DNA from: Rhodanobacteraceae bacterium
GTDB taxonomy: Bacteria > Pseudomonadota > Gammaproteobacteria > Xanthomonadales > SZUA-5
Direction: 5' to 3'
Length of the DNA: 64,000 nt
NCBI GenBank assembly: GCA_031409855.1
Contig: JANNYA010000066.1
Coordinates: 595 to 64,594, forward strand
The position numbers were made by a program, and so were the translations under genes. Below are positions 1-64,000 of this stretch, one piece after another. Positions within the stretch are counted from its first letter, which is position 1. Each line of letters begins with the position of its first letter. The notes beneath the pieces are model-generated. The model saw only the letters and a program-made list of their open reading frames with translations. It was not told where the DNA came from and made no database searches.

Positions 1-1
1 C

Positions 2-397
2 GAGGAACAAAAAATTATGTTTATCTTTTTGGCCTGTTTTCCGTTTATTTTTTCGGACGCCTGTGCGGCGGTGCTGAATGTGCCGGAGCGCTATGTCGAC
101 ACTGCGCGCACTTTGGGTGCTAGTGAGCGCCAAATCGTCCTAAAAGTATTGGTGCCGCTGGCCTTACCCGATATTTTTGCCAGTTTGCGCGCGTTGTTCG
201 GCCTGGCTTTTGGCTACATCATGTTGGCGGAATTAATCAACACAAAATTAGGGCTTGGCGCGGTTATCAATATGTCTGACCGCCGTGGCTTACCCGAAGA
301 CAAATACATGACCCTGATTGTCATTGCCCTGCTCGCTTGGCTCATTGATCACGGCTTAGCCTGGTTGCAGCGCTTTCTATTTCCGTATAAAAACTGA
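2..397 (+). CDS. ABC transporter permease, C-terminal part (NitT/TauT-type); 5' end lies outside the window
   Basis: The frame is open to the window edge. The protein is hydrophobic and has the EAA-type cytoplasmic loop DTARTLGASERQIVLKVLVPLALP. Its TGA overlaps the ATG of the downstream ATPase (TGATG at 395-399). Confidence 0.8.
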   Translation, partial: EEQKIMFIFLACFPFIFSDACAAVLNVPERYVDTARTLGASERQIVLKVLVPLALPDIFASLRALFGLAFGYIMLAELINTKLGLGAVINMSDRRGLPEDKYMTLIVIALLAWLIDHGLAWLQRFLFPYKN

Positions 398-1275
398 TGA
401 ACACTGACCCTAAAGTTGCTGGCGATTTGGCCCAGCCTAACGCCGTAGCGCCAGCAACCAGCACCGTGACCGCGCAAGCGCGGTCAGCGGTGGTTGAGTT
501 TCGCAATGTAACCAAGACTTTCGAGGGCGCAAAACCCTTTACCGCGATCAAAAACGTGACCTTCAAAATTGAAGATCACGCCGAGCGTGGCGAGTTCGTG
601 TGCATTCTTGGCCCCTCAGGTTGCGGCAAAAGCACGGTGTTGCGCACCATTGCGGGCTTGACGCCGCAGTATCCGCAAACCAGCGGTGAGGCGCTGGTGT
701 TTGGCAGGCCAGTCACGCCGTCGAGCAGCGACCGCGGCATGGTGTTTCAGGACTACAGCAGCTTTGATCACCGCACAGTACTGGACAACATCGCCTTTGG
801 CTTGGAATGTCAGGGCATGGCTAAGCCCGAGCGGCATGCCTTGGCAATGGATTGGATCGGCAAAGTCGGCTTGAGCCGCGACAAAGACGCGCTGAAGTAT
901 CCGCATCAACTTTCTGGCGGCATGCGCCAACGCGTTGCGATTGCGCGCACACTGATTTTGAAGCCGCGCATTATTTTGATGGATGAGCCCTTTGGTGCGC
1001 TGGATCCAGCCACGCGTTTATCGATGCAAGATTTGTTGCTCAAGCTGTGGCATGAGCAGCAAGCCAGCGTATTTTTCATCACCCACGATGTCGAAGAAGC
1101 AGTATTTCTGTCGGATCAAGTGCTGATCATGTCACCGGCGCCAGGCACCATTCTTGAGCAACGTGCGATGACTCGAAGTACGCTGCCCGCGCGCGAAGCG
1201 CAGCGCGAGGCTGGGTTTTTAAGCCACGTTTTTGCGCTACGGGATGTGATGGAAAAATTGGAACAGCCTAGGTAG
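397..1275 (+). CDS. ABC transporter ATP-binding protein (nitrate/sulfonate/taurine-type)
   Basis: Walker A GPSGCGKST, ABC signature LSGGMRQR and Walker B ILMDEPF are present. The gene is coupled to the upstream permease. Confidence 0.9.
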   Translation: MNTDPKVAGDLAQPNAVAPATSTVTAQARSAVVEFRNVTKTFEGAKPFTAIKNVTFKIEDHAERGEFVCILGPSGCGKSTVLRTIAGLTPQYPQTSGEALVFGRPVTPSSSDRGMVFQDYSSFDHRTVLDNIAFGLECQGMAKPERHALAMDWIGKVGLSRDKDALKYPHQLSGGMRQRVAIARTLILKPRIILMDEPFGALDPATRLSMQDLLLKLWHEQQASVFFITHDVEEAVFLSDQVLIMSPAPGTILEQRAMTRSTLPAREAQREAGFLSHVFALRDVMEKLEQPR

Positions 1276-1305
1276 TTTCGCCCGGAGTTTGTTCGCGCCC
1301 AGATC

Positions 1306-1596
1306 GTGTCGAATCTTGCCGAATCAAGTCGAATCTGGTGGTTTGCGCTCGCACTGATTGCGCTGCTTGCTGTTGTCGCTGGCACCGGCGCGCAGGCGCC
1401 AAGTTTTACTTCCGTTGCTGCGGAGTCTGTAGCCCCAACTTCGCTGGCTCCAGCTTCGCTCGCGTCAGTACCAACGCCACCGGCACGAAAAAATCCCGAA
1501 TTAACCCTGGCCCAACTTGCACGCGGTCGCGGGCTTTTGGCCGCAGGAGGCGCGAATTATCTGCAAACGAACGATCAAACGGTAGTGCGTCGCTGA
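1306..1596 (+). CDS. hypothetical small membrane-anchored or secreted protein; may be a truncated gene at the islet edge
   Basis: The N-terminus has a hydrophobic segment (WWFALALIALLAVVAG) followed by an Ala/Pro/Ser-rich region. I recognise no family and see no clear RBS. Confidence 0.25.
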   Translation: MSNLAESSRIWWFALALIALLAVVAGTGAQAPSFTSVAAESVAPTSLAPASLASVPTPPARKNPELTLAQLARGRGLLAAGGANYLQTNDQTVVRR

Positions 1597-1692
1597 CGAC
1601 TAACGACCTGGGGCTATACAGACTGATGTAATGAACCCGTAATTTTCTACGATCAGTATTTGATGCGGTAATGCGCCCTAAGTTCGTGGGTC

Positions 1693-1717
1693 ATTCCCGC
1701 GTACTTTTGGCGGGAAT
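1693..1717. repeat. REP-like hairpin (ATTCCCGC-N9-GCGGGAAT)
   Basis: A perfect 8-bp inverted repeat lies in an intergenic region. The core GTCATTCCCGCG...GGCGGGAATCC resembles short palindromic intergenic repeats common in proteobacteria. Confidence 0.5.
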
Positions 1718-2079
1718 CCAATCCAGTGCCCGCGCCTCCCGAAGTTCTAGCGCGGTGCGACGACCCGCCAACAATGTCTGCTAACAGCGGTTTTGCAGCA
1801 CCTCGTGCCTACGCTAACCGCCCGATTCGACAGTTTTCGTCAAATTTTCGGGCCTTTTGCCCGTTGTTCTAGCGTTTTGTCATGCGCTTATAAGCACTTT
1901 GTAATCGCTTTGGAATGCTCCGGTAGGCAGTGCGCGCCGAATATCGAGCCCGGCAACCAAGCAACCTATTGCCGTAATCAACCAAGTCGAATCAACTAAG
2001 CGTAGTCAACTAAGGAGGATCATTATGAAAAAGCGTATCACTCCGCCCACCCCCATCTACCCAAAAACGTCGCGGTTTG

Positions 2080-2970
2080 CTAGGCCAGCGGCCGCCAGTT
2101 GTGCGGTAATAGCTCGCTAATATCGCGATCTTTAGTTGTTGGCAACCGCGTTAGCACGTCGGTCAAATAGGCTTGCGAGTTGACACCACAGGCTTTTGCC
2201 GTTGCCAACAAACTCATGATCGCCGCTGCACGCTCGCCGGCTTTGGCGGAGCCTGCAAATAGCCAGTTCTTGCGGCCTAGTGCAATTGGACGGATCGCGT
2301 TTTCCACCGCGTTATTGTCAATCGGATAGCGCCCGTCCTCCAAAAAGCGTAGGAAACTCGCTTCCCGCCGCAGCAGATAATCAATCGCGTTACCCGTGCT
2401 TGAATTTGAACTCACCTGCGGCCTGATTTTCTTGAGCCAAACGAATAAGTTCTCGGCGTCTACTTGGGTTTGAGCTTGGCGGTACGCAGTGCGTTCTTCC
2501 TTGATCATTTCCTTCGCCACGCGTTCGTGCTCATACAGCGCCCCGATCCGTGTCAGCGCTTCGTATGCAATCGGGCTTTGATTGGCTTTGTGCAGCTCGA
2601 AAAACTTGCGCCTTGCATGCGCCCAACAAGCAATTTCGCGCATCGGGGTGTCGCGAAAAAGCGCTTTGTAACCAGCAAAATCATCGACCACGAGCGCGCC
2701 GGTGTAGCCTTCTAAAAACGCGGCCGCGTGCGTGCCGGATCGGCTGGTCTGAAAGTCAAACACCACCATCGGTGCAGCGCCTAACTCGGCGCTGCGATAG
2801 GCAAATAAATACGCACGCTTGGTGGTTTGCGAACGCTCTTTTGCGCCGGGATTCAACATCTGAATCGGCGTCTCATCCACGTGCAAAACCGCCTGTTCGT
2901 AGAGCTGTTTGCGCAGGTACGCGACCAGCGGCTTCAGCGCGACACCGACCTTGCCAATCCACTCTGCCAA
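2080..2970 (-). pseudogene. IS66-family transposase TnpC, N-terminally truncated
   Basis: The 296-aa ORF contains the IS66 DDE-region hallmarks VDETPIQML, CWAHARRKF and NNAVENAIRPIALGRKNWLF. Full-length TnpC is roughly 500 aa, and the N-terminal zinc-finger part is missing. Confidence 0.8.
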
Positions 2971-3190
2971 GCGGCTGCACCGCCACGTACCAAGCCCTAG
3001 GTTGCAACATCAGCGCAAACCCAACAGCACGTCCGCCAACCAGCGCGGCGCAACATCGCGCGGCAAACGCAACTGCGCACCACTAAACGAAAGCACTAAA
3101 TCACCCGGCACCACGCCGTCACCGTCTGACCGCTACGCGCATGCGCCGATAACCGCGCCTGCCACTGTACTTTTGCACCCTGCGACATCT
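2080..3190 (-). mobile_element. Degraded IS66-family element with internal deletions (orf1 remnant, a few codons of tnpB, C-terminal ~55% of tnpC)
   Basis: Reading the minus strand from 3188 gives MSQGAKVQWQARLSAHARSGQTVTAWCRVI-stop, then LSFSGAQLRLPRDVAPRWLADVLLGL in another frame. This matches the IS66 orf1 pattern. A few tnpB-like codons follow, then the text runs straight into the middle of TnpC. The element ends are not defined. Confidence 0.7.
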
Positions 3191-3237
3191 CAAATACCAT
3201 TGCGTTCAATAGAGTCCGTACGCTGGCAGATTAGGGC

Positions 3238-3630
3238 TTGGGTTGGTATGTGGGGTTGGGCGGAGGGATACGCTACACCAGCGTAAAGGTGCTCAATCAG
3301 CAGCTGCGCAAAAACCCAGAGCGCGCAAATCAGTCGTTAATGCCGTTGGTTGGCGCGCGATCTTTCAATTTGCCCGATATCTCGTTGGCGGATTACATTG
3401 AGCTTGTCGATTTTACTGGCCGCGAACTGCATCCCGGCAAACGCGGCAAGATTGAAGCGAGCGAGCCGAAGGCGCTGCGCAAATTGGGTTTGACGACGCG
3501 TGTCAAAGGCATTGGCTCGGGCTACTGGCGCGTGGTCGGGGAATTGGAATAGTTGATCGATAAGGCGAAGGAAATCAGTCAGCGCACGCTGTTTGGCATT
3601 GGATTTGCCCGGATTTTGAACAAAATTTAA
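3238..3630 (+). pseudogene. C-terminal remnant of a Y1 (IS200-like, COG1943/RAYT-type) transposase with an in-frame stop
   Basis: LADYIELVDFTGRELHPGKRGKI...LRKLGL...WRVVGELE matches the conserved C-terminal tail of this family. After the TAG at 3550-3552 the same frame continues with a plausible tail (LIDKAKEISQRTLFGIGFARIL). The N-terminal catalytic domain is absent. Confidence 0.5.
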
Positions 3631-3967
3631 GTCGACATTGGGTTATTTTTTATGCCGCGCTTGCGGCTGGGCGTGTTGGCTTTTGATTTGTTTTGGCTTG
3701 GATTTTCGGCGAATTTGATAGGGAAATAAGAGGATGCGAGCGGTTTTTAAGGCTGCTGGCATTTTTAAGTCTGAGACCTGGGTGTCCGGCGTTACTGCAA
3801 GATTTAAGTCGACATTGGGTCATTGTTTTTGCCGCGTTTGCGGCTGGCGGTGTTCGTTTTTGATTTGTTTTGGCTTGGATTTTCGCCGAATTTGATAGGG
3901 CGATAAGAGAATGCCGCCGGTATTAAGGCTGCTGGCATTTTTAAGTCTGAGGCCTGGGTGTCCGGCG
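3628..3967. repeat. Tandem direct repeat, 2 units of ~164 bp (3628-3791 and 3805-3967), period 176-177 bp
   Basis: By-eye alignment gives roughly 85-90% identity with one 1-nt indel. The 13-nt linker and the first ~12 nt of a third unit (3968-3990) resemble the unit junction and overlap the stop codon of the 3978-4820 gene. Confidence 0.9.
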
Positions 3968-3977
3968 CGATGACAAA

Positions 3978-4820
3978 TTAGACGACACAGCGGCCCACCT
4001 GTTGTAGGTTTTGGTCGAACATCATCCCGCCCTTGGTGCTCCGGTGAAACCAATTGCTCCTATTATTTATAATATCTTCCCTAAGCTCGTCGGTAATTCG
4101 CAGTTGGCTCGGTTCCATACAAGAAAAAACAGCCTCGTCAATAAAGCGTTTGGATATGATATCTACGTGTTCATTTTTGCGCACGCAAAGATAAAGTTGG
4201 CCTTTGCTATGCAAGGACTCCACTAAACTATCAAATGACATTATGTGAAAGTCATCTGCCTCGCGCGCCCTGATTAATCCTCTTTTTAGTTCGCTTCCTT
4301 CAAATTCTGAGCGACGACCATGAACAAGTACATATTTGATATAGCACTTGTTGCGCCTCATGATTTCGGGAACTCTTACTGACGCGATCGTGCTGTCAAT
4401 GAAGCCGATCAGATTTGCCTGGTTATCAAACCATGCTCGCCACCGAGCGATTTGATCCAGACCCGCGAGAAATTCAGGATGCAGATCAGTGGAATTATCT
4501 TTGAAGTAACGTGAACGTGGTTTTTCTATTTCGACGAAAACAAGATTCCAGTCTGCCGAGCTCTTTGATAAATAGAAGAAATCTGGGGCGTAGTCTTTTG
4601 CAAGCGAGATTTTTCTGAAAACCATATCGAAATGAATGCCGTGGTTCTGAATAAATTCTCTAGGAATGAGTGACGTATTTTCTTCAATGTAGTTTTGATA
4701 TGCCTGCTCAGGAAGGTCTTCTTCGAGCATTCGAATAAATTTGTTTTTGATGTTATGTAACTCGTGTGGGTCTAGTCGCACATTTATCCAATGTTGTTTA
4801 ACGCTTAATTCCGCCGACAT
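3978..4820 (-). CDS. DUF4263 / Shedu (SduA)-like PD-(D/E)xK nuclease-domain protein
   Basis: The family pattern is visible: EQAYQNYIEENTSLIP, APDFFYL(D80)...LVFVEIEK(E97-K100)P, VLVHGRRSEF and HIMSFDSLV. GGAGG lies 3 nt before the ATG. The sequence is AT-richer than its flanks. Confidence 0.6.
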   Translation of the reverse strand: MSAELSVKQHWINVRLDPHELHNIKNKFIRMLEEDLPEQAYQNYIEENTSLIPREFIQNHGIHFDMVFRKISLAKDYAPDFFYLSKSSADWNLVFVEIEKPRSRYFKDNSTDLHPEFLAGLDQIARWRAWFDNQANLIGFIDSTIASVRVPEIMRRNKCYIKYVLVHGRRSEFEGSELKRGLIRAREADDFHIMSFDSLVESLHSKGQLYLCVRKNEHVDIISKRFIDEAVFSCMEPSQLRITDELREDIINNRSNWFHRSTKGGMMFDQNLQQVGRCVV

Positions 4821-4853
4821 TCGCCTCCGAAAACCAATACAGAGGATTCTTAG

Positions 4854-5411
4854 CTATGCCTTACCGTCGGGAAATGCTTCAGCCGCACTCCGGATACGAT
4901 TCATAGATTTACGAATATCATGAGTAAATGCAGAAAACCAACTGGTCTGAACATTTTCTACCATGGCCCAAGGCTTGCCTTTATTATCTATTGGATATCT
5001 GAAGACTTGATCTAGCGGCCGAGCTTTCAGATTTTCCCTAATGGCCAATGCTCTTTCCGAATCATTTCCGCCTATAACTTGAGTCGTAAACGGGATGCTC
5101 CAAACATATTCCGGCTCTGGAAAACATTTGTGAAACTCGATGCTCAGTTCTTCAAGTTTGTGGGAAACAAATTTTGCGGCTGGATCACGCAAAACAATCA
5201 TGCCTTTAAGAAATTGCTCGATACTTAACCGCGCATTGAACATGCAAGCCGACGCGATAAAATCTGGAATACGCTCAGTTGATATATCTGCAGCCAGCAA
5301 CTCGGCGGCTTTCAAATAAGCGTTCGCTAAGCCGAGGAACGATTCTGTGGTGCTAATTATTTCATTCACCTGAAACCTCCTACCCTGCATAATTTTGAAT
5401 TCAGCCGACAT
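4854..5411 (-). CDS. hypothetical all-helical protein, HEPN-like; the likely true start is the GTG at 5369
   Basis: The core ANAYLKAAELL...FNARLSIEQFLKGMIVLRDPAAKFVSHKLEELS resembles non-canonical HEPN domains, but there is no clean Rx4-6H motif. AGGAGG (5376-5381) lies 6 nt upstream of the GTG at 5369. The gene sits 33 nt upstream of the DUF4263 gene. Confidence 0.5.
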   Translation of the reverse strand: MSAEFKIMQGRRFQVNEIISTTESFLGLANAYLKAAELLAADISTERIPDFIASACMFNARLSIEQFLKGMIVLRDPAAKFVSHKLEELSIEFHKCFPEPEYVWSIPFTTQVIGGNDSERALAIRENLKARPLDQVFRYPIDNKGKPWAMVENVQTSWFSAFTHDIRKSMNRIRSAAEAFPDGKA

Positions 5412-5483
5412 CCGGCTCGGGAACCGACGTTAGCGCGATACCGCCGAATGCCGCTTGGAATGTGTTGTAGGAGCGATCCACTG

Positions 5484-6410
5484 CTAAGCCAAAGCACCAC
5501 AGCAATGCCTAATCTTAACCCCGCTTCCGCAGGGACAAAGACTATTGCGTGATCTGTGGCTATGCGTGAGCTCGCGAATGGCGTCTTCGAGGACAAGCAA
5601 TTCTGAGCTCAAAATGACCAATCCTAGATTGTTGGGGATGGAGCCAACGGCCATCGCCTTTGTATCGGTAGGGACTTCGACGATTACGACCTCGCCGGTT
5701 GTGGTGTGTTGGGGTCCGGCGTAGAGAGTGCCTAGGAGTGCAATACGGCTTCCGATGCATACGGTGCCCGATGGTTCTATGAAGCTCCCGATGTTTGCAA
5801 GAAATACCGGCGAGCCCGAAGAGCCAGGAAAACACGCGGCGTCGATAAGAAACTCAGGCTTGCCATTCAAGGGCAAGCGTGGATGCGTGGCTGTAATGCC
5901 CCGTCGGATAATCGGAAGGTTGTGGTTCTGATCCCACATACCGTTTGGATATCCTATCATCACAATTTCTTCCATGATCGACAGCGAATTTAGAAGCGAC
6001 TGGTTGGGAACTAATGTCCGGTCGAGAGCAACAAAGTGATAGGCAGTTCCTTTTTTGCTCGCGGCGTTTAGGACTGCGCCGATTGGCAGTGCAATTAGAT
6101 CCACCGAATCATTTGGATGAGCGATGCATAGCGCATCAAGGCCGTGAACTGTGACCGCCTCGTGTCTTCCAATGTCTGGGCCACCGCCGTCCGCTCGAAG
6201 TGTCAAGTTAAATACCGCTCGCACCGCGTTCCTAAGCACGTGCTTATTAGTCACGATGCACGGCGCGCTACTACCGTCTTCTGTCTCGCAGAAGCGGTAA
6301 ACATATCCGGTCCCGGAGGAGGCCGCGCCGTTAGCATCGTACGCAAGGATTCGGACCGTGCTGTGCACGAGCATTGAGATCGGATCAACGTACGAAGCCA
6401 TCGAGATCAC
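5484..6410 (-). CDS. cytoplasmic trypsin-like (S1/Trypsin_2) serine protease with a C-terminal SEC-C zinc-binding motif
   Basis: The catalytic contexts are TNKHV (His), SVDLIALPI (Asp) and GSSGSPVF (Ser). The C-terminal CPCGSGVKIRHCCG matches the SecA C-terminal metal-binding motif. There is no signal peptide. Confidence 0.8.
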   Translation of the reverse strand: MISMASYVDPISMLVHSTVRILAYDANGAASSGTGYVYRFCETEDGSSAPCIVTNKHVLRNAVRAVFNLTLRADGGGPDIGRHEAVTVHGLDALCIAHPNDSVDLIALPIGAVLNAASKKGTAYHFVALDRTLVPNQSLLNSLSIMEEIVMIGYPNGMWDQNHNLPIIRRGITATHPRLPLNGKPEFLIDAACFPGSSGSPVFLANIGSFIEPSGTVCIGSRIALLGTLYAGPQHTTTGEVVIVEVPTDTKAMAVGSIPNNLGLVILSSELLVLEDAIRELTHSHRSRNSLCPCGSGVKIRHCCGALA

Positions 6411-6536
6411 TGTAAATACAAATAAACGGGCATGAGTAGCATGCTGTCTTCAATCTCCCTGCAAATCAAGCCTTACCTAATGCCAATCGCCGATAAATCT
6501 GAGGTTGCGACTTGGCCTGTGCCTTCGCTTCGCCCC

Positions 6537-8477
6537 TCACCACTCCCACAACAACTCCGCCCAAACCAAGCGCTCACTAAAAACCGTATCCACGCGGCGC
6601 CCGGGAGGCACGCGGGTGATATAGCGCAGCTCCGCGTCCGTGGCGTTTTGCACGGAAACGCGTAATGACAGCGGGGTGGACAGCCGATGTGTCAGGGCAA
6701 GATCCAGGCGGTTGTAGCCGGCGACTTGATCGGCTTCGACCTGCCGGGTACCGACATGCAGCAGATGCGCGCCAAATTGCCAGCGTTCGTGTGCACGCCA
6801 GAGTGCGCTTAAGCTGCTGTTGTTTTTTGCCGCGCCAAAGCTTTCGCCGCGCCGTTGCCCCATTTGTATTCTAGGATCGGCGGTATCGGCAAAGCTGAAA
6901 TTAGCGCGAACTTGCAGGGTTTCGGATAGCTCGTGTTGATATTCCAGCTCAACGCCTTTGCTCTTTTGCCCAGGTGCATTTTGATGTCCGGGCGGGCTTC
7001 CGGGCGGCCTGCGAAAAATGGCGTCGGGCACGCTGGCGTTAAAGACCGCGGCGCGCAATTTACCGGCGCCAAAGTCATAGATATAGGCTAGCTCGCTGGT
7101 TTGAATGGTTTCAAAATCCAAATTGCCGTTGGCAATGCCGGTGCCGGCGCTGTAGAGCTCAATAAACGTCGGGGTACGAAAGCCGCGCGCAGTTTGCGCT
7201 TTGAAGGTATGCCTGTCGTTGATGCGCCACACCACCGCTGCGCGTGGCGTCACTTTGGAATCCACGCCTTGCAGCTCGTCCAGGCGCACACCCAAAGTCG
7301 CGCTAAGCCGTGGGTTGAAGTCGATTTGATCTTGCAACATCACCGAGCTTAAGCTGCGCGAGATGTCTTCAACACGGACATTTGGGTTCGCGGGTTGCCC
7401 CGGCTGGGGCATGGCTGCGGGCGAGTCGGCAAAATCGATGGATTGCTGGATACGTGAGACTTCAAACAGCCACAGCTGCGGGCCAAAGCGTTTTTCGCCG
7501 TTGAAGGAATAGCGCCATTCGTGCCCGTCGTAGCGCGAATTGCCGAATTGCGAATCGACATTTTGCCGGCCCAGGCTAAACCCCAGCTGCGCAGAATTAT
7601 CGAGCTGCCAAGATTTTTGTAACTGCAGGTTGCTCAATATTTCATGCCGGTCACGTGGGCGAGGCGGCGGTGGCGGCGGTGGCGCTTGCCCGGGTGGTGG
7701 CGGCGGTGGCCGCGGTGCGGCTTCGCGCCCGATATCGTGATTAAAGAAATTACCTTGCAGCACAAAACCGGCGAAAGACCAACGGGCATTAACAAAGCGG
7801 CGCTGTTCTTCATCACTGGGCAAGGCAGAATCTTCAGCGATATCGCCACGAAAATCCGAGGCGTTGAAATCGAGTTGCCCGGCCTGGCCCTGTACGCTGT
7901 GATTCACCGCCAGCTGGCGATTTTGCTCAGATCCAGCGGCCAAACTTAGCTGCGAACGGTCACTGCGGGTGATGATATTGACCAGGCCGGTAAAGGCGAA
8001 ATCGCCATAAAGATTGGACCCGGGGCCACGAATCACTTCAATGCGATCCACCTGGGCGATCGGCATGAGCAAAACGGCGCTATTGCTTGCGCTGGTTTCT
8101 GCCGCCATGTCCAGGCCATCGACCATGACTTTGACATTGCCGGAATTAAAGAAGAAATCGAACCCGCGTACCCGCAGCGTGGCATTGCCATCTAAGTCAA
8201 CATTGGCCTCGATGCCTGGCACCAAGGTAAGCGCGTCTAATACCGTGCGTTTGCCGAGCAATGCCAACTCATCGCCTTGCAGCACGCTGACTAAACCTGG
8301 CACAAAGTCGGCATTTTGTTTACTGCGCGACGCGATTTCGGTTTCCTCGGAAAGTGCCTCTAAGAGCTCGCTTTCCTCATCTTGGGCATGTGCAAAATTC
8401 GCACTGAAACTCAGCGCGCACAGCGCCGCACACAGCGCTGGCTTAAGCCGTATACGCTTTAATTTGTAGCTGCTCAT
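6537..8477 (-). CDS. TonB-dependent receptor with an internal polyproline insert
   Basis: The signal peptide is MSSYKLKRIRLKPALCAALCALSFSANFAHA. The plug motifs are IEVIRGPGSNLYG and GLVNIIT, and the barrel ends in an aromatic residue (...LLWEW). The ATG at 8477 overlaps the stop of the upstream gene (ATGA). The longer ORF starting at 8546 is rejected. Confidence 0.85.
   Translation of the reverse strand: MSSYKLKRIRLKPALCAALCALSFSANFAHAQDEESELLEALSEETEIASRSKQNADFVPGLVSVLQGDELALLGKRTVLDALTLVPGIEANVDLDGNATLRVRGFDFFFNSGNVKVMVDGLDMAAETSASNSAVLLMPIAQVDRIEVIRGPGSNLYGDFAFTGLVNIITRSDRSQLSLAAGSEQNRQLAVNHSVQGQAGQLDFNASDFRGDIAEDSALPSDEEQRRFVNARWSFAGFVLQGNFFNHDIGREAAPRPPPPPPGQAPPPPPPPRPRDRHEILSNLQLQKSWQLDNSAQLGFSLGRQNVDSQFGNSRYDGHEWRYSFNGEKRFGPQLWLFEVSRIQQSIDFADSPAAMPQPGQPANPNVRVEDISRSLSSVMLQDQIDFNPRLSATLGVRLDELQGVDSKVTPRAAVVWRINDRHTFKAQTARGFRTPTFIELYSAGTGIANGNLDFETIQTSELAYIYDFGAGKLRAAVFNASVPDAIFRRPPGSPPGHQNAPGQKSKGVELEYQHELSETLQVRANFSFADTADPRIQMGQRRGESFGAAKNNSSLSALWRAHERWQFGAHLLHVGTRQVEADQVAGYNRLDLALTHRLSTPLSLRVSVQNATDAELRYITRVPPGRRVDTVFSERLVWAELLWEW
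7657..7720 (-). repeat. GGCGGCGGTGG-type reiterated tract encoding PRPPPPPPGQAPPPPPPPRPR inside the receptor
   Basis: The plus strand reads ggcgaggcggcggtggcggcggtggcgcttgcccgggtggtggcggcggtggccgcggtgcgg. The minus-frame translation is a double polyproline run. Confidence 0.85.
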
Positions 8478-9436
8478 GAGATCTCCCCCGAGCTTGAATT
8501 GGATGCAAAGACTTGAGTGACTTCGCCATTCGCGGTGCGCGCGCAACAGCGATTGCGGCCTTGTTGCTTGGCTTGATACAGCAAGACATCCGCCGCTTGC
8601 AACAACGCCATTGGGTCCGCTTCCACGCTGCGTTCAAGCGCGCCTAGGCTGATGCTGACGCGCTCGCCTAGCGGCGAATCCGGGTGCGCCAAGGCCATGG
8701 CCGCCACCGCATCCAAGGCGCGCTGCGCGTGCTGCACTAGGTCGCCGCCTTGAATTAATACCGCAAATTCCTCGCCACCCAAGCGCGCTACCAGCTCGTG
8801 TTGACGCTCAAAGGTTTGTTGCAAGCTGCGCGCCAGTTGCCGTAAGCATTCATCGCCCGCACCATGTCCGGCGCGGTCGTTGTAGCGCTTGAAATAATCG
8901 ACATCGATCAGCAAAAGCTTCAAATTCCGGGGCGCTAATTCGCTGGCAGAGATCGCCCAATGCCGTTGAATTTGTTCGTCGAACGCGCGCCGGTTGGCGA
9001 TGCCGGTTAAGCCATCAATGCGCGCGCGTTGTGCTTCGAATTCGCGCTGGCGCTTGAGTTCCAAATGCGTGCGCACCCGGGCGCGCACGATCGCGGGGCT
9101 AAACGGTTTGGTGATGTAATCAACAGCACCCATTTCCAAGCCGCTAGCTTCCTCATCAATCTCATCGCGCGCAGTGACAAAAATCACCGGAATCCCGTGC
9201 GTAATAGGGTCGCTTTGCAATTTCGCGAGTGTCGCCAAGCCATTCATGCCGGGCAAAACCACATCCAACAAGATCAAGTCCGGTTGCGCGCTATGCGCCA
9301 ATAACAAGGCTTGCTCACCGGTTTTGGCAAAACGCAGCGAATACGGTGCCTCCGGCCCTGCGCCGCCCAGCGCTTGCGCCAGGCTTTGGATATTGGCGCT
9401 CTCATCATCAACGATCAAAATGCATTTACGGTTCAT
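8474..9436 (-). CDS. response regulator receiver + GGDEF diguanylate cyclase
   Basis: The REC domain shows ILIVDDE and LILLDVVLPGMNG. The GGDEF domain shows DGLTGIANRRAF and RLGGEEFAVL. The gene overlaps both neighbours by 4 nt. Confidence 0.9.
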   Translation of the reverse strand: MNRKCILIVDDESANIQSLAQALGGAGPEAPYSLRFAKTGEQALLLAHSAQPDLILLDVVLPGMNGLATLAKLQSDPITHGIPVIFVTARDEIDEEASGLEMGAVDYITKPFSPAIVRARVRTHLELKRQREFEAQRARIDGLTGIANRRAFDEQIQRHWAISASELAPRNLKLLLIDVDYFKRYNDRAGHGAGDECLRQLARSLQQTFERQHELVARLGGEEFAVLIQGGDLVQHAQRALDAVAAMALAHPDSPLGERVSISLGALERSVEADPMALLQAADVLLYQAKQQGRNRCCARTANGEVTQVFASNSSSGEIS

Positions 9437-11997
9437 AGGTTGTCACCAGATGGGTCTTCACCAAGGTTTGCGCGCAAACGCCCGAGTTGCTCAAGCGCTG
9501 TTGTGTAGTCCAGCTGATCAATCGCTGCAGCGACCGGCTGCAATAGCGCTAGCAACGCCGGTTGTTGCAAGGCCGGAGTTTGTGCCAGTGCCGCGCGCAG
9601 TTGTTCGCCCGCCTGTAAATCCATCTGCATCAGCGCTTTTTGCAAAGAGTTATAACTTGTGCCCGCCAACCAATCGCGCAAGATTAGCGCTTGGTCGCGG
9701 CTAATGGATGTTGGCACTTGCATGGAGGTTTGGCTGGCCGTTTGCAGCAGATGACAACAGACCAACAAGGGATTTAGCGCTTGCTCAAACTGCAATAGGG
9801 CGGCAGTGGTTGGCAGCTGCGCGCGCAGTTGCTGTTCCAGCGTCGCCGCCGCTTGCGTCAACGTCTTGGCGCCCAATGCCGCCGCCGCACCGCGTAAGGT
9901 GTGCAACATGCGTTGTTCGGCCCCGAAATCGGCCCCGGCCCCAAAATTGAGCGCCTGCAGTTGCGTCATCGCAGCGCTGTGGCGCTGACAAAAGTCCATC
10001 AGCAAGCGCTCTAGTAGCTCTTGATTGCCGCCCAAATTGCGCAACGCATAGGGCCAATCGATGCCAGCCGCTTGCCAACGCGCGCCCGCAGCTTCGTCTG
10101 CCGTAGTGAATTCGCCTGTCGCTGCACCCGGTTGGGAGGTTGCGGCAACGCTTGTTGCGGCAACGCTGGGCATAAAGCGCTTTAACACCGTGATCAGTTC
10201 GGCTTCATCCAAAGGTTTGCACAGATAATCATCCATACCTTGTGCCAAAAACCGTTCACGATCGCCGCTCATCGCGTGTGCGGTTAACGCCACGATTGGC
10301 AGATCTGCCAACGCGGGCACGGCTTTAATTCTAGCGGTGCTCTCAATGCCATCCCATTCCGGCATTTGGATATCCATCAGCACCAAATCAAAAGCCCCTG
10401 GCTGCTCTTGCAATAGCGCGAGCGCCTCTTTACCACCTGTTGCGGTATGCACCGAAAGTCCAAGTGCTTCCAACAAGGCCTGCGCCACTTCTCGGTTAAT
10501 CGGGTGATCTTCAACGACTAACACCCGGCCCTGCCGCGTATCAACATCCACTTGTGCATCCGCCAGCGTTACTTCAGCTTCTGGCTCGGGCAATTGCTGC
10601 ATCGGCAATTCAAAAGCAAACTCGGAACCCCGGCCCAGCTCGCTAGAACATTGTAAGGTGCCGCCCATCAGTTCCACCAAGCGCTTGCTAATGGCAAGCC
10701 CAAGCCCAGCGCCGCCGTGCACGCGGGTATCGGATTCGTCCACTTGGCTGAAAGGGTCGAACAAGCGCTTTTGATCTTGGGTGCTGATGCCCACACCGGT
10801 GTCAATCACGGCAAAACGCACCGATACCGGCGTGCCCAAGGTTATTTCACCGTGAGTTTTTGCCGCTTGGGTTTTTGCATCTGCAGGCGCTGGCGCAGGC
10901 CGAACCTGGATCTGCAAACGCACGCTGCCAGAGTCAGTGAACTTGATCGCATTGATTAATAAATTAACTAAAACCTGCTGCAAGCGCAGGGCATCGCCCA
11001 TTAAATTGAGCGGCAAGGTAGTGGCGTCAGGAAATTCCAGTGCCAAGGACTTATCCGCCGCACGTTGTTGCAACATATGCTGCAAGCTACGCAAAGCGTG
11101 GCGCAAGCGAAACGGCGCATTTTGAATCGCCAGCTTGTTCGCTTCGATACGCGATAAATCCAAAATGTCGTTCAACACGCCCAACAGCAGCTTCGCCGAT
11201 TCGGTTAACTGGCTCAACATGCTGTGTTGTTTTGGCAGCAAGTCGGACTTTTTCAATAGATTCGCCATGCCTAAAACCGCGTTCATCGGCGTGCGAATTT
11301 CGTGGCTCATATTCGCCAAAAACTGGCTCTTGGCGCGGCTGGCCTGCAAGGCCTGATCGCGTGCCAGGCTAAGCGATTCGGCATCGCGTTGGCGCTGCGC
11401 CTCGTGCCTTTGGATCAGCCACGAAAAGCCAGCCCACAGCAAACTCAAACACGCCGCCAGCATCAGCGCCTGCAGCAGCATTTGCCGCTGCACATCACGC
11501 ACGAAGCGCTCGTAAAAAGCGTTCGACACCCACAACTTGGCAATGCCGATCAGCTCGCCCGTGTCCGGGTGATACAGGGCAACCTCGCTGGCGTTGCCCC
11601 CTGTGGGCGCTTGTTGCGTCAGCCCGACTAAGGCCGCGTCAGCTATGCCTAAGGCCTCGTTGTCCACCTCCAGCGATACCCCTTCAATCAAGGCCTTGCC
11701 GGATGGCCCTTTGAGCAGCAGAAGCTGATCCAACGCTGCTTGCATTTGGTTGCGCAGTTGCGTGGGCGGCGCTGCCAACGCTTGCGCCAACAGCGGCGCT
11801 TGCGACTGCGCCAACAAACTAATTTGCGCTTGCGCCTCACTTTGTAGGCGCGGCTGCAGCGAATAGCGCCAATAGGCAAACAGCGTAATTTCAATCAACA
11901 GCGCAAGGGCTACAAAGATGATGCTTAAGCGCCAAAGCAACGCCCGGCCAAGTGCGGCAAAACCCAAACGCTGCATGGTGCGATCTGCGCTGCTCAT
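9433..11997 (-). CDS. hybrid sensor histidine kinase (2 TM + HisKA + HATPase + REC + Hpt)
   Basis: The H-box is FLANMSHEIRTPMN, the ATPase motifs are DTGVGIS and GGAGLGLAIS, the REC motif is VLVVEDHPINR...LVLMDIQMPEWDG, and the Hpt motif is MLHTLRGAAAALGA. Confidence 0.9.
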   Translation of the reverse strand: MSSADRTMQRLGFAALGRALLWRLSIIFVALALLIEITLFAYWRYSLQPRLQSEAQAQISLLAQSQAPLLAQALAAPPTQLRNQMQAALDQLLLLKGPSGKALIEGVSLEVDNEALGIADAALVGLTQQAPTGGNASEVALYHPDTGELIGIAKLWVSNAFYERFVRDVQRQMLLQALMLAACLSLLWAGFSWLIQRHEAQRQRDAESLSLARDQALQASRAKSQFLANMSHEIRTPMNAVLGMANLLKKSDLLPKQHSMLSQLTESAKLLLGVLNDILDLSRIEANKLAIQNAPFRLRHALRSLQHMLQQRAADKSLALEFPDATTLPLNLMGDALRLQQVLVNLLINAIKFTDSGSVRLQIQVRPAPAPADAKTQAAKTHGEITLGTPVSVRFAVIDTGVGISTQDQKRLFDPFSQVDESDTRVHGGAGLGLAISKRLVELMGGTLQCSSELGRGSEFAFELPMQQLPEPEAEVTLADAQVDVDTRQGRVLVVEDHPINREVAQALLEALGLSVHTATGGKEALALLQEQPGAFDLVLMDIQMPEWDGIESTARIKAVPALADLPIVALTAHAMSGDRERFLAQGMDDYLCKPLDEAELITVLKRFMPSVAATSVAATSQPGAATGEFTTADEAAGARWQAAGIDWPYALRNLGGNQELLERLLMDFCQRHSAAMTQLQALNFGAGADFGAEQRMLHTLRGAAAALGAKTLTQAAATLEQQLRAQLPTTAALLQFEQALNPLLVCCHLLQTASQTSMQVPTSISRDQALILRDWLAGTSYNSLQKALMQMDLQAGEQLRAALAQTPALQQPALLALLQPVAAAIDQLDYTTALEQLGRLRANLGEDPSGDNL

Positions 11998-12668
11998 TGC
12001 AGCACCTTGGTAACGCGCAGAAAAAATGGCTTCAGTTTGAGATCAAGCGCCTGGGCCCGACGTTGATTGAGCAAAGGTTGCACCTTGGCTTGAATGGAAA
12101 TGCCCGCGGTCATACCGCGCTCAACATGGCCATCAAAGGGCGAAAATAAAACAGTGCGGGTTTTTGCGCTCCAGTCCAGCCACATTTTGAACTCCGCCTC
12201 GTTCGGCGCGCTCACAAAAAACACCGCTATCGGCGCGGCTAATGCACTGATCTGATCGAATTGCTGATAGCCGGTAATTTTCACCGGCAGCGTCTGGATT
12301 GCGGAACGTTGCGGATCCGATTGCGAGGCAATCAATTCATGCACATCCAGCTGCAAAGCATCGCCTTTACCGATAACCCAAATGCGCAAACCAGCGCGCG
12401 CTTTGGCTTTAGCGCCTAAGTCGATATCCGCCGCAAGCAGCGAACGAAAAATGCGTGCGCCGGTGCGGATGCGGCGGTCTTCAAAACTATCGGCAAACGC
12501 CACTGCCACCAAATTGCACGCTAACAGCAACGTAAACAAGAGCATGGCCAAACGTGGCACCGCCCAACGTGGCAACCACCGCTTAGGCGCACGCACAGAC
12601 CAACGCTTGCGTGCGCTGGCACGGCGAACTTGGCGGTGGAGAAGCGAATGCGGCATGATCAAGCGCAA
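11994..12668 (-). CDS. YfiR-like periplasmic protein (DUF4154)
   Basis: It has an N-terminal signal or anchor and the C-terminal pattern TVLFSPFDGHVERGMTAGISIQAKVQPLLNQRRAQALDLKLKPFFLRVTKV typical of DUF4154. It is the first gene of the coupled operon. The start codon is uncertain. Confidence 0.55.
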   Translation of the reverse strand: MRLIMPHSLLHRQVRRASARKRWSVRAPKRWLPRWAVPRLAMLLFTLLLACNLVAVAFADSFEDRRIRTGARIFRSLLAADIDLGAKAKARAGLRIWVIGKGDALQLDVHELIASQSDPQRSAIQTLPVKITGYQQFDQISALAAPIAVFFVSAPNEAEFKMWLDWSAKTRTVLFSPFDGHVERGMTAGISIQAKVQPLLNQRRAQALDLKLKPFFLRVTKVLQ

Positions 12669-12755
12669 AGGTTTGGCGGAAACGAGTCAAAGTATGCGTG
12701 ACAAATGCGCACAAAATAAGCAGAAACTCTGGCATCAATTTAGCGGGGATCAGCT

Positions 12756-13481
12756 TTGACACAATTGATTGGGACGTCACGCCAAGGCGTGACTCAATCC
12801 CCGACTAGCTTAGTCTTGTTTTTGGTTGAAGACGACGATATCCAGGCCGCCATTGCCGAAGCAGCGCTGCATCGCGCCGGTTATGCGGTGCGCCGCTTCG
12901 CCCGCGCCCAGGGCGTGGTGGAGGCGGTAAAACGCACGCCACCGGAGGCGGTGTTGCTGGATTTGGGCTTGCCGGATCAACATGGGTTCGATTTGTGCAA
13001 GGCGCTGCGCGAGGCCACCGCAGTGCCGATTATTATGGTCACCGCGCAAGATCAACTGCTGGATCGGGTGTTGGGATTAGAACTGGGCGCAGACGATTAT
13101 TTGATCAAACCCTATCTGAGCGAGGAATTGGTGGCACGCGTGAAAGCACTGTTGCGCCGCGCTGGCGGCAAATGGAGCCTGCGCACAACTTTAAGCTTTG
13201 ATGACGCCACTATGAAAGCGCATTGGGGTGCCGAGCTGCTGCCATTAACCCGCATCGAATACCAGCTGCTCAAACGCTTGGCGCGCCACCCAGGCCACGT
13301 GCTTTCCCGACTACAACTGTGTGACGCACTCTACGACGCCGACCGCGACATTCTGGAGCGCACCATTGACAGCCATATCCGCAACCTACGCCGCAAATTG
13401 CATCAAGCCGCACCCAAAAGCGAGCACGGCGAACTGATCGAATCGGTTTATGGCGCGGGCTATCGGTTTGATCCGGGCTAG
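12756..13481 (+). CDS. OmpR/PhoB-family response regulator (no kinase adjacent)
   Basis: The REC domain shows FLVEDDD, VLLDLGLPDQHG and DDYLIKPY. The winged-helix domain shows LTRIEYQLLKRLARHPGHVLSR...GAGYRF. The start could instead be the GTG at 12789. Confidence 0.85.
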   Translation: MTQLIGTSRQGVTQSPTSLVLFLVEDDDIQAAIAEAALHRAGYAVRRFARAQGVVEAVKRTPPEAVLLDLGLPDQHGFDLCKALREATAVPIIMVTAQDQLLDRVLGLELGADDYLIKPYLSEELVARVKALLRRAGGKWSLRTTLSFDDATMKAHWGAELLPLTRIEYQLLKRLARHPGHVLSRLQLCDALYDADRDILERTIDSHIRNLRRKLHQAAPKSEHGELIESVYGAGYRFDPG

Positions 13482-13695
13482 CGTGATCTACTAAAGTTTG
13501 ATTGAGACGGCGAAAGCGAATCAGATCGAGCCGAGTTACTGGTATCGATGCGGTATTCAGCTGGGGTGAAATACCAGGTCGCATTGTGTTCACTGTGCGT
13601 CGTTGCATTCACCTTCACGGCCGAGCGGCATTCGCGCCAAACTAATCGAGCCCGCTTTAGCCAACAACGCAAAATAATTCTAAAGCTAAAAAAAC

Positions 13696-13711
13696 TGGCA
13701 CCACCGGCGCG
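13696..13711 (+). promoter_or_regulatory. possible sigma-54 -24/-12 element (TGGCAC-N5-GCGCG) upstream of the symporter
   Basis: TGGCAC is perfect and the GC sits at the correct -12 spacing, but the TT of TTGC is missing. The element lies ~30 nt before the ATG. No bEBP-type activator is nearby, so this is weak. Confidence 0.25.
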
Positions 13712-13739
13712 CTTCGCCTATCGTTCACCCCTACTTTTA

Positions 13740-15014
13740 ATGCAGATGTTTGCCATGCCAAATCGCTTTACGATGTTTGTACTGGGTGCCATGTTGCTGG
13801 GGCTAATTGTTGGCTGGCAGTGCAATTTGCATCTGGATCCCGCGCAGCAGGCGGCACTGGCTGCCAACTTAAAAATTGCGACGGATATTTTTCTGCGCTT
13901 AATCAAGATGATTATCGCGCCGCTGGTATTGTCGACGCTGATTGTTGGCATTGCGCACATGGGCGATACCGCAGCACTCGGGCGCGCGGGCGCAAAAACT
14001 ATGGCTTGGTTTATTGGCGCGTCGATTATTTCACTTACCTTGGGCGCGATTATTGTGACGATACTTAAGCCCGGCGTCGGTTTGGGCTTAGCCTTGCCAG
14101 CGCCTACGGATCTGGTCGAAATCAAAGGCTCGGGCCTAAGCTTGCAAGAGTTCGTGACCTATCTGGTGCCGATGTCTATTTTCGATGCCATGGCAAAAAA
14201 TCAAATTTTGCCGATCGTGCTGTTTTCCGTGTTTTTTGGTGTTGCCTGCGCGTCCTTAGGGCAAAAGGCCAAAATCGTCGTCGATTTCTTTGAGCAAGTC
14301 AGCTATGTGATGCTGAAAGTCACCGGTTACGTGATGTGGTTCGCGCCGATTGCCGTGTTCGCAGCGCTTGCGGGCGTGGTGGCGGTGAAAGGGCTGGCTA
14401 TTTTGGCCACCTACGCCTGGTTTGTCGGCGGCTTTTTTGGCGCGCTCGGTGTGCTTTGGCTGTTGTTGATTGGCGCCGGCTATATTTTCCTTGGCCCCAG
14501 CGTGATTCGCTTGATCCGGGGTATGCGCGAGCCGATTGCGCTGGCATTTTCTACCGCAAGTTCCGAGGCAGCCTACCCGCGCACGCTCGATCAGCTCGAA
14601 AAATTTGGCGTTTCGCGCCGGATCGCCAGCTTCGTACTGCCGCTGGGCTACTCTTTCAATTTGGATGGCTCGATGATGTATTGCACCTTCGGCACCATTT
14701 TTATTGCGCAGGCTTACAATATTCCTTTAGGTATGGCAGATATTGCCACGATGCTTTTGCTGTTAATGGTTACTAGTAAAGGCATGGCCGCAGTACCGCG
14801 CGCCTCACTGGTGGTGATTGCCGCAACGTTGCCACATTTCAATATCCCAGAAACCGGGCTATTGCTGCTTCTTGCCGTGGATCACTTTTTGGACATGGGC
14901 CGCAGCGCCACCAATGTCGTCGGTAATTCGATTGCAACGGCGGTCGTCGCGAAATGGGAAGGGGAGTTGAGCGCTGGGGCGCTTGACGACGTGCAATCCA
15001 AGTCCGAAAGCTAA
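13740..15014 (+). CDS. dicarboxylate/amino acid:cation symporter (DAACS family, DctA/GltP-like)
   Basis: The protein is polytopic with family motifs IIAPLVLSTLIVGIA, FSTASSEAAYPRT and VDHFLDMGRSATNVVGNSIATAVVAKWEG. I placed the start at MQMFAMPNRF. The long upstream extension from 13548 is rejected. Confidence 0.85.
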   Translation: MQMFAMPNRFTMFVLGAMLLGLIVGWQCNLHLDPAQQAALAANLKIATDIFLRLIKMIIAPLVLSTLIVGIAHMGDTAALGRAGAKTMAWFIGASIISLTLGAIIVTILKPGVGLGLALPAPTDLVEIKGSGLSLQEFVTYLVPMSIFDAMAKNQILPIVLFSVFFGVACASLGQKAKIVVDFFEQVSYVMLKVTGYVMWFAPIAVFAALAGVVAVKGLAILATYAWFVGGFFGALGVLWLLLIGAGYIFLGPSVIRLIRGMREPIALAFSTASSEAAYPRTLDQLEKFGVSRRIASFVLPLGYSFNLDGSMMYCTFGTIFIAQAYNIPLGMADIATMLLLLMVTSKGMAAVPRASLVVIAATLPHFNIPETGLLLLLAVDHFLDMGRSATNVVGNSIATAVVAKWEGELSAGALDDVQSKSES

Positions 15015-16132
15015 CTCCGCAATCTAGGCCGCTTAGTCAAGATCAAGTCAAATTCAATCGGCACGCCTGCACGGCGTGCGCTGATTTTGACGGCGCTGCC
15101 TGGTGCGGTGGCGGCTTCTAGCGCGTTGAGCTGATTTGCGCTGTTAATTAGCGTGCCATCAAAGCGCTCGATCAAATCCCCTGGCAGCATGCCTGCGGCA
15201 AGACTGGGCGCATTTTGATACAAATCTTGCACCAGCACCGCGCGCATAGGTACGCCACCGGTGCCAATGACGCCGCGTTCGGTGTATAGCGCACCCATCC
15301 AGCCGCGAATGACTTCGCCGTCTTGTAAAATAGCCTCGAGCACGCTGTGCACCACATCGGCCGGGATCGCAAAACTGATACCCGGGACGGCAATGCCCGC
15401 ATCCACGCGATCAAGTGCAGCGGTGTTGATGCCGACTAGTTCGCCGTCGACATTAATGAGCGCACCGCCCGAGTTGCCGACATTGATCGCCGCATCGGTT
15501 TGAATAAAGGTGCTCAAGTTTCGATCTGGCCGCTGCAGCGCGCTAATAATGCCGCTGGTGACGGTTTGGCTATAGCCATAAGGGTTACCTATCGCCAAAA
15601 CAATATCGCCGACCTGCAACGCGCCCGGCGTGGCAAATTTTGCGGCGGGTAAATCCTCTAAATCAACTTTAAGCACGGCCAAATCACTTTCGGCGTCACG
15701 CCCGACCACGCTGGCGCGGGTGATGCGCCCGTCCCACAGTACGGCGCGGATATTGTCATAGCCAGCAATGACATGATCGTTGGTAATCATCGTGCCATCA
15801 CTGCGTACCAAAACCGCTGAGCCCAAGTTTTGCTCCAAACGCTGGCGCGCAGGCCCAACCGGCGACACGCCGAGAAACCTTCGTAACGTTGGGTCTTGCA
15901 CAATGCCGAGCGCCTGTTCCGTGACGATTTTATCGGCAAAAATACTCACCACGGCAGGACTGGCGCGCGCCACCGCGCCGGCGTAGCCGCGCTCTGCCGC
16001 TGGCGTATTTGCTGCTGGGCGAAACTGCGTCAAAATGAACGCGAATGACAACCCGACCATTACGCAGATCACCAGAAAGTTCAAATTGAACCAACGATTC
16101 GGCATTACGGCAGAGTTTTTAGAGGTGTGCAT
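15011..16132 (-). CDS. DegS/AlgW-type periplasmic serine endoprotease (S1C, single PDZ)
   Basis: It has an N-terminal TM anchor. The triad contexts are TNDHVI, SDLAVLKV and GNSGGALIN. One C-terminal PDZ domain is present (AAGMLPGDLIERFDG). Confidence 0.85.
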   Translation of the reverse strand: MHTSKNSAVMPNRWFNLNFLVICVMVGLSFAFILTQFRPAANTPAAERGYAGAVARASPAVVSIFADKIVTEQALGIVQDPTLRRFLGVSPVGPARQRLEQNLGSAVLVRSDGTMITNDHVIAGYDNIRAVLWDGRITRASVVGRDAESDLAVLKVDLEDLPAAKFATPGALQVGDIVLAIGNPYGYSQTVTSGIISALQRPDRNLSTFIQTDAAINVGNSGGALINVDGELVGINTAALDRVDAGIAVPGISFAIPADVVHSVLEAILQDGEVIRGWMGALYTERGVIGTGGVPMRAVLVQDLYQNAPSLAAGMLPGDLIERFDGTLINSANQLNALEAATAPGSAVKISARRAGVPIEFDLILTKRPRLRS

Positions 16133-16303
16133 GACTATCCGCCGAAGAAAATGTGAAACAAGCTAGGTTTTGATTGTCTGGCTCCTAGCCGTTCCTGTAA
16201 ACTGAATGCGTAACGACGCGATGCAGCGTTCAGCTGGCGCGACTTACCAGCCGCTGCCTTATTGCGGCATCAGATTTCTTTTCAATTAGATTGAGGTTTA
16301 GCC

Positions 16304-16897
16304 ATGGCAGAGCAGACTGATTTAGGTCGGCGACGCTTTTTAACCGCCACTTGTGCGGTCGTCGGCGGTTCCGGTGTTGCAGTTGCAGCAATACCGTTTT
16401 TATCTACATTTCAACCCAGTGCGAAGGCCCTGTCGGCGGGCGCGCCTACATTGGCGGACGTCAGCAAAATTGCTGAAGGCGGTCAATTAATCGAAGTGTG
16501 GCGTAAACGCCCGGTTTGGATTATTCGCCGCAGCAAGGAAACCTTAGCAGCACTTGCTGGCGAAGACGCGCGGTTGAAAGACCCAAAAAATGAAAATCCT
16601 GAGCAACAGCCGAAATATGCAAATAACGCGTATCGCTCAATTAAACCTGAGCTTTTGGTGTTAGTCGGCAGCTGTACGCATTTGGGTTGTTCACCAAAAT
16701 ACCACCCAGAACTGCAGCCGGAAAGTTGGGATTCCGAGTGGAAAGGCGGTTTTTACTGCCCGTGCCATAATTCCAAGTTCGATATGGCCGGGCGTGTTTA
16801 CAACGGTTCGCCAGCGCCAACCAATTTAGTAGTTCCACCTTACCGCTTTGTTGACGATGGCACGATCATCATTGGCGAAGATCAAGAGGCAGCATAA
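16304..16897 (+). CDS. petA: ubiquinol-cytochrome c reductase Rieske iron-sulfur subunit
   Basis: It has a Tat-type leader (RRRFL) and the Rieske motifs CTHLGCSP and CPCHNSKF. Confidence 0.95.
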   Translation: MAEQTDLGRRRFLTATCAVVGGSGVAVAAIPFLSTFQPSAKALSAGAPTLADVSKIAEGGQLIEVWRKRPVWIIRRSKETLAALAGEDARLKDPKNENPEQQPKYANNAYRSIKPELLVLVGSCTHLGCSPKYHPELQPESWDSEWKGGFYCPCHNSKFDMAGRVYNGSPAPTNLVVPPYRFVDDGTIIIGEDQEAA

Positions 16898-18139
16898 ATG
16901 GCGCGCGCAACCCCGTCTCAAGCAACTGGAGTTTTAGGCTGGCTCGACCAGCGCATGCCGGTTGTCGACTTTTGGAATAAACACGTCGGCCAATATTACG
17001 CGCCGAAAAACTTCAACCTTTGGTATTACTTTGGTTCGTTGGCGCTGCTGGTGCTGGTCAATCAAATTCTGACCGGTATTTTTTTGACGATGCATTACGT
17101 GCCGACCGAAGAAGGCGCATTCGCATCGGTGGAATACATCATGCGCGAGGTTCCTTACGGCTACCTTGTTCGCTACATGCACTCGACCGGCGCTTCGTTC
17201 TTCTTCGTCGTTATTTATTTGCACATGTTTCGAGCCTTTATGTATGGCTCTTATAAAAAGCCGCGTGAATTAATTTGGGTTTTAGGCGTGTTGATTATGC
17301 TTTTGCTGATGGCAGAAGCATTTCTGGGCTACGTTTTGCCTTGGGGCCAAATGAGTTTTTGGGGCGCGCAGGTTATTGTCAGCCTATTCGGTGCGGTGCC
17401 TGAAATTGGCCCAACGCTAGTTGAGTGGATTCAAGGCGATTATTTGCCCTCAGGTGCCACGATTAACCGATTTTTTGCACTTCACGTGATCGCCATGCCG
17501 CTAGCGATTTTGGGTCTGGTAGTGCTGCATTTGGGCGCATTACATGAGGTGGGTTCGAACAATCCCGATGGCGTAGAGATCAAAAAACATAAAGATGCAT
17601 CAGGAAAACCTTTGGATGGCATTCCTTTTCATCCTTATTACACCGTGAAAGATATGTTTGGTGCCGGCTTCTTTTTGATCATCTTTGCCAGCGTAATCTT
17701 TTTCAACCCGACTTTCGGCGGCTTGTTCTTGGAGCACGATAACTTCGTCCAGGCCAATCCTTTGGTTACGCCTGCGCAGATTAAGCCGGTGTGGTATTTC
17801 ACCCCGTTCTACGCCATGTTGCGCGCAATCCCGGACAAACTCGGCGGCGTTATCGTCATGGGGGCGGCCACCCTGATTTTATTCACGCTGCCTTGGCTTG
17901 ATCGCTCGCCGGTTAAATCCATTCGTTATCGCGGTATTTGGTCAAAAATCTTGCTGTTTACTTTTGCCCTGGTGTTCGTGATTTTGGGTTGGTTAGGTTC
18001 GCAAGCGGGTAGCGATGCCCAAACTTGGGTGGCTCGCATCTGTACGGCTATTTACTTTGGATTTTTCCCTGCGCTTTACTTTGTTAGTGCTTACGACAAG
18101 GTGAAGCCCGTTCCCGACCGAGTGACCATGCATGACTAA
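16898..18139 (+). CDS. petB: cytochrome b
   Basis: The conserved cytochrome b sequence is present (WNFGSL-like YYFGSLALL, RYMHSTGASFFF, PEWYF-like KPVWYFTPFYAMLR). It directly follows petA. Confidence 0.95.
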   Translation: MARATPSQATGVLGWLDQRMPVVDFWNKHVGQYYAPKNFNLWYYFGSLALLVLVNQILTGIFLTMHYVPTEEGAFASVEYIMREVPYGYLVRYMHSTGASFFFVVIYLHMFRAFMYGSYKKPRELIWVLGVLIMLLLMAEAFLGYVLPWGQMSFWGAQVIVSLFGAVPEIGPTLVEWIQGDYLPSGATINRFFALHVIAMPLAILGLVVLHLGALHEVGSNNPDGVEIKKHKDASGKPLDGIPFHPYYTVKDMFGAGFFLIIFASVIFFNPTFGGLFLEHDNFVQANPLVTPAQIKPVWYFTPFYAMLRAIPDKLGGVIVMGAATLILFTLPWLDRSPVKSIRYRGIWSKILLFTFALVFVILGWLGSQAGSDAQTWVARICTAIYFGFFPALYFVSAYDKVKPVPDRVTMHD

Positions 18140-18947
18140 GTTCGCCCAAACCCTGTCTAAAATTCTGCTCGGCTTAATCGCCGCAACGGGATTGCTGAGC
18201 ACACAAGCCTTCGCATCTGCTGCGGCTTGTTTGCCTTTCGGCGAAGCGCAAACAAACCCGACGGATGTGCCAACGTTGCAACGTGGTGCGAAGCTGTATT
18301 TCAACTACTGCTCGTCGTGTCATTCACTTCAGTACATGCGCTACTCGCTGCTTGCGCAGGATTTGGATTTGACCGAAGCGCAAGTGATGAGCGACTTGGC
18401 CTACACTGAAGCGAAATTCGGCGATTACATCACCAACAATATGCCCAAGGGTGGTCGTGGTGCAGCGCCCGGCGGTACCGAATGGTTTGGTGCGGCGCCA
18501 CCGGATTTGTCGCTCACTGCCCGTGCGCGTGGTGTTGATTGGATTTATAACTATCTCAAGGGTTTTTATCCCGATCCAAGTCGGCCGGTAGGCTGGAACA
18601 ATCTGACCTTCCCAAATGCATCCATGCCAAATCCACTGTGGGAGCTGCAGGGCTTGCAAGAGCATGTGGTGCATGAAGCGAAAGCGCATGATGCAGCTGC
18701 TGGTGCAGGCGGACACGCCGCAGAAGCTGCGTGCAGCCCCGCGTCTTTGGCGTTAAAAACGCCAGGAACACGCAGCGCACTGCAATATGATGCGGATATT
18801 CAAGACCTGACCAGCTTCATCGAATACGTCGGCGAGCCAGCAATTATCCAGCGCGAAAGCATGGGTGTTTGGGTAATACTTTATTTGGCTGGGCTGACTT
18901 TTTTACTTTGGTTACTTAAAAATGAGTTCTGGAAAGACGTCCATTGA
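18132..18947 (+). CDS. petC: cytochrome c1
   Basis: It has a signal peptide, the heme motif CSSCHSL and a C-terminal TM anchor. It overlaps the petB end by 8 nt. Confidence 0.85.
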   Translation: MTKFAQTLSKILLGLIAATGLLSTQAFASAAACLPFGEAQTNPTDVPTLQRGAKLYFNYCSSCHSLQYMRYSLLAQDLDLTEAQVMSDLAYTEAKFGDYITNNMPKGGRGAAPGGTEWFGAAPPDLSLTARARGVDWIYNYLKGFYPDPSRPVGWNNLTFPNASMPNPLWELQGLQEHVVHEAKAHDAAAGAGGHAAEAACSPASLALKTPGTRSALQYDADIQDLTSFIEYVGEPAIIQRESMGVWVILYLAGLTFLLWLLKNEFWKDVH

Positions 18948-18960
18948 TGAGCTTAGTTAA

Positions 18961-19386
18961 GTGAATAAACGTGGCCCGACCTCGAAAAAGCCCTATTTGC
19001 TGCGAGCGATGTACGAATGGATTGTTGATAACGATCTGACGCCGCATTTATTGGTCGATGCGACTGCAAAAGGTGTTTTTGTACCGCCGAGCGCGGTCAA
19101 AGATGACCGCGTGCTGCTCAATATCGCACCACGTGCGGTGTTCGGGCTTAATTTGGGCAATGATTTGGTGTCACTAAAGGCATCTTTCGGCGGTGCGCAG
19201 CGTGAAGTAAGTTTCCCGCTTGCATCGGTACTCGCAATTTACTCGCGTGAAGATATTCAGCATGGCATTGTGTTTGGTGCAGAAGACGAAGTCGACGGCG
19301 ATTTGCCGCCTGAAGATGACGTGCGAGTAGATGAACCCGCGAAACCAGAACGAAAAGGTCGCGCGAATCTGCGCGTGGTGAAGTGA
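18961..19386 (+). CDS. sspB: ClpXP adaptor, stringent starvation protein B
   Basis: The N-terminal KPYLLRAMYEWIVDNDLTPHLLVD and the C-terminal basic tail RANLRVVK are typical of SspB. The start codon is GTG. Confidence 0.85.
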   Translation: MNKRGPTSKKPYLLRAMYEWIVDNDLTPHLLVDATAKGVFVPPSAVKDDRVLLNIAPRAVFGLNLGNDLVSLKASFGGAQREVSFPLASVLAIYSREDIQHGIVFGAEDEVDGDLPPEDDVRVDEPAKPERKGRANLRVVK

Positions 19387-21212
19387 CCAATCGTGCTGCA
19401 CTCGCAGCACACGAAGTTTCAAAAAAGACTGCTTCGGCGGCACAGAAATTTCTAGCCGCCCGTTGGCTCTGGCTGCTTGCGGTACTTGTGCTGTTTAGTG
19501 GCTTCCTGCAACGCGGCCCCTGGCCCGCCGACGAACCCAGATTTGCACAAGTCGCGCAACAAATGGTTGCCTCGGGTGACTATTGGTTTCCGCACCGGGG
19601 TATTGAGATTTACCCTGATAAACCGCCGGTATTGATGTGGCTGCAAGCGGGCTTCTATCACTTGACCGGCAGTTGGAACGCGGCTTTTCTATTGCCCTCC
19701 TTGTTGGCGGGCATGGGCACGCTGCTACTGGTATTCGATCTGAGCCTGCGGCTATTCGGCGCACGCGCGGCGCGCATAAGCACCCTGGCATTGCTGTTGA
19801 GCGTGCATTTTAGCTATCAATTCAAGAAAGCCCAGATTGATCCGCTGCTGGTGTTTTTCGTAACTCTTAGCGTTTACGCACTGCTGCGCTACTTGTTGTT
19901 AGGGGCGAGACAGCGTTGGCTGTTCATTGGCGCATTTTTTGCTGGTGTAGGCGTGATCACCAAGGGCGTCGGTGTGATCGCGCTTTTGATTTTTTTGCCC
20001 TACTTACTAGCAAAACAGCTGCAGGCAAAGGGCATCGTACAACACGCTGAAAAAACGCCTCCATGGCGTGCGGTTTTGCTGGTTGTGGGTGGTTTTTTGC
20101 TGCCAATTGCCCTTTGGCTCGGGCCCTTGATTTGGCAAGTTTATGTTGCTCCGACGCCTGAGCGATTGGCGTATTTGCAAAATATCCTGTTCAAGCAAAC
20201 CGCACAGCGCTTTGCTGCCGCTTGGCACCACCAACAGGGGCCGCTCTATTTTCCCGAGGTGATGCTCACTACCTGGATGCCTGTTATTTTTGTATTGCCT
20301 TGGGCGCTGCGCAGCTGGTGGCGGCGACTTCGCGGCGTACACGCTGGCGCTCTTGGGCTAATCCAACAGCCTTTTCTTAGAAAGCCTGACGCACGCTACG
20401 TGCTGCTACTGGGCTGGGTGCTGTGTGTGTTGCTGTTTTTTAGCCTTTCCAAAGGCAAACGCGATATGTATATCTTGCCCGCCTTGCCCATGCTGGCGGT
20501 AATTAGCGGGCCTGCATTGATTTTAGCCTTGCGCAAAACGGGTTTCCAGATGCTTTGCTATAGCTTTGCCGCCCTGCTTGCTAGCGCACTTTTAGGCGGT
20601 GGCTTGGCGGCGTTACTTGCTGAGCCCAAATTTGAGCGTAATTTTGAAGCCAACTATGAGTTGATGGGCGCGAACGACGCGATTTGGCTGTTATTTGCCA
20701 GCGTCGGCGCGCTTGCGCTATTGGCTTGCACATTGGCCATGTTTTGGCGACGCATTCGCGGTGGCTTCGCCGCTTACTGCGCCGTGCTAACCCTGATTTG
20801 GACACTAATTTTTGGTTTTGTTGGCTATCCGCTCTTTGACGCCACCGCCAGTGCGCGCGCGGTCATGCAACGTGCGCGCACTGCAGTCGGGCCGCAAGTT
20901 CGCATTGGCCTAGTCGCCTGGAAAGAGCAAAACTATCTGCAATTAGCCGGGCCAAAAACCGATTTTGGCTTTTTAGCGCCGCACAGCGTGCAACGCGTTG
21001 CAGCATTTGATTGGCTACGCGAACAACCCGAAGAACGCGCTCTGTTTATTTTGGATGACGCCTTGGGCCAGTGTGTAGCTCGCAGCCGCAGCGTCAATTT
21101 AGGTCAAGCAAATCGACGCGTTTGGTGGTTAGTGCGCGTGGGCGCGCTGAAAGCCGACTGTGACGCCAGTGCCCAAATCGCTCCAAACGTGGATTCAGAA
21201 TTGCTCGAATAG
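19383..21212 (+). CDS. glycosyltransferase family 39 (ArnT/PMT-like) polytopic membrane protein
   Basis: It has about 12 predicted hydrophobic segments and the periplasmic-loop motif [16 protein letters not shown]...[11 protein letters not shown] typical of ArnT/PMT_2 enzymes. Its start overlaps the sspB stop (GTGA). Confidence 0.8.
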
Positions 21213-21334
21213 CGTATCGTGCCAACGTGGCACCCGTTAAAACGACTGAAAAGCCTGCGTTCAGCGAAAAACTGGAATGGAGCGAGGCGAAAACGCTACA
21301 CTCCGCGCCCTTATCTACAAATCGGGGCCGTTCC

Positions 21335-21625
21335 ATGGCACGCATTACCGTCGAAGACTGCTTATTTGTTATTCCTAATCGCTTTGATTTGGTGTTGATG
21401 GCCAGCAAGCGCTCGCGTCAGCTCGCTAAAGGCGCTGACCCTTTGGTGTCGGCATCCGACGATAAGCCGACTGTTTTAGCTTTGCGCGAAATTGCCGCAA
21501 ATAAAGTAACGGATGAATTATTGGCGACGGTAGAGAAGTTCGAGCGCGAACGCGCCGAGCGCGAGGCAATGGAATGGGCCGCAACGCAAGTCGTTGATGA
21601 TGATCTGGGCAAAGACGTCGACTGA
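21335..21625 (+). CDS. rpoZ: DNA-directed RNA polymerase subunit omega
   Basis: [10 protein letters not shown]...[16 protein letters not shown] is the canonical omega N-terminus. The upstream ORF extension from 21227 is rejected. Confidence 0.9.
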
Positions 21626-21867
21626 TTAGACCTATACAGCATTCGGCAATGACCCGGCAGCTGCTGCTGGCAGTCATTGCGATGCTGACATAAGGCTCAT
21701 CAAAGGCCCGTTGGTTTATTGTCAACGCACACACATTGTTTGCGTTATGGTTTAACTTGGGGCTAATGAGTCATGCGCTCACTTACCTCGTGCGCTCACT
21801 AATTTTAAGTGTCGCCTGATCGGCAAGACTAGTTCACCTCTTAGTTTTCTAAAACGGAGCAATTACC

Positions 21868-22086
21868 ATGATGGGTTTGAGCATTTGGCATTTAATAATT
21901 TTACTCGTTGTCGTTGTCTTAGTTTTTGGCACCAAAAAGCTGAGCAATGCGGGTAAAGATTTAGGCGCTGCGGTGAAAGGCTTCAAAGACGGTATGTCGG
22001 GGGATCAACCTCAGGCAAAGCTGGAAGCCGATCCACCGCCTGCGCAAACCAGTGCAAACAGCGTGAAAGACGAGCATAAAGCGTAG
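21868..22086 (+). CDS. tatA: twin-arginine translocase subunit TatA
   Basis: The N-terminal TM and hinge are [16 protein letters not shown], followed by an amphipathic helix. Confidence 0.9.
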
Positions 22087-22092
22087 TTAAGT

Positions 22093-22521
22093 ATGTTCGA
22101 GGTCGGCTTTAGCGAAATTGCGGTCATCGCAGTCATAGCGTTGATTGTGTTGGGGCCAGAGCGCCTGCCAAAAGCAGCACGCATGGTCGGCACATTTATG
22201 CGCAAAGCCAGGCGCAGCTTTGAAAGCCTGAAGTATGAAGTTGAGCGCGAATTAGAAGCGGATGAGTTAAAAAAGCAGTTTGCGCAGATTGCCGCTGCGC
22301 CTGCGGCCTTTGCCAACGAGCTGCAGCAGCCATTCGAAGAAGCCAAGGCTGCCCTTGAGCACAATGTCGATGCCTTGATGCAGTCAGCCAAGGAAGCTTG
22401 GCCGGATGCACCTACATCGAAAGTTGATCTGGCAAAGCCTTCGCGGGTTGCTGCTGTTGATACAGCGCCTAAGATGAACGAAATAGCGGTTCAAACCAAC
22501 GAGTCACGTTCCGGCCCATGA
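22093..22521 (+). CDS. tatB: twin-arginine translocase subunit TatB
   Basis: MFEVGFSEIAVIAVIALIVLGPERLPKAAR is the TatB signature. The gene sits between tatA and tatC. Confidence 0.9.
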   Translation: MFEVGFSEIAVIAVIALIVLGPERLPKAARMVGTFMRKARRSFESLKYEVERELEADELKKQFAQIAAAPAAFANELQQPFEEAKAALEHNVDALMQSAKEAWPDAPTSKVDLAKPSRVAAVDTAPKMNEIAVQTNESRSGP

Positions 22522-23270
22522 GCACCGACACCGAGCAGCCGCTGATCGCGCATTTGCTAGAGTTGCGCACGCGCCTACTGCGCGCCATTGTTGGCGTATT
22601 TATTTGCCTCGTTTTACTGCTACCGATTGCGAATAAACTGTATGGCTGGCTGGCGATACCGGTGCTAAAAATGTTGCCTGCAGGCGGTCAAATGATTGCC
22701 ACGGATCCAATTTCGCCGTTTCTAACACCGCTTAAGCTGGCATTGATGTCAGCGTTAGTGATGGCAGCACCCTGGGTGCTTTACCAGCTGTGGGCTTTTG
22801 TCGCGCCTGGGCTGTATCACAAAGAAAAGCGCTTAGCGGTGCCGCTTTTGGTCTCAGCAACCGCGTTGTTTTATATCGGCTGTGCGTTTGCGTACTTTTT
22901 AGTGTTGCCGGCGGTTTTTAAATTCACCACCGCCGTCGCACCCGAAGGCGTCGCGGTAATGACGGATATTGGTAAGTATCTAGATTTCGTGATCGTGACC
23001 TTTATTGCCTTTGGCGTCGCCTTCGAGGTGCCGGTCGCGGTGGTGATTCTGGTTGCGCTGGGTTGGGTAACCATCCCGCAACTTCGTGAAGCGCGCAGCT
23101 ATGTCATCGTTGGCGCGTTTGTAATTGCAGCGGTGATGACACCTCCCGATGCGGTTTCGATGTTGATGATGGCGATACCCATGTGCCTGCTTTATGAAAT
23201 CGGCATTATTGCAGCGTCCTGGATACGCACCGGCAAAGCCGATGCTACTGACGCGAAATTACCCAGTTAG
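22518..23270 (+). CDS. tatC: twin-arginine translocase subunit TatC
   Basis: It is a six-TM protein with PLIAHLLELRTRL and the conserved MTPPD loop. Its start overlaps the tatB stop (ATGA). Confidence 0.95.
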   Translation: MSTDTEQPLIAHLLELRTRLLRAIVGVFICLVLLLPIANKLYGWLAIPVLKMLPAGGQMIATDPISPFLTPLKLALMSALVMAAPWVLYQLWAFVAPGLYHKEKRLAVPLLVSATALFYIGCAFAYFLVLPAVFKFTTAVAPEGVAVMTDIGKYLDFVIVTFIAFGVAFEVPVAVVILVALGWVTIPQLREARSYVIVGAFVIAAVMTPPDAVSMLMMAIPMCLLYEIGIIAASWIRTGKADATDAKLPS

Positions 23271-23300
23271 CAACGCTGATCGGTTTAACGCAGAGTTTGC

Positions 23301-23876
23301 TTAAAGCTGCTTTCGCTTTGGCGCTGTGCGGCCAAAAACGACGACATCCTCGGCGCGGCCATCCTTTACGACATGTGCGCGCAGCTTGCCTTCACGGCGA
23401 AAGCCAGCACCGCGCAGCACCGCATGGCTTGCAGTATTTTCGGGAAAGCAAAGCCCGTAGATGCGGTTGATGTGGCGCGCGGTAAAAACGTGCTCACACA
23501 AACCCTCGACCGCAGCGCGCATGAGCCCTCGGCCACGATAAGGCTCACCCAGCCAATAGCCAATTTCAGCGCGCGCATGCTCAGGCTCAAAGCTCAGGCC
23601 GATCGAACCCACCAGATGCCCGCGCAGGCTCAGCGCGTAGATAAGCTCGATGCCGTCTACAAAACGTGCGTCCAGTCCGGCAATCCACTCCGCCGCAGCC
23701 TCAACGCTGTAGGGCAAGGGAATGCCCAGCGTGTAGCGCACCACTGAGGTCACGCCGGCCAAACCAGCCAAACGTGGGGCATCAGTTGCGGCAAAGGCGC
23801 GCAAGCAAAAGCCCGGGACCTCGCGAATACGAATCGTTTGCACGGCTTGGAACGACGCATTGGTTATCGAGGTCAT
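23301..23876 (-). CDS. GNAT family N-acetyltransferase (RimJ/RimL-like)
   Basis: It has the acetyl-CoA binding pattern WLGEPYRGRGLMRAAVEGL and the C-terminal NTASHAVLRGAGFRREG. The start is taken at MTSITN. Confidence 0.8.
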   Translation of the reverse strand: MTSITNASFQAVQTIRIREVPGFCLRAFAATDAPRLAGLAGVTSVVRYTLGIPLPYSVEAAAEWIAGLDARFVDGIELIYALSLRGHLVGSIGLSFEPEHARAEIGYWLGEPYRGRGLMRAAVEGLCEHVFTARHINRIYGLCFPENTASHAVLRGAGFRREGKLRAHVVKDGRAEDVVVFGRTAPKRKQL

Positions 23877-24033
23877 GCTGGATTGTTGCCGCAAAATGAA
23901 ACTGAATGACAGCAATGATTAAACGCCAAATTGCGCTGCCTTAACTGGAATTTACCACGGCAAACACTATCTTTGACCCAGTTGTTAAATTCGTTAAGTA
24001 TGTTAATTTCATTAAATCAAAAAGGAGCAACCC

Positions 24034-24723
24034 ATGTCTATGCGCGTCCTCGTCATTGAAGACAACCCTGATATCGCCGCCAATATTGGCGATTACTTAG
24101 AAGATCGTGGCCACGTAGTCGATTTCGCCCGTGACGGTGGCAGCGGCTATACGATGGCGGCGGAAAATGAGTTCGACGTGATCGTGCTGGATCTGATGTT
24201 GCCGGTAATGGACGGCCTTGATGTGTGCAAAAAGCTGCGTACCGAAGCGCGCAAGCCGACCCCGGTTTTGATGCTGACCGCGCGCGATTCATTGCAGCAA
24301 AAACTTGCAGGGTTTGCGACTGGCACCGACGACTACATGGTGAAACCCTTTGCGCTGCAAGAGCTGGAAGCGCGGCTTTTGGTGCTGGTGCGGCGCTCCA
24401 AACCACCGGTGGCCAGAATTTTGGACGTTTCCGAGCTGAGTTTTAATTTAGACACACTGGTGGTCACTCGCCAGGAGCAGCAAATTACGCTGAATCCAAT
24501 CGCGCTCAAATTACTGCAGTGTTTAATGGAAGCATCGCCCTCAGTGGTCACCCGTCAAGAGCTTGAACGCCGCGTTTGGGGTGAGGAATTGCCAGATAGC
24601 GACAGTTTGCGGGTTCATATTCACAGCTTGCGCGCGGCAATCGACAAGCCGTTTAATAGCCAATACTTACAAACCCGGCACGGCATTGGCTATCGACTCG
24701 TTGACCCCACAGCTTCCGCATAA
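24034..24723 (+). CDS. OmpR/PhoB-family response regulator
   Basis: The REC domain shows VLVIEDN, VIVLDLMLPVMDG and DDYMVKPF. The winged-helix domain shows LNPIALKLLQCL...RHGIGYRL. Confidence 0.9.
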   Translation: MSMRVLVIEDNPDIAANIGDYLEDRGHVVDFARDGGSGYTMAAENEFDVIVLDLMLPVMDGLDVCKKLRTEARKPTPVLMLTARDSLQQKLAGFATGTDDYMVKPFALQELEARLLVLVRRSKPPVARILDVSELSFNLDTLVVTRQEQQITLNPIALKLLQCLMEASPSVVTRQELERRVWGEELPDSDSLRVHIHSLRAAIDKPFNSQYLQTRHGIGYRLVDPTASA

Positions 24724-26017
24724 GCGCCACCGCAAGCGCCTACGCACTCGAATCATTTGGTCAGTCTTGGCGATTGGCACGCTGCTCAGCGTGCTGTTCG
24801 CCGTATTTGCACTTATTTTGCGGGAGAACCTCGAAGATCGCATGATTGATCGGCGCATCCAAACCGAGGTCGTCAGCTTTGCGGATCAATACAAGTTAGA
24901 TCCAAGCACGGGTTTCGAGTATTCGGTCATTCGCGCGCGGGTGGTCAGCGACAATAAATACGACAACCTGCCGGAAGCCTGGAAAGGCTTAAAACCCGGC
25001 GTGCATCGTGTGATCGAGGACAATGGCGAAAAAGCAACCGGCGGCGGCAGCCGCATCGCCTACAAGCTGGCGATTTTGTACCGTGAGCCACTGTGGTTTT
25101 TTATACGCTACGACATTACTGCCGAGGAGCGCACGCGGCGCGTCGTTACCTATTCCATTGTCTTCGCCGTCATTGCCTTTTCCGGCTTGGCCCTATTGCT
25201 CGGTTTTTACGCCTCAAGCCGGGTGATGTCACCGGTCGCTGACTTACTGCGCCGCCTGACTAGATTAAGTCGGAAAGGAAAAGTCGAAGCGCTGGCCCCG
25301 CACTTTGCTGATGATGAAGTCGGGCAGCTTGCACATGCGCTAGATGATTATGCGCAAAAGCTTACCGAACTGGTCGAGCGTGATCGCGAATTTAACTCGG
25401 ACGTGAGCCATGAGCTGCGCACGCCACTTGCAATTATTCAAAGCACGACCGAATTAATGCTCAGCATGCCAAATTTGGCCGACAAAGTGCGCGAGCGACT
25501 GGCCAGGATCGACCGCGCATCAAAGCAATCAACGGAATTAATCACCGCGTTACTGCACCTTTCACGCGGTGAAAAGCAAGCGCCGAATGACGGTGAATAC
25601 ACTGAATTAAGCGCGATGATCGGCACGGTCGTTGATAATAATCGCTATCACTTGATCGGCCGCCCGGTACAAGTGGAGCTGGATGCGTCGCAGAAGCTCG
25701 ATGTTGCCGCGCCCGAATCGGTGCTTTCCGTCGTGCTTGGAAATTTAGTCGGCAATGCTTTTAAATATACCCGTGAAGGCTCGGTGCGCATTATTGTGCA
25801 TGCGGATCGGGTGACGGTTGAAGACACCGGCCCCGGCATTCCAGAATCTGAGCGCGAGCAGGTGTTTGACCGACATTTTCGCGGCAGTACCGGCGGGGGC
25901 AGTGGTGCCGGGCTCGGCCTGTCGATTGTGCGTCGATTGTGCGCACTTTATGGCTGGAGCGTCGAACTTGAGCCGCGCGTGCCGCATGGAATTAAGGCGG
26001 TGTTGCGGCTGCTTTAG
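24701..26017 (+). CDS. sensor histidine kinase (partner of the 24034-24723 regulator)
   Basis: It has two TM segments, a HAMP-like linker, the H-box FNSDVSHELRTPL and the ATPase motifs VEDTGPGIP and GAGLGLSIV. The in-frame TTG at 24701 is the likeliest start. The ORF-track start at 24563 overlaps the regulator by 160 nt. Confidence 0.85.
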   Translation: MTPQLPHKRHRKRLRTRIIWSVLAIGTLLSVLFAVFALILRENLEDRMIDRRIQTEVVSFADQYKLDPSTGFEYSVIRARVVSDNKYDNLPEAWKGLKPGVHRVIEDNGEKATGGGSRIAYKLAILYREPLWFFIRYDITAEERTRRVVTYSIVFAVIAFSGLALLLGFYASSRVMSPVADLLRRLTRLSRKGKVEALAPHFADDEVGQLAHALDDYAQKLTELVERDREFNSDVSHELRTPLAIIQSTTELMLSMPNLADKVRERLARIDRASKQSTELITALLHLSRGEKQAPNDGEYTELSAMIGTVVDNNRYHLIGRPVQVELDASQKLDVAAPESVLSVVLGNLVGNAFKYTREGSVRIIVHADRVTVEDTGPGIPESEREQVFDRHFRGSTGGGSGAGLGLSIVRRLCALYGWSVELEPRVPHGIKAVLRLL

Positions 26018-26156
26018 CCTAAAATCTAGCTGATTTAGTCGGTGCGCTAGCAGCGCCGACGCCCGCATTTTTCCTTAACTAATTCTTAATTTTTGACGAA
26101 TCGTGCACGTGCCGCTATCTTAGGCCTCGTTTTCGCGTCGCGCATGAGGTTTCTGC

Positions 26157-27683
26157 ATGATCTATCAACCTAGTTCAGAGCACCATTCCAGGCCGCATCG
26201 GCGCCAAGCCGTGCGCCGCGCACACACCGATTTCAACCAAGAACGCCACTGGCAGGAGCGCCCGACCCACGCGCCAGTGCTTAAGCGCTTGAGCCGAGCG
26301 ATCAGCCACGGTTTTGATCGCGCAGTTTCTGGTGCCCAGTCTTTTGCTAGACATATGGTGCTAATTCCGCGCTCACTGGTGCTGGGTAGCTTCGCCGTCG
26401 CTGCTGCCGCAGTCGTTTTGCCGCTCTCAGCGAGTATTTTAGTTAATCCAGAAGTTCGTACCGTTAAGCTCAGCTTGGCGTTACCACCCATTTCGGAAAC
26501 GTTGTCACGCGAAGCCGCCACTTCGGTGCCGAATTTAGCCTCAGATTTATATGTCGCTGGCGTCAATGACGATCAGTGGCGGGTGGAAACCGTGCGGCGC
26601 AATGAAACCGTTGGCGATATGTTTGGCCGCCTAAACCTTGGCCAAGGCGATGTGCACCGGATCGTTAATTTCAGCGAGCAAACACAGGAATTGGCACGTG
26701 TATTCCCGGGTGAGCAAATCGCGTTTCGTATGGGCGAGGGCATACTTACCGGCCTGCAATTTGATGGCGACGAGGCACATCGCGTGCTGTTGACGCTTGA
26801 CGGCGATAAAATCACGCAACGTTTGATTGAACGCCAAATGGAGCGCCGCGTGAGTTACGCCAGCGCCACCATCGAGCACTCGCTGTTTGGTTCGGCAATG
26901 AACGCGGATATGAGCGACGCTTTGATCGTGCGTCTGGCGGGTATTTTTAACTACGACATTGATTTCGCGCAAGATTTACAGCCCGGCGATAGCTTCGCGC
27001 TGGTCTATGAGCAAATTTACCGCGATGGTGAAAAACTACGTGACGGTGAAATTATCGCCGCAACTTTCACCAATCAGGGCAAGCGCTACGAGGTTTATCG
27101 CTTTGTCGACGACGCGGGCCGCCCGGATTATTTAAGTGCCGATGGCCGTAGCCGTAAAAAGGCATTTATTCGGACTCCGGTTGAGTTCACGCGCATTACC
27201 TCAAAATTTTCGCCGAATCGCAAACACCCGATTTTGGGACGCATGATGCGCCATATGGGTGTCGACTACGCCGCACCCACCGGCACGCCGATTATGGCGA
27301 CCGGCAATGCGGTAGTGAAATTCATCGGAGTGCAAAACGGTTACGGTAATGTCGTGATTTTGCAGCACAAAGGCGGCATCGAAACTTTGTATGGACACCA
27401 ATCCCGCTTCGCCAAAGGCTTAAGCCGTGGTGATCGCGTTACGCAAAACGAAGTGATTGGTTACGTCGGTATGACCGGCCTGGCCACTGGCCCACACTTG
27501 CACTACGAATTCCGCATCAGCGGCGCACACAAAGATCCGCTCAGTGTCGATTTACCGGTGTCCGACCCGCTTAGCGGCAGTGAAATGGCGCGCTTTAAGT
27601 CCAGCACCGCGCCGCTATTGGCGCAATTGAGTCAGTTGCAGCAAGCGCTGGCGCTGAATCGCGACGCGTCCGCTACACGCTAA
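26157..27683 (+). CDS. M23 family metallopeptidase (MepM/YebA-like murein endopeptidase)
   Basis: It has an N-terminal TM anchor and the M23 motifs HMGVDYAAPTGTPI and GMTGLATGPHLHYEF. Confidence 0.85.
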   Translation: MIYQPSSEHHSRPHRRQAVRRAHTDFNQERHWQERPTHAPVLKRLSRAISHGFDRAVSGAQSFARHMVLIPRSLVLGSFAVAAAAVVLPLSASILVNPEVRTVKLSLALPPISETLSREAATSVPNLASDLYVAGVNDDQWRVETVRRNETVGDMFGRLNLGQGDVHRIVNFSEQTQELARVFPGEQIAFRMGEGILTGLQFDGDEAHRVLLTLDGDKITQRLIERQMERRVSYASATIEHSLFGSAMNADMSDALIVRLAGIFNYDIDFAQDLQPGDSFALVYEQIYRDGEKLRDGEIIAATFTNQGKRYEVYRFVDDAGRPDYLSADGRSRKKAFIRTPVEFTRITSKFSPNRKHPILGRMMRHMGVDYAAPTGTPIMATGNAVVKFIGVQNGYGNVVILQHKGGIETLYGHQSRFAKGLSRGDRVTQNEVIGYVGMTGLATGPHLHYEFRISGAHKDPLSVDLPVSDPLSGSEMARFKSSTAPLLAQLSQLQQALALNRDASATR

Positions 27684-27693
27684 TTTGGGGCGA

Positions 27694-28779
27694 ATGAGTC
27701 AGATCCGAAAGTACTACCTCGGCCTGATTTCTGGCACCAGCTGCGACGGCATTGACGCCGCGTTGCTAAGTTTTGAGCCGCTGCAGGTGCATTTTGCAAA
27801 AACCTATGGCTTTCCCAGAGAATGGCGTGAATTGGCTTTAGCGCTCGGGCAGGGCCAGGAATTAGTCAACTTAGACGATCTGGGTCAGCTTGACGTTGCC
27901 CTCGGCAAGGCTTTTAGCGACGCCGCATTGCAGCTTTTAATTGAAGCGGGCATTTCCCCCAATCAAATTACCGCGATTGGCAGCCACGGACAAACCGTGC
28001 GGCACCGGCCGAATTTGGCGCACCCATTCACGTTGCAATTGGGGTGTCCACATGTGATCGCCGAACGCACCGGCATTAAAGTAGTTGCAGATTTTCGTCG
28101 GCGCGATGTCGCCGCTGGCGGCCAAGGCGCGCCGCTGGTGCCGGCGTTTCACGCAGCGGTGTTCCCGCCGGGCAGCGTCGTGTTAAATCTGGGCGGCATT
28201 GCCAACGTTACGATTCTGGGGCCCGCAGTGCTCGGCTTCGATACTGGCCCCGCAAACTGCCTACTGGATGCGCATGCGCTGGCCGAATTCGGTTTATCCC
28301 ATGATGCCGGTGGCGCAATTGCCGCACGCGGCAAGGTCAACACCGCGCTGCTATCACGCCTGGCAGCCGATCCGTATTTTGCGACCCCGGCACCAAAAAG
28401 TACCGGTCGTGAAACCTTTAATCTTGCCTGGGTGCGCGCACGCGCTGGTGCGACCGATCAAGATATCAGCGCAGAGGATTTGCAAGCGACCTTGTTAGAG
28501 CTAACCGCAATTACGATTCGCGATGCCTTAAAACCCTTTGCAGCGGGCGAAATTTTAGTGTGCGGTGGCGGCGTGCATTGCCCGCCGCTGCTAGCGCGTT
28601 TGGCCTATCACTGCGGCGTGCCAGTGCGCTCGACGACTGAGTTTGGTATCGATCCTGACTTCGTAGAAGCCGCCGCATTCGCTTGGCTAGCGCGCGAAAC
28701 GCTGGAAAATCGCCCTGGAAATCGCCCCGAAGTAACGGGTGCAAAGGGTTTGCGGGTGCTTGGCAGCGTTGTGGCTTAA
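27694..28779 (+). CDS. anmK: anhydro-N-acetylmuramic acid kinase
   Basis: YLGLISGTSCDGIDAAL is the AnmK N-terminal signature, and the length is about 360 aa. Confidence 0.9.
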   Translation: MSQIRKYYLGLISGTSCDGIDAALLSFEPLQVHFAKTYGFPREWRELALALGQGQELVNLDDLGQLDVALGKAFSDAALQLLIEAGISPNQITAIGSHGQTVRHRPNLAHPFTLQLGCPHVIAERTGIKVVADFRRRDVAAGGQGAPLVPAFHAAVFPPGSVVLNLGGIANVTILGPAVLGFDTGPANCLLDAHALAEFGLSHDAGGAIAARGKVNTALLSRLAADPYFATPAPKSTGRETFNLAWVRARAGATDQDISAEDLQATLLELTAITIRDALKPFAAGEILVCGGGVHCPPLLARLAYHCGVPVRSTTEFGIDPDFVEAAAFAWLARETLENRPGNRPEVTGAKGLRVLGSVVA

Positions 28780-29180
28780 GCCAAATCAGGCAAGGTGTAG
28801 TCAAACTTGTAGCTGTGTTTGCCCTCGGCAATAATGATTTCCATGCTGCCGACTAGGCCTTCGAGTGCGTCAGTGCCCGAGTCCGGCACCACAGTTAAGC
28901 TCAAACTCGCCGCGCCACGATTCATTGTGCCGCTGTGCTGCAACACAAAACTCCCCGCACGCCCAGAAAGAGTGCCCTGCACCAGCTCCATCGCAACATA
29001 GCCCGCCGAGCCCGCAATTTTACTGCGCATCGCCAGCATTTGGCCGACGCTGGTGGCGTCCAGCTCGCCGTGAAAACGCTTATCCAATAGCATGCGCCCG
29101 ATCACTTCCCCAGCCGCCGCTGTTTCAGCCGCTTGCGGGATGATTTTGACGTCGAATGCGCCTTCAATGGATGTGGACAT
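28776..29180 (-). CDS. DUF3224 domain protein
   Basis: FDVKIIPQ...LLDKRFHGELDATSVGQMLA...GSAGYVAMELVQGTLSGRAGSFVLQHSGTM...LTVVPDSGTDAL matches the family pattern as I remember it. Confidence 0.7.
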   Translation of the reverse strand: MSTSIEGAFDVKIIPQAAETAAAGEVIGRMLLDKRFHGELDATSVGQMLAMRSKIAGSAGYVAMELVQGTLSGRAGSFVLQHSGTMNRGAASLSLTVVPDSGTDALEGLVGSMEIIIAEGKHSYKFDYTLPDLA

Positions 29181-29305
29181 GCGTGTTTCCGAAGCGTGGA
29201 GTGCCGCGCATGATAGCCCAGTCCTACGTGGCGCAACTCAATTTAACAGTGGCCTAGGGCATCAATTTAGCCTGGCACCCAGCGATTTCACCCAAATATC
29301 ACTTT

Positions 29306-29340
29306 GGCACTTTAATTTCGATTTAACCCTCTGTTAACCT
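29306..29340 (+). promoter_or_regulatory. conserved upstream element GGCACT-N11-TTAACCCTCTGTTAACCT (copy 1)
   Basis: It shares sequence and geometry with 37158-37192. In both copies TTAAC is repeated with an 11-bp period, 93 nt separate the motif from the receptor ATG, and GGAGA lies 9 nt before the ATG. Confidence 0.45.
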
Positions 29341-29433
29341 CCGCCGGTTCGCTTTTCGCGTGACAACTCAACCCAGGTTGGCAGTGCTTGCTTGGAAACT
29401 GACTCTCTCTTAAGTTTTCGGAGAATTATTAAT

Positions 29434-32313
29434 ATGATGAATCAAACTCAATTAGTGCGTTCCGTTCGCACCGCTCTACTCGCAGGATTGGCCGTTTCCT
29501 TCACCGCACCTGTTTTTGCCGCCGAAGGCGACGAGCAGACGATGAAAGAAGTGGAAGTGCTCGGCTCGCGCATTAAGCGCGCTGATACTGAAACCGCTAG
29601 CCCAGTATTAATGATTGATGCCGCCGCCATTGAACGCGCGGGTGTTGCGACGCTCGGCGACATTATTCAAGAACTTCCAGCCATTGCCGGTGCGGCGACG
29701 AATCCATCGGTTAATAATGGTGGCGGTGACGGCGCTGCTAAAATCTCGCTGCGTGGCTTGGGTGACGAACGAACGTTGTTGTTAGTGAATGGCCGTCGCT
29801 TGAACTACAACGACGTCAACTCAATTCCAGCGAGTTTGGTTGCGTCTATTGAAATCCTTAAAGATGGCGCTTCGGCAATTTACGGCACCGACGCAATCGG
29901 TGGCGTGGTCAACTTCATTCTGAAGAATGACTACGAGGGCGCTCAAGTAAATCTAGACTACGGTGTATCCGCCGAAGATGACGGCGAACGCATGGGCGGT
30001 TCAGCTGCGTTCGGCGTCGCTGGCGAACGTGGTAATTTCATGGTCAATTTGAATTACAGCGACCAAGAAGAAGTTTCTGCCGCTGATCGTGATTATTCGC
30101 GTAATGCGTTATCACTGTATAGCGGTACCGTTACTGTCGGTGGCTCAAGCCGCACTACGACAGGGCGTTACACAGTGCCGCGTTCCGTGGCTCCAGCTGC
30201 CTGCCCAGGCACCAGTGCGAATATCGCCCTGACACGTATAGATGGGCGCCCTGGAACTGCGATTTCGGATTTCCGATGCTTCGCTGCGCCTGGTGATTTA
30301 TTCAATTACCAAGCCGTCGGAAACCTGCAGTTGACTCCACAGGAACGTGCAGGACTATTCTTTGCTGGTAATTTTAACTTCACTGATACCGTTACTGGCT
30401 ACATGGAAGCTTGGACACAAAGCACAAGTTCAGCACAACAAATCGCGCCGTTGCCATTCGATGGCCGTCTGGGCCAAGATGACATCGTGCTACCCGCTAA
30501 CAGTGCTTTCAACCCGTTTGGCGTTGATATTAGGGACAGCCGTTTGCGCTTAAGCCGCATTGGTAATCGCCGTTCCGAGTTTGATACAGATTCCAAACAA
30601 ATTAACGTCGGTGTTAAGGGTGCATTTGGCGATACCTCCTGGGATTGGGATGTCGGCGGCACCTATGGCAAATTGACGCAAGATTTGACCCAGACGGGCT
30701 ATCTATTAACTTCCGCCCTGGGTGCAGCTCTTGGACCCTCGTTCTTCGCAGGCCCGAATCGTACTTTGCCGACTTGCGGTACCCGTGCGGCACCGATCGC
30801 CGGTTGTATTCCCGTCGATTTTTTTGGCGCACCACCTGACGCAACGACCGCTGCCGGTCAAGCGCAGTTAGCGGCGTTAGGATCCATTGCTACGAATACG
30901 GTCAATTCCACAGTTCAAACGTTGAAAACTCTTAACGGGCTGGTTCGGGGCGACGTTTTCGAAACCTCAGCGGGCACCGCCGGTGTTGCTATCGGCGTCG
31001 AGTGGCGTAAAGATTATTACAATTTCGAGCCTGACTTTTTAGCGCGCTTGAACCCTAGCTTTACCTGCTTAATTTCTTCTGAAGCATGCACCACACCTAC
31101 CGTTGGTGAGACTTCCGTGAAGGAAGTCTACGCTGAAATATACGTGCCGCTCTTGGCTGATGCGCCGTTCGCACAAAAACTAAACCTCACGGGTGGCGTT
31201 CGCTTCTCCGACTATGACACTTTCGGCAACACAACCAATGGCAAAATTGGTGTGGAATGGAAACCGTTTGAAGATTTATTAGTGCGAGCAACGTACGCAC
31301 AAGTGTTTCGGGCGCCGACCATCACCGATTTGTTTGGTGGGCAAACTGCAGCTTCGGACAGTTTCACCGACCCGTGCAATCGTTACGGCAGCGCATCAAA
31401 TCCACGTTCTGCTCTGAAAGATGTCGCATGCCGAAACGTCCCAACAAACGGCTCGTTTAATCAAACCGATACCCAGTTGTCGGCCATTGCTAGTGGCAAT
31501 CCAAATGTACAGCCAGAAGATGGCACCACGCTCACCTATGGTTTCGTTTACAGCCCAACTTACTTGGACGGCGCGTCGGCCACCTTAGATTTTTGGCGTT
31601 ATTCGTTGGAAAAAACCATTGGCGCCTTTGGAACTCAGCCCATTCTTAATGGTTGCTTCACATCCGGTGTGTTTTGTGATCGCTATTCACGCGGTACCGA
31701 TGGCGAAATTTTGCGCTTGTTCAACATCGCCGACAACGTTGGCACCACGGATACCAACGGCGTCGATATTGGCTTGCGCTATAACTTTGATACGGAATCT
31801 GCCGGAGCCTTTCGCTTCAACTTAGACTCCACCTATGTCGATAAATATGACACTGGTATCATTTTAGCGGGTTCGTCCACGCCGATTTTTGTGCGTCAAA
31901 ATGCCGGTACGTTCTTGAGCCCAGCACAAGGTGGCGATGGTAACTATAGCCGTTGGCGCGGTTTGGGCAATGCGGTTTGGACGCTGGGTGACTTAGATGT
32001 TTCCTGGACTTCACGCTACATCCACCGTTTCGTCGTCGGCAGCAATAATCCAAACGTCAACTCAACCTGTGCCGATGCCGGTGGCCGCGCCTTTCAATGC
32101 CGTATCGAGCGGGGTGCCCAGACCTATCACAATCTGTCGGTGGGTTACAAAGTGGAACCTATCAATACCAAGTTCCGTTTCGGTGTCGACAACGCGTTCG
32201 ACAAACAACCGCCTATCGTGTTCCAAAACAACTCACTCAACGGCAACACCGATGAGCGCACGTTTGACACGGTCGGCCGTTACTTCTGGATCACTTCAAG
32301 CACAACGTTCTAA
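29434..32313 (+). CDS. TonB-dependent receptor, paralog 1
   Basis: The signal peptide is LVRSVRTALLAGLAVSFTAPVFA. The plug shows ASPVLMID, SLRGLG, LLLVNGRR and IEILKDGASAIYG. It has a ~900-aa barrel ending in F. The start is at MMNQ, because the TTG at 29392 lacks an RBS. Confidence 0.9.
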   Translation: MMNQTQLVRSVRTALLAGLAVSFTAPVFAAEGDEQTMKEVEVLGSRIKRADTETASPVLMIDAAAIERAGVATLGDIIQELPAIAGAATNPSVNNGGGDGAAKISLRGLGDERTLLLVNGRRLNYNDVNSIPASLVASIEILKDGASAIYGTDAIGGVVNFILKNDYEGAQVNLDYGVSAEDDGERMGGSAAFGVAGERGNFMVNLNYSDQEEVSAADRDYSRNALSLYSGTVTVGGSSRTTTGRYTVPRSVAPAACPGTSANIALTRIDGRPGTAISDFRCFAAPGDLFNYQAVGNLQLTPQERAGLFFAGNFNFTDTVTGYMEAWTQSTSSAQQIAPLPFDGRLGQDDIVLPANSAFNPFGVDIRDSRLRLSRIGNRRSEFDTDSKQINVGVKGAFGDTSWDWDVGGTYGKLTQDLTQTGYLLTSALGAALGPSFFAGPNRTLPTCGTRAAPIAGCIPVDFFGAPPDATTAAGQAQLAALGSIATNTVNSTVQTLKTLNGLVRGDVFETSAGTAGVAIGVEWRKDYYNFEPDFLARLNPSFTCLISSEACTTPTVGETSVKEVYAEIYVPLLADAPFAQKLNLTGGVRFSDYDTFGNTTNGKIGVEWKPFEDLLVRATYAQVFRAPTITDLFGGQTAASDSFTDPCNRYGSASNPRSALKDVACRNVPTNGSFNQTDTQLSAIASGNPNVQPEDGTTLTYGFVYSPTYLDGASATLDFWRYSLEKTIGAFGTQPILNGCFTSGVFCDRYSRGTDGEILRLFNIADNVGTTDTNGVDIGLRYNFDTESAGAFRFNLDSTYVDKYDTGIILAGSSTPIFVRQNAGTFLSPAQGGDGNYSRWRGLGNAVWTLGDLDVSWTSRYIHRFVVGSNNPNVNSTCADAGGRAFQCRIERGAQTYHNLSVGYKVEPINTKFRFGVDNAFDKQPPIVFQNNSLNGNTDERTFDTVGRYFWITSSTTF

Positions 32314-32335
32314 ACACTGGATGTTTGTTTGAATA

Positions 32336-32370
32336 TCGAAAACCGTGCGATGCAAGTCGCACGGTTTTTT
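32336..32370. terminator. bidirectional rho-independent terminator between convergent genes
   Basis: A perfect 10-bp stem AACCGTGCGA/TCGCACGGTT with a 6-nt loop is flanked by an A-run upstream and TTTTTT downstream. Confidence 0.7.
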
Positions 32371-34237
32371 AATTCCTGTATGAAAAATACGCCATCCAAG
32401 GATCTAATAACTTGTTCGCTCCGCTTGCTTCAAACTCCGGCAAATACCGCTGAAAGCGATTTAGGGCGCGGGTATTGACCGCTTCGGTCACGGCGGCATA
32501 GCTGGGTGTTGAGATCGCGCGCGTTTTTGCCCTTTCGGTAAAATTAAGCAGCTCTGGCAGCCAAGGCAAGCCTAGAAATTCAACCAGTGCAGCTGCGGTT
32601 TCAGCGGTATTTTCGACAAATGACTCGTATTTAAGCTCGAAAATAGCCAGCGTTAATTTCTGGCGAGCATCGGCGTAAAAACTAAACACCCGGTCGTACA
32701 TGCTTGAAGTTGCTGCCAGGGTGCGCATCGTTACTGCAAACGCGGGCGCGCGAAAATGTTGCATATAGCAACTCAGCACACAATCGGCAGGTTGGCGAAT
32801 CACAACAATCACTTTTGCGCGCGGGAACAAGGCTTGAATCAGCGGTAGCCGGGCCAAATTCAGCGGGTTTTTGTCGACGTAGCGCGCGCCTGAGCTTAAG
32901 TTTGGGCTGACCTTGTTGCACAAGGAAAAATAATGTGCACGCAAATCACCAAGCTGCTCAACACTTAGCCGGTCAAGTTCAGCCGGGTAGCGCAAACCCA
33001 TATCTTGCATGCGCAGAATGCATTTTTGCAAAAATGCTTGCTCATCAAAGGACTGTAGTGCCGGGTGCGCGTCCAGTAATTGCTCCAGCAGCGTCGTGCC
33101 CGAGCGTGGAAAGCCGACCACGAATACCGGATCGGGCCGATCATCCATTGCGGGCTGCACGGCGAACTTAGGAAATCCTTGATTTAACAGCACCAATGGA
33201 TCTTCCTCAAACGCCATTTTTGGGTGCGCAGCTGCTACCTGCGCAAAACGCGCTTCATGCGCTTCGTTCAGCAATGCGAACACAGCCTGCGGCTTGTTCA
33301 GAGCATCCAGCGCTTTCGCCAATTCAAACTGCAGTGCAATGCGTAAATTCGGCTCCAACTTAGTGCCCAGCAAGGGCTCAAGCATGGCTGCTACCTGATC
33401 GAAGCGTTTTTCCCGCGCTGCCAAGCGGGCGTCAAACTGCATCAGTGTTTGCCCGGCTTTGCTTTTCATACGGGTTGCGATGGCTGCATCCGGCGCAAAT
33501 TCCGCGCCCAAGGCAGTCAGCTTGGCACGCGTATCACGCATCTTCACCAGTTGGTTCGAGCGCTCGTAACTCAGTCCTAAGCTAATTAGGGCAAAGGGAT
33601 ATTCAGCTGCCTTTGGCGAAACCTTAAGCGATGCCGCTTCTGCCCCGGCATAGTCGCTCAGTTGCAAAACTAAAAAGGCGTATTCGACCGCTAAATCGGC
33701 CGGCATCGGTGCCGCTTGCAATCGCTGTGCGTTGTCTTTGGCCAAGTCAATTTCATCGAGGGCAATTAGGCATTTCAAATAAAACAGTGCGACTTCCAAG
33801 TCCTGATCGAGCCCGTTTTTAAGCGCCTGCACCACTTCAGCTTTCGCAAGCAGCACTTCCCCTAACTCAAACGCCGCGCGCGCAAGGCCAAAATGCACGC
33901 TGCCGTCCGAAAAGCCAAGCTGTTGCGCCCTTCGTAAGGCCGCGAATGCGGCTTGTGGGTTTGCCAATTCCAATAGTGCGTTGCCCAAATTCGCATGGTG
34001 TTCGGGCACCTGGGATTCGAGCAAAATTAGCGCGCGGTACACTTGTGCCGCCGCTTCTGCCTCGCGCAGCGCCGAGTGCGCTAAGCCTTTCGCGGTTAGC
34101 CACGCGCTGTCGCCTGGCGTTGATGCTAAAGCGCGATCAGCCCAGGCCAAAGTCTGCTGCGGTTTGCCGTTTGCCAGCGCATCAAATGCGCTCTGCAGTG
34201 ACGGGTTTGGCGGTGGCACAGCATTCGGGATAGTCAT
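32369..34237 (-). CDS. TPR-repeat protein with C-terminal PAPS-dependent sulfotransferase domain (copy 1)
   Basis: About 350 aa of TPR-like helical repeats are followed by the 5'-PSB motif VGFPRSGTTLLEQLL and the 3'-PB-like IRQPADCVLS. There is no signal peptide. Confidence 0.85.
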   Translation of the reverse strand: MTIPNAVPPPNPSLQSAFDALANGKPQQTLAWADRALASTPGDSAWLTAKGLAHSALREAEAAAQVYRALILLESQVPEHHANLGNALLELANPQAAFAALRRAQQLGFSDGSVHFGLARAAFELGEVLLAKAEVVQALKNGLDQDLEVALFYLKCLIALDEIDLAKDNAQRLQAAPMPADLAVEYAFLVLQLSDYAGAEAASLKVSPKAAEYPFALISLGLSYERSNQLVKMRDTRAKLTALGAEFAPDAAIATRMKSKAGQTLMQFDARLAAREKRFDQVAAMLEPLLGTKLEPNLRIALQFELAKALDALNKPQAVFALLNEAHEARFAQVAAAHPKMAFEEDPLVLLNQGFPKFAVQPAMDDRPDPVFVVGFPRSGTTLLEQLLDAHPALQSFDEQAFLQKCILRMQDMGLRYPAELDRLSVEQLGDLRAHYFSLCNKVSPNLSSGARYVDKNPLNLARLPLIQALFPRAKVIVVIRQPADCVLSCYMQHFRAPAFAVTMRTLAATSSMYDRVFSFYADARQKLTLAIFELKYESFVENTAETAAALVEFLGLPWLPELLNFTERAKTRAISTPSYAAVTEAVNTRALNRFQRYLPEFEASGANKLLDPWMAYFSYRN

Positions 34238-34289
34238 TTCAGATCAACTCAGGCAATGTTGCACGATTAAACCACCGATCTGTCGAAAT

Positions 34290-34919
34290 ATGCCCGCCCC
34301 GATTAGTCAACCACCCAATGAGCCTGCTGCCATTGTGACCGCAGCGCTGTCGCTTAGCAGCTACGTACAGGTATTTGACAACGCTTTGCCCGCAACCTTT
34401 TGCCAGCAAATGCTGCAGTCTTTTAATTCGCTCGCGCGCTTTCATAAGCCAAACGGCCGTGGTGTGCGCGCCGGGCACGACGCTAGCGCATGGACTGAAC
34501 TTGATATCTCGCCGCTGACTGATGTGAGTTTTCGGCAAATTGTACTTGCCAATATGCACAAGCACTTAGCGCTCTATAACGCCGCCATTGCACAATCCGC
34601 GCCGGTGCCAACGCTGCCCATTCCGGGTACCGACAAAATCAGTGAACTGATTGTCAAACGCTATCGCCCCGATGCCGATGAAGCGTTTCAGCTGCATTTT
34701 GACGCGCTTGGCCCAGTGGCAAACCGCTACATGGTGTTTCTTTGGTATCTAAATGATGTGGCGGAGGGAGGCGAAACTGAGTTTCCAGCGCTTAATGTTT
34801 CCGTCGAACCCAAGGCCGGCCGCCTGGTGATGTTTCCGCCGTATTGGATGTATCAGCATCAGGGGAAAGCGCCACGCAGCGGTGACAAATACATTTTTTC
34901 CAGTTATTTTTTGTTTTGA
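34290..34919 (+). CDS. small 2OG-Fe(II) oxygenase (P4H-like fold, copy 1)
   Basis: The facial-triad context is QLHFDA (HxD) ... YQHQG (distal His), plus WYLNDVAEGGETEFP. It is about 70% identical by eye over the core to the 40286-40846 protein. The ORF-track start at 33981 is rejected. Confidence 0.8.
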   Translation: MPAPISQPPNEPAAIVTAALSLSSYVQVFDNALPATFCQQMLQSFNSLARFHKPNGRGVRAGHDASAWTELDISPLTDVSFRQIVLANMHKHLALYNAAIAQSAPVPTLPIPGTDKISELIVKRYRPDADEAFQLHFDALGPVANRYMVFLWYLNDVAEGGETEFPALNVSVEPKAGRLVMFPPYWMYQHQGKAPRSGDKYIFSSYFLF

Positions 34920-36034
34920 CCATGTTGATTTTCGCCAGCGATACCGTGATTCGGGCCCAAAGCGGTCAGATGTTGATTCACACTACGACAGGCACCTGGC
35001 CGCCATTTGTCGCGCAATCGCCGCAGTTAATAGGCTGGCTGGCGCAATTTATGCGCGCCACCGACGCGACGGCGGCTCTGGGCGCGCTCGATTTTGTCAA
35101 TGCGCAGCAGGCCAAGGGTGTAATTGAGCATTTGCAAAAAAATGGCGCATTAGTTGACGCGCAGTCGACAGCAGCCCAGCTGCCGGAGCCTAGCGCCGCC
35201 CACGCACAAAGCGGCAAACATTTGAATGGTCTGGCACGGCAAATTTATGATCTGAGCGCGGACGTGCAGGGCTTGGGCGAATTTGCGGAACGCCAATTAC
35301 GTCAAAATGGTGGCGCTGGTTTGGAACGGCGATTGCTTAGCCTAGGCGCAAGCATTGACGGTTTACGGCGGGAATTAAGTGCGCTGCGCGAGCCGCATTT
35401 GGCCGCCCAATTCGATGCGCTAAAGCTTAAGCCGGACGCGAACAACCTGAAATTGCACCTAGGCTGCGGCCCCGTGCACTTGGGGGGTTTCATCAATATC
35501 GACATTGCACCTGCGCCCTTGGCGATGAATGTGCTCTGGGGTTTGCCATTTGACGATGGCACCGTTCAAATCGTGTATCTGTCGCATTTATTGGAACATC
35601 TCTTTTATCCCACCGACGTCATGGCCCTGTTTGGCGAAATTTACCGGGTGTTGGCACCCGGCGGCGTTGTACGCGTCGTCGTACCCGATATCGCCAAGTG
35701 CTTAGCCGCGTATGCGCGTGGGGATCAAGCATTTTTTGCGGCGCGGCGTGAAAACTTCAGTTGGTGGCCATCTGATGCCAGTCTGCTAGAAAACTTTCTG
35801 ACTTATGCCGGTGTCGGCCCAGAACCTAGGTATTTATTTGAGTCGCATAAATACGGCTATGATTTTGAAACTTTGGCTAAAGCGCTGGCTAAAGCGGACT
35901 TCGCCGAAATCACCCACTCTGAGTTTCAGAGTAGCCGCGAGCCAGCACTGCGTATAGAACATTTGAGCGCAGCCGCGCGTTGGCGCGCAGGGGACGAGTA
36001 TTTATCCCTATTTGTGGAAGCAATTCGGCCATGA
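34916..36034 (+). CDS. two-domain protein: unknown N-terminal domain (~170 aa) + class I SAM-dependent methyltransferase
   Basis: The SAM-binding motif is LKLHLGCGPVHLGGFINIDI and the post-II region is VLAPGGVVRVVVPD. Its start overlaps the oxygenase stop. Confidence 0.75.
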   Translation: MTMLIFASDTVIRAQSGQMLIHTTTGTWPPFVAQSPQLIGWLAQFMRATDATAALGALDFVNAQQAKGVIEHLQKNGALVDAQSTAAQLPEPSAAHAQSGKHLNGLARQIYDLSADVQGLGEFAERQLRQNGGAGLERRLLSLGASIDGLRRELSALREPHLAAQFDALKLKPDANNLKLHLGCGPVHLGGFINIDIAPAPLAMNVLWGLPFDDGTVQIVYLSHLLEHLFYPTDVMALFGEIYRVLAPGGVVRVVVPDIAKCLAAYARGDQAFFAARRENFSWWPSDASLLENFLTYAGVGPEPRYLFESHKYGYDFETLAKALAKADFAEITHSEFQSSREPALRIEHLSAAARWRAGDEYLSLFVEAIRP

Positions 36035-37107
36035 CGCAAGCCGCTGCACAAGTTTTGCGCCAGTTAGCCAAACAGCTCATGCAGGCGGGTGATTTTAGCA
36101 ACGCCGAGGCTCAAATTCGTGCCGCAATCGCGCTCGCGCCGGGTGCTCCGATCCTACATTTAGAGCACGGGCAGATTTTCGAGCAGCAAAACAATATCAA
36201 TGCTGCCACCCGTGCCTACTACCGCGCCGTGATGAAGGCGCGCGCAAAAGGGCTGTGGTTAGACGATGCAACCGTGCCAGCGCAAGTTTTGCCGCAGGTG
36301 CTGCATGCGATGCAATTCGTAGAAACGCATCGTGATGGTGTGCTGCACGCATTGCTTGAGCCACTCTACGCCCAATTTGGCAAAACTGAACTTGAACGCG
36401 TCACTGGGGCACTCAATATCTATCTGGGTTCCGATCTTACTAAACCAGCAAGTCCGCATCAGCGCCCACACTTTTTATATGTGCCAGGCCTAACTGAAAC
36501 GCCGTTTGTCGACGCCAAGCGATTCAGTTGGATAGACGCAGCACTCGATGCGCGCGCAGCAATCGCGGCTGAGGCGCATGCGGTGTTTGCGAATCAGCGG
36601 GGTGTCGAGCCTTTTCTTCAAGCCGCGCCTGGTAACGATCTGACCGTTTACATAGCAGGCGATCAAGCCAAGTGGGAAGCGCATTTTTTCTATCGGCATG
36701 GCTTAGCAAACCCGGAAAACTTAGCCGCTAGTCCTGCAACTGCGAACTTGCTGGCAAAAGCGCCACTAGTGCGCATCGCCGAACATGCGCCGGAAATATG
36801 CTTTTCCGCACTGACGCCTGGTAGCCATATCTTGGCGCACACCGGCGTCACCAATCTGCGTTTGGTGGCGCATTTGCCGTTGATTTTGCCTGACCGCTGC
36901 GCGCTAAAAGTGGCTGGCATCGAACGTGCCTGGAAACTGGATGAGGTTTTAATATTTGATGACACTTTTGAGCACGAAGCCTGGAATCGCAGCGATCAGA
37001 CCCGGGTCATTTTGCTGATGGATGCTTGGCATCCGGATTTGACGCAGGCCGAGCAGATTGCCTTTGCCGAACTTATTGAAGGCATTGGCTGCTTCAACCG
37101 TGGCTGA
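36031..37107 (+). CDS. TPR + aspartyl/asparaginyl beta-hydroxylase-family (Asp_Arg_Hydrox) 2OG oxygenase
   Basis: SHILAHTGVTNLRLVAHLPLILP...FDDTFEHEAWNRSDQTRVILLMDAWHP is the family signature. The ATG at 36031 overlaps the upstream stop (ATGA). Confidence 0.85.
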   Translation: MTQAAAQVLRQLAKQLMQAGDFSNAEAQIRAAIALAPGAPILHLEHGQIFEQQNNINAATRAYYRAVMKARAKGLWLDDATVPAQVLPQVLHAMQFVETHRDGVLHALLEPLYAQFGKTELERVTGALNIYLGSDLTKPASPHQRPHFLYVPGLTETPFVDAKRFSWIDAALDARAAIAAEAHAVFANQRGVEPFLQAAPGNDLTVYIAGDQAKWEAHFFYRHGLANPENLAASPATANLLAKAPLVRIAEHAPEICFSALTPGSHILAHTGVTNLRLVAHLPLILPDRCALKVAGIERAWKLDEVLIFDDTFEHEAWNRSDQTRVILLMDAWHPDLTQAEQIAFAELIEGIGCFNRG

Positions 37108-37157
37108 ATTAATTGCCGCCCACATTCGCTGACTGTAACGCCTGTGTAACTTGACAG

Positions 37158-37192
37158 GGCACTAGCCGTGTGACTTAACTCTCTGTTAACCT
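37158..37192 (+). promoter_or_regulatory. conserved upstream element GGCACT-N11-TTAACTCTCTGTTAACCT (copy 2)
   Basis: See 29306-29340. The spacing to the SD and ATG of receptor paralog 2 is identical. Confidence 0.45.
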
Positions 37193-37285
37193 GCCAGCTT
37201 GTGCTCGATGTCGAGCTCAAATTCAATGGCCTTGCCTTGCGGGGCTGGTTTTCTAACGGCTCTGCTGTACTGGAGAAAGAAACAA

Positions 37286-40147
37286 ATGATTAGTCAAAAT
37301 GAACTTACGCGTTCAATTCGATTTGCCCTTTTAGCTGGCATCTCGGCCCTTGCAGCTCCTGCATTTGCGCAGGATAGCGCGGCAGAAAAAGCCGAGGCCG
37401 AAGATCTTGATGCGGTCGTAGTCACGGGTACCCGGCTTCGTCGCGTTGATGCGGAAACTGCAAGTCCAGTTTTCGTTATTGATCGCGCCGCTATTGAAAC
37501 GACCGGCGCATCGACGATCGGCGAATTTATTCAAGAAACGCCCGCAATCTCAGGGGCAGCAACGAATCCACAAGTCAATAACGGTGGTGGTACTGGTGCC
37601 GCAACTGTTTCATTGCGCGGGCTCGGTTCTGCACGAACCTTGTTGCTCGTAAACGGTCGCCGCTTTAATGCGGGTGACGTTAACGCTATTCCCATCAATG
37701 CCGTTGAGCGCGTTGAAGTGCTGAAAGATGGCGCATCGGCAATTTACGGCTCCGATGCAATCGGCGGCGTGGTCAACTTTATTCTGCGCGAAGATTTTGA
37801 CGGCCTAGAGTTTTCGGCTCAATACGGCATTAGTTCTGAAGATGACGGCGAACAAACTAGCTACAGCATGATCAACGGTTCGTCCGGCGAAAACAACAAT
37901 GTTGTTTTTGGCTTCAATTACAACCAAACCGAAAAAATTCTGGCACGTGACCGCGAGTTCTCTAGCGCCCCGTTTGCACTATCTAGCGGCGAAGAAATTA
38001 TTCTTGGTTCGTCGCGTACACCTACAGGTCGTTACGTGGTTCCGCGTGCCGTTGCAGCAGCAGGTGGTGCAAACCTCGCCGCGTGTCAGGGCACAACGAC
38101 AAACGTAACGTTAACGCGTACCGCTGGAACCTCCGGCACCTCGATCAATAACTTCCGTTGCTTTATCGGCTCTGGCCCGAACAATGATACTTATAACTTC
38201 CAGGCGGACGGCAACTTAGTTGTAACGCCGCAGGAGCGCTATAATATTTTTGCTTTAGGCAAATCAACGATCAATGATAACGTCGATTATTATTATGAGT
38301 TGATGTACAACAATACCCGCGCATCATTCGAAATCGCGCCTGAGCCATTTGATGGTCGCCCTGCTGTTGCAAACGTGCCTTTGTCCGGCCAAAGCGTCTT
38401 CAATCCGTTCCGTGTAGACATTACCGATGGCCGTTTGCGCCTATCGGATGCCGGCCCACGTAAAGCAGAGACAGAAACTAGCAATATCCAGCTCAACACC
38501 GGCTTCCGTGGTGGTTTTGATATTGGTGACAGAAATTGGACTTATGATGCTGGCGTTGTGTACGGCCGTTCACTTGCAACCAGCGAACGTCGTGGCGAAG
38601 TTTTCTCCGCAGCACTTCGCAGTGCTTTGGGCCCGTCCTTCCGTGGTGCCAATGGTGTAGCTGTTTGTGGTACACCGACCGCACCAATTGCTGGCTGCTT
38701 GCCAGTAAATTTCTTCGGCCCATTGACCACAGATGCAGAACGTGCGGCACTTACCGCACTTATTCCTACCGTCAAGCAACGCACTTTGGGCTTGTTGAAA
38801 ATGGTAACGGCGAACGTGGGTACCAACTCGCTATTCACATTGCCGGCTGGCGACGTGGGCTTCGCACTGGGCACCGAATTTCGCAAGGAAACACTTGATT
38901 TCGTGCCAGATTTCTTGCAAGTGCTGAATGCTGACGGCAATTGCCAAGTGACAGCTGGCTGTACATCGCCAGTTGCTGGTGAGTTTTCAGTCCGCGAAAT
39001 TTATTCCGAAGCGTTCGTGCCTATTATCAGCGACATGCAATTCGTGAAAAGCCTCAACATGACGATCGGCGCACGCTACTCGGATTATTTTGATTCCTTC
39101 GGCAGCACCGACAATTACAAATTGGGCCTCGAATACCGCCCGGTTGATGATGTGTTGTTACGTGGTACCTACGCGAAAGTGTTTCGTGCGCCAACGATTA
39201 ATGATTTGTTCTCTGGTCAAGGCGAAAACGCTGAGCAATATGACGACCCTTGCAACGGTTACGGAAGTGCGGCAAATCCACGCTCGCCAACGCGCGATAT
39301 TGCTTGCCGAAATGTGCCAACAAATGGTCGTTTCGCTCAATCGGATACTCAAGCAAATACCCTTACCGGCGGTAACCGCGGTTTAGTACCAGAAGATGGT
39401 TCGGTCACAACCTGGGGTATCGTTTATTCACCTTCGTGGTTGACTGGTTTTTCCGCAGTCATGGATTTCTGGCGTGTTGATCTCGAAAACGGTATTGGCT
39501 CAAGTAACACCAGCGATATTTTGCTCAGTTGCTTTCAAACAGGTAATCCAGCGTTGTGTGGGCTCTATACTCGCGATACAACTGGCGAAGTCATCACTGT
39601 TGATACGCGAACTGTCAATTTAGACCGCCTTGAGACGAATGGTTTGGATTTCGGTATGAAGTACGCGTTGCCAGAAACAGACTACGGCACGTTCCGCGTT
39701 AGCCTTGATTCAACCTACATAGCGGACTACAAAACGACCGGTGCGGTCGGCAACAGCTATGCTGGCGACTTCCGTGATTCATCGACAGGCGGTAACGGGC
39801 ATTTTGCGCGTTGGCGTGGTCTGGGTTCAGTGGGTTGGTCGATGGGGCCGTGGGCAGCGTCTTGGAAACAGCGCTATATTCACCACATCACAGAAACCCT
39901 TGCTGACGGAAGCGTCGATAATGGCGACGGATTTGCTGACCGTCGCACGATTGGTGCATACACCTATCACGACATCCAAGGTTCGTTCAATTTGGAAGAC
40001 TTTAATACCCGTTTCTCGTTGGGTGTTGATAACGTAAACGATAAGCAAGCACCACGTATCTACTCAGGCTTTAATGCAACGACCGACGTGCGTACCTACG
40101 ACACCGTTGGCCGCTTCTATTACTTCCGTGCGGACATCAAGTTCTAG
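37286..40147 (+). CDS. TonB-dependent receptor, paralog 2
   Basis: The signal peptide is LTRSIRFALLAGISALAAPAFA. The plug and barrel are collinear with paralog 1 (ASPVFVID, SLRGLG, LLLVNGRR, VEVLKDGASAIYG) and the protein ends in F. Confidence 0.9.
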   Translation: MISQNELTRSIRFALLAGISALAAPAFAQDSAAEKAEAEDLDAVVVTGTRLRRVDAETASPVFVIDRAAIETTGASTIGEFIQETPAISGAATNPQVNNGGGTGAATVSLRGLGSARTLLLVNGRRFNAGDVNAIPINAVERVEVLKDGASAIYGSDAIGGVVNFILREDFDGLEFSAQYGISSEDDGEQTSYSMINGSSGENNNVVFGFNYNQTEKILARDREFSSAPFALSSGEEIILGSSRTPTGRYVVPRAVAAAGGANLAACQGTTTNVTLTRTAGTSGTSINNFRCFIGSGPNNDTYNFQADGNLVVTPQERYNIFALGKSTINDNVDYYYELMYNNTRASFEIAPEPFDGRPAVANVPLSGQSVFNPFRVDITDGRLRLSDAGPRKAETETSNIQLNTGFRGGFDIGDRNWTYDAGVVYGRSLATSERRGEVFSAALRSALGPSFRGANGVAVCGTPTAPIAGCLPVNFFGPLTTDAERAALTALIPTVKQRTLGLLKMVTANVGTNSLFTLPAGDVGFALGTEFRKETLDFVPDFLQVLNADGNCQVTAGCTSPVAGEFSVREIYSEAFVPIISDMQFVKSLNMTIGARYSDYFDSFGSTDNYKLGLEYRPVDDVLLRGTYAKVFRAPTINDLFSGQGENAEQYDDPCNGYGSAANPRSPTRDIACRNVPTNGRFAQSDTQANTLTGGNRGLVPEDGSVTTWGIVYSPSWLTGFSAVMDFWRVDLENGIGSSNTSDILLSCFQTGNPALCGLYTRDTTGEVITVDTRTVNLDRLETNGLDFGMKYALPETDYGTFRVSLDSTYIADYKTTGAVGNSYAGDFRDSSTGGNGHFARWRGLGSVGWSMGPWAASWKQRYIHHITETLADGSVDNGDGFADRRTIGAYTYHDIQGSFNLEDFNTRFSLGVDNVNDKQAPRIYSGFNATTDVRTYDTVGRFYYFRADIKF

Positions 40148-40182
40148 ATCCAGCGTTGTATTGAGGTTTTAATTAGCATTGA

Positions 40183-40210
40183 GGGGCTGGCCGATAGGCT
40201 GGCCCCTTTT
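40183..40210 (+). terminator. rho-independent terminator after receptor paralog 2
   Basis: A 10-bp stem GGGGCTGGCC/GGCTGGCCCC (two G-U pairs) with a GATA loop is followed by TTTT. Confidence 0.75.
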
Positions 40211-40217
40211 GCGTTTT

Positions 40218-40229
40218 GTGTGTACACAC
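40218..40229. promoter_or_regulatory. perfect 12-bp palindrome GTGTGTACACAC, candidate operator
   Basis: It lies 56 nt upstream of the 40286 ATG, between a terminator and the next operon. Confidence 0.3.
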
Positions 40230-40285
40230 GGTGTAAAAGCGTGCCGTATGCCAAGCAAAAAAATATTTAAGTAGTTGAGGTTGTT

Positions 40286-40846
40286 ATGCTTTCTTTAGAT
40301 CATTTTGTTCGCACCTATGATCAGCCTGGCCCGCCGACTTGGTGTGCTGAGTTAATCGAACGCTTTGAGCAATTGCAGCGATTTCAACAAGCTAACGGCG
40401 CAGGTATTCGGCCCGGCTTAGAGCAAAGCGCGTGGACTGAGTTGGATATTGGCCGCATTGCCGATGCCGATTTTCGAGCTAAGATCAATCAGTTTATCGT
40501 CGAGAGTTTTATTCAATACAATAAAGATCTGGGATTGTCGATGCCGATTAGTCCACCTCGGCAACACGCGGAACTGATCGTAAAACGCTATCGGGCAGGC
40601 ACTGACGAATCCTTTCAATTGCATTTTGACGCTTTAGGTGAAGTGTCCAATCGCTATCTTGTATTTCTTTGGTATCTAAATGATGTGGATGAGGGCGGGG
40701 CTACGGAGTTCCCGGACCTAAGGCTAGCCATTGCACCTAAAGCCGGGCGATTGCTGGTATTCCCGCCCTATTGGATGTTTCAGCATCGCGGTACACCCCC
40801 GATCAGCGGCGACAAATACATACTTTCAACTTATTTAGTTTACTAA
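40286..40846 (+). CDS. small 2OG-Fe(II) oxygenase (copy 2)
   Basis: QLHFDA...WYLNDVDEGGATEFP...FQHRG is present. It is a paralog of the 34290-34919 protein. Confidence 0.8.
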   Translation: MLSLDHFVRTYDQPGPPTWCAELIERFEQLQRFQQANGAGIRPGLEQSAWTELDIGRIADADFRAKINQFIVESFIQYNKDLGLSMPISPPRQHAELIVKRYRAGTDESFQLHFDALGEVSNRYLVFLWYLNDVDEGGATEFPDLRLAIAPKAGRLLVFPPYWMFQHRGTPPISGDKYILSTYLVY

Positions 40847-40862
40847 CCAGGCCAGATATTGC

Positions 40863-42641
40863 ATGACCAATCTTACGGTTGCCCTTGAACACTTTAGCGC
40901 GCAGCAACCGGAACAAGCGATTGCGATCTGCGATCAACTGTTAGCGCTAGAACCTAACGCTACCGGCCCTATCACCGTGCGCGCGCTGTGTCTGGCAATG
41001 CGCGGCGACTATGCTGCAGCGGAAACACAGTTCAGACGCCTGATCGAGCTGGAGCCAAACGACTCTTCTCACTATATCAATTTAGCAGCGACGCTAAAGG
41101 ATCAGGGTAGACCCGCCGACGCTTTTCAGCTGATGCAAAGTGCGCTTAATGGGCCTGCAGATAGTGCCGCGCTCAGATTTGAGATTGCGATTTGGCAAAT
41201 GGACGGGGCAAATTATTTAGCCGCCTGCAAGTTGCTTGAGCCTCTATTTGCGGCCTCGCCAGCGGATGCCTTTCTTCGTGTCCTTTTCGCGCGTTGCCTC
41301 ATAGAGACGGCGAGATTGCCACGCGCAAGACAAGTGCTACTGTCATTAAAAGATTATCAAAACGCCGACGTGCTCACCAAAATTCAGGCCGGAATTGCAT
41401 TTATGCAACTGGACAAATTTGCTGAAGCTGAAGCGTTGTTTCGTCAAGCGCTAGCCCTTGATCCTGGGGCGGATGATGCGAGCTATAACTTACTCGCACT
41501 ATTTGAGCGTTCGAACCAAATGGACTTGGCGGTGACTTTGCTTGCGCAGTTGCCAGTAGCACAAACGGCTGAGCAAAGCTTGCTTCGGGCCAAGGTGCTT
41601 CGGCGCTCTGGACAAGTCAGTGCCGCGCTCAAAATGTTGCGTGCGATAGATTCGACTAAAATTAATAGCAGAACGTCGGCCGATGTGAACTTCGCGCTAG
41701 CTGGCGTTGAGGATCAATCTGGCAACTGTGACGCTGCGATGCGCGCATTGGATATCGCGCATGCCGCACAGTTGAGCACCTACAAGACGAATCACCCGGA
41801 CCGAACCGAAACGTTGGACTTAGGCTGGGTGAATGAAACCGTCAGCCGCATGCAGATCGAAAAGTTCGCGGGCTCAAACCCTTGCGAGGATACGCCTACC
41901 TTCCTAGTCGGCTTTATGCGCTCAGGCACGACCCTAATTGAACAAATGCTCGCCGCACACCCGCAAGTTCTCACACTGGACGAGAGACCCGCGCTCGAAT
42001 CCGTCGTCGTCGAAATTCGGCGCCTTGGCTTGCGCTATCCGCAAGACCTAGATCAGTTCAACAGCGCAGAGATAGATGCGCTGAGAGCTGTGTATTTTAC
42101 CGAAGCGGACGCGCACATCACGCGCCTACCAAATGTGCATCTAGTCGACAAATACCCTTTTAATTTAGGCCGCCTCGGACTTATTCGCCTATTGTTCCCC
42201 CGTGCAAAAGTAGTGTTTGCGCTTCGCCATCCGTGCGATGTCGTTTTAAGCTCTGTCATGCAACACTTTAAAATCAATTCGGGCACGATGGCTTTCAACT
42301 CCATTGGCTCGGCGGCCACCACTTACGCGGCGGTGATGTCGATGTGGGTTGAGCAACGTGAAATATCTGGGTTGGACATCCACACAATAAGGTACGAATC
42401 ACTGGTTCAGTCACCCGAACCAAGCGCAAGAGCACTACTCAAGCACCTCGGATTAGCATGGAGTGACGCCGTACTAGTTCCCAATAAACAGGCGAAAGGC
42501 AAGTTTATTTCCACCCCAAGCTACTCCCAAGTCGCCACCCCGATTCACCAACGCTCGGTTGAGCGTTGGCAAAAATACGGGCGCTATTTCGAGCCAGTTC
42601 TGCCCATACTTCAACCCTGGATTGACCGCTTTGAGTATTGA
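40863..42641 (+). CDS. TPR-repeat + sulfotransferase protein (copy 2)
   Basis: It has an N-terminal TPR half, then VGFMRSGTTLIEQML and LRHPCDVVLS. It is a paralog of the 32369-34237 protein. Confidence 0.85.
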   Translation: MTNLTVALEHFSAQQPEQAIAICDQLLALEPNATGPITVRALCLAMRGDYAAAETQFRRLIELEPNDSSHYINLAATLKDQGRPADAFQLMQSALNGPADSAALRFEIAIWQMDGANYLAACKLLEPLFAASPADAFLRVLFARCLIETARLPRARQVLLSLKDYQNADVLTKIQAGIAFMQLDKFAEAEALFRQALALDPGADDASYNLLALFERSNQMDLAVTLLAQLPVAQTAEQSLLRAKVLRRSGQVSAALKMLRAIDSTKINSRTSADVNFALAGVEDQSGNCDAAMRALDIAHAAQLSTYKTNHPDRTETLDLGWVNETVSRMQIEKFAGSNPCEDTPTFLVGFMRSGTTLIEQMLAAHPQVLTLDERPALESVVVEIRRLGLRYPQDLDQFNSAEIDALRAVYFTEADAHITRLPNVHLVDKYPFNLGRLGLIRLLFPRAKVVFALRHPCDVVLSSVMQHFKINSGTMAFNSIGSAATTYAAVMSMWVEQREISGLDIHTIRYESLVQSPEPSARALLKHLGLAWSDAVLVPNKQAKGKFISTPSYSQVATPIHQRSVERWQKYGRYFEPVLPILQPWIDRFEY

Positions 42642-42814
42642 TTGGCAGCGCGCGCAGCAGGTCACGTTCGCGCATATTCGAGCTATTTAGTATTACAGAA
42701 ACGCCAGTTGGATAAAAATAACAGATGAAATTCTCCTTACGATTGCGTTAAACTTTCGCTAAGTCGCGGTTACATCCACGCGCTGTCCCCACACAAAGCA
42801 TAAGGATTCAAAAA

Positions 42815-45769
42815 ATGTTGAAGCAAAATGAACTGGTGCACTCAATTCGAGTTGCCCTTGTCTTGGGTTTGACTGGCGTGGTTTCGATGCCGGTGATGGC
42901 GCAAGAAGATACCGATCAAGAGACTCTGAAGCCTGTTGAAGTTCTCGGCTCGCGCATTCGTCGTGTTCAATCCGAAACAGCAAACCCAGTGCTTTCGTTT
43001 GAGCGCGCTGATATTGAAAAGACGGGTTTAACCAGCATCGCTGAAGTCCTGAAAGAAATCAGCGTCAACGGCCCATCTTTGAGCCTGAACACCAACAACG
43101 GTAATACCTCGGGTAACTCGGGCGTCAACTTGCGTAACTGCGCGTCAAACCGCACTTTGGTGCTGGTCAATGGCAAGCGCTGGGTTTCGAACAACGGTTT
43201 GGCTGGCTCAGTAGATCTAAGCTCCATTCCACTTGCCGCCGTTGAGCGTTTTGAAGTCCTGAAAGATGGCGCGTCGGCGCTATACGGTTCGGATGCACTT
43301 TGCGGCGTGATCAACGTGCAAACGCGTAGCGATTTCGAAGGTATGGAAGTGAATACCTACTACGGCGAAACGGACGATGGTGACGGCGAGCGCCAAGCTT
43401 ATTCTTTAACTGCTGGCGGCTCGAATGAGAAATTCTCCGGCATGTTCAATGTTTCCTACAGCGAACAAAAACCAATTTTTGCGGGTAATCGCGAAATTTC
43501 CGCCGTGCCGCTGTTTGGGTTCCCGGCCAATGTCTCCTCGCCAGGACGCGCCAGCACCACGGGCCCATTCGGTAATATCGTTGTGCGCGGTGTTAACCTG
43601 ACGTTGGACCCAACCAAGCCAGGTTGTGCACCAAACCAACTTTGCGCCCCAGGCACGGCAAGTAGCTTTAGACCCTATAATTTCTTGACCGATGGTTATA
43701 ACTTTGCCCCCGATAACTATTTAATACAACCGCAAAAAGCGTATTCGGCTTTCGGCGAAATTGGTTACCAAATCACCGACACCATCCGTGCCAAGGCCGA
43801 GATTTTTTACACCAACCGCAATGGCGATGCCCAATTAGCCGCACAGCCGCTTGCGCCGTTGACCATCTCTGCAACCAGTATCTATAACCCATTCGGCGTA
43901 GCGATCACCGGTGCGTCATTCCGTCCAATTGCGCAGCCGCGCAGTTTTGGTCAGGATCAAGACACTTGGCGCTTTGGTGCCGGTTTGGAAGGTGATTTTG
44001 AATTAGCTGACCGCAGCTTCTATTGGGATGTTGGCTATTCCTATGCTGATAATCGTCAAGTGCAGCTAAAGAATGGTTTTTATTTCACCAGCCGCATTAA
44101 CGAAGCGACTGGTGCGTCGTTTATTGACGCGCTGGGCGTTGCCCGTTGCGGTACCGCTGCAGCGGTTATCGCTAACTGCGTACCGTTGAACGTGCTCGGT
44201 GGGCCCAGTGGTTTGACCAGTGCGATGTTGAACTACGTCACCGTTGCACCTAGAAATTTACAGCAATCGGATCAAAAATCCTACACGGCCAACATTACGG
44301 GTGACTTGTTTGATCTCTCGGCCGGTCCTCTCGCGTTTGCGTTTGGTTTAGAGCGTCGCGAAGAAAATGGCTCGGATAATCCTGATCCATTAACCAATGC
44401 CGGCCTTGTTTTAGGTGACAACCCTTTTGCCCCAACCTCGGGTGGTTTTTCTGTTAATGAAGCTTTTGGTGAGCTCAGCATTCCAGTCCTTTCTGACGTT
44501 GCCTTTGCGAAGTTATTGGAATTCTCGGTAGCCGCACGCTATTCGGATTATTCCTCCTTCGGTAGTACCACCAATCCTAAACTCAGCATGCGTTGGCAGC
44601 CGGTTGACGATCTAATCGTGCGCGGTTCGTTCGGCAAAGGCTTCCGTGCGCCGTCGGTTTCAGAATTGTTCCAAGGTAGTGCGACAGGCCGTCCGGGGTT
44701 TCAAGATTTGTGTTCTGCGACCAATCCCGCTTTTATTGGGAGCGCTTCAACCCGTGCCGCGTGTCTGGCGAACGGTGCCCCCGTTGGATTTAGCTCACGC
44801 TTAGGACAGACCTTTCTAACCACAGGTGGCAGTGCATTACTGCAGCCTGAGACTTCCGAGTCAAAAACCATTGGTACTGTATACTCTCCAACTTGGGCGG
44901 ACGGTTTAGATATGTACGTCGATTGGTACAGCATTGAAATTAACGATGCGATCGGCGGAGACGGCGCGAACACGATTTTAGAAGGCTGTTACGTGCAACT
45001 TAACCCTGACCGATGTGCGCAAATTACGCGCGACCGCACGGGTGCAGTAAACGGGAACATCGGCGAAATTTCTGGCATTATCTCACTCAACAAGAACTTC
45101 CGTGGCGGACTTGAAACCGAAGGTTTCGATTTCGGTGGTGGCTATCGTTTTGAAACCGAAAACTGGGGCAAGTTCGTCACCCGTCTTGATAGTACCTATG
45201 TGAGCTATTTCGGCGATGTCGGCAAGCCTAATAACGGTGAAGTCAACTCGGATGGTGACATCTCAGCCGGAAACTTAGTTGGCACATTGCCTGCTGGCAG
45301 CTCTGGCGGCGCGGTTCGGCATCGTTTGCGCTCGAATCTAGCTAACACCTGGACTTATGGCGATTTTTCGGTTACCGCATCACTTGAGTACCGCAGTCGC
45401 GTGCAGGAATCCTGCAATAACGTTTTCAACACGGCAACGAACTTAACGCCTCGTGATCCCGCGTTCGCTGCCCTGAAAGACCTTTGTTCCGATCCTAGCC
45501 GCAACGTCCTCGTTTACTCCTTTAGGCCCGGTACTCGCGAAGTTGTTGCTACCGCCGCTGGACGACCACGTAACCAACTCGGCGGCGTAACTTACACGCA
45601 CTTGCAAGGGAGCTGGAGCGCGCCTTGGGACGCTACTGTTACTCTAGGAGCGCGCAACCTGTTCGACAAAAAGCCTCCGTTCTCCTCGGATTCATTTGCA
45701 AACTCCTTTGATGCGCAGTATCTGGTACCAGGACGCTTTTTCTATGTGAACTATGTACAGAAGTTCTAA
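42815..45769 (+). CDS. TonB-dependent receptor, paralog 3 (more divergent)
   Basis: The signal peptide is LVHSIRVALVLGLTGVVSMPVMA. The plug shows ANPVLSFE, LVLVNGKR and FEVLKDGASALYG. The protein ends ...YVQKF. Confidence 0.9.
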   Translation: MLKQNELVHSIRVALVLGLTGVVSMPVMAQEDTDQETLKPVEVLGSRIRRVQSETANPVLSFERADIEKTGLTSIAEVLKEISVNGPSLSLNTNNGNTSGNSGVNLRNCASNRTLVLVNGKRWVSNNGLAGSVDLSSIPLAAVERFEVLKDGASALYGSDALCGVINVQTRSDFEGMEVNTYYGETDDGDGERQAYSLTAGGSNEKFSGMFNVSYSEQKPIFAGNREISAVPLFGFPANVSSPGRASTTGPFGNIVVRGVNLTLDPTKPGCAPNQLCAPGTASSFRPYNFLTDGYNFAPDNYLIQPQKAYSAFGEIGYQITDTIRAKAEIFYTNRNGDAQLAAQPLAPLTISATSIYNPFGVAITGASFRPIAQPRSFGQDQDTWRFGAGLEGDFELADRSFYWDVGYSYADNRQVQLKNGFYFTSRINEATGASFIDALGVARCGTAAAVIANCVPLNVLGGPSGLTSAMLNYVTVAPRNLQQSDQKSYTANITGDLFDLSAGPLAFAFGLERREENGSDNPDPLTNAGLVLGDNPFAPTSGGFSVNEAFGELSIPVLSDVAFAKLLEFSVAARYSDYSSFGSTTNPKLSMRWQPVDDLIVRGSFGKGFRAPSVSELFQGSATGRPGFQDLCSATNPAFIGSASTRAACLANGAPVGFSSRLGQTFLTTGGSALLQPETSESKTIGTVYSPTWADGLDMYVDWYSIEINDAIGGDGANTILEGCYVQLNPDRCAQITRDRTGAVNGNIGEISGIISLNKNFRGGLETEGFDFGGGYRFETENWGKFVTRLDSTYVSYFGDVGKPNNGEVNSDGDISAGNLVGTLPAGSSGGAVRHRLRSNLANTWTYGDFSVTASLEYRSRVQESCNNVFNTATNLTPRDPAFAALKDLCSDPSRNVLVYSFRPGTREVVATAAGRPRNQLGGVTYTHLQGSWSAPWDATVTLGARNLFDKKPPFSSDSFANSFDAQYLVPGRFFYVNYVQKF

Positions 45770-45794
45770 GCCCTAAAGCGGTTTAGCGTTTAAC

Positions 45795-45822
45795 AAAAAA
45801 CGGCCCGAAAGGGCCGTTTTTC
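45795..45822 (+). terminator. rho-independent terminator
   Basis: AAAAAACGGCCC-GAAA-GGGCCGTTTTT is a perfect GC-rich stem with a tetraloop and a T-tract. Confidence 0.85.
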
Positions 45823-45886
45823 GTTAGCTCTCTGTGTTTTAATAAACTTTGCCGAAGCCGTTTTGCTCACTCTATGACTACCAAAT

Positions 45887-46444
45887 ATGCGACCCATTGA
45901 GCAACACCTGATCTGGATCGACCTGGAAATGACCGGCTTGGATCCAGATGCCGATCAAATCATTGAAATAGCGACTTTGATCACCGACAGTGAACTCAAC
46001 GAACTAGCCGTCGGCCCCGAATTTGCGATTCAAACGCCGCTTGCCAAGCTGGAAGCGATGGATGATTGGAACCGCTCGCATCATGCTGCGTCTGGGCTTT
46101 GGCAGCGAACTTTGGCTTCAACGGTGACTTTGGCAATGGCGGAAGCGGCGACGATCGTTTTTTTGCGCGATTGGGTGCCTGCGGGTGTTTCCCCGATTTG
46201 CGGCAATTCCATTGGTCAGGATCGGCGCTTTTTAGCGCGCGGCATGCCGGAATTAGAGCGCTATTTTCACTATCGCAATTTGGATGTTTCTACCATCAAA
46301 GAATTGGCGAAGCGTTGGGCACCGGCGGTGGCGGCGGGTGTGGTGAAGCAAGGTGCGCATTTGGCGTTGAGTGATATCCGAGAATCGGTGGCGGAATTAC
46401 GTTACTACCGAAAGTTCATGGGTGTGCTGGGTGGCACTTTATGA
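45887..46444 (+). CDS. orn: oligoribonuclease
   Basis: [27 protein letters not shown] and [14 protein letters not shown] are the DEDDh exonuclease motifs. Confidence 0.95.
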
Positions 46445-46872
46445 AACAAATCAAGCGTCAAGCGATCATTGGCTGTCCAGCGGCGCTGATGTATAGCCTA
46501 GTCAATAATATCGAGGCCTATCCAGGCTGGTTTGAATGGTGCACGACGGCCAAATTAATTAGCGCTGCTGACGCGGAAATGACGGCGGAGCTGGGGGTGA
46601 AAATTGCCGGCATCAGCCTGAATTTCATCACGAATAACCAATTGGAGCCGGATCGCGCGATTCATCTGAATTTGCAAAGCGGCCCGTTTCGCTCGCTGAA
46701 AGGCGCGTGGCACTTTGATGCTTTGGGCACTTCGGGGTGCCGCGTGACGTTGGTGTTGAACATTGATTTCGCGGGTTCCGTGGTGAATTCTGCGGTCGCC
46801 GCAGCCGTTGGCGTGTGGGCGGACCGGATGGTGGATGATTTTATTAAGGTCGCGAAAAAGCATGTCGGCTAG
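46441..46872 (+). CDS. ratA: SRPBCC-family RatA/YfjG-like protein (ribosome-association toxin / ubiquinone-binding family)
   Basis: It is 143 aa with the typical [14 protein letters not shown] motif. The conserved pairing with rnfH downstream supports the call. Confidence 0.75.
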
Positions 46873-47179
46873 CATGCTATCCGTCGAAGTTGCCTACGCC
46901 AGCCCGGTGCGGCAATGGCTCGTGGCACTCACGCTGCCGTTAAATGCCACTGTTAGCGATGCCATCGCCGCTGCGAACTTGGCAAACTTGCCTGTTTTGG
47001 AGGGTAATGTGGGAATATTTGCGCGCAGTTGCCAATTGAGCGAAGTCCTCATGCAGGGTGATCGAGTTGAAATCTATCGCCCGCTGATTGCGGATCCAAT
47101 GGTTCAAAGGCGCACGCGAGCTGTTGTTGCGAAAAGATCGGCACTAAAAGCGGCGGCAGCAAAAAAGGTGGAACTATGA
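46862..47179 (+). CDS. rnfH: RnfH family ubiquitin-like protein
   Basis: The pattern is LSVEVAYASPVRQWLV...GDRVEIYRPLIADP. The start is at 46862 or 46874. Confidence 0.75.
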   Translation: MSASMLSVEVAYASPVRQWLVALTLPLNATVSDAIAAANLANLPVLEGNVGIFARSCQLSEVLMQGDRVEIYRPLIADPMVQRRTRAVVAKRSALKAAAAKKVEL

Positions 47180-48525
47180 CTCGAAAATATTTTGGCACCG
47201 ACGGTATCCGTGGCCGCGTTGGTACTCCGCCGATCACTGCGGATTTCGCGGTGCGTTTAGGGCGCGCTGCGGGCGTGGTATTTGGCGGTGGCAAATTAGC
47301 GCCGCGTGTGTTGATTGGGAAGGACCCGCGCAGCTCCGGCTACATGCTGGAAGCCGCACTGGAAGCGGGTTTATCCGCCGCCGGTGCGCGCGCGGTGCTG
47401 ACCGGGCCATTGCCCACGCCTGCGATTGCTTATTTGACGCGTACCCAAGGCGCGCAGGCGGGCATTGTCATTAGCGCCTCGCACAACCCTTATCACGATA
47501 ACGGCATTAAATTTTTCAACGCAAACGGGGAAAAGCTGGGCGACGACATTGAGCTGGCGATTGAGGCCGAGATCGATCAGCCTTTCAGTACTGTAAACCC
47601 TGAGCTTTTGGGTAAAGCGGAACGCCTGGAAGATGCGCGCGGACGCTACGTGGAGTTTTGCAAAAGCACGCTCAAGTCATCGGTCAGCAAGCTGCAGCCG
47701 ATGCGCATTGTCGTCGATGCCGCGAATGGCGCGGGTTTCCGGGTGGCACCTGCGGTGTTTCAGGAGCTGGGCTTTGAAGTGATTGCCATCGCCTGCGAGC
47801 CGGACGGCCTGAATATCAATAAGGAATGCGGCGCGACGGATTTGGCGCTGTTGCAGGCCAAGGTGCTGGAAACGCGCGCGGATTTAGGTGTGGCGCTGGA
47901 CGGCGATGGTGATCGGCTAATGTTGGTCGACCCGCAAGGACACGTCATCGATGGCGATGACATTGTCTATCTATTGGCCTGCCATTGGCGGCAAACGGGT
48001 CGGCTGAAGGGGCCGGTCGTGGGTACGGTGATGACCAATTTTGGTATTGAATTGGCGTTAAGCCGCGCCGGGATTGCGTTCTTGCGCGCCAATGTTGGTG
48101 ATCGATACGTGCTGGAACTGCTGAAATCCTCCGGCGGTAATCTCGGTGGCGAGGCCAGCGGACACGTGCTGTGTTTAGATCGTGCCAGCACCGGCGATGC
48201 GCTGGTCTGCGCGTTGCAAGTGTTGGAGGTGATGGCGGAAACCGGAAAATCACTTTCTGAGCTGCTATGTACGGTAGCGCGCGTACCGCAGACGATGATT
48301 AATGTAAAAATCGCCCCCGGTGCTAAGCCACTCACTCACGTGGATGTCGCTGCCGCGCTACTGCATGCGCAGGCCATGTTGCAGGGGCGCGGGCGCGTGG
48401 TTTTGCGCGCTTCTGGCACTGAAGCACTGGTGCGTGTGACGGTAGAAGGGGAAGACGCAGCTGAGGTTTTACGCATTGCTGAAACATTAAGCGAGGTGGT
48501 GAAACATGTATCCGAGAGACCGTAA
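47176..48525 (+). CDS. glmM: phosphoglucosamine mutase
   Basis: YFGTDGIRG, the active-site ISASHNP and DGDGDR are present. Its start overlaps the rnfH stop (ATGA). Confidence 0.95.
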   Translation: MTRKYFGTDGIRGRVGTPPITADFAVRLGRAAGVVFGGGKLAPRVLIGKDPRSSGYMLEAALEAGLSAAGARAVLTGPLPTPAIAYLTRTQGAQAGIVISASHNPYHDNGIKFFNANGEKLGDDIELAIEAEIDQPFSTVNPELLGKAERLEDARGRYVEFCKSTLKSSVSKLQPMRIVVDAANGAGFRVAPAVFQELGFEVIAIACEPDGLNINKECGATDLALLQAKVLETRADLGVALDGDGDRLMLVDPQGHVIDGDDIVYLLACHWRQTGRLKGPVVGTVMTNFGIELALSRAGIAFLRANVGDRYVLELLKSSGGNLGGEASGHVLCLDRASTGDALVCALQVLEVMAETGKSLSELLCTVARVPQTMINVKIAPGAKPLTHVDVAAALLHAQAMLQGRGRVVLRASGTEALVRVTVEGEDAAEVLRIAETLSEVVKHVSERP

Positions 48526-48683
48526 CACCCGTGCAACTGCAAGATTAGACGCGGGGCATTAATAATGAACACAACAAGACAAACAACTACATTTGACGGA
48601 CGCTTTCGCTGAGGCGAAAGTGTTAAAGTTCACCCCGCTTTTCAAGGCAGCACCCGCTGCTACAACACAATTGGAGAATCCAA

Positions 48684-49769
48684 ATGATTCGAAACACACT
48701 ATTTGCCGCTGTGGCAGTTACCTTGTACGCATCTGGCGCCGTGGCGCAAGATTTTGACAACCGTTTTTACTTGGTGCCGTCGATCGGCGCCGTTCACACT
48801 GATAGCAAACGTGACGCTGATAACGCAGGCATGATCGGTTTGGGCTTCGGCAAATTGCTGACACCAAATTTTTCGCTCGAAGCCGATATCAATCAATATA
48901 AAGCGGATCTGGATAATGGCCGCGGTGAATGGCGCGTGCGCGGTATCGATTTGGCCGGCCGTTTATTCTTTGGTGATGATGCTTCGGGCTGGCGCCCTTA
49001 TGCGCTACTCGGTTTGGGTACCGCGCGCAGCCATCGTGATGGTTCAAACAGCGGCAATGGTTTAGATTTCAAAACCGGTTTAGGCGTGCAAAGCCTATTC
49101 ACCGACCGTTTGAGCGGCCGTCTTGAAGCGATTTATCGTTACACACAAGACAATGATTCGATTCCAACCGATGATAACTACGCCGACTTTGTCGCCAATT
49201 TTGGCCTCGTCGTGGCATTGGGTGAGCGCACCAGCGCGCCAATGGTGAGCGAAGAAGCACGGGATTTAGGCACGCCGATGGCTGAAGAGCCAGTGGAAAC
49301 AGCGCCAATGGAAGAAACACCAATGCCGAACGACGATGATCGTGACGGCGTCGAAAATGCTGCCGATAAATGTCCGCAAACGCCTTCCGGTGAAATGGTT
49401 TCCAAATCGACCGGTTGCCCTGTAGAGGAAGTCATTGACCTACGTGGCGTCAATTTCGATTTCGATAAGTGCACCTTGCGTTCCGATGCCGTTGCTATTT
49501 TGAACAACGCGGTTGACGTGTTGAAGGGCAATGACATTGTCGTGGCCGTTGAAGGTCATACCGATTCCGTCGGTTCCGATGCGTATAACCAAAAGTTGTC
49601 TGAGTGCCGTGCCAACGTCGTGAAAACCTATTTGGACAACAACGGTGTTGCTGCAGGCAAAATCTCGGGCTCATCAGGCTCTGGCGAATCCAAGCCTATC
49701 GCTAGCAACGACACGGACGAAGGCCGCGCGCAAAACCGTCGTACCGAATTGGTACGTGAACGAAACTAG
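48684..49769 (+). CDS. OmpA-family outer membrane protein (N-terminal beta-barrel + TSP3-like Asp-rich linker + OmpA_C domain), MopB-like
   Basis: It has a signal peptide, the calcium-binding-type DDDRDGVENAADKCPQTP, and the OmpA_C motifs VEGHTDSVGSDAYNQKLSECRA and NRRTEL. Confidence 0.85.
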   Translation: MIRNTLFAAVAVTLYASGAVAQDFDNRFYLVPSIGAVHTDSKRDADNAGMIGLGFGKLLTPNFSLEADINQYKADLDNGRGEWRVRGIDLAGRLFFGDDASGWRPYALLGLGTARSHRDGSNSGNGLDFKTGLGVQSLFTDRLSGRLEAIYRYTQDNDSIPTDDNYADFVANFGLVVALGERTSAPMVSEEARDLGTPMAEEPVETAPMEETPMPNDDDRDGVENAADKCPQTPSGEMVSKSTGCPVEEVIDLRGVNFDFDKCTLRSDAVAILNNAVDVLKGNDIVVAVEGHTDSVGSDAYNQKLSECRANVVKTYLDNNGVAAGKISGSSGSGESKPIASNDTDEGRAQNRRTELVRERN

Positions 49770-49820
49770 TTCGCCAATGATGGTTTCAGGGTATTGAGAC
49801 CTGATTTGCTGAATCGATTG

Positions 49821-49858
49821 ACGCCCGCTGGATCCGTTCGGCGGGCGTTTCCGTATTT
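49821..49858 (+). terminator. probable rho-independent terminator after the ompA-like gene
   Basis: An 8-bp stem ACGCCCGC/GCGGGCGT with a 12-nt loop is followed by TTTCCGTATTT. Confidence 0.55.
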
Positions 49859-49875
49859 GAAGTGCTCATAACGGC

Positions 49876-50018
49876 GTTGAGAGACCATAGACATCGTCTT
49901 TGTGAGTTTTCAGCCTCAAAGCGGCTGTTGACAGACCATGAACTTCGTCTTTGCGCAGCGAAGCAATCTCGCACTTGAACCAACGCATTGAGATCGCTTC
50001 ACTACGTTCGCGATGACG
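49876..50018. repeat. intergenic repeat cluster
   Basis: Two 27-bp direct repeats (GTTGAGAGACCATAGACATCGTCTTTG and GTTGACAGACCATGAACTTCGTCTTTG) lie 51 bp apart. An imperfect inverted pair follows (GAAGCAATCTC / GAGATCGCTTC). Confidence 0.5.
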
Positions 50019-50054
50019 AAATTCGGATGCTCGGTGTAATTGAGAAAGGCAAAA

Positions 50055-51137
50055 ATGGAGACAAAAAGCAAATCAGCCCAGCGTTTGGAGCTGTTTGAGC
50101 ATATCGGTGCGCTAACGCGTATTGCGCTTGAAGGCGTTGAACTTGCGCCGATGCTGGATCGTATTGCGCACTATTTACATGAGCGCTTTAACGCGGCGTT
50201 GGTCGAAATCACGCTCAGCAATCCGGGCGATCAGGAAATGCTGATCTTGGCGCAGATTGGCAAAAGTGTTCTGGGTCTGGGCATAGGCGACGTTTTCCCG
50301 GTTGGCAAAGGCTTGACTGCAGAAGTCATCAGCACCGGCAAGCCAGTCTATGCCCCCGATGTAAGAGTCGCTGAAGGTTTTTTGCGTTCAAGCCCAAAAA
50401 GCTTAAGCAATTTGGTGCTGCCCCTGAATTTTCGTGGCCGGGTTTTGGGCGCAATCAATCTTGAGTCAAACAAATTAGACGGTTTCAAAGCCGAAACGCG
50501 CGTCATTTTAACCTCGCTCGCCGATCAATTGGCCGGGGCCGTCTATTGGGCGCAGCTCAACCAAACCTTGGCTGAGAAAACGCGCGAGCTGGAAACGCAG
50601 CGGGCGGAGCTGGCGCATGCAAATCGCAAGTTGAAATTGGCAAACGCCAAGCTGGAAAAAAGTGCGCTCAGCGACCCGCTAACCAGCCTGGCGAATCGCC
50701 GGGCTTGGGACAATCACGTCAAGCGCGAATTCGCCCGTGCCCAGCGCAGCCAGCGTAATTTGAGCGTTGCGATCATCGATGCTGACAATTTCAAGGCGTT
50801 TAACGACCGCTTTGGCCATGCAGCGGGGGATCGCACGCTTAAGCGCATCAGCGCCGTCCTGGCAAGATACACCCGGCGCAGTGGCGAGCTGGCGGCGCGG
50901 ATGGGGGGCGAGGAGTTCGGTCTATTGCTGCCCGAAATCGCGGTGGCGGAGGCAAAGCTGGTGTGTGAACGGCTTTTGGCGGAAATTGCCGAGTTAAAAG
51001 GCTGCACTACGATCTCTATTGGCCTGAAAAGTGCGGTGCCCACGGCACGTGGAACGGTCGAAAAATTTGTCGAATTGGCGGATCGGGCGCTGTATCAAGC
51101 GAAGCGCGCGGGGCGCAACCGCTTGGCGCTGGCCTGA
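50055..51137 (+). CDS. GAF domain + GGDEF diguanylate cyclase
   Basis: The N-terminal GAF-like domain shows VLPLNFRGRVLGAINLES. A coiled-coil linker follows, then DPLTSLANRRAW and RMGGEEFGLLL. Confidence 0.85.
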   Translation: METKSKSAQRLELFEHIGALTRIALEGVELAPMLDRIAHYLHERFNAALVEITLSNPGDQEMLILAQIGKSVLGLGIGDVFPVGKGLTAEVISTGKPVYAPDVRVAEGFLRSSPKSLSNLVLPLNFRGRVLGAINLESNKLDGFKAETRVILTSLADQLAGAVYWAQLNQTLAEKTRELETQRAELAHANRKLKLANAKLEKSALSDPLTSLANRRAWDNHVKREFARAQRSQRNLSVAIIDADNFKAFNDRFGHAAGDRTLKRISAVLARYTRRSGELAARMGGEEFGLLLPEIAVAEAKLVCERLLAEIAELKGCTTISIGLKSAVPTARGTVEKFVELADRALYQAKRAGRNRLALA

Positions 51138-51315
51138 AGTCATAGAAGCCCGCAAAATAGCGCTTAAACGCAGTTTTATCGCCGTGCACAATTGGCCGCA
51201 AAGCACATTAAAAACGTGCCCTATGTTAAACTCATCGGCTATCTGCGAGGGCCTTTAAGGCACACGGCTCTAGTCCTTCGCCCACTTAAAATTTACCGAA
51301 AAGGAATTCTGCCCC

Positions 51316-54039
51316 ATGGCTGAGTTCGCAAAAGAAGTACTGCGCGTCAACGTCGAAGATGAAATGAAACAAAGCTACCTGGATTACGCGATGAGCGTGA
51401 TCGTAGGTCGCGCACTTCCTGACGTTCGCGATGGTTTAAAGCCTGTGCACCGCCGCGTGTTGTTCGCGATGAAAGAGCTGGGCAATGATTACAACAAAAC
51501 CCGCATCAAATCCGCGCGCGTCGTCGGTGACGTGACCGGTAAATACCACCCACACGGCGATGTCGCGGTTTATGACACCGTGGTGCGCATGGCCCAGGAT
51601 TTCTCCTTGCGTTATTTGCTTGTTGACGGCCAGGGTAACTTTGGCTCGGTCGATGGTGATTCCCCAGCGGCGATGCGTTACACCGAAGTGCGCCTGACCA
51701 AATTAGCCGCAGAATTGCTGCGCGATATTGACCGTGACACGGTGAATTTCAAACCGAACTACGACGGTACGCTGGACGAACCGACCGTGTTGCCAACGAT
51801 GATTCCGAACTTGCTAGTGAATGGTTCGGCGGGTATTGCGGTGGGTATGGCGACCAATATTCCGCCGCAAAATCTAGGCGAAGTGATCGATGGCACGTTG
51901 GCATTGATGCAAAACCCGGAGTTGACGGTCGATGAGCTGATGAAGTTTATTCCCGGCCCCGACTTCCCAACGGCCGGAATCATCAATGGCATTGCGGGTG
52001 TGGTGGAAGCCTATCGTACGGGCCGCGGTCGAATCCATGTACGCGGCCGCGCCGACATCGAGCGCGATGGCAACCGGGAGCAAATCATCATCACCGAGCT
52101 GCCGTATCAGGTCAATAAAGCCCGGCTGATTGAGAAAATCGCCGAGCTGCACAAAGAAAAGCTGATCGAAGGCATCGCTGGCGATGGCCTTCGGGATGAG
52201 TCTGACAAAGACGGCATGCGTGTGGTGATCGATGTGCGGCGCGGTGAAAATGCCGAAGTGCTACTGAATAATTTATATCGCCAGACGCAGCTGCAAACCG
52301 TGTTTGGTATCAATATGGTGGCGTTGGTTGGCGGCCAACCCAAAGTTTTGAACCTCAAACAAATTTTGGAATGCTTTATCGCGCACCGGCGCGAAGTGGT
52401 GACGCGTCGCACCGTATTTGAGATTCGCAAAGCCAGGTCGCGCGCGCATATTCTGGAAGGTTTGACCGTTGCGCTGGCCAATATCGACGAGATGATCGAG
52501 TTGATCAAAAGCTCGCCGACGCCGGTGGAAGCGAAAGAACGCATGCTGGCGAAAAAATGGTCTCCAGGATTAGTCGCAGCGCTGTTAAACGGTGCCAGCG
52601 ACCGCACCCGCCCAGAAGATGCGAAGTTTTATGAGGGTTTGAGCGAAGCGGGCTATCAGCTATCCGAGATTCAAGCGAAAGAAATCCTGGAAATGCGGCT
52701 CGCGCGTTTGACGGGTTTAGAGCAAGACAAGCTCAGCCAGGAATACCAAGAAATCTTGCGCCACATTTTGGAGCTGTTCCGCATTCTGGACGAGCCAGAT
52801 CGCTTAAACGAAGTGATCACCGAAGAATTGAACGGAATCAAGACCAATTTTGCCGACAAACGCCGCACAGTAATCGAAACCTCACAAGCGGATTTGGAAG
52901 CCGAAGATCTAATTAAGCCGGAAGATGTGGTTGTTACTTTGAGCCACGCCGGTTACGTCAAGCGTCAACCCTTGACCGCGTATCGCGCGCAAAAGCGCGG
53001 TGGTAAGGGACGCAGTGCGACGAATTTGAAAGAAGAAGACTTTGTCGAGCGGCTTTGGGTGGTCAACACGCACGACACGCTACTGACCTTTACCAGTGCT
53101 GGCCGCGTGTTTAAAACCAAGGTCTATCGTGTGCCAGAGGCCAGTTCGGGCTCGCGTGGACGGCCGATTGTGAACTTGATTCCGATTGAGCCGGGCGAGA
53201 AAATCCAGGCGATATTGCCGATTCGCGATTTCACCGACGATAAATCGATCTGCTTTGCCACGCGTAACGGCGTGGTCAAAAAGACGGCGCTGAGCTTTTT
53301 CGCGAATGTTCGCAGCAACGGCATTCGTGCGATTGAATTTGATGAAGGCGATGGCTTAGTCGGCGTCGGCTTAACCGATGGCAACAGCGACATTATGCTG
53401 TTTGGTAGCAATGGCCGGGCAGTGCGTTTCAGCGAAGATGTGTTGCGCGAATTAGGCCGTACCGCGCGCGGCGTACGCGGCATGCGCTTTGATGATGATG
53501 GCAAGGTGGTGAGCTTAATCATCGCCGATTCGAAATTTGTCGCGGAAGACAACGACGGCGAAGAAGGCGATGCGGTTGAAGTTGCAGAAGTCGTTGACGG
53601 TGCTGAGGCAACAGAATTGCTGGATGCCGCCGGACCGCAAATCCTGACCGCCACCGAACGTGGCTACGGTAAGCGCACGCCGCTGCGCGCGTTCCCGCGC
53701 AAAGGCCGTGGTGGCAAAGGCGTGATCGCGATCAAGTGCAGTGATCGCAATGGCCCGCTGGTTGCGGCGATTCAAATCGATGACGTTGATGGGCTGATGT
53801 TGATCTCCGATCAAGGCACCCTGGTGCGCACCCGCGCTTCAGAAGTCGCCAAAGTTGGGCGCAACACGCAGGGCGTTACTTTGATGCGCATGGTGGATGC
53901 CGAGAAACTTATTGGCATTGTGCGCGTCGACAAAGAAGAAGCGCCCGAGTTGGATGATGAGGCACCGCTGGCCTCCACCGATAGTGCACCGCCGTCAAAC
54001 GCGCTGGATTTGAGCCCGGGCGGCGAACCTACAAGTTGA
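51316..54039 (+). CDS. gyrA: DNA gyrase subunit A
   Basis: It is canonical throughout ([28 protein letters not shown], active-site AAMRYTE). The QRDR reads [12 protein letters not shown]. Confidence 0.97.
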
Positions 54040-54077
54040 TGTTTAAGTAATGATCTAAATAAAGTTTTCGCTAAATG

Positions 54078-54189
54078 AACCGTTCGCGCCTTTAGCTTGT
54101 CGAAGGGCAGAGCCGTACAGTTCCTAACGAAGCTGTAGCGTCACGAAGACTGACGCTACATGCTTCGACAGGCTCAGCACGAACGGTTT
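54078..54189. repeat. nested palindromic REP/MITE-like element (~112 bp)
   Basis: The outer arms are AACCGTTCGCGCCTTTAGCTTGTCGAAGG and the reverse complement of GCTTCGACAGGCTCAGCACGAACGGTTT. The inner stem is GTAGCGTCA...TGACGCTAC. Confidence 0.6.
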
Positions 54190-54279
54190 CCAGGATGATT
54201 GCCGCTTGTTAGCAATTCTGATTTGCCAATGATTTGCCAAAGCGGAACCGAAGTTTTCTTAAAGAGTAAATGCAATTTT

Positions 54280-56355
54280 ATGAGTAAGGTTTTGTTCCAG
54301 GCAGCGATATTTGCCAGTGCGGTTTGCCTTATGTCGATGCAAAGCATCGCTGCCCTGGCGTCAGCGTCAAAGGCATCGATGTCGCCTGCGCCATCAATGA
54401 CTTTGGCACGCGACGCGGTGTTGCCGCATGTGGTGTCCATTTTGGTGGTGCGCGAGGACTTTTCCGGTGGCGAAGCTCGGCTGTCGCTTTCCGGTGGCAC
54501 CGGCACCATCATTCGGGCCGACGGCTACATTGCCACCAACGCACATGTCACCGAAAGCGGACAGCGTTTTCGCGTGGTGCTCAACGACCAGCGTGAATTT
54601 CCGGCAAAACTGATCGGCACCGACGCGGTTAGCGATTTGGCGGTGCTAAAAATTGTTGCGCCTCCTGGCACGGTGTTTGGCTTTGCCAGCTTTAGCGCCA
54701 ACGTCAGCGATTTAAAGCCGGGCGATACCGTGCTGGCAATGGGCGCGCCCTGGGGCATGCGCGATTCAGTGAGCGCTGGCGTCATCAACAACGTCAATCG
54801 CTTAATGGTCAGCTTGTTTGAAGACGAGGCCGATTACGAGCAAAGCCTCAACGAAAGCCAAGCCACGGCACGCTACTATGCTTGGATTCAACACGACGCC
54901 TCGATTTCCCCCGGAAATTCAGGTGGGCCGCTTGTGGATCTGCACGGGCGAATTGTTGGCGTTAACACCCGAGGTAACGTTTTCGGTGGCGACATGGCGT
55001 TTTCCATTCCTGCGCCGATAGCACGCAGTGTGGTTGATACCTTGATCGCCAATGGCAAAGTCACGCGCAGCGATTTTGGTTTTGGCGTGCGCAGCTTGCG
55101 TGGCACTGGGCTTGCGGCTGGCGCATTGATTAGCGATGTCGATCGGGGTTCGGCGGCAGATAAAGCCGGCCTAAAGCCCGGGGATCGTTTGCTTAGCCTG
55201 GATAACGTTGTGGTCAATTTGTTGGAGCCGGAAGCCATCCCTAGTTTTCGCCGCGAATTGACAGAGCGCAAGGTTGGCGCGACGCTGGCGATGCAAATAG
55301 ATCGTGAAGGGCAAAAGCGCACAATCAACGTGCTTTCGATTGAACAACTCGACGCCAAGCCGCGCGAAATCGAAATTCCGCATTTCGGCGTCAGCGTGAT
55401 CGAAGTGACAGCCAACGTCGCGCGTGCGCGCTACTTAGAAAGCACCGACGGCGTGCTGGTGCAGGGTTTGCGTACCGGTGGCCCGGCCGCAACCGCACAG
55501 CCTGCAATATTGGCTGGGGATCGTATTACTAGCGTGAATGGGCAGCTCGTCAAAACACTCAGTGATTTTGAACGCTTGGCCGGAACCCTGGCGGATGGCG
55601 CGGAAACTGGCGTGCCACTGACGATTAGCTTGAATCGGCGCGGTCAAAGCCTTTTGGCGCTGATCACCCCGGCGCCAAAACGCCTGATTCCACCGGTCAA
55701 TCCTGAACTTGATAAAGCCTGGGCGGGCTGGGAAGTGCAGCCGGTGCCAAGCACTTTGGCGGCGCAGTTGCAGCTTGCTGAAGGTGGGTTTCGGGTCACG
55801 CGGGTCTATCCAAAGGGCCCGGCCATGGCCGCGGGCATAAAAGTGGGTGATCTGATTACCGCCACTGGCGATAACCCAGTCAAGCCCAGCGGACTTAAAG
55901 AAACCAGCGCGCTGGATTTGCGCGTGCGCAACGCCGAGCGTAATCAACTATTTGCAGTAACGGTAATGCGCGGCGCTAAGCCGATGGCGTTCAATTTAAA
56001 TTTAGTTGAAGAACCCAAGCCAGCCGAAAAAACGGATCGACTATGGAACGACACGCTCAGCGTCACCCTGCGCGCGATTACTTTTTATGATCGTATCGAG
56101 CGGCAACTAAGCGAAGATCAACAGGGCGTAATCTTAGAGCGCATCGAAAATGGTGGTTACGGTGGCTTGGCACATTTGCGCGAGAACGACTTGCTGGTGC
56201 GGTTAGGCGCGGTCGCGGTCACTGATCTTGCCGGCTTTGAAGCGGCCCTCACGGCTGCTGAAAAATCCGGTGTCGACAAATTAAGTTTCCTCGTGATGCG
56301 CGGCGCTGAGACGCGCTTGCTGTTTGTCGATGCGCCTTGGCGTGAGGTGAAGTAA
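54280..56355 (+). CDS. secreted trypsin-like (S1C-type) serine protease with 3-4 PDZ domains
   Basis: The signal peptide is MSKVLFQAAIFASAVCLMSMQSIAALASA. The triad contexts are TNAHV, SDLAVLKI and GNSGGPLVD. Four PDZ-like GD-loop segments follow (GLKPGDRLLSL, ILAGDRITSVNG, GIKVGDLITATG, LRENDLLVRLG). Confidence 0.85.
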   Translation: MSKVLFQAAIFASAVCLMSMQSIAALASASKASMSPAPSMTLARDAVLPHVVSILVVREDFSGGEARLSLSGGTGTIIRADGYIATNAHVTESGQRFRVVLNDQREFPAKLIGTDAVSDLAVLKIVAPPGTVFGFASFSANVSDLKPGDTVLAMGAPWGMRDSVSAGVINNVNRLMVSLFEDEADYEQSLNESQATARYYAWIQHDASISPGNSGGPLVDLHGRIVGVNTRGNVFGGDMAFSIPAPIARSVVDTLIANGKVTRSDFGFGVRSLRGTGLAAGALISDVDRGSAADKAGLKPGDRLLSLDNVVVNLLEPEAIPSFRRELTERKVGATLAMQIDREGQKRTINVLSIEQLDAKPREIEIPHFGVSVIEVTANVARARYLESTDGVLVQGLRTGGPAATAQPAILAGDRITSVNGQLVKTLSDFERLAGTLADGAETGVPLTISLNRRGQSLLALITPAPKRLIPPVNPELDKAWAGWEVQPVPSTLAAQLQLAEGGFRVTRVYPKGPAMAAGIKVGDLITATGDNPVKPSGLKETSALDLRVRNAERNQLFAVTVMRGAKPMAFNLNLVEEPKPAEKTDRLWNDTLSVTLRAITFYDRIERQLSEDQQGVILERIENGGYGGLAHLRENDLLVRLGAVAVTDLAGFEAALTAAEKSGVDKLSFLVMRGAETRLLFVDAPWREVK

Positions 56356-57137
56356 TGGCTATTCGAAGCTTACTTAGCGCGGTTTTTTTGGCGGCCTTAT
56401 TGCTACCTACGTTTGTATCCGCAAAGGCAAAAGAAACCGAAGCACAAACCTATCAGCGCTTACTCGCCGACTACGGCCGAACCGTGGTCACGGTCAGCTA
56501 TATCTTGAGTTTTGATGCCGCTGGCGGCGCCTCAGATCAACGCGCCCAAGGCGAAACCGAAGCGACGCTGGTTAGCGCTGATGGCTTGCTTTTGGTGCCT
56601 TCGGCCGTGCTCAACCCAACTGATATGTTTCAAAAAGTCTATCGCAGCCAGGGCGACGGCCAAGTTCCCAGCATGCGCTCATCCGAAATCAAAGTGCGCT
56701 TGCCCGGCTCAGATCAGCCGCTTGAAGCCGCCGTGGTCACGCAAGATCGTGATTTGGGTGTGGCCTGGCTCAAAATCAAATCACCGCCGAAAAACCTGCC
56801 CTTCGTCAATCTAGCAAAGGCGGTTGACCCCAATGTCGGCCAGCGAGCCTATGTCGTGGGCGTGATTGCCGAAGAGTTTGACTACGCGCCGTTTGTCGAT
56901 GAAACCCGGATTCAGGGACGAATTGACGTACCGTACAAAGCCTTTATTTCCGATCAACCCGGCAAAATGCTGTTCGCCCGCGATGGCACGCCGATTGGAT
57001 TTGCGGTGTTGCGCATTGATGGCACCTCCAACATGAGTGCCGGTGGCAACTACCGTATGTTTGCCACCGTCGTCGGTGGTGCGCGCCTGAAAGATTTAGA
57101 CGCACGCGTACGCGTTTTGAGCGCCAAGCTTCCCTAA
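56355..57137 (+). CDS. secreted trypsin-fold pseudo-protease (catalytic His and Ser replaced)
   Basis: It has a signal peptide and is collinear with an S1C protease domain. The His position reads LLVPSAVLN, the Asp context is kept (DRDLGVAWLKIK), and the Ser position reads SDQPGKMLFARDGTPIGF. Its ATG overlaps the upstream TAA (TAATG). Confidence 0.6.
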   Translation: MAIRSLLSAVFLAALLLPTFVSAKAKETEAQTYQRLLADYGRTVVTVSYILSFDAAGGASDQRAQGETEATLVSADGLLLVPSAVLNPTDMFQKVYRSQGDGQVPSMRSSEIKVRLPGSDQPLEAAVVTQDRDLGVAWLKIKSPPKNLPFVNLAKAVDPNVGQRAYVVGVIAEEFDYAPFVDETRIQGRIDVPYKAFISDQPGKMLFARDGTPIGFAVLRIDGTSNMSAGGNYRMFATVVGGARLKDLDARVRVLSAKLP

Positions 57138-57258
57138 CCCGTCGCATTCCTGAACCTGTCTGCGCAAGTGGTTGAATTAGCAAATGATTTGGCTATGATC
57201 CAAGGCCGCCAAACGCGCGGTTGGCTCTTGCAGAGGCAAAGAGTCAAACAAAACTAGT

Positions 57259-57334
57259 GGGCCGCTAGCTCAGTCGGTAGAGCAGCGGACTTTTAATCCG
57301 TTGGTCCCGAGTTCGAATCTCGGGCGGCCCACCA
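57259..57334 (+). tRNA. tRNA-Lys (anticodon UUU)
   Basis: The 76-nt cloverleaf is GGGCCGCTAGCTCAGTCGGTAGAGCAGCGGACTTTTAATCCGTTGGTCCCGAGTTCGAATCTCGGGCGGCCCACCA. It is close to E. coli tRNA-Lys and has an encoded CCA. Confidence 0.95.
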
Positions 57335-57729
57335 TTTTAGTTGCATAAATTTCCTCGACGCCCCTAGGCTGTGCAAGGCCATGCACATCGTCAAGTTTTA
57401 TTTCAAACAGATCTTTTAACGGCAATTAAGCCCGTCCGTATAAACGATTTCTGTTGGAATTTTGTATTACAGCCGCCGAAATGCATTTACCTTAGACCTA
57501 GCTAAAGTACTGGCAAAGTACCGGCAAACTTTGTACTGGACTGCCGTTTGGCGACATCGATAGCGCTATTTTGAATGTTCCCGAGGCAGCACAAGGCGTT
57601 TAAGTCTAGGGCCAAGCTTAACGAATCCGGAGTTCGGTGTGGCAACAATCAAAATATCAAATTTTCCTTTGCCCCAACCGCACTAGCTTGCGATCATCGG
57701 CGGCTCGCTTTCGTTTGTAGAATTAACTC

Positions 57730-60213
57730 ATGAGTCTAATCGCACATAAATTTGGTGGCTCTAGCCTTGCCAACGCTGAGCGCATCGCTGCGGTGGTTGA
57801 GCTGATGGCAGGGCGCGATAATGCCGCGCAGGTCATTGTTGTTTCTGCGATGCAGGGTGTAACGAATGCGTTGATTGCGTTGGCGGAAACGGCAGCCTCG
57901 GGTGGCGATGTCGACATTGGCCTGTATGCGCTCAAGCAGCAGCATGACAGCGCGGCGGTGGCCTTGCTCGGTACGCAAGCACACCTGGCACAAAGCGAAT
58001 TTGCCGCGAAGTTCACCGAACTAGCCGAGCTCTTAAAAGCTTTACGCCTGCTGGGTGATGCGCCCAAAGGCGCGCTGGAGTTTATTTCTGGCTTGGGCGA
58101 GGTGTTTTCGGCGCACTTGGTGACTCTAAGTTTTCGCGTAAAAGGCTATGAAGCGCATTGTATTGATGCGCGTGAAATATTGCGGGTAGAGCACACGGAA
58201 CTAGGCTGTCAGGTGCTTTGGCCCGAATCCGAAGCGCGCCTGGCCGCGTATTTGCGCGCGCAGTTTGCCGACGCCATCCCGAAACGCTTTGTCGTGACCG
58301 GATTTGTCGCGCGCGATCAAGCTGGGCGCATCACGACGCTTGGGCGCAATGGCAGCGACTATTCGGGCTCTATTTTTGCTGCCCTGTTTGACGCCGCTGA
58401 GCTGCATATCTGGACCGATGTAGACGGTGTATTGAGCGCTGATCCACGGCAAGTGCCCGAGGCGCAGGTGCTATCGCACATGAGCTATCAAGAGGCGTTT
58501 GAGTTGGCTTATTTCGGCGCCAAAGTGATTCACCCGCAAACCATGGCGCCCGCCACGCGCAAGAATTTGCCGGTTTTTATTCGCAATACCTTCAATGCCA
58601 CGCATCCGGGTACGCGCATTGATGCCAATCTCTCGCGTCAGCCGCCGATCAAAGGCATTACTACCATTGGCGCACAAGCGATGGTCACGATCGAGGGCGC
58701 TGGCATGATTGGCGTGCCAGGTACGGCAGAACGCGTGTTTAGCGCGCTTAAAACTGCCGGGGTTTCGGTCGTTATGATCAGCCAGGGTAGTTCAGAGCAC
58801 TCGATTTGCTGCGTGGTACAGCAGGCTGTGGCGGAAAAAGCCCAGCGCTTGCTCAGCGATGCCTTTGCGCGCGAACTCAGCGCGGGCGCGATCCAGAGTG
58901 TGTCCGCTGAACCCGGAATTGCCGTGTTGGCCGTAGTTGGTGATGGCATGGCGGGTGTTCCCGGCGTCGCGGCTCGGCTGTTTGCCGCTCTCGGGCGCGC
59001 GCGCATCAATGTGCGCGCGATTGCGCAGGGCAGCTCAGAGCGCAATATCTCGGTCGCGATTCGCGAAGTGGATGCCACCCGCGCGTTGCGAGCGGTACAC
59101 GCCGGATTCTATTTGTCAGCGCAAACGCTGAGCGTGGGTTTGATCGGCCCCGGTCAAGTCGGGCAAGCCTTATTGAAACAGATGTTTGACGCCAGCCCGA
59201 GGCTGCGCGCGGGCACGAATTTAGATTTGCGCATTCGCGCCATCGCTGGCAGTCGTAAAATGGCGCATTCGGATCTTGGTTTCGCCTCCGATAGCGATGC
59301 CCTCAGCGCCTATCAACAAAGCGATACCGCGCTTGAGTTAGATCAGTTCGCCGATTCGGTATTAGCCGAACATCTGCCGCATGCGATGATCGTGGATTGC
59401 TCCGCCTCCGATGCGGTCGCGCAACATTATGCTGGCTGGCTGGCGCGCGGCATCCACGTGGTTACCCCGAATAAAAATGCCGGGTCCGGCGATCAGCAAC
59501 GCTTTGATTTGATTCGCGCCAATGCCGAGCAAGCAAAATTTCGCTATGAAGCCACGGTGGGTGCGGGCTTGCCGGTGATTTCCACCCTGCGTGATTTGCT
59601 CGATACCGGGGATCAAATTGCGTCCATCGAGGGCATGTTTTCTGGCACGCTGGCGTATTTGTTCAACCGCTTCGACGGCAGCTTGGCATTTTCGGCGCTC
59701 GTCAATGAAGCGAAAAAACTGGGATATACCGAACCGGACCCTAGAGATGACTTATCCGGCAAAGACGTCGCGCGCAAGCTAGTGATTTTGGCGCGGGAGA
59801 TGGGTTTAAAAGTTTCGCTGATTGATGTCGAAGTGGAATCCTTAGTGCCCGCCGTGTTGGCAGATGCTTCGGTTGAGGAATTCATGCGCCGCTTGCCGGA
59901 ATTTGACGCACCCATGCAGGCCAAGCTTGACACAGCACGCGCAAACCATTCGGTGCTGCGCTTTGTTGCCAAGTTGGTGCCACCCTTACAGCCTGGTGCT
60001 CGCGCCAAATTGACGGTTTCCCTGCAAAGCCTGCCGAACACGCACGCCTTTGCGCATGTGGCGCTGACCGACAATATCGTGCAGTTTCAAACCGCGCGCT
60101 ATTGCGCCAACCCGCTGATCGTGCGCGGCCCGGGTGCAGGCCCCGAAGTTACGGCAGCAGGTGTTTTTGCCGACGTGCTGCGGATTGCCAGTTCGCTGGG
60201 TGCCAAGCTCTAA
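57730..60213 (+). CDS. thrA: bifunctional aspartokinase / homoserine dehydrogenase
   Basis: The N-terminal kinase shows KFGGSSLAN and the protein has two ACT regions. The C-terminal homoserine dehydrogenase shows LIGPGQVGQALL and EPDPRDDLSGKDVARK. Total length is 827 aa. Confidence 0.93.
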   Translation: MSLIAHKFGGSSLANAERIAAVVELMAGRDNAAQVIVVSAMQGVTNALIALAETAASGGDVDIGLYALKQQHDSAAVALLGTQAHLAQSEFAAKFTELAELLKALRLLGDAPKGALEFISGLGEVFSAHLVTLSFRVKGYEAHCIDAREILRVEHTELGCQVLWPESEARLAAYLRAQFADAIPKRFVVTGFVARDQAGRITTLGRNGSDYSGSIFAALFDAAELHIWTDVDGVLSADPRQVPEAQVLSHMSYQEAFELAYFGAKVIHPQTMAPATRKNLPVFIRNTFNATHPGTRIDANLSRQPPIKGITTIGAQAMVTIEGAGMIGVPGTAERVFSALKTAGVSVVMISQGSSEHSICCVVQQAVAEKAQRLLSDAFARELSAGAIQSVSAEPGIAVLAVVGDGMAGVPGVAARLFAALGRARINVRAIAQGSSERNISVAIREVDATRALRAVHAGFYLSAQTLSVGLIGPGQVGQALLKQMFDASPRLRAGTNLDLRIRAIAGSRKMAHSDLGFASDSDALSAYQQSDTALELDQFADSVLAEHLPHAMIVDCSASDAVAQHYAGWLARGIHVVTPNKNAGSGDQQRFDLIRANAEQAKFRYEATVGAGLPVISTLRDLLDTGDQIASIEGMFSGTLAYLFNRFDGSLAFSALVNEAKKLGYTEPDPRDDLSGKDVARKLVILAREMGLKVSLIDVEVESLVPAVLADASVEEFMRRLPEFDAPMQAKLDTARANHSVLRFVAKLVPPLQPGARAKLTVSLQSLPNTHAFAHVALTDNIVQFQTARYCANPLIVRGPGAGPEVTAAGVFADVLRIASSLGAKL

Positions 60214-60495
60214 ATGCAGTGTCGTGCGGCGTGCGCGGCGTGCTGCATTGCGCCGTCGATCTCAAGTCCGATTCCCGGGATGCCAAACGGCAAACCGCCT
60301 GGAGTGCCTTGTGTGCAGCTAAACGCACAGCTGGGCTGTATGCTTTTTGGTAAGCCGGAACGCCCAGCAGTTTGCGTATCGTTGCGCCCTGAAGCGTTGA
60401 TGTGCGGCAGTACTGCCGCGCAGGCGCATCAGTTTTTGGCAGCATTAGAGCGCGCGACGCAGCCCGCAATGCAAATCCGAATAAATGTAGCGTAG
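60214..60495 (+). CDS. YkgJ-family cysteine-cluster (zinc/iron-chelating) protein
   Basis: It has an N-terminal CRAACAACCIAP cluster plus further conserved Cys residues (CVQL, CMLFG, CVSLRP). The ATG immediately follows the thrA stop. Confidence 0.65.
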   Translation: MQCRAACAACCIAPSISSPIPGMPNGKPPGVPCVQLNAQLGCMLFGKPERPAVCVSLRPEALMCGSTAAQAHQFLAALERATQPAMQIRINVA

Positions 60496-60595
60496 CCGCA
60501 AAAACGCAAATTTGTTTGAGGCTTAAGGCTTACACTTAAATCAAATAGTGCTTTTTTATTTAACCGCGTAACGAAATTTTCCGGGCGTTCACCTT

Positions 60596-61183
60596 ATGGC
60601 TAAAACTCGCATCGTCAAGAAATATCCGAACCGGCGTTTGTACGACACCGTGATTTCCAGTTACGTCACCGTCGAAGACATACGCCAACTAGTCACGGAC
60701 GGCGAAGAATTTGAGGTGCAAGATGCCAAGACGGGTGCGGATTTAACCCGACAAGTGCTTTTGCAAATCATTTCTGAGTGTGAGGAAAAAGGCCAGCCGA
60801 TGCTGTCCACGCGCTTGTTGTCGCAGTTGATTCGCTTTTATGGCGATCAGCTGCAAGGTTTTATGGCCAGCTATTTAGAGCGCAGCCTGCAAACGTTTTT
60901 GGATCAACAGCAGCAGTTCCGCTCGCAATTGAATACCGTGCTTGGGCAATCGCCATTGAGTGTTTTTCAAACGATGACGGAACGCAATTTGGAGCTATTC
61001 AAACAATTTCAATCCGGCGTGATTGGTGCGGCGATCCCACCAGGATTTGGCGTGCCCAGCGCAACACCAGGTGCCACGCCAAATCGGCCTACGCAAGCAC
61101 CTGGCTCAAGCGCACCCAATAGTTCCGGCCCGCAAGGCTCCGCTGCCCGCCCAATCCCAATCCCCAGCGTGCGCAAACTGTGA
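60596..61183 (+). CDS. phaR: polyhydroxyalkanoate synthesis repressor PhaR
   Basis: IVKKYPNRRLYDTVISSYVTVEDIRQLV is the PhaR N-terminal signature. Confidence 0.85.
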   Translation: MAKTRIVKKYPNRRLYDTVISSYVTVEDIRQLVTDGEEFEVQDAKTGADLTRQVLLQIISECEEKGQPMLSTRLLSQLIRFYGDQLQGFMASYLERSLQTFLDQQQQFRSQLNTVLGQSPLSVFQTMTERNLELFKQFQSGVIGAAIPPGFGVPSATPGATPNRPTQAPGSSAPNSSGPQGSAARPIPIPSVRKL

Positions 61184-61779
61184 TCGGGCGTTTACGCGGT
61201 ATTTTGCTGCAAAAGCAGCCGCCGCATTTGTTGGTGGATGTGCAGGGCGTCGCCTATGAAGTCGATGCGCCAATGTCGACATTTTATGATTTGCCCGAAG
61301 TCGGCAAAGAAATCGTACTGCACACGCACCTTTCCATCAAAGAAGACGCGCATTCGCTCTATGGTTTTGGCACCGAATCTGACCGCGCGCTATTTCGCAC
61401 GCTACTCAAGATTACCGGCGTCGGCGCGAAATTGGCGCTGGCCGTGCTTTCCGGTGCCAGCGTAGCGGAATTTACCCGGCTTATACAAACTGCCGACGTG
61501 GTTTCCTTGACGCGTATTCCCGGGGTGGGGAAAAAAACGGCAGAACGCATGATCGTCGAGCTGAAAGACAAACTTGGCAGCTTTAGCGGCGCTGGCCTCA
61601 TCGCCTCGCGCGCGGCTGGGCCTGTCGCTAGCGATCCATTGACAGAAGCCACCGTCGCGCTAGGGGCGCTCGGCTATAAGCCCATCGAAGTACAGGCACT
61701 ATTGAAGAAAGTCGACGCCACCGGTTTGAGCGCCGAAGAATTGATTCGCCGCGCGCTGCAGGCGGCTTTGCGACATTGA
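61180..61779 (+). CDS. ruvA: Holliday junction branch migration complex subunit RuvA
   Basis: MIGRLRGIL...VDVQGVAYEV and the HhH motifs ITGVGAKLALAVL and IPGVGKKTAERM are present. The GTG start overlaps the phaR stop. Confidence 0.93.
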   Translation: MIGRLRGILLQKQPPHLLVDVQGVAYEVDAPMSTFYDLPEVGKEIVLHTHLSIKEDAHSLYGFGTESDRALFRTLLKITGVGAKLALAVLSGASVAEFTRLIQTADVVSLTRIPGVGKKTAERMIVELKDKLGSFSGAGLIASRAAGPVASDPLTEATVALGALGYKPIEVQALLKKVDATGLSAEELIRRALQAALRH

Positions 61780-61870
61780 ATTGGGTTTTCCGCCGCCGCG
61801 CGCACTTTGTCTCATGTTTTGCGACACCGAAGCTCCAGCCTAGCGGCACATCCCCAAACGGCATCGAATC

Positions 61871-62149
61871 ATGCAAACGTCAGCGGCTCAATCTTCAAAT
61901 ACGCAAACTTCCGCCATATTTCGCACCTGGCTCGCCTTCGGGCTTGCCGCGAACTTGGTCGCGTCAAACTTGGCTGCATCAAACTCCGAGCCCACTTTGT
62001 TTGGCCCTGCGTGGCTTTGGTTGATTGCCATACCCTTAGCCGCTTATTCGTTGACGAATTTGCCGACTGTGCTGCGAACCATCAAGCGAAACGCCGAGCG
62101 CGCCTGGCGTTTACGTGCGCGGCCACAGGCGATTCGCGTGCGGCGTTAG
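61871..62149 (+). CDS. hypothetical small two-TM protein with a basic tail
   Basis: There are two hydrophobic segments ([29 protein letters not shown]) and an Arg-rich C-terminus. I recognise no family. It sits in the convergent gap between ruvA and hslV. Confidence 0.3.
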
Positions 62150-62682
62150 GTTAGCTCCTCAATCATGTGCGTATGATTCGTATAAATGCAGATATCTCCA
62201 GCGATCTTCAGTGATTTCGCGACAATTTCGCGCGGCGGCAATTCTGTGCTTTCCAACAGCGCCTTCGCTGCAGCTAAGGCGTAATTACCACCCGAACCAA
62301 TGGCGATCAGGCCCATTTCGGGCTCAAGCACGTCGCCATTACCGGTAATAATCAAACTCGCTTCACGATCTGCGACTGCCAACATCGCCTCTAGGCGCGC
62401 CAAACGACGTTCAGTGCGCCAGTCTTTCGCCAACTCGACGGCAGCACGCACCAAGTGCCCGGAGTGCTTTTCCAACTTACTTTCAAACAACTCAAACAGC
62501 GTAAATGCGTCCGCCGTGGCACCGGCAAAACCGGCCAACACTTCACCTTTCCACAAGCGCCGAATCTTTTTCGCATTTCCTTTAACAATAGTGTGGCCTA
62601 GCGTGACTTGGCCGTCGCCACCGATCACGACGTTGCGGCCACGACGCACTGAGACGATGGTGGTTCCGTGGTATTGCTCCAT
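62146..62682 (-). CDS. hslV: ATP-dependent protease subunit HslV
   Basis: The N-terminal catalytic Thr context is [10 protein letters not shown], with GDGQVTLG and [16 protein letters not shown] lies 7 nt before the ATG. Confidence 0.93.
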
Positions 62683-62718
62683 TGCAAACTCCTGATAAAG
62701 CCCGTTGACTGCCCTTTA

Positions 62719-62746
62719 GTTGCGGGCAGTAACGATCAGTTTCAAG
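62719..62746 (-). promoter_or_regulatory. possible sigma-32 (heat-shock) promoter of hslV
   Basis: The minus strand reads CTTGAAA-N13-CCCGCAAC. The -35 element is perfect and the -10 element only partly matches CCCCATNT. The element sits ~37 nt upstream of the ATG, and hslV is classically sigma-32 dependent. Confidence 0.35.
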
Positions 62747-62945
62747 CGCTGTCGCTGCGATTCAAATTTGCCAGACTCCGGCGCTATCGCTTGAATTGCT
62801 GAATTCGCTGCTGGATTAACGCGCTAACGGGCCGTTGAAATTCACTCAGCTATTTTCTCGACAGCGCCAAGTCGATTAAAAAATTAACGATTTTCAGGTT
62901 TATTTAACTTAAATCCGCTTTTTTGCATTGTTTCCCGTGTTTTCC

Positions 62946-63374
62946 TCACGCTGGACGCAACTCTCCTGCCTGCGCCTCAATTCGCCAGCCAAACAGCCCC
63001 ATCATCCGCACCAAATTGTAGCTCGCGGCCGACAGCACAAACGCCATTTCCGTGCGCGCCATGCCAAAGAATTTGCTCTTGCGCTGATTGCCCGTGCACT
63101 TCATCCAACCAAATATTTCCTCGACCCGCTTGCGCAACTTTTGACTCGTGCAGAAGCCTTTGCTTCTTGCCGTGTTTGCATGAATTGCGCTCTTGCGGCC
63201 CTTGTTGTTTTGCGCCGCGTGCGAACGAATGTTCATCGCTTTCAAATTCGCAACATGCGCCTGCATGTCATAGCCTTTATCCGCGCCTAGCGTCGCGCCT
63301 TTCTTGTGAATGCTGCGCGTTGCCATCGTTTCTGCTGCTTCGCATTCGGCTGTTCCAGTGGCCTGCGTCAACAT
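62946..63374 (-). pseudogene. C-terminal half of an IS5/IS1182-type (DDE_Tnp_1) transposase
   Basis: TLGADKGYD...SHAAQN...RKRVEEIFGWMK...AASYNLVRMMGL are present. The N-terminal ~150 aa of the family are absent. Confidence 0.75.
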
Positions 63375-63375
63375 C

Positions 63376-63590
63376 CGCAGCCGCTAAGCCATCGGCAATT
63401 TTCTTCTGGCGCTCTTCGATAGCATTCATCAAAGGCGGCCAAATGAATTTCACCGTGAACGCGATTAAAATCTTGAACGCGAGTGCCTGGGTAATCAATG
63501 TCGCATTAAATTCCATGGCGTATTGCTCCGATGCCGCTTATTGCGCGGCGGTCTGAGCCGCCTGTAATTGGGTAAAAGGGGCAGTTGGAT
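63376..63590 (-). pseudogene. atpF: fragment of an ATP synthase operon: last codons of atpE-like gene + first ~47 codons of atpF (subunit b)
   Basis: [47 protein letters not shown] aligns with the E. coli AtpF N-terminus ([47 protein letters not shown]). Homology stops at ~63376, where the transposase remnant begins. No atpB, full atpE or atpH flanks it. Confidence 0.7.
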
Positions 63591-63745
63591 GTTTTTCGAG
63601 TGTTGCTTAGCGACCCAGCATTGCTGGCTGTCACCTAGGCTGTTCCAACTTCTCCATCACATCGCGCAGCGTAAATCGCTGTAATTTAAGTCGGCGTTTT
63701 ATGTCATAAACACGTTTGTGAATTTAACTAAATGAGCGCGCCAGC

Positions 63746-64000
63746 ATGCCCCAGCCGAGCCCGTCCTATGAGCGTTTTCTCAATGATCGCTATGAGTTGG
63801 CCGGGCGCGTGATTGACCCGGTGGTGGGCACCTTGACGCGGGCTGGCAAGCTCAGCCAGTTGCGCCGTAAGCAGCTTGAAGTGCTGGCGATCTTGGCGAG
63901 TGCCGAGGGTGCTTCGTCAGGCCTTGATCGAGCAAGCGTGGGACGGCAATTCCTTGGTGGGCGACGGCGCACTGACGGACACCATTTCCGCTTTGCGCCA
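63746..64000 (+). pseudogene. CadC/OmpR-type winged-helix transcriptional regulator, N-terminal part, apparently frameshifted; runs off the window
   Basis: The frame from the ATG gives YELAGRVIDPVVGTLTRAGKLSQLRRKQLEVLAILASAEG. The expected continuation VLRQALIEQAWDGNSLVGDGALTDTISALR lies in the +1 frame starting around 63908. Confidence 0.4.

Follow-up and report, generated by a model that had tools for sequence, protein, structure and literature searches.

Three consecutive genes lie on the minus strand of the window, that is, the whole 64,000-nucleotide stretch of DNA analysed here. In the direction of transcription they encode a trypsin-like serine protease (gene 1), a small HEPN-like protein (gene 2) and a Shedu-type nuclease (gene 3), as listed in Table 1. 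An earlier note on this DNA, made from the sequence alone, had read them as one anti-phage cassette. The three ORFs on which it relied, the second of which spans 4854-5411, were confirmed at their coordinates, and so were the short gaps between them, 72-114 nt between genes 1 and 2, depending on the start chosen, and 33 nt between genes 2 and 3.

Table 1. Coordinates of the features found at the locus, in positions of the window.
Feature	Position	Strand	Remarks
Gene 1, S1/trypsin-like serine protease with C-terminal SEC-C zinc knuckle	5484..6410	-	308 aa
Gene 2, all-helical HEPN-like protein	4854..5369	-	171 aa; ORF reaches ATG 5411
Gene 3, DUF4263-only Shedu PD-(D/E)xK nuclease	3978..4820	-	
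Internally deleted IS66-family element	2032..3274	-	one-sided flank of the islet
Truncated IS66 transposase ORF	2080-2970		Pfam DDE_Tnp_IS66, 6.9e-80, match starting at profile position 42
Tandem pair of ~177-nt repeats (families D1, D2; 83-92% identity)	3606..3967	.	immediately 3' of gene 3
Terminator-like hairpin	6430..6444	-	between the TonB-receptor gene and gene 1; consensus scan

Composition and flanks of the islet

The islet had been described as AT-richer than its surroundings and as bounded by transposase wreckage, and each description holds for a part of it. Genes 2 and 3 are indeed AT-rich (whole-gene GC 0.44 and 0.43, respectively), but the GC of gene 1, 0.537, equals the window mean. 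At third codon positions (GC3) the values for genes 1, 2 and 3 were 0.576, 0.407 and 0.455, respectively, as compared to 0.62-0.65 for host genes. Transposase wreckage is present on one flank only, in the form of the IS66 remnant, which is delimited by 30-nt inverted repeats (I1; 2032-2061 and 3245-3274) that are 87% complementary, while the opposite flank is occupied by a TonB-dependent receptor gene. The ~177-nt tandem repeats are 89% identical by self-BLAST and have no further copy in the window; an Rfam search assigned them to no family, and they may mark one end of the acquired segment.

Transcription of the islet is delimited on its upstream side by the terminator-like hairpin in front of gene 1, and a simple consensus scan detected no minus-strand terminator-like site between genes 1, 2 and 3. 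Since the genes share a strand, are separated by 33-114 nt and have no internal terminator in that scan, they may be read through here as a single transcript, from adjacency rather than common function. No integrase was found in the islet. A heuristic scan for R''/R' boxes plus stem, which did find attC-like sites around gene 2 homologs at other loci (L008, L002 and L004), returned 0 candidates in positions 3001-7000 of the window. A vestigial attC in the gap between genes 2 and 3 was ruled out, the R'' and R' boxes not being complementary.

Family assignment of the three proteins

Pfam searches bore out the reading of gene 1 as a Trypsin_2 protease (PF13365, 39.6 bits against a cutoff of 27.6, 1.1e-9) with a SEC-C tail (25.5 bits against a cutoff of 20.4, 1.2e-5), and the motifs TNKHV, SVDLIALPI, GSSGSPVF and CPCGSGVKIRHCCG were all found. 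The catalytic triad H57, D104 and S198 was invariant among 28 homologs. The corresponding NCBI product starts at ATG 6401 and has 305 aa. No signal peptide was apparent when the sequence was read by eye, and the protease is predicted to be cytoplasmic. The earlier note had not recognised the three-gene combination as a named system; gene 1 by itself is already listed by PADLOC as the single-gene candidate PDC-S45 (PDLC05022, 5.9e-107, 355 bits, profile positions 11-288 of 293). A search for gene 1 homologs gave 5,106 matches, among which the SEC-C tail is variable, many proteins of 283-287 aa being devoid of it. In the literature, no SEC-C trypsin-like protease was found tied to anti-phage activity, and NCBIfam returned only SEC-C-motif noise for all three proteins. 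Gene 1 is a stand-alone defence candidate, the role in defence being inferred from context. By analogy with the Lit protease, it would presumably cut a host or phage target when triggered.

The start of gene 2 at GTG 5369, preceded by AGGAGG-N6, was located in the sequence and is also the start of the 171-aa NCBI product (P0001). The predicted all-helical nature of the protein was borne out by an AF2 model with a pLDDT of 94.4, and a HEPN-like core, also claimed by the earlier note, received moderate support. The protein of the window had no match in Pfam, PADLOC or NCBIfam, but 15 of 82 members of the broad gene 2 family matched Pfam HEPN (PF05168; best 3.3e-6), while P0013 reached 16.4 bits against the HEPN model, under the cutoff of 22. 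The broad profile also gave a marginal cross-match to a DUF3644 HEPN protein. A Foldseek search with the first model returned 4nqf, 1wol and HepT toxins as its top, though weak (E >0.1), matches; a BFVD fold search gave weak matches only, and a PDB sequence search with the gene 2 profiles gave nothing significant. There are 15 close homologs, and the broad family comprises 347 clusters at 50% identity. The family is recognised by the signature ELFLKG...HxLxxL...RYP, with E51, H70 and Y125 invariant and R124 nearly so; its alignment contains no conserved Rx4-6H RNase motif. Taken together, these data moderately support the placing of gene 2 in an unnamed, divergent HEPN-like family.

Homologs of gene 2 were found in arrays of small same-strand ORFs with attC-like sites between them (L008, L002 and L004), and in L184 a homolog adjoins an integrase on a plasmid. 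ARAGORN detected no tRNA beside the homolog in L170. The family was absent from the viral contigs and phage genomes searched, so there is no sign of gene 2 being a phage gene. Given that members of the family occur in integron cassettes and in defence islands, gene 2 would most likely be an autonomous accessory, defence or toxin-like gene, a defence role being suggested by this context.

The assignment of gene 3 to DUF4263 proved correct, as it matched Pfam SduA_C (PF14082) over residues 37-200 with 78.4 bits (cutoff 27, 8.6e-22) and PADLOC SduA (PDLC00378) with 2.7e-88. D80, E97, E99 and K100, the predicted PD-(D/E)xK catalytic residues, were invariant among 30 clade members. A PDB sequence search with the clade profile returned nothing significant, and hence no solved Shedu active site onto which to map them. 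Translation of gene 3 probably begins at GTG 4781, the position equivalent to the start of most clade members; this gives a protein of 267 aa, in which SduA_C begins at residue ~24, as compared to residue 37 of the 280-aa ORF. Gu et al. (bioRxiv 10.1101/2023.08.10.552793) place in Type 2 those Shedu in which DUF4263 is preceded by less than 40 residues, and gene 3, with no N-terminal domain, falls within this definition. Judged by its sequence, gene 3 is a member of this published class, Type 2 Shedu devoid of a sensor domain. The clade search gave 197 matches. Gene 3 is 49% identical to the solitary Shedu of the enterobacterial plasmids pO111_1 and pHCM1, in both of which the clade copy is flanked by IS1 and ISNCY, with no companion gene. 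In E. coli, protection was given by BAI39103.1, a minimal Shedu that is monocistronic (KELShedu preprint, bioRxiv 10.1101/2025.09.13.674623). By analogy with tested relatives, the gene 3 product would probably act alone, as a homotetramer cutting incoming phage DNA.

Distribution of the three genes and rival readings of the islet

We sampled 80 genome loci for gene 1, of which 71 had at least 700 nt and 58 at least 4 kb of downstream sequence. For the gene 3 clade, 77 metagenome loci were sampled, and the sequence upstream reached 700 nt or more in 48 of them and 4 kb or more in 28; the metagenomic contigs were often short, which reduced the power of some context checks. The expectation that the genes travel together was not borne out from either side. 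The 80 gene 1 loci contained no gene 2 and no gene 3-clade protein, the 77 clade loci contained no gene 1 and no gene 2, and the broad gene 2 profile likewise found none in either set. The trio, or an adjacent pair from it, was also absent from every other gene 2 context examined. Conserved neighbours were lacking for gene 1 (largest cluster, 4 loci) and for gene 3 (largest, 5 loci, an rve transposase), and those of gene 2 homologs differ from locus to locus. The sizes of the three families are highly unequal, with 5,106 (gene 1), 197 (gene 3 clade) and 15 (gene 2) matches. The closest homologs of the three genes, at 58-85% identity, all have other neighbours: HicA next downstream of a gene 1 homolog at 80%, a Gabija-like pair after another at 70% (L169), a TIR protein and an ABC ATPase preceding gene 3 homologs at 85% and 76%, respectively, and a Macro-domain gene preceding a gene 2 homolog at 58%.

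These data bear most directly on the proposal of the earlier note, in which infection is sensed by the SEC-C protease together with the HEPN-like protein, and these license a Shedu that has no sensor of its own, proteolytic activation being one possible route. We consider this highly improbable. In its favour, the three genes are closely spaced on one strand, the scan detected no terminator-like site between them, gene 3 is devoid of an N-terminal sensor domain, and the two-gene KELShedu is an earlier example of a function being outsourced. Against it, neither the trio nor any pair from it was seen in the 80 gene 1 loci or the 77 gene 3-clade loci, the nearest homologs of all three genes keep different company, the composition of gene 1 is unlike that of genes 2 and 3, and the partner features of KELShedu are all missing here. 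Since homologs of the three genes are not linked elsewhere, the very observation that the note had named as counting against it, the claim of a three-gene cassette with protease-outsourced sensing is not supported. The step from a short N-terminus to outsourced sensing is undercut as well, for domain-only Type 2 Shedu are common, making up 2,286 of the 7,687 catalogued homologs, and one of them was protective by itself (Gu et al.). A weaker form of the proposal, a coupling confined to this lineage in which gene 2, alone or with the gene 1 protease, modulates or licenses the Type 2 Shedu, is allowed by the shared strand, the short gaps and the lack of an internal terminator in the scan, and is very unlikely; were it true, the islet would be a newly assembled multi-gene Shedu variant, and the co-occurrence in L001 described below a trace of the partnership.

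Genes 2 and 3 could have arrived together as a two-gene module, an HEPN-like accessory with a Type 2 Shedu, gene 1 being unrelated: they have a low GC in common, unlike gene 1, and a gap of 33-72 nt, and both rare families meet again in the L001 defence island (49% and 55% identity). There, however, they lie 3.4 kb apart with three other genes between them. For gene 2, four contexts extend 4 kb or more downstream (window, L001, L008 and L184), and in two of them a gene 3-clade Shedu was present within 4 kb. Other readable downstream neighbours of gene 2, however, were a DUF4760, a DUF6500, a 159-aa and a 121-aa gene, and among the 48 gene 3-clade loci whose upstream sequence was usable, none had a member of the gene 2 family, even when searched with the broad profile. 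In L098 the Shedu adjoins an unrelated HEPN defence gene (DUF3644), a pairing that is ordinary defence-island mixing. We therefore regard such a module as unlikely. HEPN proteins are frequently toxins requiring a partner, and genes 1 and 2 are same-strand neighbours 72-114 nt apart, which could be read as a toxin-antitoxin-like pair of protease and HEPN protein beside an unrelated Shedu. This is scarcely credible, given that the gene 2 family occurs in 0/71 gene 1 loci with downstream sequence, that GC3 differs (0.58 vs 0.41), that gene 2 has no Rx4-6H motif, and that its homologs are preceded by unrelated genes (Macro-domain, membrane, secreted and others). The genes that precede gene 2 homologs are mutually unrelated, so that a common partner family was rejected, and no nucleotidyltransferase, as would be expected for an MNT-HEPN (type VII) toxin-antitoxin pair, was matched among these genes.

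The islet is most probably a small, horizontally acquired segment in which three independently distributed single-gene defence modules lie side by side, and not one system; the conclusion on linkage rests on ~170 related loci. The Type 2 Shedu, the PDC-S45-type protease and the HEPN-like gene would each work alone, and for two of the three (PDC-S45 and the gene 2 family) the defence role is inferred from context. Reading the locus as a Type 2 Shedu, a PDC-S45 and an orphan HEPN-like gene averts a false lead towards a new protease-coupled nuclease system. Gene 1 is a clean, intact PDC-S45 representative with a SEC-C tail, PDC-S45 itself being still a candidate. The gene 2 family is compact and unnamed, has 347 clusters and a confident predicted structure, and recurs in integron cassettes and defence islands; it is a plausible candidate for a new family of defence or toxin genes that act singly.

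Comparison with known systems

The cassette-array homologs of gene 2 recall the streamlined defence genes borne by integrons (Darracq et al., bioRxiv 10.1101/2024.07.02.601686), but the islet of the window has neither attC-like site nor integrase and lies with a TonB-receptor gene on one side and the IS66 remnant on the other. Gene 2, an all-alpha bundle in its predicted structure, may be akin to HEPN PF05168 and MNT-HEPN (HepT/MntA) proteins; it differs from them in being ~40 aa longer, with a conserved RPLDQVFRYP insertion, in the missing Rx4-6H and, for the protein of the window, in the missing Pfam match. In KELShedu, the small partner KELA (110 aa) is a WYL-like protein that binds dsDNA; a 3-bp gap separates it from KELB, a nuclease whose N-terminal beta-sheet domain docks KELA (bioRxiv 10.1101/2025.09.13.674623). 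The islet resembles it in having a smaller same-strand gene upstream of a DUF4263 nuclease. Here, however, that gene lies 33-72 nt from the nuclease gene and encodes a HEPN-like protein of 171 aa, gene 3 has no docking domain, and the pairing of genes 2 and 3 is not conserved.

PDC-S45 comes from a set of 145 candidate PDC systems identified through guilt-by-embedding (Payne et al., bioRxiv 10.1101/2024.01.29.577857). Gene 1 matches this candidate label nearly end to end, with a Trypsin_2 core and an intact triad, and its family, too, behaves as a single gene, often near defence genes such as the Gabija-like pair of L169; the SEC-C tail of gene 1 is not family-wide. Type 2 Shedu correspond to the 'Type I minimal' Shedu, e.g. 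BAI39103.1, of the KELShedu preprint. Gene 3 departs from them in a clade-specific C-terminal extension of ~80 aa, in matching none of the solved Shedu structures at sequence level and in lying downstream of two other genes. It agrees with them in an SduA_C/DUF4263 domain that begins after ~24-37 residues and carries the invariant D/E/E/K, and its clade, without a conserved partner gene, is associated with IS elements.

Layout and composition of the islet

The earlier note described an AT-rich islet, bounded by transposase wreckage, in which a protease gene (gene 1), a helical HEPN-like gene (gene 2) and a DUF4263 Shedu nuclease gene (gene 3) formed a candidate anti-phage cassette. The spacings it gave, 72-114 nt between genes 1 and 2 and 33 nt between genes 2 and 3, were obtained again on measurement. 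GC content was 0.40-0.47 over 3750-5500 as compared to 0.55-0.59 in the flanks; per gene, low GC held for genes 2 and 3 but not for gene 1, the composition of which differs from the other two. Wreckage was present on one flank, as an IS66 remnant, but not on the other, which carries housekeeping genes (TonB-dependent receptor, GGDEF response regulator and hybrid histidine kinase). The inverted repeats of the remnant (2032-2061 and 3245-3274) are 87% complementary, its transposase ORF starts at Pfam profile position 42, and the whole element measures only ~1.2 kb, full-length IS66 being ~2.5 kb. The ~177-nt repeat copies are 83-92% identical, with no further copy within the window and no Rfam match, and could be the edge of an acquired segment or a small repeat element. 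The sole Rfam family at gathering threshold across the 64-kb window was a tRNA gene. No terminator-like site was found between genes 1, 2 and 3, so read-through transcription is possible; such read-through, if any, would not by itself imply functional dependence.

Features of the islet (window positions) and of loci fetched around homologs (locus positions)
Feature	Position	Strand	GC	GC3	Remark
Gene 1 ORF	5484-6410	minus	0.537	0.576	
Gene 2 ORF	4854-5411	minus	0.438	0.407	
Gene 3 ORF	3978-4820	minus	0.429	0.455	
Host genes			0.556-0.576	0.62-0.65	
Internally deleted IS66-family element	2032-3274				30-nt terminal inverted repeats around truncated transposase ORF
Tandem repeat, two copies of ~177-nt unit	3606-3967				directly downstream of gene 3 stop codon
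Single tRNA gene	57259-57331				
L001, same-strand defence island	1838-12507				Lamassu (Cap4-nuclease LmuA + split LmuB) first
L002, integron-type array	528-1099, 3728-3830				
L004, integron-type array	2665-2770				
L008, integron-type array	1356-3790				
L098, Shedu and DUF3644 genes	6001-7966				
L168, closest gene 3 homolog (85%)	202-2098				339-aa TIR-domain protein 73 nt upstream, same strand
L183, WP_223201583.1 (266 aa)	4751-5551				pHCM1, NC_003384.1
L185, same protein	2751-3551				pO111_1, NC_013365.1
L184, distant gene 2 relative	303-6588				Ca. Tenderia electrophaga plasmid CP013100.1

Domain assignments of the three proteins

The genes and domains named in the earlier note are real and were well read. 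All motifs quoted for gene 1 were found in the protein, which matched Trypsin_2 (39.6 bits, cutoff 27.6) and SEC-C (25.5 bits, cutoff 20.4) of Pfam, and its triad is intact, H57, D104 and S198 being unchanged across 28 aligned homologs. The protein also matched PADLOC PDC-S45 over almost its full length (5.9e-107); the PDC set comprises 145 untested single- and multi-gene candidates from guilt-by-embedding (bioRxiv 10.1101/2024.01.29.577857). Our literature search found no paper on a SEC-C-tailed trypsin-like protease tested in defence. Gene 3 matched Pfam SduA_C with 78.4 bits (cutoff 27) and PADLOC SduA PDLC00378 at 2.7e-88. Its catalytic residues are likewise intact: D80, E97, E99 and K100 were invariant across 30 members of its clade, most of which use a start equivalent to GTG 4781, giving 267 aa. 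Gene 3 agrees with Type 2 Shedu, a class already described in the literature.

The gene 2 protein had no match in Pfam, PADLOC or NCBIfam. Its start at GTG 5369, preceded by AGGAGG-N6, agrees with the 171-aa NCBI product. An exhaustive profile search gave 347 clusters at 50% identity, nearly all of them stand-alone proteins of 170-210 aa; among 82 members, E51, H70 and Y125 were invariant and Y18, K55, R124, P126 and W134 nearly so. Pfam HEPN PF05168 was matched by 15 of these 82 (best E=3.3e-6), while a close homolog stayed under the cutoff of 22, with 16.4 bits for a match spanning helix 2 and the conserved His. AlphaFold modelled the protein as an all-helical bundle; pLDDT was 76.6 when 15 sequences were used and rose to 94.4 with 82. 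Foldseek against PDB placed HEPN proteins (4nqf, 1wol and HepT toxins) at the top for the first model (E ~0.3), and HEPN matches were weaker for the better model (probability 0.4-0.47). The Rx4-6H motif was not conserved in alignments of the family, including that of 82 members, and no nucleotidyltransferase partner was found. On these results we call gene 2 divergent HEPN-like, a member of a real but unnamed family; AlphaFold bears out the all-helical make-up claimed in the earlier note, and the HEPN-like core has moderate support.

Distribution of the three families

Family sizes lie far apart: gene 1 had 5,106 matches, the gene 3 clade 197 and gene 2 just 15. All ORFs of 80 genome loci with gene 1 homologs (71 with at least 700 nt downstream, 58 with at least 4 kb) and 77 metagenome loci with gene 3-clade members (48 with at least 700 nt upstream, 28 with at least 4 kb) were searched with profiles of the three families. 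Neither gene 2 nor a gene 3-clade protein was found in the gene 1 loci (0/80), and neither gene 1 nor gene 2 in the gene 3-clade loci (0/77). The families are distributed independently, and the linkage elsewhere on which the earlier note had made its cassette depend was not seen in these loci. A broad gene 2 profile, reaching 20-30% identity, found nothing in the 80 and 77 loci save a marginal DUF3644 match in L098 (E=0.0018). On clustering of the neighbours, no family recurred beyond 4-5 loci; beside gene 3 the largest cluster was an rve transposase.

A cassette formed recently would be tested most fairly by the closest homologs, and these have other neighbours. Gene 1 homologs of 80% and 70% identity are followed by a HicA-family gene with a small ORF and by a Gabija-like AAA_15/TOPRIM and UvrD pair, respectively. 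The TIR-domain protein before the closest gene 3 homolog (TIR_2, 29 bits, cutoff 28) is possibly a different Shedu neighbour or an adjacent defence gene, and a 76% homolog is preceded by an ABC ATPase. Small unknown ORFs and a Macro-domain gene precede gene 2 homologs of 59% and 58% identity, respectively. Over all contexts, upstream neighbours of gene 2 showed no similarity to one another or to gene 1; several begin with signal-peptide or transmembrane-like segments.

Gene 2 homologs often lie in integron-type arrays (L002, L004, L008). The L008 homolog has a canonical attC (GCCTAAC...GTTAGAC) starting at its stop codon, with four further attC-like sites between the ORFs that come after; no attC occupies the 46 nt separating the homolog from the 205-aa gene upstream, which points to a cassette of two genes at that locus. 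L002 and L004 show a similar picture. A distant relative (24% identity, broad profile 2.6e-55; L184) sits in a series of small ORFs, all on its strand, that lie downstream of an integrase gene in divergent orientation. The gene after it encodes a product of 323 aa that matched Abi_alpha weakly (E=0.004). No attC-like site was found in the window islet. Integron cassettes have been reported to serve as a reservoir for streamlined defence genes (bioRxiv 10.1101/2024.07.02.601686).

Juxtaposed modules and known Shedu systems

Genes 1-3 are probably independent modules that came to lie side by side. Gene 3 would be a Type 2 Shedu nuclease that attacks incoming DNA unaided, gene 1 a defence candidate of the cytoplasmic protease type that likewise acts alone, and gene 2 a further autonomous accessory gene. 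A functional pair of genes 2 and 3 appears unlikely; their common low GC speaks for it, as does the sole other co-occurrence of the two families, 3.4 kb apart in L001 (Logan SRR12283635 contig 141). The protease is absent from that island. Lamassu comes first; the gene 2 homolog (49%) lies after a DUF6236-like gene of 343 aa, and a zinc-ribbon protein and two unknown genes separate it from the gene 3-clade Shedu (55%). A gene of 267 aa and then a PLD/NgoFVII nuclease come last. In L098, a gene 3-clade Shedu is directly followed by a 365-aa protein with DUF3644, the HEPN domain of the validated defence gene HEC-08; Shedu/HEPN adjacency therefore arises by ordinary defence-island mixing. With no linkage in the 80 and 77 loci and other neighbours beside the closest homologs, the novel protease-coupled three-gene Shedu system proposed in the earlier note is unsupported, and we consider a full system of genes 1-3 very unlikely. 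A pair of genes 1 and 2 is extremely improbable.

The one published multi-gene Shedu, KELShedu, combines a 110-aa WYL-like DNA binder, docked by the nuclease's N-terminal domain, with the nuclease across a 3 bp gap (bioRxiv 10.1101/2025.09.13.674623); none of these features is present at the window locus. Type 2 Shedu proteins have the DUF4263 domain only (2,286 of 7,687 homologs), and Gu et al. (bioRxiv 10.1101/2023.08.10.552793) suggested constitutive activity for them, cited a Salmonella Type 2 Shedu protecting on its own and found Shedu to be strongly associated with transposable elements. This association agrees with the IS setting of gene 3-clade members here. A solitary gene 3-clade Shedu, 49% identical to gene 3, lies between IS1 and ISNCY on two large conjugative plasmids, pHCM1 of S. 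Typhi CT18 and pO111_1 of E. coli O111:H- 11128. Its gene adjoins catA1, and matches to 64 plasmid records place it on conjugative resistance plasmids from Salmonella, E. coli, Klebsiella and other bacteria. The pO111_1 gene is probably BAI39103.1, the "streamlined, minimal" monocistronic Shedu of E. coli O111:H- 11128 that gave E. coli protection from T4, P251 and T7 (bioRxiv 10.1101/2025.09.13.674623). The uncharacterised HEPN-like family of gene 2 is worth a cheap experimental test; gene 3 is one more Type 2 Shedu and gene 1 one more PDC-S45 protein, both kinds being known already.

Follow-up and report, generated by a model that had tools for sequence, protein, structure and literature searches.

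The window, that is, the whole stretch of 64,000 nucleotides analysed here, contains at 29.3-45.8 kb an island of three paralogous TonB-dependent receptors, two TPR-sulfotransferases (ST1 and ST2), two small 2OG oxygenases (OG1 and OG2), a methyltransferase (MT) and a TPR-AspH protein, and all nine genes (9/9) were found at or close to the positions listed in Table 1. Two versions of one self-contained and portable module can be distinguished in the island: type A consists of receptor 1, ST1 and OG1-MT-AspH, and type B of receptor 2-OG2-ST2, which is followed by receptor 3. Receptor and enzyme set were duplicated jointly within the window. The first-pass annotation had listed the receptors, the sulfotransferases and the small oxygenases, all of which we could confirm, but it had overlooked MT and TPR-AspH. 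The module is therefore larger than first described, as it includes these two proteins and, in relatives, AspH-sulfotransferase fusions. The statement that every receptor neighbours an enzyme pair applies to receptors 1 and 2, whereas receptor 3 has no pair of its own and merely follows ST2.

Table 1. Positions of genes and sequence features of the island within the window
Feature	Position	Strand	Remarks
18-bp motif TTAACCCTCTGTTAACCT, inverted repeat TTAAC-N5-GTTAA	29323..29340	+	94 nt upstream of receptor 1 ATG
TonB-dependent receptor 1, 959 aa	29434..32313	+	Plug + TonB_dep_Rec_b-barrel
TPR + TPST-like PAPS sulfotransferase 1 (ST1), 622 aa	32369..34237	-	PF13469 E 4e-37; no signal peptide
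Small P4H-like 2OG-Fe(II) oxygenase 1 (OG1), 209 aa	34290..34919	+	PF13640
SAM methyltransferase-like protein (MT), 372 aa	34916..36034	+	Methyltransf_11/25
TPR + Asp/Asn beta-hydroxylase-like 2OG oxygenase (TPR-AspH), 358 aa	36031..37107	+	PF05118 E 2e-40 + TPR
18-bp motif, second copy TTAACTCTCTGTTAACCT	37175..37192	+	94 nt upstream of receptor 2 ATG
TonB-dependent receptor 2, 953 aa	37286..40147	+	Plug + barrel domains
Strong hairpin + T-run between receptor 2 and OG2	40181..40208	+	12-pair stem, 8 GC pairs
Small P4H-like 2OG-Fe(II) oxygenase 2 (OG2), 186 aa	40286..40846	+	PF13640
TPR + TPST-like PAPS sulfotransferase 2 (ST2), 592 aa	40863..42641	+	PF13469 E 1.5e-35 + many TPR matches
TonB-dependent receptor 3, 984 aa	42815..45769	+	Plug + barrel domains

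The 18-bp motif is present in two copies in the window versus 0.01 expected, each lying 94 nt ahead of a receptor ATG, and judged from its sequence this inverted repeat is a candidate for a shared operator. The hairpin between receptor 2 and OG2 likely acts as a partial terminator, which would set the expression ratio of receptor to enzymes. The gap between OG2 and ST2 is only 17 bp, and the corresponding open reading frames overlap by 4 bp in another locus (L004).

All three receptors possess Plug and TonB_dep_Rec_b-barrel domains (Pfam), and the domain scan detected no STN extension in any of them. Over their full length, receptors 1 and 2 are 46% identical, and either shares 32% identity with receptor 3. 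Receptor 1 is a member of an enzyme-linked clade: in every case examined, its orthologues (50-72% identity) are encoded adjacent to ST, OG, MT and AspH genes. For receptor 2, a 953-aa product was called likewise in L081. Receptor 3 belongs to a separate clade, which mostly lacks enzyme linkage elsewhere, and a relative in L094 (1427 bits) has no enzymes in its vicinity.

Both sulfotransferases combine TPR repeats with a Sulfotransfer_3 domain (PF13469, E 1e-35 to 1e-37) and share 29% identity. ST1 contains PRSGTT at residue 377, DKNP at 455, RQPADCVLS at 481 and TPSY at 577, and its orthologues are found in L034, L043, L072 and L168-L171. Of the motifs noted in the first-pass annotation, RxPxDxxxS is present in both proteins (RHPCDVVLS in ST2), whereas PRSGTT is restricted to ST1 and reads MRSGTT in ST2. 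Among PDB entries, the sulfotransferase domain matches TPST1/2 best (profile E 1e-28 to 1e-31; E 1e-13 for ST2 by sequence comparison), and the AF2 model of ST2 (pLDDT 93.4) superimposes on TPST with a TM-score of 0.68-0.73 and has a TPR domain resembling the OGT/SPY superhelix. The use of PAPS is supported by the presence of the 5'-PSB and 3'-PB motifs, of residues corresponding to the catalytic Arg, Glu, Lys and Ser of TPST, and of an APS kinase gene adjoining TPR-sulfotransferase genes in L014, L065 and L066.

OG1 and OG2 are 51% identical, and both contain the HxD motif (H136/D138 and H113/D115, respectively) and a distal His. Neither matches an NCBIfam model. Sequence matches of OG2 in the PDB are exclusively prolyl 4-hydroxylases, the leading Foldseek matches of its AF2 model (pLDDT 91.7) are protein prolyl and lysyl hydroxylases, and the structures similar in fold to the window oxygenase include that of PiuC (9qn0). 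The longest open reading frame for TPR-AspH begins at 35980, but ATG 36031 is the likely start, and a close relative encodes a 358-aa orthologue. TPR-AspH matches human ASPH with E 1e-24, both having a TPR plus oxygenase layout. No known domain was detected in residues 1-205 of MT, which is kept as a module member in relatives and is fused to TPR-AspH in L169. Together with the AspH-sulfotransferase fusions in L082, L164, L166 and L167, this fusion indicates that the hydroxylase, sulfotransferase and methyltransferase steps belong to one pathway. As the enzymes lack signal peptides, we infer that they are cytoplasmic.

The pairing of receptors and enzymes noted in the first-pass annotation is confirmed; it occurs widely and much more often than expected by chance. 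Among 80 sulfotransferase-anchored loci, a receptor gene lies at most two genes away in 37, compared with a background of 9/545 (1.7%). The gene directly upstream of the TPR-sulfotransferase is a receptor in 28 of the 74 loci used for this count, and a receptor on the same strand in 26, against the same 1.7% background, which corresponds to an enrichment of about 20-fold and a binomial p of about 1e-30; same-strand gaps range from -4 to 156 bp. All four blind-chosen loci anchored on receptor 1 orthologues (4/4, 50-72% identity) contain the same five-gene block of receptor, ST and OG-MT-AspH, located in differing contexts (atp operon, mreBCD, SLT/TauE). Of five loci anchored on the oxygenase, all (5/5) have an adjacent TPR-sulfotransferase, and 4/5 have a receptor at most two genes off. 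Gene order is maintained between taxonomic orders, the genes being separated by short gaps or overlapping. ST-OG pairs without an adjoining receptor also occur (L004, L035, L165), and outside the Proteobacteria the TPR-sulfotransferase adjoins an APS kinase and giant GT/MT/pyruvyltransferase proteins. A TSUP/TauE carrier gene adjoins the module in 3/8 type-A examples, and a sulfatase gene was noted near the module in L171.

The earlier view that the island is no classical locus for the use of carbohydrates, siderophores or cobalamin is supported, and searches for a Fur box and for a riboswitch were negative. The reported absence of a glycosidase, an NRPS, an inner-membrane transporter and an ECF sigma/anti-sigma pair held in domain scans, and no glycoside hydrolase, NRPS/NIS, MbnABC or STN/ECF component was found in the island with Pfam and NCBIfam.

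Beyond the observed gene content, family membership, catalytic residues, conserved and strongly non-random linkage and pathway-tying fusions, we tentatively propose, as the leading explanation but without regarding it as probable, and by analogy with Fiu-YbiX, PiuA-PiuC and CciT-CciO and with methanobactin MbnT-MbnS, that the enzymes hydroxylate and then O-sulfate, and also methylate, a peptide-like ligand handled by the receptor, a function that is unproven. Cytoplasmic tailoring enzymes would in this way serve one clade of TonB-dependent transporters. The P4H-like and TPR-AspH-like 2OG oxygenases would put hydroxyl groups on an amino-acid-derived substrate, whose peptide-like nature is inferred, as is the order of the reactions. 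The TPR-fused, PAPS-dependent TPST-like sulfotransferase would then esterify a hydroxyl with sulfate, the acceptor being either the newly made aliphatic hydroxyl or Tyr, and the SAM methyltransferase would add a methyl group. We infer that the neighbouring transporter has this anionic product as its ligand and that the product is exported and re-imported. Most likely, the ligand would be made in the cell, exit via a non-dedicated carrier, possibly the TSUP/TauE protein, and re-enter through the receptor, either free or carrying a scarce nutrient. Receptor and sulfotransferases would diversify together, with the first hydroxylase staying conserved. The pattern seen across orthologues speaks for this, as the oxygenase remains at 57-61% identity, whereas the receptor drops from 72% to 50% and the TPR domain of ST from 56% to 30%, and as up to five sulfotransferase paralogues are arrayed beside one receptor (e.g. 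L016, L084). However, the more than 90 loci have no conserved gene for scaffold synthesis, for a precursor peptide or for a dedicated exporter, and no iron, zinc or phosphate signal is present upstream of the linked receptors, where searches for Fur, Zur, Pho and sigma-54 sites were negative. In addition, TPR repeats are attached to three types of catalytic domain (and Sel1 to a fourth oxygenase), which is typical of protein-acting enzymes, each of the three enzyme types has protein-modifying enzymes as its closest relatives of known structure, and the enzymes also occur away from receptors, as in the three ST-OG loci mentioned above and in other phyla.

The main alternative, which we consider somewhat unlikely, is that the receptor pre-protein itself is the substrate. 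Before Sec export, the enzymes would act in the cytoplasm on the unfolded chain, held by the TPR domains, and would introduce hydroxyl groups at Pro and Asp/Asn, O-linked sulfate and methyl groups. These changes would create anionic or metal-binding groups or alter a surface recognised by phages or bacteriocins. Cytoplasmic modification prior to export has a precedent in the Aah, TibC and HMW1C transferases, which glycosylate autotransporters or adhesins. The receptor is the sole conserved non-enzyme partner, with no small precursor ORF, scaffold gene, exporter or importer, it was co-duplicated with the enzyme set in the window, and the three catalytic types share an OGT/SPY-like recruitment domain and have relatives that modify secreted or other proteins (TPST1/2; collagen and EF-Tu prolyl hydroxylases; human ASPH). 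The data on CciT-CciO are compatible with this, as CciT protein is produced but non-functional in the absence of CciO, and pooled culture does not rescue the mutant. Loss of piuC protects against exogenous siderophore drugs, and as these are synthetic and not cell-made, action on the transporter side fits better here than ligand synthesis. On the other hand, direct evidence is lacking and no sulfated or hydroxylated TonB-dependent receptor is known. Among 118 receptor-1 orthologues, the invariant clade-specific residues are not enriched in Tyr, Pro or Asp. A pre-protein substrate is also hard to reconcile with an oxygenase conserved far above the receptor, with four or five sulfotransferases per receptor, with ST-OG pairs lacking an adjacent receptor, and with a related receptor in L083 (40% identity) that has no enzymes nearby.

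Unlikely in our view, but in keeping with the usual logic of receptor loci, is the modification of imported cargo. The cargo, for instance a peptide, a phenolic from plants or microbes or a xenosiderophore, would be hydroxylated, methylated and sulfated in the cytoplasm, in order to free a bound nutrient, to detoxify the compound or to trap it so that uptake continues. This would account for the missing scaffold and exporter genes and agrees with model 3 for CciO and with the proposed metabolism of an imported substrate by PiuC; the TSUP/TauE protein at 3/8 modules could serve as inner-membrane importer, and the sulfatase gene in L171 would also fit. However, PAPS-dependent sulfation is costly and non-catabolic, no inner-membrane importer is conserved across the more than 90 loci, the module is not accompanied by degradative enzymes, and TPR fusions and multi-sulfotransferase arrays are unexpected for detoxification. 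The three explanations raised in the first-pass annotation (a secreted and re-imported molecule, an imported substrate, and modification of a protein or peptide) all remain live and none is settled. That the enzymes share no substrate with the receptor is very unlikely. In this case they would act on a lipid or polysaccharide of the envelope, and the receptor gene would be no more than a travelling or co-regulated companion. The best NCBIfam matches of TPR-AspH, OlsC (85 bits) and LpxO (54 bits), both far below cutoffs, would fit this, as would the neighbours of non-Proteobacteria TPR-sulfotransferases. Against it stand the roughly 20-fold enriched adjacency, the conserved and tightly spaced gene order noted above, the differing chromosomal sites of the module and the lack of conserved lipid or polysaccharide genes in its vicinity.

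In agreement with the earlier view that no function has been demonstrated, a full-text literature search gave only one general mention, in which Iyer, Abhiman, de Souza and Aravind (2010) described TonB-like receptors near peptide-type 2OG dioxygenases, a tryptophan halogenase, SapC and a sulfotransferase, and proposed hydroxylation followed by sulfation, yielding amino-acid-derived, siderophore-like products (PMC2938197). At the core of the neighbourhoods in that study are JmjC or Syn9-gp52-like oxygenases, together with halogenases, SapC and NRPS genes, and neither the block of TPR-TPST-like sulfotransferase, P4H-like oxygenase, TPR-AspH and methyltransferase nor its tie to one receptor clade was singled out; the study contained no experiments.

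The module couples receptors to enzymes resembling animal protein modifiers that sulfate Tyr and hydroxylate Pro or Asp, and its job is still unexplained. The nearest matches of the sulfotransferase, the small oxygenase and the AspH-like protein are TPST1/2, collagen P4H and ASPH, respectively, with identities of only 20-25%, and the TPR superhelix is like that of OGT and SPINDLY. The window enzymes are cytoplasmic and soluble, whereas the animal enzymes are lumenal or membrane-anchored. A match to well-characterised families with a known unrelated pathway would have refuted the claim of the first-pass annotation; the families TPST, P4H and AspH are well characterised, but the enzymes do not fall into a known unrelated pathway. 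In Xanthomonas, which belongs to the same bacterial order, the cytoplasmic, PAPS-dependent, TPST-like sulfotransferase RaxST of the RaxX-RaxST-RaxAB system sulfates tyrosine in a peptide that is later secreted, but it is not known to carry a TPR domain or to be linked to a receptor. Unlike that system, the module lacks a precursor gene and a peptidase-containing ABC exporter, and the likeness to RaxST does not rest on a direct sequence comparison.

Methanobactin operons pair the TonB transporter MbnT with the sulfotransferase MbnS (PMC3621798), so that a PAPS sulfotransferase encoded beside a TonB-dependent transporter acts on an aliphatic hydroxyl (Thr) of a secreted and re-imported peptide metallophore. 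However, MbnS is a PF00685 protein without a TPR domain, whereas the window enzymes combine PF13469 with TPR, and the window lacks an MbnA precursor, MbnB/C, a MATE exporter and a sigma/anti-sigma pair. Pairs of a TonB-dependent transporter and a cytoplasmic 2OG/Fe(II) dioxygenase are known from E. coli (Fiu-YbiX), Pseudomonas (PiuA-PiuC) and Caulobacter (CciT-CciO) (PMC12004947, PMC12004943). CciO is strictly required for CciT to function, and the ligand has been suggested to be self-made and perhaps cell-associated (PMC12004947). With synthetic siderophore drugs, higher MICs result from mutations in piuC (PMC11878004). The proteins of the module are not orthologous to those of these pairs, as OG2 matches YbiX only with a BLASTP E of 0.1 and receptor 2 matches Fiu in the plug domain only, and the module differs from the pairs in lacking a Fur box and in having additional TPR-sulfotransferases, TPR-AspH and a methyltransferase. 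Nevertheless, these pairs are a close conceptual precedent, since here too a transporter gene lies beside a gene for a small cytoplasmic PF13640 (P4H-like) oxygenase, the two are widely co-conserved, and neither the inner-membrane transporter nor the mechanism is known.

The receptors lie in an island of nine genes at 29.3-45.8 kb, which is flanked by housekeeping genes on both sides (see table). Besides three TonB-dependent receptors, two TPR-sulfotransferases (ST1 and ST2) and two small P4H-like 2OG oxygenases (OG1 and OG2), the island codes for a methyltransferase-like protein (MT) and a protein combining TPRs with an Asp/Asn beta-hydroxylase domain (AspH). The latter two had not been mentioned in the first-pass annotation. 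The sulfotransferase motifs described there are present, with PRSGTT at position 377 and RQPADCVLS at 481 of ST1 and RHPCDVVLS at 455 of ST2, except that ST2 carries MRSGTT, not PRSGTT, at position 352. In pairwise comparison, the receptor paralogues share 46%, 32% and 32% identity, the two sulfotransferases 29% and the two oxygenases 51%. As a signal peptide is absent from all island enzymes, we infer a cytoplasmic site of action, with access to PAPS, 2OG and SAM. One relative, with an ST2 orthologue of 89% identity, keeps all nine genes in unchanged order.

Coordinates of the island genes (from the ORF listing with Pfam/NCBIfam), their flanks and features of related loci from other genomes (L numbers)
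Feature	Source	Position	Strand	Remark
anmK	window	27685-28779		upstream flank of island
DUF3224 gene	window	28776-29180		upstream flank of island
Receptor 1	window	29434-32313	+	
ST1	window	32369-34237	-	TPR-sulfotransferase
OG1	window	34290-34919	+	small oxygenase
MT	window	34916-36034	+	methyltransferase-like
AspH	window	36031-37107	+	TPR + Asp/Asn beta-hydroxylase
Receptor 2	window	37286-40147	+	
OG2	window	40286-40846	+	
ST2	window	40863-42641	+	
Receptor 3	window	42815-45769	+	
RNase T-like exonuclease	window	45887-46444		downstream flank of island; gyrA further on
AspH + Sulfotransfer_3 fusion	L082	13510-15348		
AspH + Sulfotransfer_3 fusion	L164	5748-7649		
AspH + Sulfotransfer_3 fusion	L166	4822-6672		
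AspH + Sulfotransfer_3 fusion	L167	4910-6703		
MT + TPR + AspH single protein	L169	12495-14405		Silanimonas
Sel1 repeats + PF13640 oxygenase protein	L167	387-1706		
TSUP/TauE gene	L170	6033-6839		beside type-A module
TSUP/TauE gene	L171	6025-6825		beside type-A module
TSUP/TauE gene	L072	6326-7147		beside type-A module

Outside the island, the window codes for a further TonB-dependent receptor. This fourth, shorter protein of 669 aa (window 6537-8546) adjoins a response-regulator diguanylate cyclase, a hybrid histidine kinase and an OmpR-type regulator (the whole group spanning 6537-13481). An IS66-family transposase fragment (2080-2970) is located near a Shedu SduA_C-domain protein (3978-4820), and the GC content of the stretch around these genes falls to 0.46 at 4001-6000; the region 2080-4820 is probably a small defence or mobile islet.

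The linkage of receptors and enzymes, for which the first-pass annotation had proposed a neighbourhood analysis, goes beyond chance. Using an alignment of 14 sequences as sulfotransferase anchor, at least 558 loci were found in a one-genome-per-species collection, mainly in Xanthomonadales/Lysobacterales, Steroidobacteraceae and Sphingomonadales. For 80 of these, the neighbouring genes were analysed by ORF calling followed by phmmer with the window proteins. A receptor is the immediate upstream gene of the anchor in 28/74 loci, against a background of 9 receptors among 545 genes (1.7%) at a distance of at least four genes (binomial p ~1e-30). The upstream receptor is on the same strand in 26 of these 28 loci, at a distance of -4 to 156 bp, and 37/80 loci have a receptor no more than two genes away. 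Directly downstream of the anchor, we found a further sulfotransferase in 15 loci, a small oxygenase in 11, AspH in four and a receptor in four. When all neighbouring ORFs were clustered, only the sulfotransferase, receptor, AspH, small oxygenase, MT and TPR + GT9-like families recurred; no transporter, exporter or importer, regulator, scaffold enzyme or PAPS-synthesis gene was recurrent among them.

When the three receptors together served as seed for a metagenome scan, most of the proteins recovered were receptor-3-like, and few had enzymes nearby, indicating that the receptor 3 clade is largely unlinked. With this seed the reverse association looked weak, an impression that was dispelled once orthologues of receptor 1 were used as the anchor. 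Four such orthologues, picked solely by identity (72, 58, 53 and 50%) and by the size of the available stretch, all lie in the arrangement of the type A module of the window, that is a receptor, a convergent sulfotransferase and an OG-MT-AspH block (4/4). The contexts of these blindly chosen loci are the atp operon, mreBCD and, in two Lysobacter genomes, SLT/TauE. Three more orthologous type-A blocks are present in the related loci L034, L043 and L072. In oxygenase-anchored loci, a TPR-sulfotransferase is adjacent in 5/5 and a receptor is within two genes in 4/5 cases. The link between receptor and enzymes is real and portable from one genomic site to another, and it is specific to the receptor 1/2 clade. 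Relatives of receptor 1 and of the oxygenase fall in Xanthomonadales/Lysobacterales and Steroidobacteraceae, and the carriers of the module include many Xanthomonadales of soil and water that can be cultured (Lysobacter, Arenimonas, Silanimonas, Dyella, Rhodanobacter, Stenotrophomonas and one Xanthomonas).

Further arrangements were seen among the related loci. In five loci of Rhodanobacteraceae type (L016, L029, L007, L060 and L084), four or five divergent TPR-sulfotransferase paralogues are arrayed beside a single receptor. TPR + GT9-like (heptosyltransferase-like) proteins of ~735 aa adjoin the TPR-sulfotransferase in 11 loci of Steroidobacteraceae type (e.g. L009 1872-4073) and are a third catalytic type fused to TPRs in these neighbourhoods. 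A TSUP/TauE membrane protein (PF01925), of the sulfite/organosulfonate carrier family, is encoded directly beside the type-A module, at either end, in 3/8 examples, and no such gene is present in the window. This protein may carry a sulfated product or cargo across the inner membrane.

The enzymes themselves appear to act in one pathway. Domains that are separate in the window are fused elsewhere, and in L167 a PF13640 oxygenase is joined to Sel1 repeats (see table). The small oxygenase and sulfotransferase genes are 17 bp apart in the window and overlap by 4 bp in the related locus L004. Such classic Rosetta-stone and operon signals indicate that hydroxylation, sulfation and methylation take place on one molecule. 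It is plausible, judged from gene fusion and spacing alone, that a newly installed hydroxyl would serve as the sulfate acceptor. Sulfation of a fresh hydroxyl has been proposed for related neighbourhoods by Iyer et al. (PMC2938197).

By a wide margin, the best solved relatives of the sulfotransferase domain are the tyrosylprotein sulfotransferases TPST1/2 (E 1e-28 to 1e-31 with a profile and 1e-13 with a single sequence), and the next-best solved match is to CurM-type sulfotransferases (E 1e-3). In a HMMER alignment to TPST1, ST2 residues R353, E374, K430 and S553 fall on the positions of the catalytic Arg, Glu, Lys and Ser, which we take to be Arg78, Glu99, Lys158 and Ser285 in TPST2. R353, E374 and K430 are invariant among 45 homologues, as are S354 and G355, and S553 is at least 90% conserved. 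The AlphaFold2 model of ST2 (pLDDT 93.4) matches TPST1/2 in Foldseek with target TM-scores of 0.66-0.73 over ~270 residues, TPSTs being the sole sulfotransferases in its top 50 matches, and its N-terminal half resembles the TPR superhelices of OGT and SPINDLY. To our knowledge, RaxST is at present the only characterised bacterial relative of TPST. A tyrosine acceptor is inferred only by family; the AspH-sulfotransferase fusions instead hint at a newly made aliphatic hydroxyl. The predicted PAPS dependence is supported by the binding motifs and by APS kinase genes, which adjoin TPR-sulfotransferases only in receptor-less loci of other phyla.

The small oxygenases belong to a compact, unusually conserved family of more than 1,300 members, all single-domain proteins of ~190 aa, in which the top matches listed are 54-67% identical. 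Across 36 homologues, the HxD...H iron triad and the 2OG-binding basic residue (H113, D115, H167 and K177) do not vary. Sequence matches in the PDB are to prolyl 4-hydroxylases only, and the DSBH fold of the model (pLDDT 91.7) matches protein prolyl and lysyl hydroxylases from viruses, bacteria, algae and humans. Among its top 50 fold matches, the only other proteins are PolD, an uncharacterised Shewanella oxygenase and, further down, PiuC (9qn0). AspH (PF05118 E 2e-40 plus TPR_14/16) aligns with human ASPH over 130 residues (E 1e-24), and the TPR + oxygenase layout is found in both; with the NCBIfam models for OlsC and LpxO, its scores are far under the cutoffs. In MT, a class I SAM domain is preceded by an N-terminal half without a recognisable domain.

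TonB-dependent transporters combine a plug domain at the N-terminus with a beta-barrel of 22 strands. PF07715 and PF00593 are found in each of the three island receptors, which start with hydrophobic signal sequences ending in AxA, followed by a TonB-box-like VEVLGSR or VVVTGTR, and end in a C-terminal F. No FecA-like transducer features, i.e. an STN domain in the receptors or sigma/anti-sigma genes within the island, were detected. Solved transporters were matched by profile over the plug domain only, so that none is close enough to suggest a substrate. The receptor 1 family is marked by three conserved Cys pairs and by an Asn-rich motif, QNNSLNGN (residues ~931-938, nt ~32224-32247), which is conserved to at least 97% among 118 orthologues of receptor 1 and missing from unlinked receptor-3-like proteins. 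Most members of the receptor 3-like clade, including the closest relative of receptor 3 found (1427 bits, L094 6920-9952), have no sulfotransferase or oxygenase nearby. A few members of this clade (in L087, L098 and L085) adjoin a PF13759 (2OG-FeII_Oxy_5) oxygenase and a divergent TPR-sulfotransferase.

Receptors 1 and 2 also share an 18-bp motif, TTAACyCTCTGTTAACCT (29323-29340 and 37175-37192), located exactly 94 nt upstream of both start codons, with two copies observed versus 0.01 expected. Its dyad, TTAAC-N5-GTTAA, fits the T-N11-A box of LysR-type regulators. The motif is absent upstream of receptor 3, and the dyad alone is found upstream of one enzyme-linked receptor elsewhere (L098 position 1347) and is not general across loci. 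Between receptor 2 and OG2, a strong hairpin with a 12-pair stem followed by a T-run (40181-40208) suggests that read-through is attenuated and the receptor expressed above the enzymes. The divergent ST1/OG1 intergenic region (34237-34290) is only 53 bp long, so that the promoter of one gene or of both must lie inside neighbouring coding sequence; it measures 11-70 bp in the modules L168-L171. Iron control by Fur was not supported, the best boxes upstream of the receptors being no better than the rest of the window or shuffled sequence. Fur, Zur, Pho and sigma-54 consensus scans of the window and of 29 linked-receptor upstream regions likewise gave nothing better than shuffled sequence; for Fur, this negative is weak as it rests on a consensus scan only. 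A search of the island for riboswitches and other RNA elements (Rfam) gave nothing but one sub-threshold RNAI match.

The function of the module is inferred only and none has been shown. We tentatively favour, without holding it to be established or even probable, that the enzymes tailor the ligand of the neighbouring receptor, which would be made in the cell, exported and retaken. Prior experience with receptor loci speaks for such a tailored ligand, as do the arrays of several sulfotransferases, the TSUP/TauE anion-carrier gene beside some type-A modules and the pattern of divergence: the first enzyme is conserved (57-61%), whereas identity falls from 72 to 50% in the receptor and from 56 to 30% in the TPR domain of the sulfotransferase. 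Precedents are methanobactin with MbnT/MbnS (PMC3621798) and CciT-CciO, where a dioxygenase is required and a self-made ligand has been proposed (PMC12004947).

The receptor pre-protein itself could be the substrate of the enzymes, which we regard as rather unlikely. A modified receptor would fit the self-contained nature of the module, the action on proteins of the nearest characterised relatives of each of the three enzyme types, the TPR recruitment domains on three catalytic types and the protection of Pseudomonas without piuC from exogenous siderophore drugs (PMC11878004). Against this, some ST-OG pairs lack an adjacent receptor and the receptor sequence has no signature of post-translational modification, the clade-specific invariant residues of the 118 orthologues not being enriched for Tyr, Pro or Asp. 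Covalent modification of this clade's transporters ahead of export by dedicated cytoplasmic enzymes encoded next to them, through prolyl/aspartyl hydroxylation, O-sulfation and methylation, is an unlikely proposal. If it were true, it might explain why Fiu, PiuA and CciT depend on YbiX, PiuC and CciO. Processing of an imported cargo by the enzymes would account for the missing scaffold genes; we consider it quite unlikely, as it leaves both the costly sulfation and the missing importer unexplained. Pure co-location of receptor and enzymes is very improbable in view of the linkage statistics.

Solving the function of the module would yield either a ligand or metallophore of a new, sulfated and hydroxylated class and the route by which it is taken up, or the first sulfated or hydroxylated bacterial outer-membrane transporter, and would give a defined substrate to a bacterial soluble, TPR-fused relative of the animal TPSTs. 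Our targeted full-text search of the literature found no experimental or dedicated bioinformatic treatment of the module, and no publication on the 2026 PiuC structure. TonB-like receptors with dioxygenases and sulfotransferases are mentioned, in general terms, by the survey of Iyer et al. 2010 alone (PMC2938197).

When compared with known systems, the island does not belong to the siderophore (NRPS/NIS) or carbohydrate-utilisation (CUT/PUL) loci. The hallmarks of these, an NRPS/NIS synthetase or a glycoside hydrolase with an inner-membrane transporter and a regulator, occur neither in the island nor among the recurrent neighbours. It is likewise no member of the RaxX-RaxST or lasso-peptide clusters, as genes for lasso B/C proteins or ABC-peptidases are found neither in the island nor among recurrent neighbours. 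Nor is it a methanobactin operon, for which the MbnA, MbnB (DUF692) and MbnC domains would be expected; these occur in no island protein. A hidden precursor peptide was rejected, since the intergenic gaps of the island do not exceed 254 bp and no family of small ORFs of 20-89 aa recurs over the 80 loci. An anti-phage defence system was also discarded, PADLOC giving only a match to a generic 2OG-domain model. Orthology to YbiX/Fiu was rejected by sequence comparison (OG2 against E. coli YbiX in BLASTP, E 0.1 and 18 bits); the small oxygenases match no NCBIfam model, and Fur regulation is without support at the island receptors in the consensus scan. As with YbiX, PiuC and CciO, the oxygenase adjoins a TonB-dependent transporter, in the window and in 4 of the 5 oxygenase-anchored loci. 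CciT function strictly needs the cytoplasmic dioxygenase CciO, a self-made and possibly cell-bound ligand has been proposed, and why a TonB-dependent transporter needs a cytoplasmic oxygenase was put explicitly as a question for this pair in 2025 (PMC12004947). This puzzle bears on clinical cefiderocol resistance via PiuC, and the robust and specific linkage described here, with its many culturable carriers, bears directly on it. Taken together, the island is not a member of the Fiu-YbiX, PiuA-PiuC and CciT-CciO systems, yet it is similar to them in coupling a transporter to cytoplasmic P4H-like chemistry, and with two hydroxylase types, TPST-like sulfotransferases and a methyltransferase it provides a richer and independent case of the same transporter-oxygenase puzzle.

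Follow-up and report, generated by a model that had tools for sequence, protein, structure and literature searches.

A conserved promoter-like block upstream of TonB-dependent receptor genes in a Rhodanobacteraceae genome

Two receptor genes and the block they share

The window, the 64,000-nucleotide stretch of Rhodanobacteraceae DNA that was analyzed, contains a cluster of genes encoding TonB-dependent receptors. Receptor 1 (29434–32313) and receptor 2 (37286–40147) both lie on the plus strand, and their products, which are 46% identical, each consist of a Plug domain and a barrel without a signalling domain. Receptor 1 is followed by a terminator-like, bidirectional hairpin, AAAACCGTGCGATGCAAGTCGCACGGTTTT (32339–32368), and receptor 2 by a terminator-like hairpin of 12 pairs with a T-run (40181–40208, plus strand). 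A beta-hydroxylase, a PhyH-like oxygenase/methyltransferase, a sulfotransferase and a TonB-type receptor form a conserved gene neighbourhood (Iyer et al. 2010, PMC2938197), described in a study that covers the enzymes and not the promoters, and the same gene set surrounds the receptors here. In the related locus L090, an inserted IS605 OrfB/TnpB-type gene (7517–8722) separates the cluster’s sulfotransferase gene from its 2OG-oxygenase gene. Elsewhere in the window, an IS66-family transposase gene (2080–2970, minus strand) adjoins a Shedu SduA-like anti-phage defence gene (3978–4820, minus strand).

The regions upstream of receptors 1 and 2 share a block of 35 bases. The receptor 1 block (29306–29340, plus strand) consists of GGCACT (29306–29311), 11 further nucleotides and TTAACCCTCTGTTAACCT (29323–29340), and ends 93 nt before the ATG at 29434. 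That of receptor 2 (37158–37192, plus strand) has GGCACT (37158–37163), the same 11-nt gap and TTAACTCTCTGTTAACCT (37175–37192), again 93 nt before the ATG (37286). Each 18-mer can be divided into a first TTAAC (29323–29327 and 37175–37179, respectively) and the nonamer TGTTAACCT (29332–29340 and 37184–37192), both on the plus strand, and GGAGA lies 9 nt 5′ of both start codons (29420–29424 and 37272–37276). The two blocks, their 93-nt spacing and the GGAGA-N9-ATG arrangement are all where an earlier reading of the sequence, referred to below as the original prediction, had placed them. A search for the 18-mer that tolerated up to three mismatches matched the window only at the two receptor blocks, against 0.01 occurrences expected, and none of 100 shuffles reached two. 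The exact nonamer TGTTAACCT also occurs within the receptor 3 coding sequence (43591–43599), probably by chance.

Because the two receptors share only 46% of their residues and their leaders are about 27% identical, which is the random level, the block is not a neutral residue of duplication but is held by selection. The spacing of exactly 93 nt, to which the original prediction had given weight, is true of receptors 1 and 2 but is a coincidence within a constrained range, since the distance from the end of the block to the ATG is 86 to 100 nt in orthologs and 120 nt in one of them. This longest leader, that of L086, contains a tandem duplication of about 27 nt of the ribosome-binding-site region (…TAGAGAAAGAACAAAT / …TGGAGAAAGAAACAAATG).

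Conservation of the block and its putative −10 hexamer

Upstream regions of receptor 1 homologs were gathered by protein similarity alone. To these we added the matches of one metagenome scan for the composite motif GGCACT-N11-TTAAC-N3-CTGTTAAC and the second receptor on one of those contigs. The scan gave four matches, three of them upstream of receptors and one (L087) antisense within a coding region. The nearest genome match was a Rhodanobacteraceae metagenome-assembled genome at 67% identity. Of the 15 independent lineages sampled, 13 have the block in front of their orthologous receptor, and two orthologs (61% and 66% identity) lack it. The selection on a protein-binding site or promoter for which the original prediction had argued, and which it had made depend on the motif’s presence at such receptors in relatives, is thus supported. 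The upstream regions of 76 more distant, high-GC receptor homologs contained no TTAAC-N5-GTTAA, and GGCAC stood at the right distance in 5 of these 76, a frequency of about chance. The other intergenic regions of the receptor cluster contained no copy of the receptor-specific elements; a loose motif match at window position 46924 fell inside an RnfH gene and was set aside. The 35-base block is a real, conserved and fairly ordinary regulatory element.

We aligned the lineage sequences on CTGTTA (−16 to −11), numbering from a putative start site about 7 nt after the hexamer. Seven kinds of hexamer were represented among the 13 block-bearing lineages: TAACCT, TAACAT, TAAGTT, TAAATT, TAAGCT, TACGTT and TATGTT. 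T-12, A-11 and T-7 were constant in all 13, the middle positions of the hexamer (3 to 5) varied, and a TG lay one base 5′ of the hexamer in every lineage; because CTGTTA was the alignment anchor, however, the invariance of −16 to −11 (the TG, T-12 and A-11 included) follows by construction, and the independent observations of invariance outside the anchor are T-7, T-24, A-22 and A-21 only. The first TTAAC was kept in 9 of the 13 lineages. It was lost in L001, L096, L090 and L088, where TAAAT (twice), TAAAA or TAAAG took its place, and in L001 and L096 neither half-site reads TTAAC, yet the TG-n-TA…T box, the T.AA and GGCACT are all kept. GGCACT itself was exact in eight lineages, and near-matches occurred in four more (GACACT or GTAACT in two, GTCACT shifted by one base in two); only L082a lacked the element.

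Since T-12, A-11 and T-7 are fixed, the middle three bases vary and a TG precedes the hexamer by one base, this part of the block has the signature of an extended −10 element. In receptor 1 the TG lies at 29332–29333 (−15/−14) and the hexamer, TAACCT, at 29335–29340. A scan with consensus promoters detected no canonical −35/−10 pair on the plus strand upstream of either receptor. The 30 nt that follow the block contain no TA dinucleotide, and hence no TAnnnT, in either receptor region, which leaves no alternative −10 box there. The 5 to 7 nucleotides after the hexamer are variable and mostly G+C-rich, and conservation resumes within each ortholog group at a hairpin about 7 nt on. Among these bases (29341–29346, 37193–37198 and the orthologs) are CCGCCGG, CGCGCGG, TCGTCCG and CCGCCCT. 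In E. coli, discriminators rich in G+C are a feature linked to stringent (ppGpp/DksA) control.

The same type of box precedes unrelated genes. Within the window, TG.TAA..T was 5.5 times as dense in non-coding as in coding sequence, and eight copies lay on the sense strand of upstream regions, against 1.15 expected; none of 500 dinucleotide shuffles reached eight. All eight of these non-coding copies aim at a start codon 24 to 93 nt away. In addition to the two receptors, the genes behind them are gyrA (TGTTAAACT, 51224–51232, plus strand, 83 nt upstream), an ompA-like gene (TGTTAAAGT, 48621–48629, plus strand, 54 nt upstream), a GNAT gene, the response-regulator operon, which has two copies (TGTTAAATT and TGTTAATTT, 23983–24009, plus strand, 42 and 24 nt upstream of the response-regulator gene), and a divergent DUF3224 gene (TGTTAAATT, 29240–29248, minus strand, 59 nt upstream). 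The excess was replicated in related loci (12 copies against 1.86 expected), although most matches in the more distant relatives are receptor promoters, so that the box can be called generic with confidence only in the window and in L093, a close relative. Given that the same TGTTAAnnT box precedes unrelated genes, the second “TTAAC half-site” of the block is this organism’s generic −10 box. The pattern provides a usable promoter model (TGTTAAnnT with no −35) for an uncultured Lysobacterales-like lineage.

We consider it fairly probable that each receptor gene is a transcription unit of its own with the block as its core promoter, built on an extended −10 and carrying GGCACT and T.AA as receptor-specific signals. 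Housekeeping sigma-70 polymerase would read TGTTAACCT as its −10 element without a usable −35 box and begin transcribing about 7 nt beyond the hexamer, near 29347 (29346–29348) in receptor 1 and near 37199 in receptor 2. The resulting leader of about 90 nt would carry a hairpin at its 5′ end and, at its 3′ end, a ribosome-binding site paired to an upstream CUCU, and each transcription unit would close with a terminator-like hairpin of its own 3′ of the receptor gene. The closest known class is that of the extended −10 (TGn) sigma-70 promoters typified by galP1 of E. coli, in which a TG likewise lies one base upstream of TAnnnT and no −35 is recognizable. Such promoters are often activator-dependent. 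Here the hexamer is TAAC(C/A)T-like, whereas the organism seems to prefer TGTTAAnnT, and two further conserved elements, GGCACT and T.AA, set these putative promoters, with their predicted start sites, apart from the generic class.

An alternative is that the block is itself transcribed, as the conserved beginning of a duplicated 5′ UTR or an RNA element whose true promoter lies further upstream. The leaders downstream are indeed clearly conserved and probably structured, and UUAAC and GUUAA could pair with one another. The similarity between receptor 1-type and receptor 2-type regions, like that between receptor 2 and L086 or L089, begins exactly at GGCACT, however, so that no conserved promoter exists further upstream. 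Four lineages cannot form the UUAAC/GUUAA pairing of such an RNA hairpin, the leaders contain no complement to GGCACT, and no Rfam family matched at an E value of ≤1. We regard a transcribed block as extremely improbable.

The original prediction had seen in the block two direct TTAAC repeats bound by an OmpR/PhoB-type winged-helix regulator encoded in the window, which would activate both receptors. Parts of this picture are accurate. TTAAC-N6-TTAAC, with its 11-bp period, is present in 9 of 13 lineages, and T, A and A recur at −24/−22/−21 and −13/−11/−10. Pho and OmpR boxes also consist of two similar units of 5 to 7 bp with an 11-bp period, and two OmpR-family response regulators are encoded in the window (24034–24723 and 12756–13481, both on the plus strand). 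The first of these, which is followed by a kinase ORF ending at 26017, has several GTTAA units in its own promoter and is 99% identical in L093, where the receptor blocks are identical to those of the window. The second, which the original prediction had described as lacking an adjacent kinase, in fact has a hybrid histidine kinase (9433–11997, minus strand) about 750 bp away.

Nevertheless, the direct-repeat architecture does not hold. The second repeat coincides with the generic −10 box, while the first, as described above, is dispensable in four lineages and neither unit reads TTAAC in L001 and L096. Activators of the OmpR/PhoB family bind no further downstream than −35; their boxes replace or precede the −35, and a separate −10 follows some 10 bp on. 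The repeats here, at −24 and −13, would cover the spacer and the −10, the proximal unit being the −10 itself. With no TAnnnT in the next 30 nt, there is no usable −10 downstream, and a Pho-box-like activator layout does not fit. Among the loci examined, an OmpR-family gene occurs near the receptors only in the window and L093, and there is none near those of L082, L084, L088, L090 to L092 or L095 to L097. The GTTAA units at the regulator’s own promoter have a period of 9 bp rather than 11 bp. Neither regulator reaches any NCBIfam equivalog cutoff, so that no characterized ortholog group can be assigned, and we found no support for either as the receptors’ activator. We therefore consider control by such a regulator very improbable. 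A direct repeat spaced by a helical turn resembled a response-regulator site, a tempting over-reading that is corrected once half of the repeat is seen to be the organism’s −10 box.

The repeats at the regulator gene vary in number. Directly upstream of it, 23984–24015 contains four GTTAA/ATTAA units with a 9-bp period, and the same place in L093 (approximately 960–1000) has three perfect tandem copies of TGTTAATTT. Copy number thus differs between the window and L093 even though the regulator protein is 99% identical.

The receptor-specific elements T.AA and GGCACT

The other TGTTAAnnT promoters in the window have neither T.AA at −24 nor GGCACT at −41, which makes these two elements specific to the receptors. 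In receptor 1, the invariant T.AA (29323, 29325 and 29326) falls within the first TTAAC, at about −24 to −20, and GGCACT, at about −41 to −36, forms the 5′ edge of all similarity between the two receptor regions. Polymerase is not expected to read the bases of a promoter spacer. A plain promoter accounts neither for an invariant T.AA within the spacer nor for GGCACT 23 bp from the hexamer. GGCACT (−41 to −36) and T.AA (−24 to −21, usually as TTAAC) are most likely the contact points of a regulator on a weak, −35-less promoter, and the two elements mark the co-regulation of several TonB-dependent receptors.

The first TTAAC can also be read as half of a dyad. Because GTTAAC is palindromic, the direct repeat TTAAC-N6-TTAAC can equally be written as an inverted repeat, TTAAC-N5-GTTAA, which could serve as a palindromic operator at which a dimeric repressor covers the −10; the promoter assignment would still hold, with the first TTAAC completing the dyad. 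Operators that overlap the −10 are the usual way in which receptor genes of the TonB-dependent kind are repressed. The dyad is a perfect 5+5 in 9 of 13 lineages, and an operator would explain why T.AA is conserved in the promoter spacer. Conservation is asymmetric, however, as the CTG at −16 to −14 has no mirror image after the first TTAAC, and four lineages break the dyad while keeping T.AA, GGCACT and the −10. The half-sites are separated by an odd number of base pairs (5), the loci have no linked repressor gene, and an operator would leave GGCACT unexplained. We think a repressor operator of this kind unlikely.

A reading that does give GGCACT a role is that of an ECF (RpoE/AlgU-like) promoter with GGCACT as its −35 and TCTGT as its −10, 17 to 18 nt apart, through which the receptors would answer an envelope or nutrient signal. 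The AlgU/RpoE consensus is GAACTT-N16-17-TCTGA. GCACTn-N17-TCTGT resembles it, and the block is similar to promoters of this class (GGAACTT-N16-TCTGA) in its G-rich ..ACT about 17 to 18 bp upstream of TCTG. Across the lineages TCTGT (also CCTGT or GCTGT) stands 17 to 18 nt after G.CACT, where a TCTGA-like −10 would be expected 16 to 17 nt after the −35. The 1-bp shift of G.CACT in L088 and L090 is what a −35 element would show, and the GTAACT of L092 has the usual AAC core. That core appears only in L092, however; most lineages have CAC in its place, and L082a has no element at all. Conservation moreover runs on beyond TCTG into the TA…T, and an ECF promoter leaves the invariant T-12, A-11 and T-7 unexplained. 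The receptors lack an N-terminal signalling domain, and no sigma or anti-sigma gene was found in the window or next to any locus examined. A further point against it is that the window has a canonical GGAAC-N17-TCAAA (16195 to 16169, minus strand) elsewhere, 37 nt upstream of a gene for an HtrA/DegS-like protease (15011–16132); this is weak evidence in which only the position is suggestive, because the pattern is expected about four times by chance in the window. On balance, an ECF promoter appears distinctly unlikely.

Several other known site types were compared with the block and rejected. A sigma-54 promoter (GG-N10-GC; TGGCAC-N5-TTGC) would use the GGCAC, but the −12 reads TC, GT, AT, GC or AG across lineages. 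A class II site of the CRP/FNR/Clp type would need a distal TGTGA-like half-site, and none was found at −51 to −47 in any lineage. The PrfA-like box TTAACA-N2-TGTTAA is one base shorter in its spacing, and placing it at −41.5 leaves no −10. For a MarA/SoxS marbox there is a GCAC but no conserved second recognition element, and the spacing differs by 6 bp. There is no −35 at 19 to 20 bp for a MerR-type spacer operator, no inverted partner at 14 to 16 bp for the BirA half-site TGTTAACC and no second copy 21 bp away for an LytTR repeat (ACAGTTAAG-like). Finally, a minus-strand promoter (TTAACA-N17-TAAAGT, 29337 to 29309) fits only receptor 1, which has a divergent upstream gene, and not receptor 2, L082 or L084; that divergent DUF3224 gene already has its own TGTTAAATT box.

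Receptor 3 has an upstream element of its own. The original prediction had taken it for a degenerate version of the shared block, but the 21-mer TTGCGTTAAACTTTCGCTAAG (42743–42763, plus strand) is a separate element, with neither GGCACT nor TG, that lies 60 nt from the ATG and is conserved in the L082 ortholog (approximately 18385–18405). The form common to the two is TTGCGTTAAACTTT(C/T)GCTAAG. Within the 21-mer, CGTTAAACT resembles a −10 box but lacks the TG.

The 5′ leaders and the receptor slot

The leaders that would follow these promoters run from 29347 to 29433 for receptor 1 and from 37199 to 37285 for receptor 2 (both plus strand). The divergence that the original prediction had remarked on is confined to the comparison of the two types, which are about as similar as random sequence; each type is well conserved among its own orthologs. 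Relative to L093, the receptor 1 leader is 89% identical and the receptor 2 leader 86%, compared with 54% for the far part of the receptor 1 intergenic region. The leader of L092 is intermediate and links the two types.

The predicted folds share a 5′-terminal hairpin, a central G+C-rich hairpin and a pairing of CUCU(C) with GGAG(A) at the ribosome-binding site. In receptor 1, the predicted hairpins lie at 29347–29364 and 29373–29395, and CUCUC (29406–29410) pairs with the Shine-Dalgarno sequence GGAGA at 29420–29424. In receptor 2 they lie at 37199–37220 and 37228–37246, the second being followed by GUUUUCU, and CUCU (37260–37263) pairs with the Shine-Dalgarno sequence at 37272–37276. The central hairpin of the receptor 2 type has invariant arms, a variable loop and three G·U pairs that are workable only on the sense RNA. 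Covariation in the leaders was modest. The receptor 2 leader was more stable than its shuffles (z = −2.65), while the receptor 1 leader was no more stable than its own (z = −0.26), and for that reason the common three-hairpin layout is suggestive but unproven. The folding predictions are consistent with the idea that both leader types may fold alike, and a conserved layout would account for their roughly constant length. The Rfam search, which covered 28700–43000, returned no matches at the threshold given above, and 1.28 Mb of related loci, searched with a covariance model of the receptor 2-type leader, gave no other convincing match.

The arrangement resembles that of ompA-type 5′ UTRs and other leaders that sequester the ribosome-binding site, in which a long leader likewise opens with a hairpin and a run of pyrimidines pairs with the Shine-Dalgarno sequence downstream of it. 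It differs in that the structures here are predictions and the receptor 1 leader is not thermodynamically unusual. Between 37227 and 37263, the receptor 2 leader and those of L089, L086, L093 and L092 contain three similar segments, GGCCUUGC / GCGGGGCU / GGCUCUGC. The middle segment can pair with either neighbour, and the third holds the CUCU that pairs with the ribosome-binding site. A U-run follows the first hairpin of this region in receptor 2, L089 and L086, in a terminator-like manner, but not in L093 or L092. The three segments could form a switch, acting on translation or by attenuation, in which the ribosome-binding site is either exposed or masked.

The comparison with relatives also extends past the leader into the coding sequence. 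The window and L093 are colinear over 11.4 kb (26039–37339) at 75% identity, and the flanking proteins are 80 to 99% identical. Colinearity ends at 37339, 54 nt into receptor 2, and the gene downstream differs. The L093 receptor at this position is only 33% identical, yet its block is 100% and its leader 86% identical (L093 15755–15935). L088 and L089 have the same cluster layout with flanking proteins only 55 to 59% identical, and the receptor they have at the receptor 2 position resembles receptor 3 more than receptor 2, with which it shares 37% identity; 37174–37374, which runs from within the block through the leader to 88 nt of coding sequence, nevertheless shows 83% identity across 203 nt. 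L082 has a receptor 3-type gene with a receptor 3-type upstream region in this slot. The slot after the Asp/Asn-hydroxylase gene is occupied by a different receptor in each of four relatives; in three of them the block and leader are shared, although the receptors that follow are only 33 to 37% identical to one another. Across these comparisons (37158–37339 against L093, L089 and L086), the block, the leader and the first 54 to 88 or so nucleotides of coding sequence are 83 to 100% identical before the receptors fall to 33 to 37%.

The promoter, leader and signal-peptide codons therefore make up a module that is retained while the receptor body following it changes. We tentatively suggest, as a possibility short of the probable, that a portable 5′ module of some 200 nt, made up of the promoter, a structured leader and signal-peptide codons, begins with the block and stays almost the same as receptor bodies are exchanged. 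It would provide both a common regulatory input and a homology arm for receptor swapping, and its receptor 2-type leader would act as a switch that exposes or masks the ribosome-binding site. The retention of the module in front of swapped receptor bodies offers a modest, testable lead on how receptor repertoires diversify. Receptor 1 shows a pattern of its own: it is 68 to 69% identical to its counterparts both in the close relative L093, whose flanking proteins are 80 to 99% identical, and in the distant L088, where they are 55 to 59% identical. Its divergence does not track that of its neighbours.
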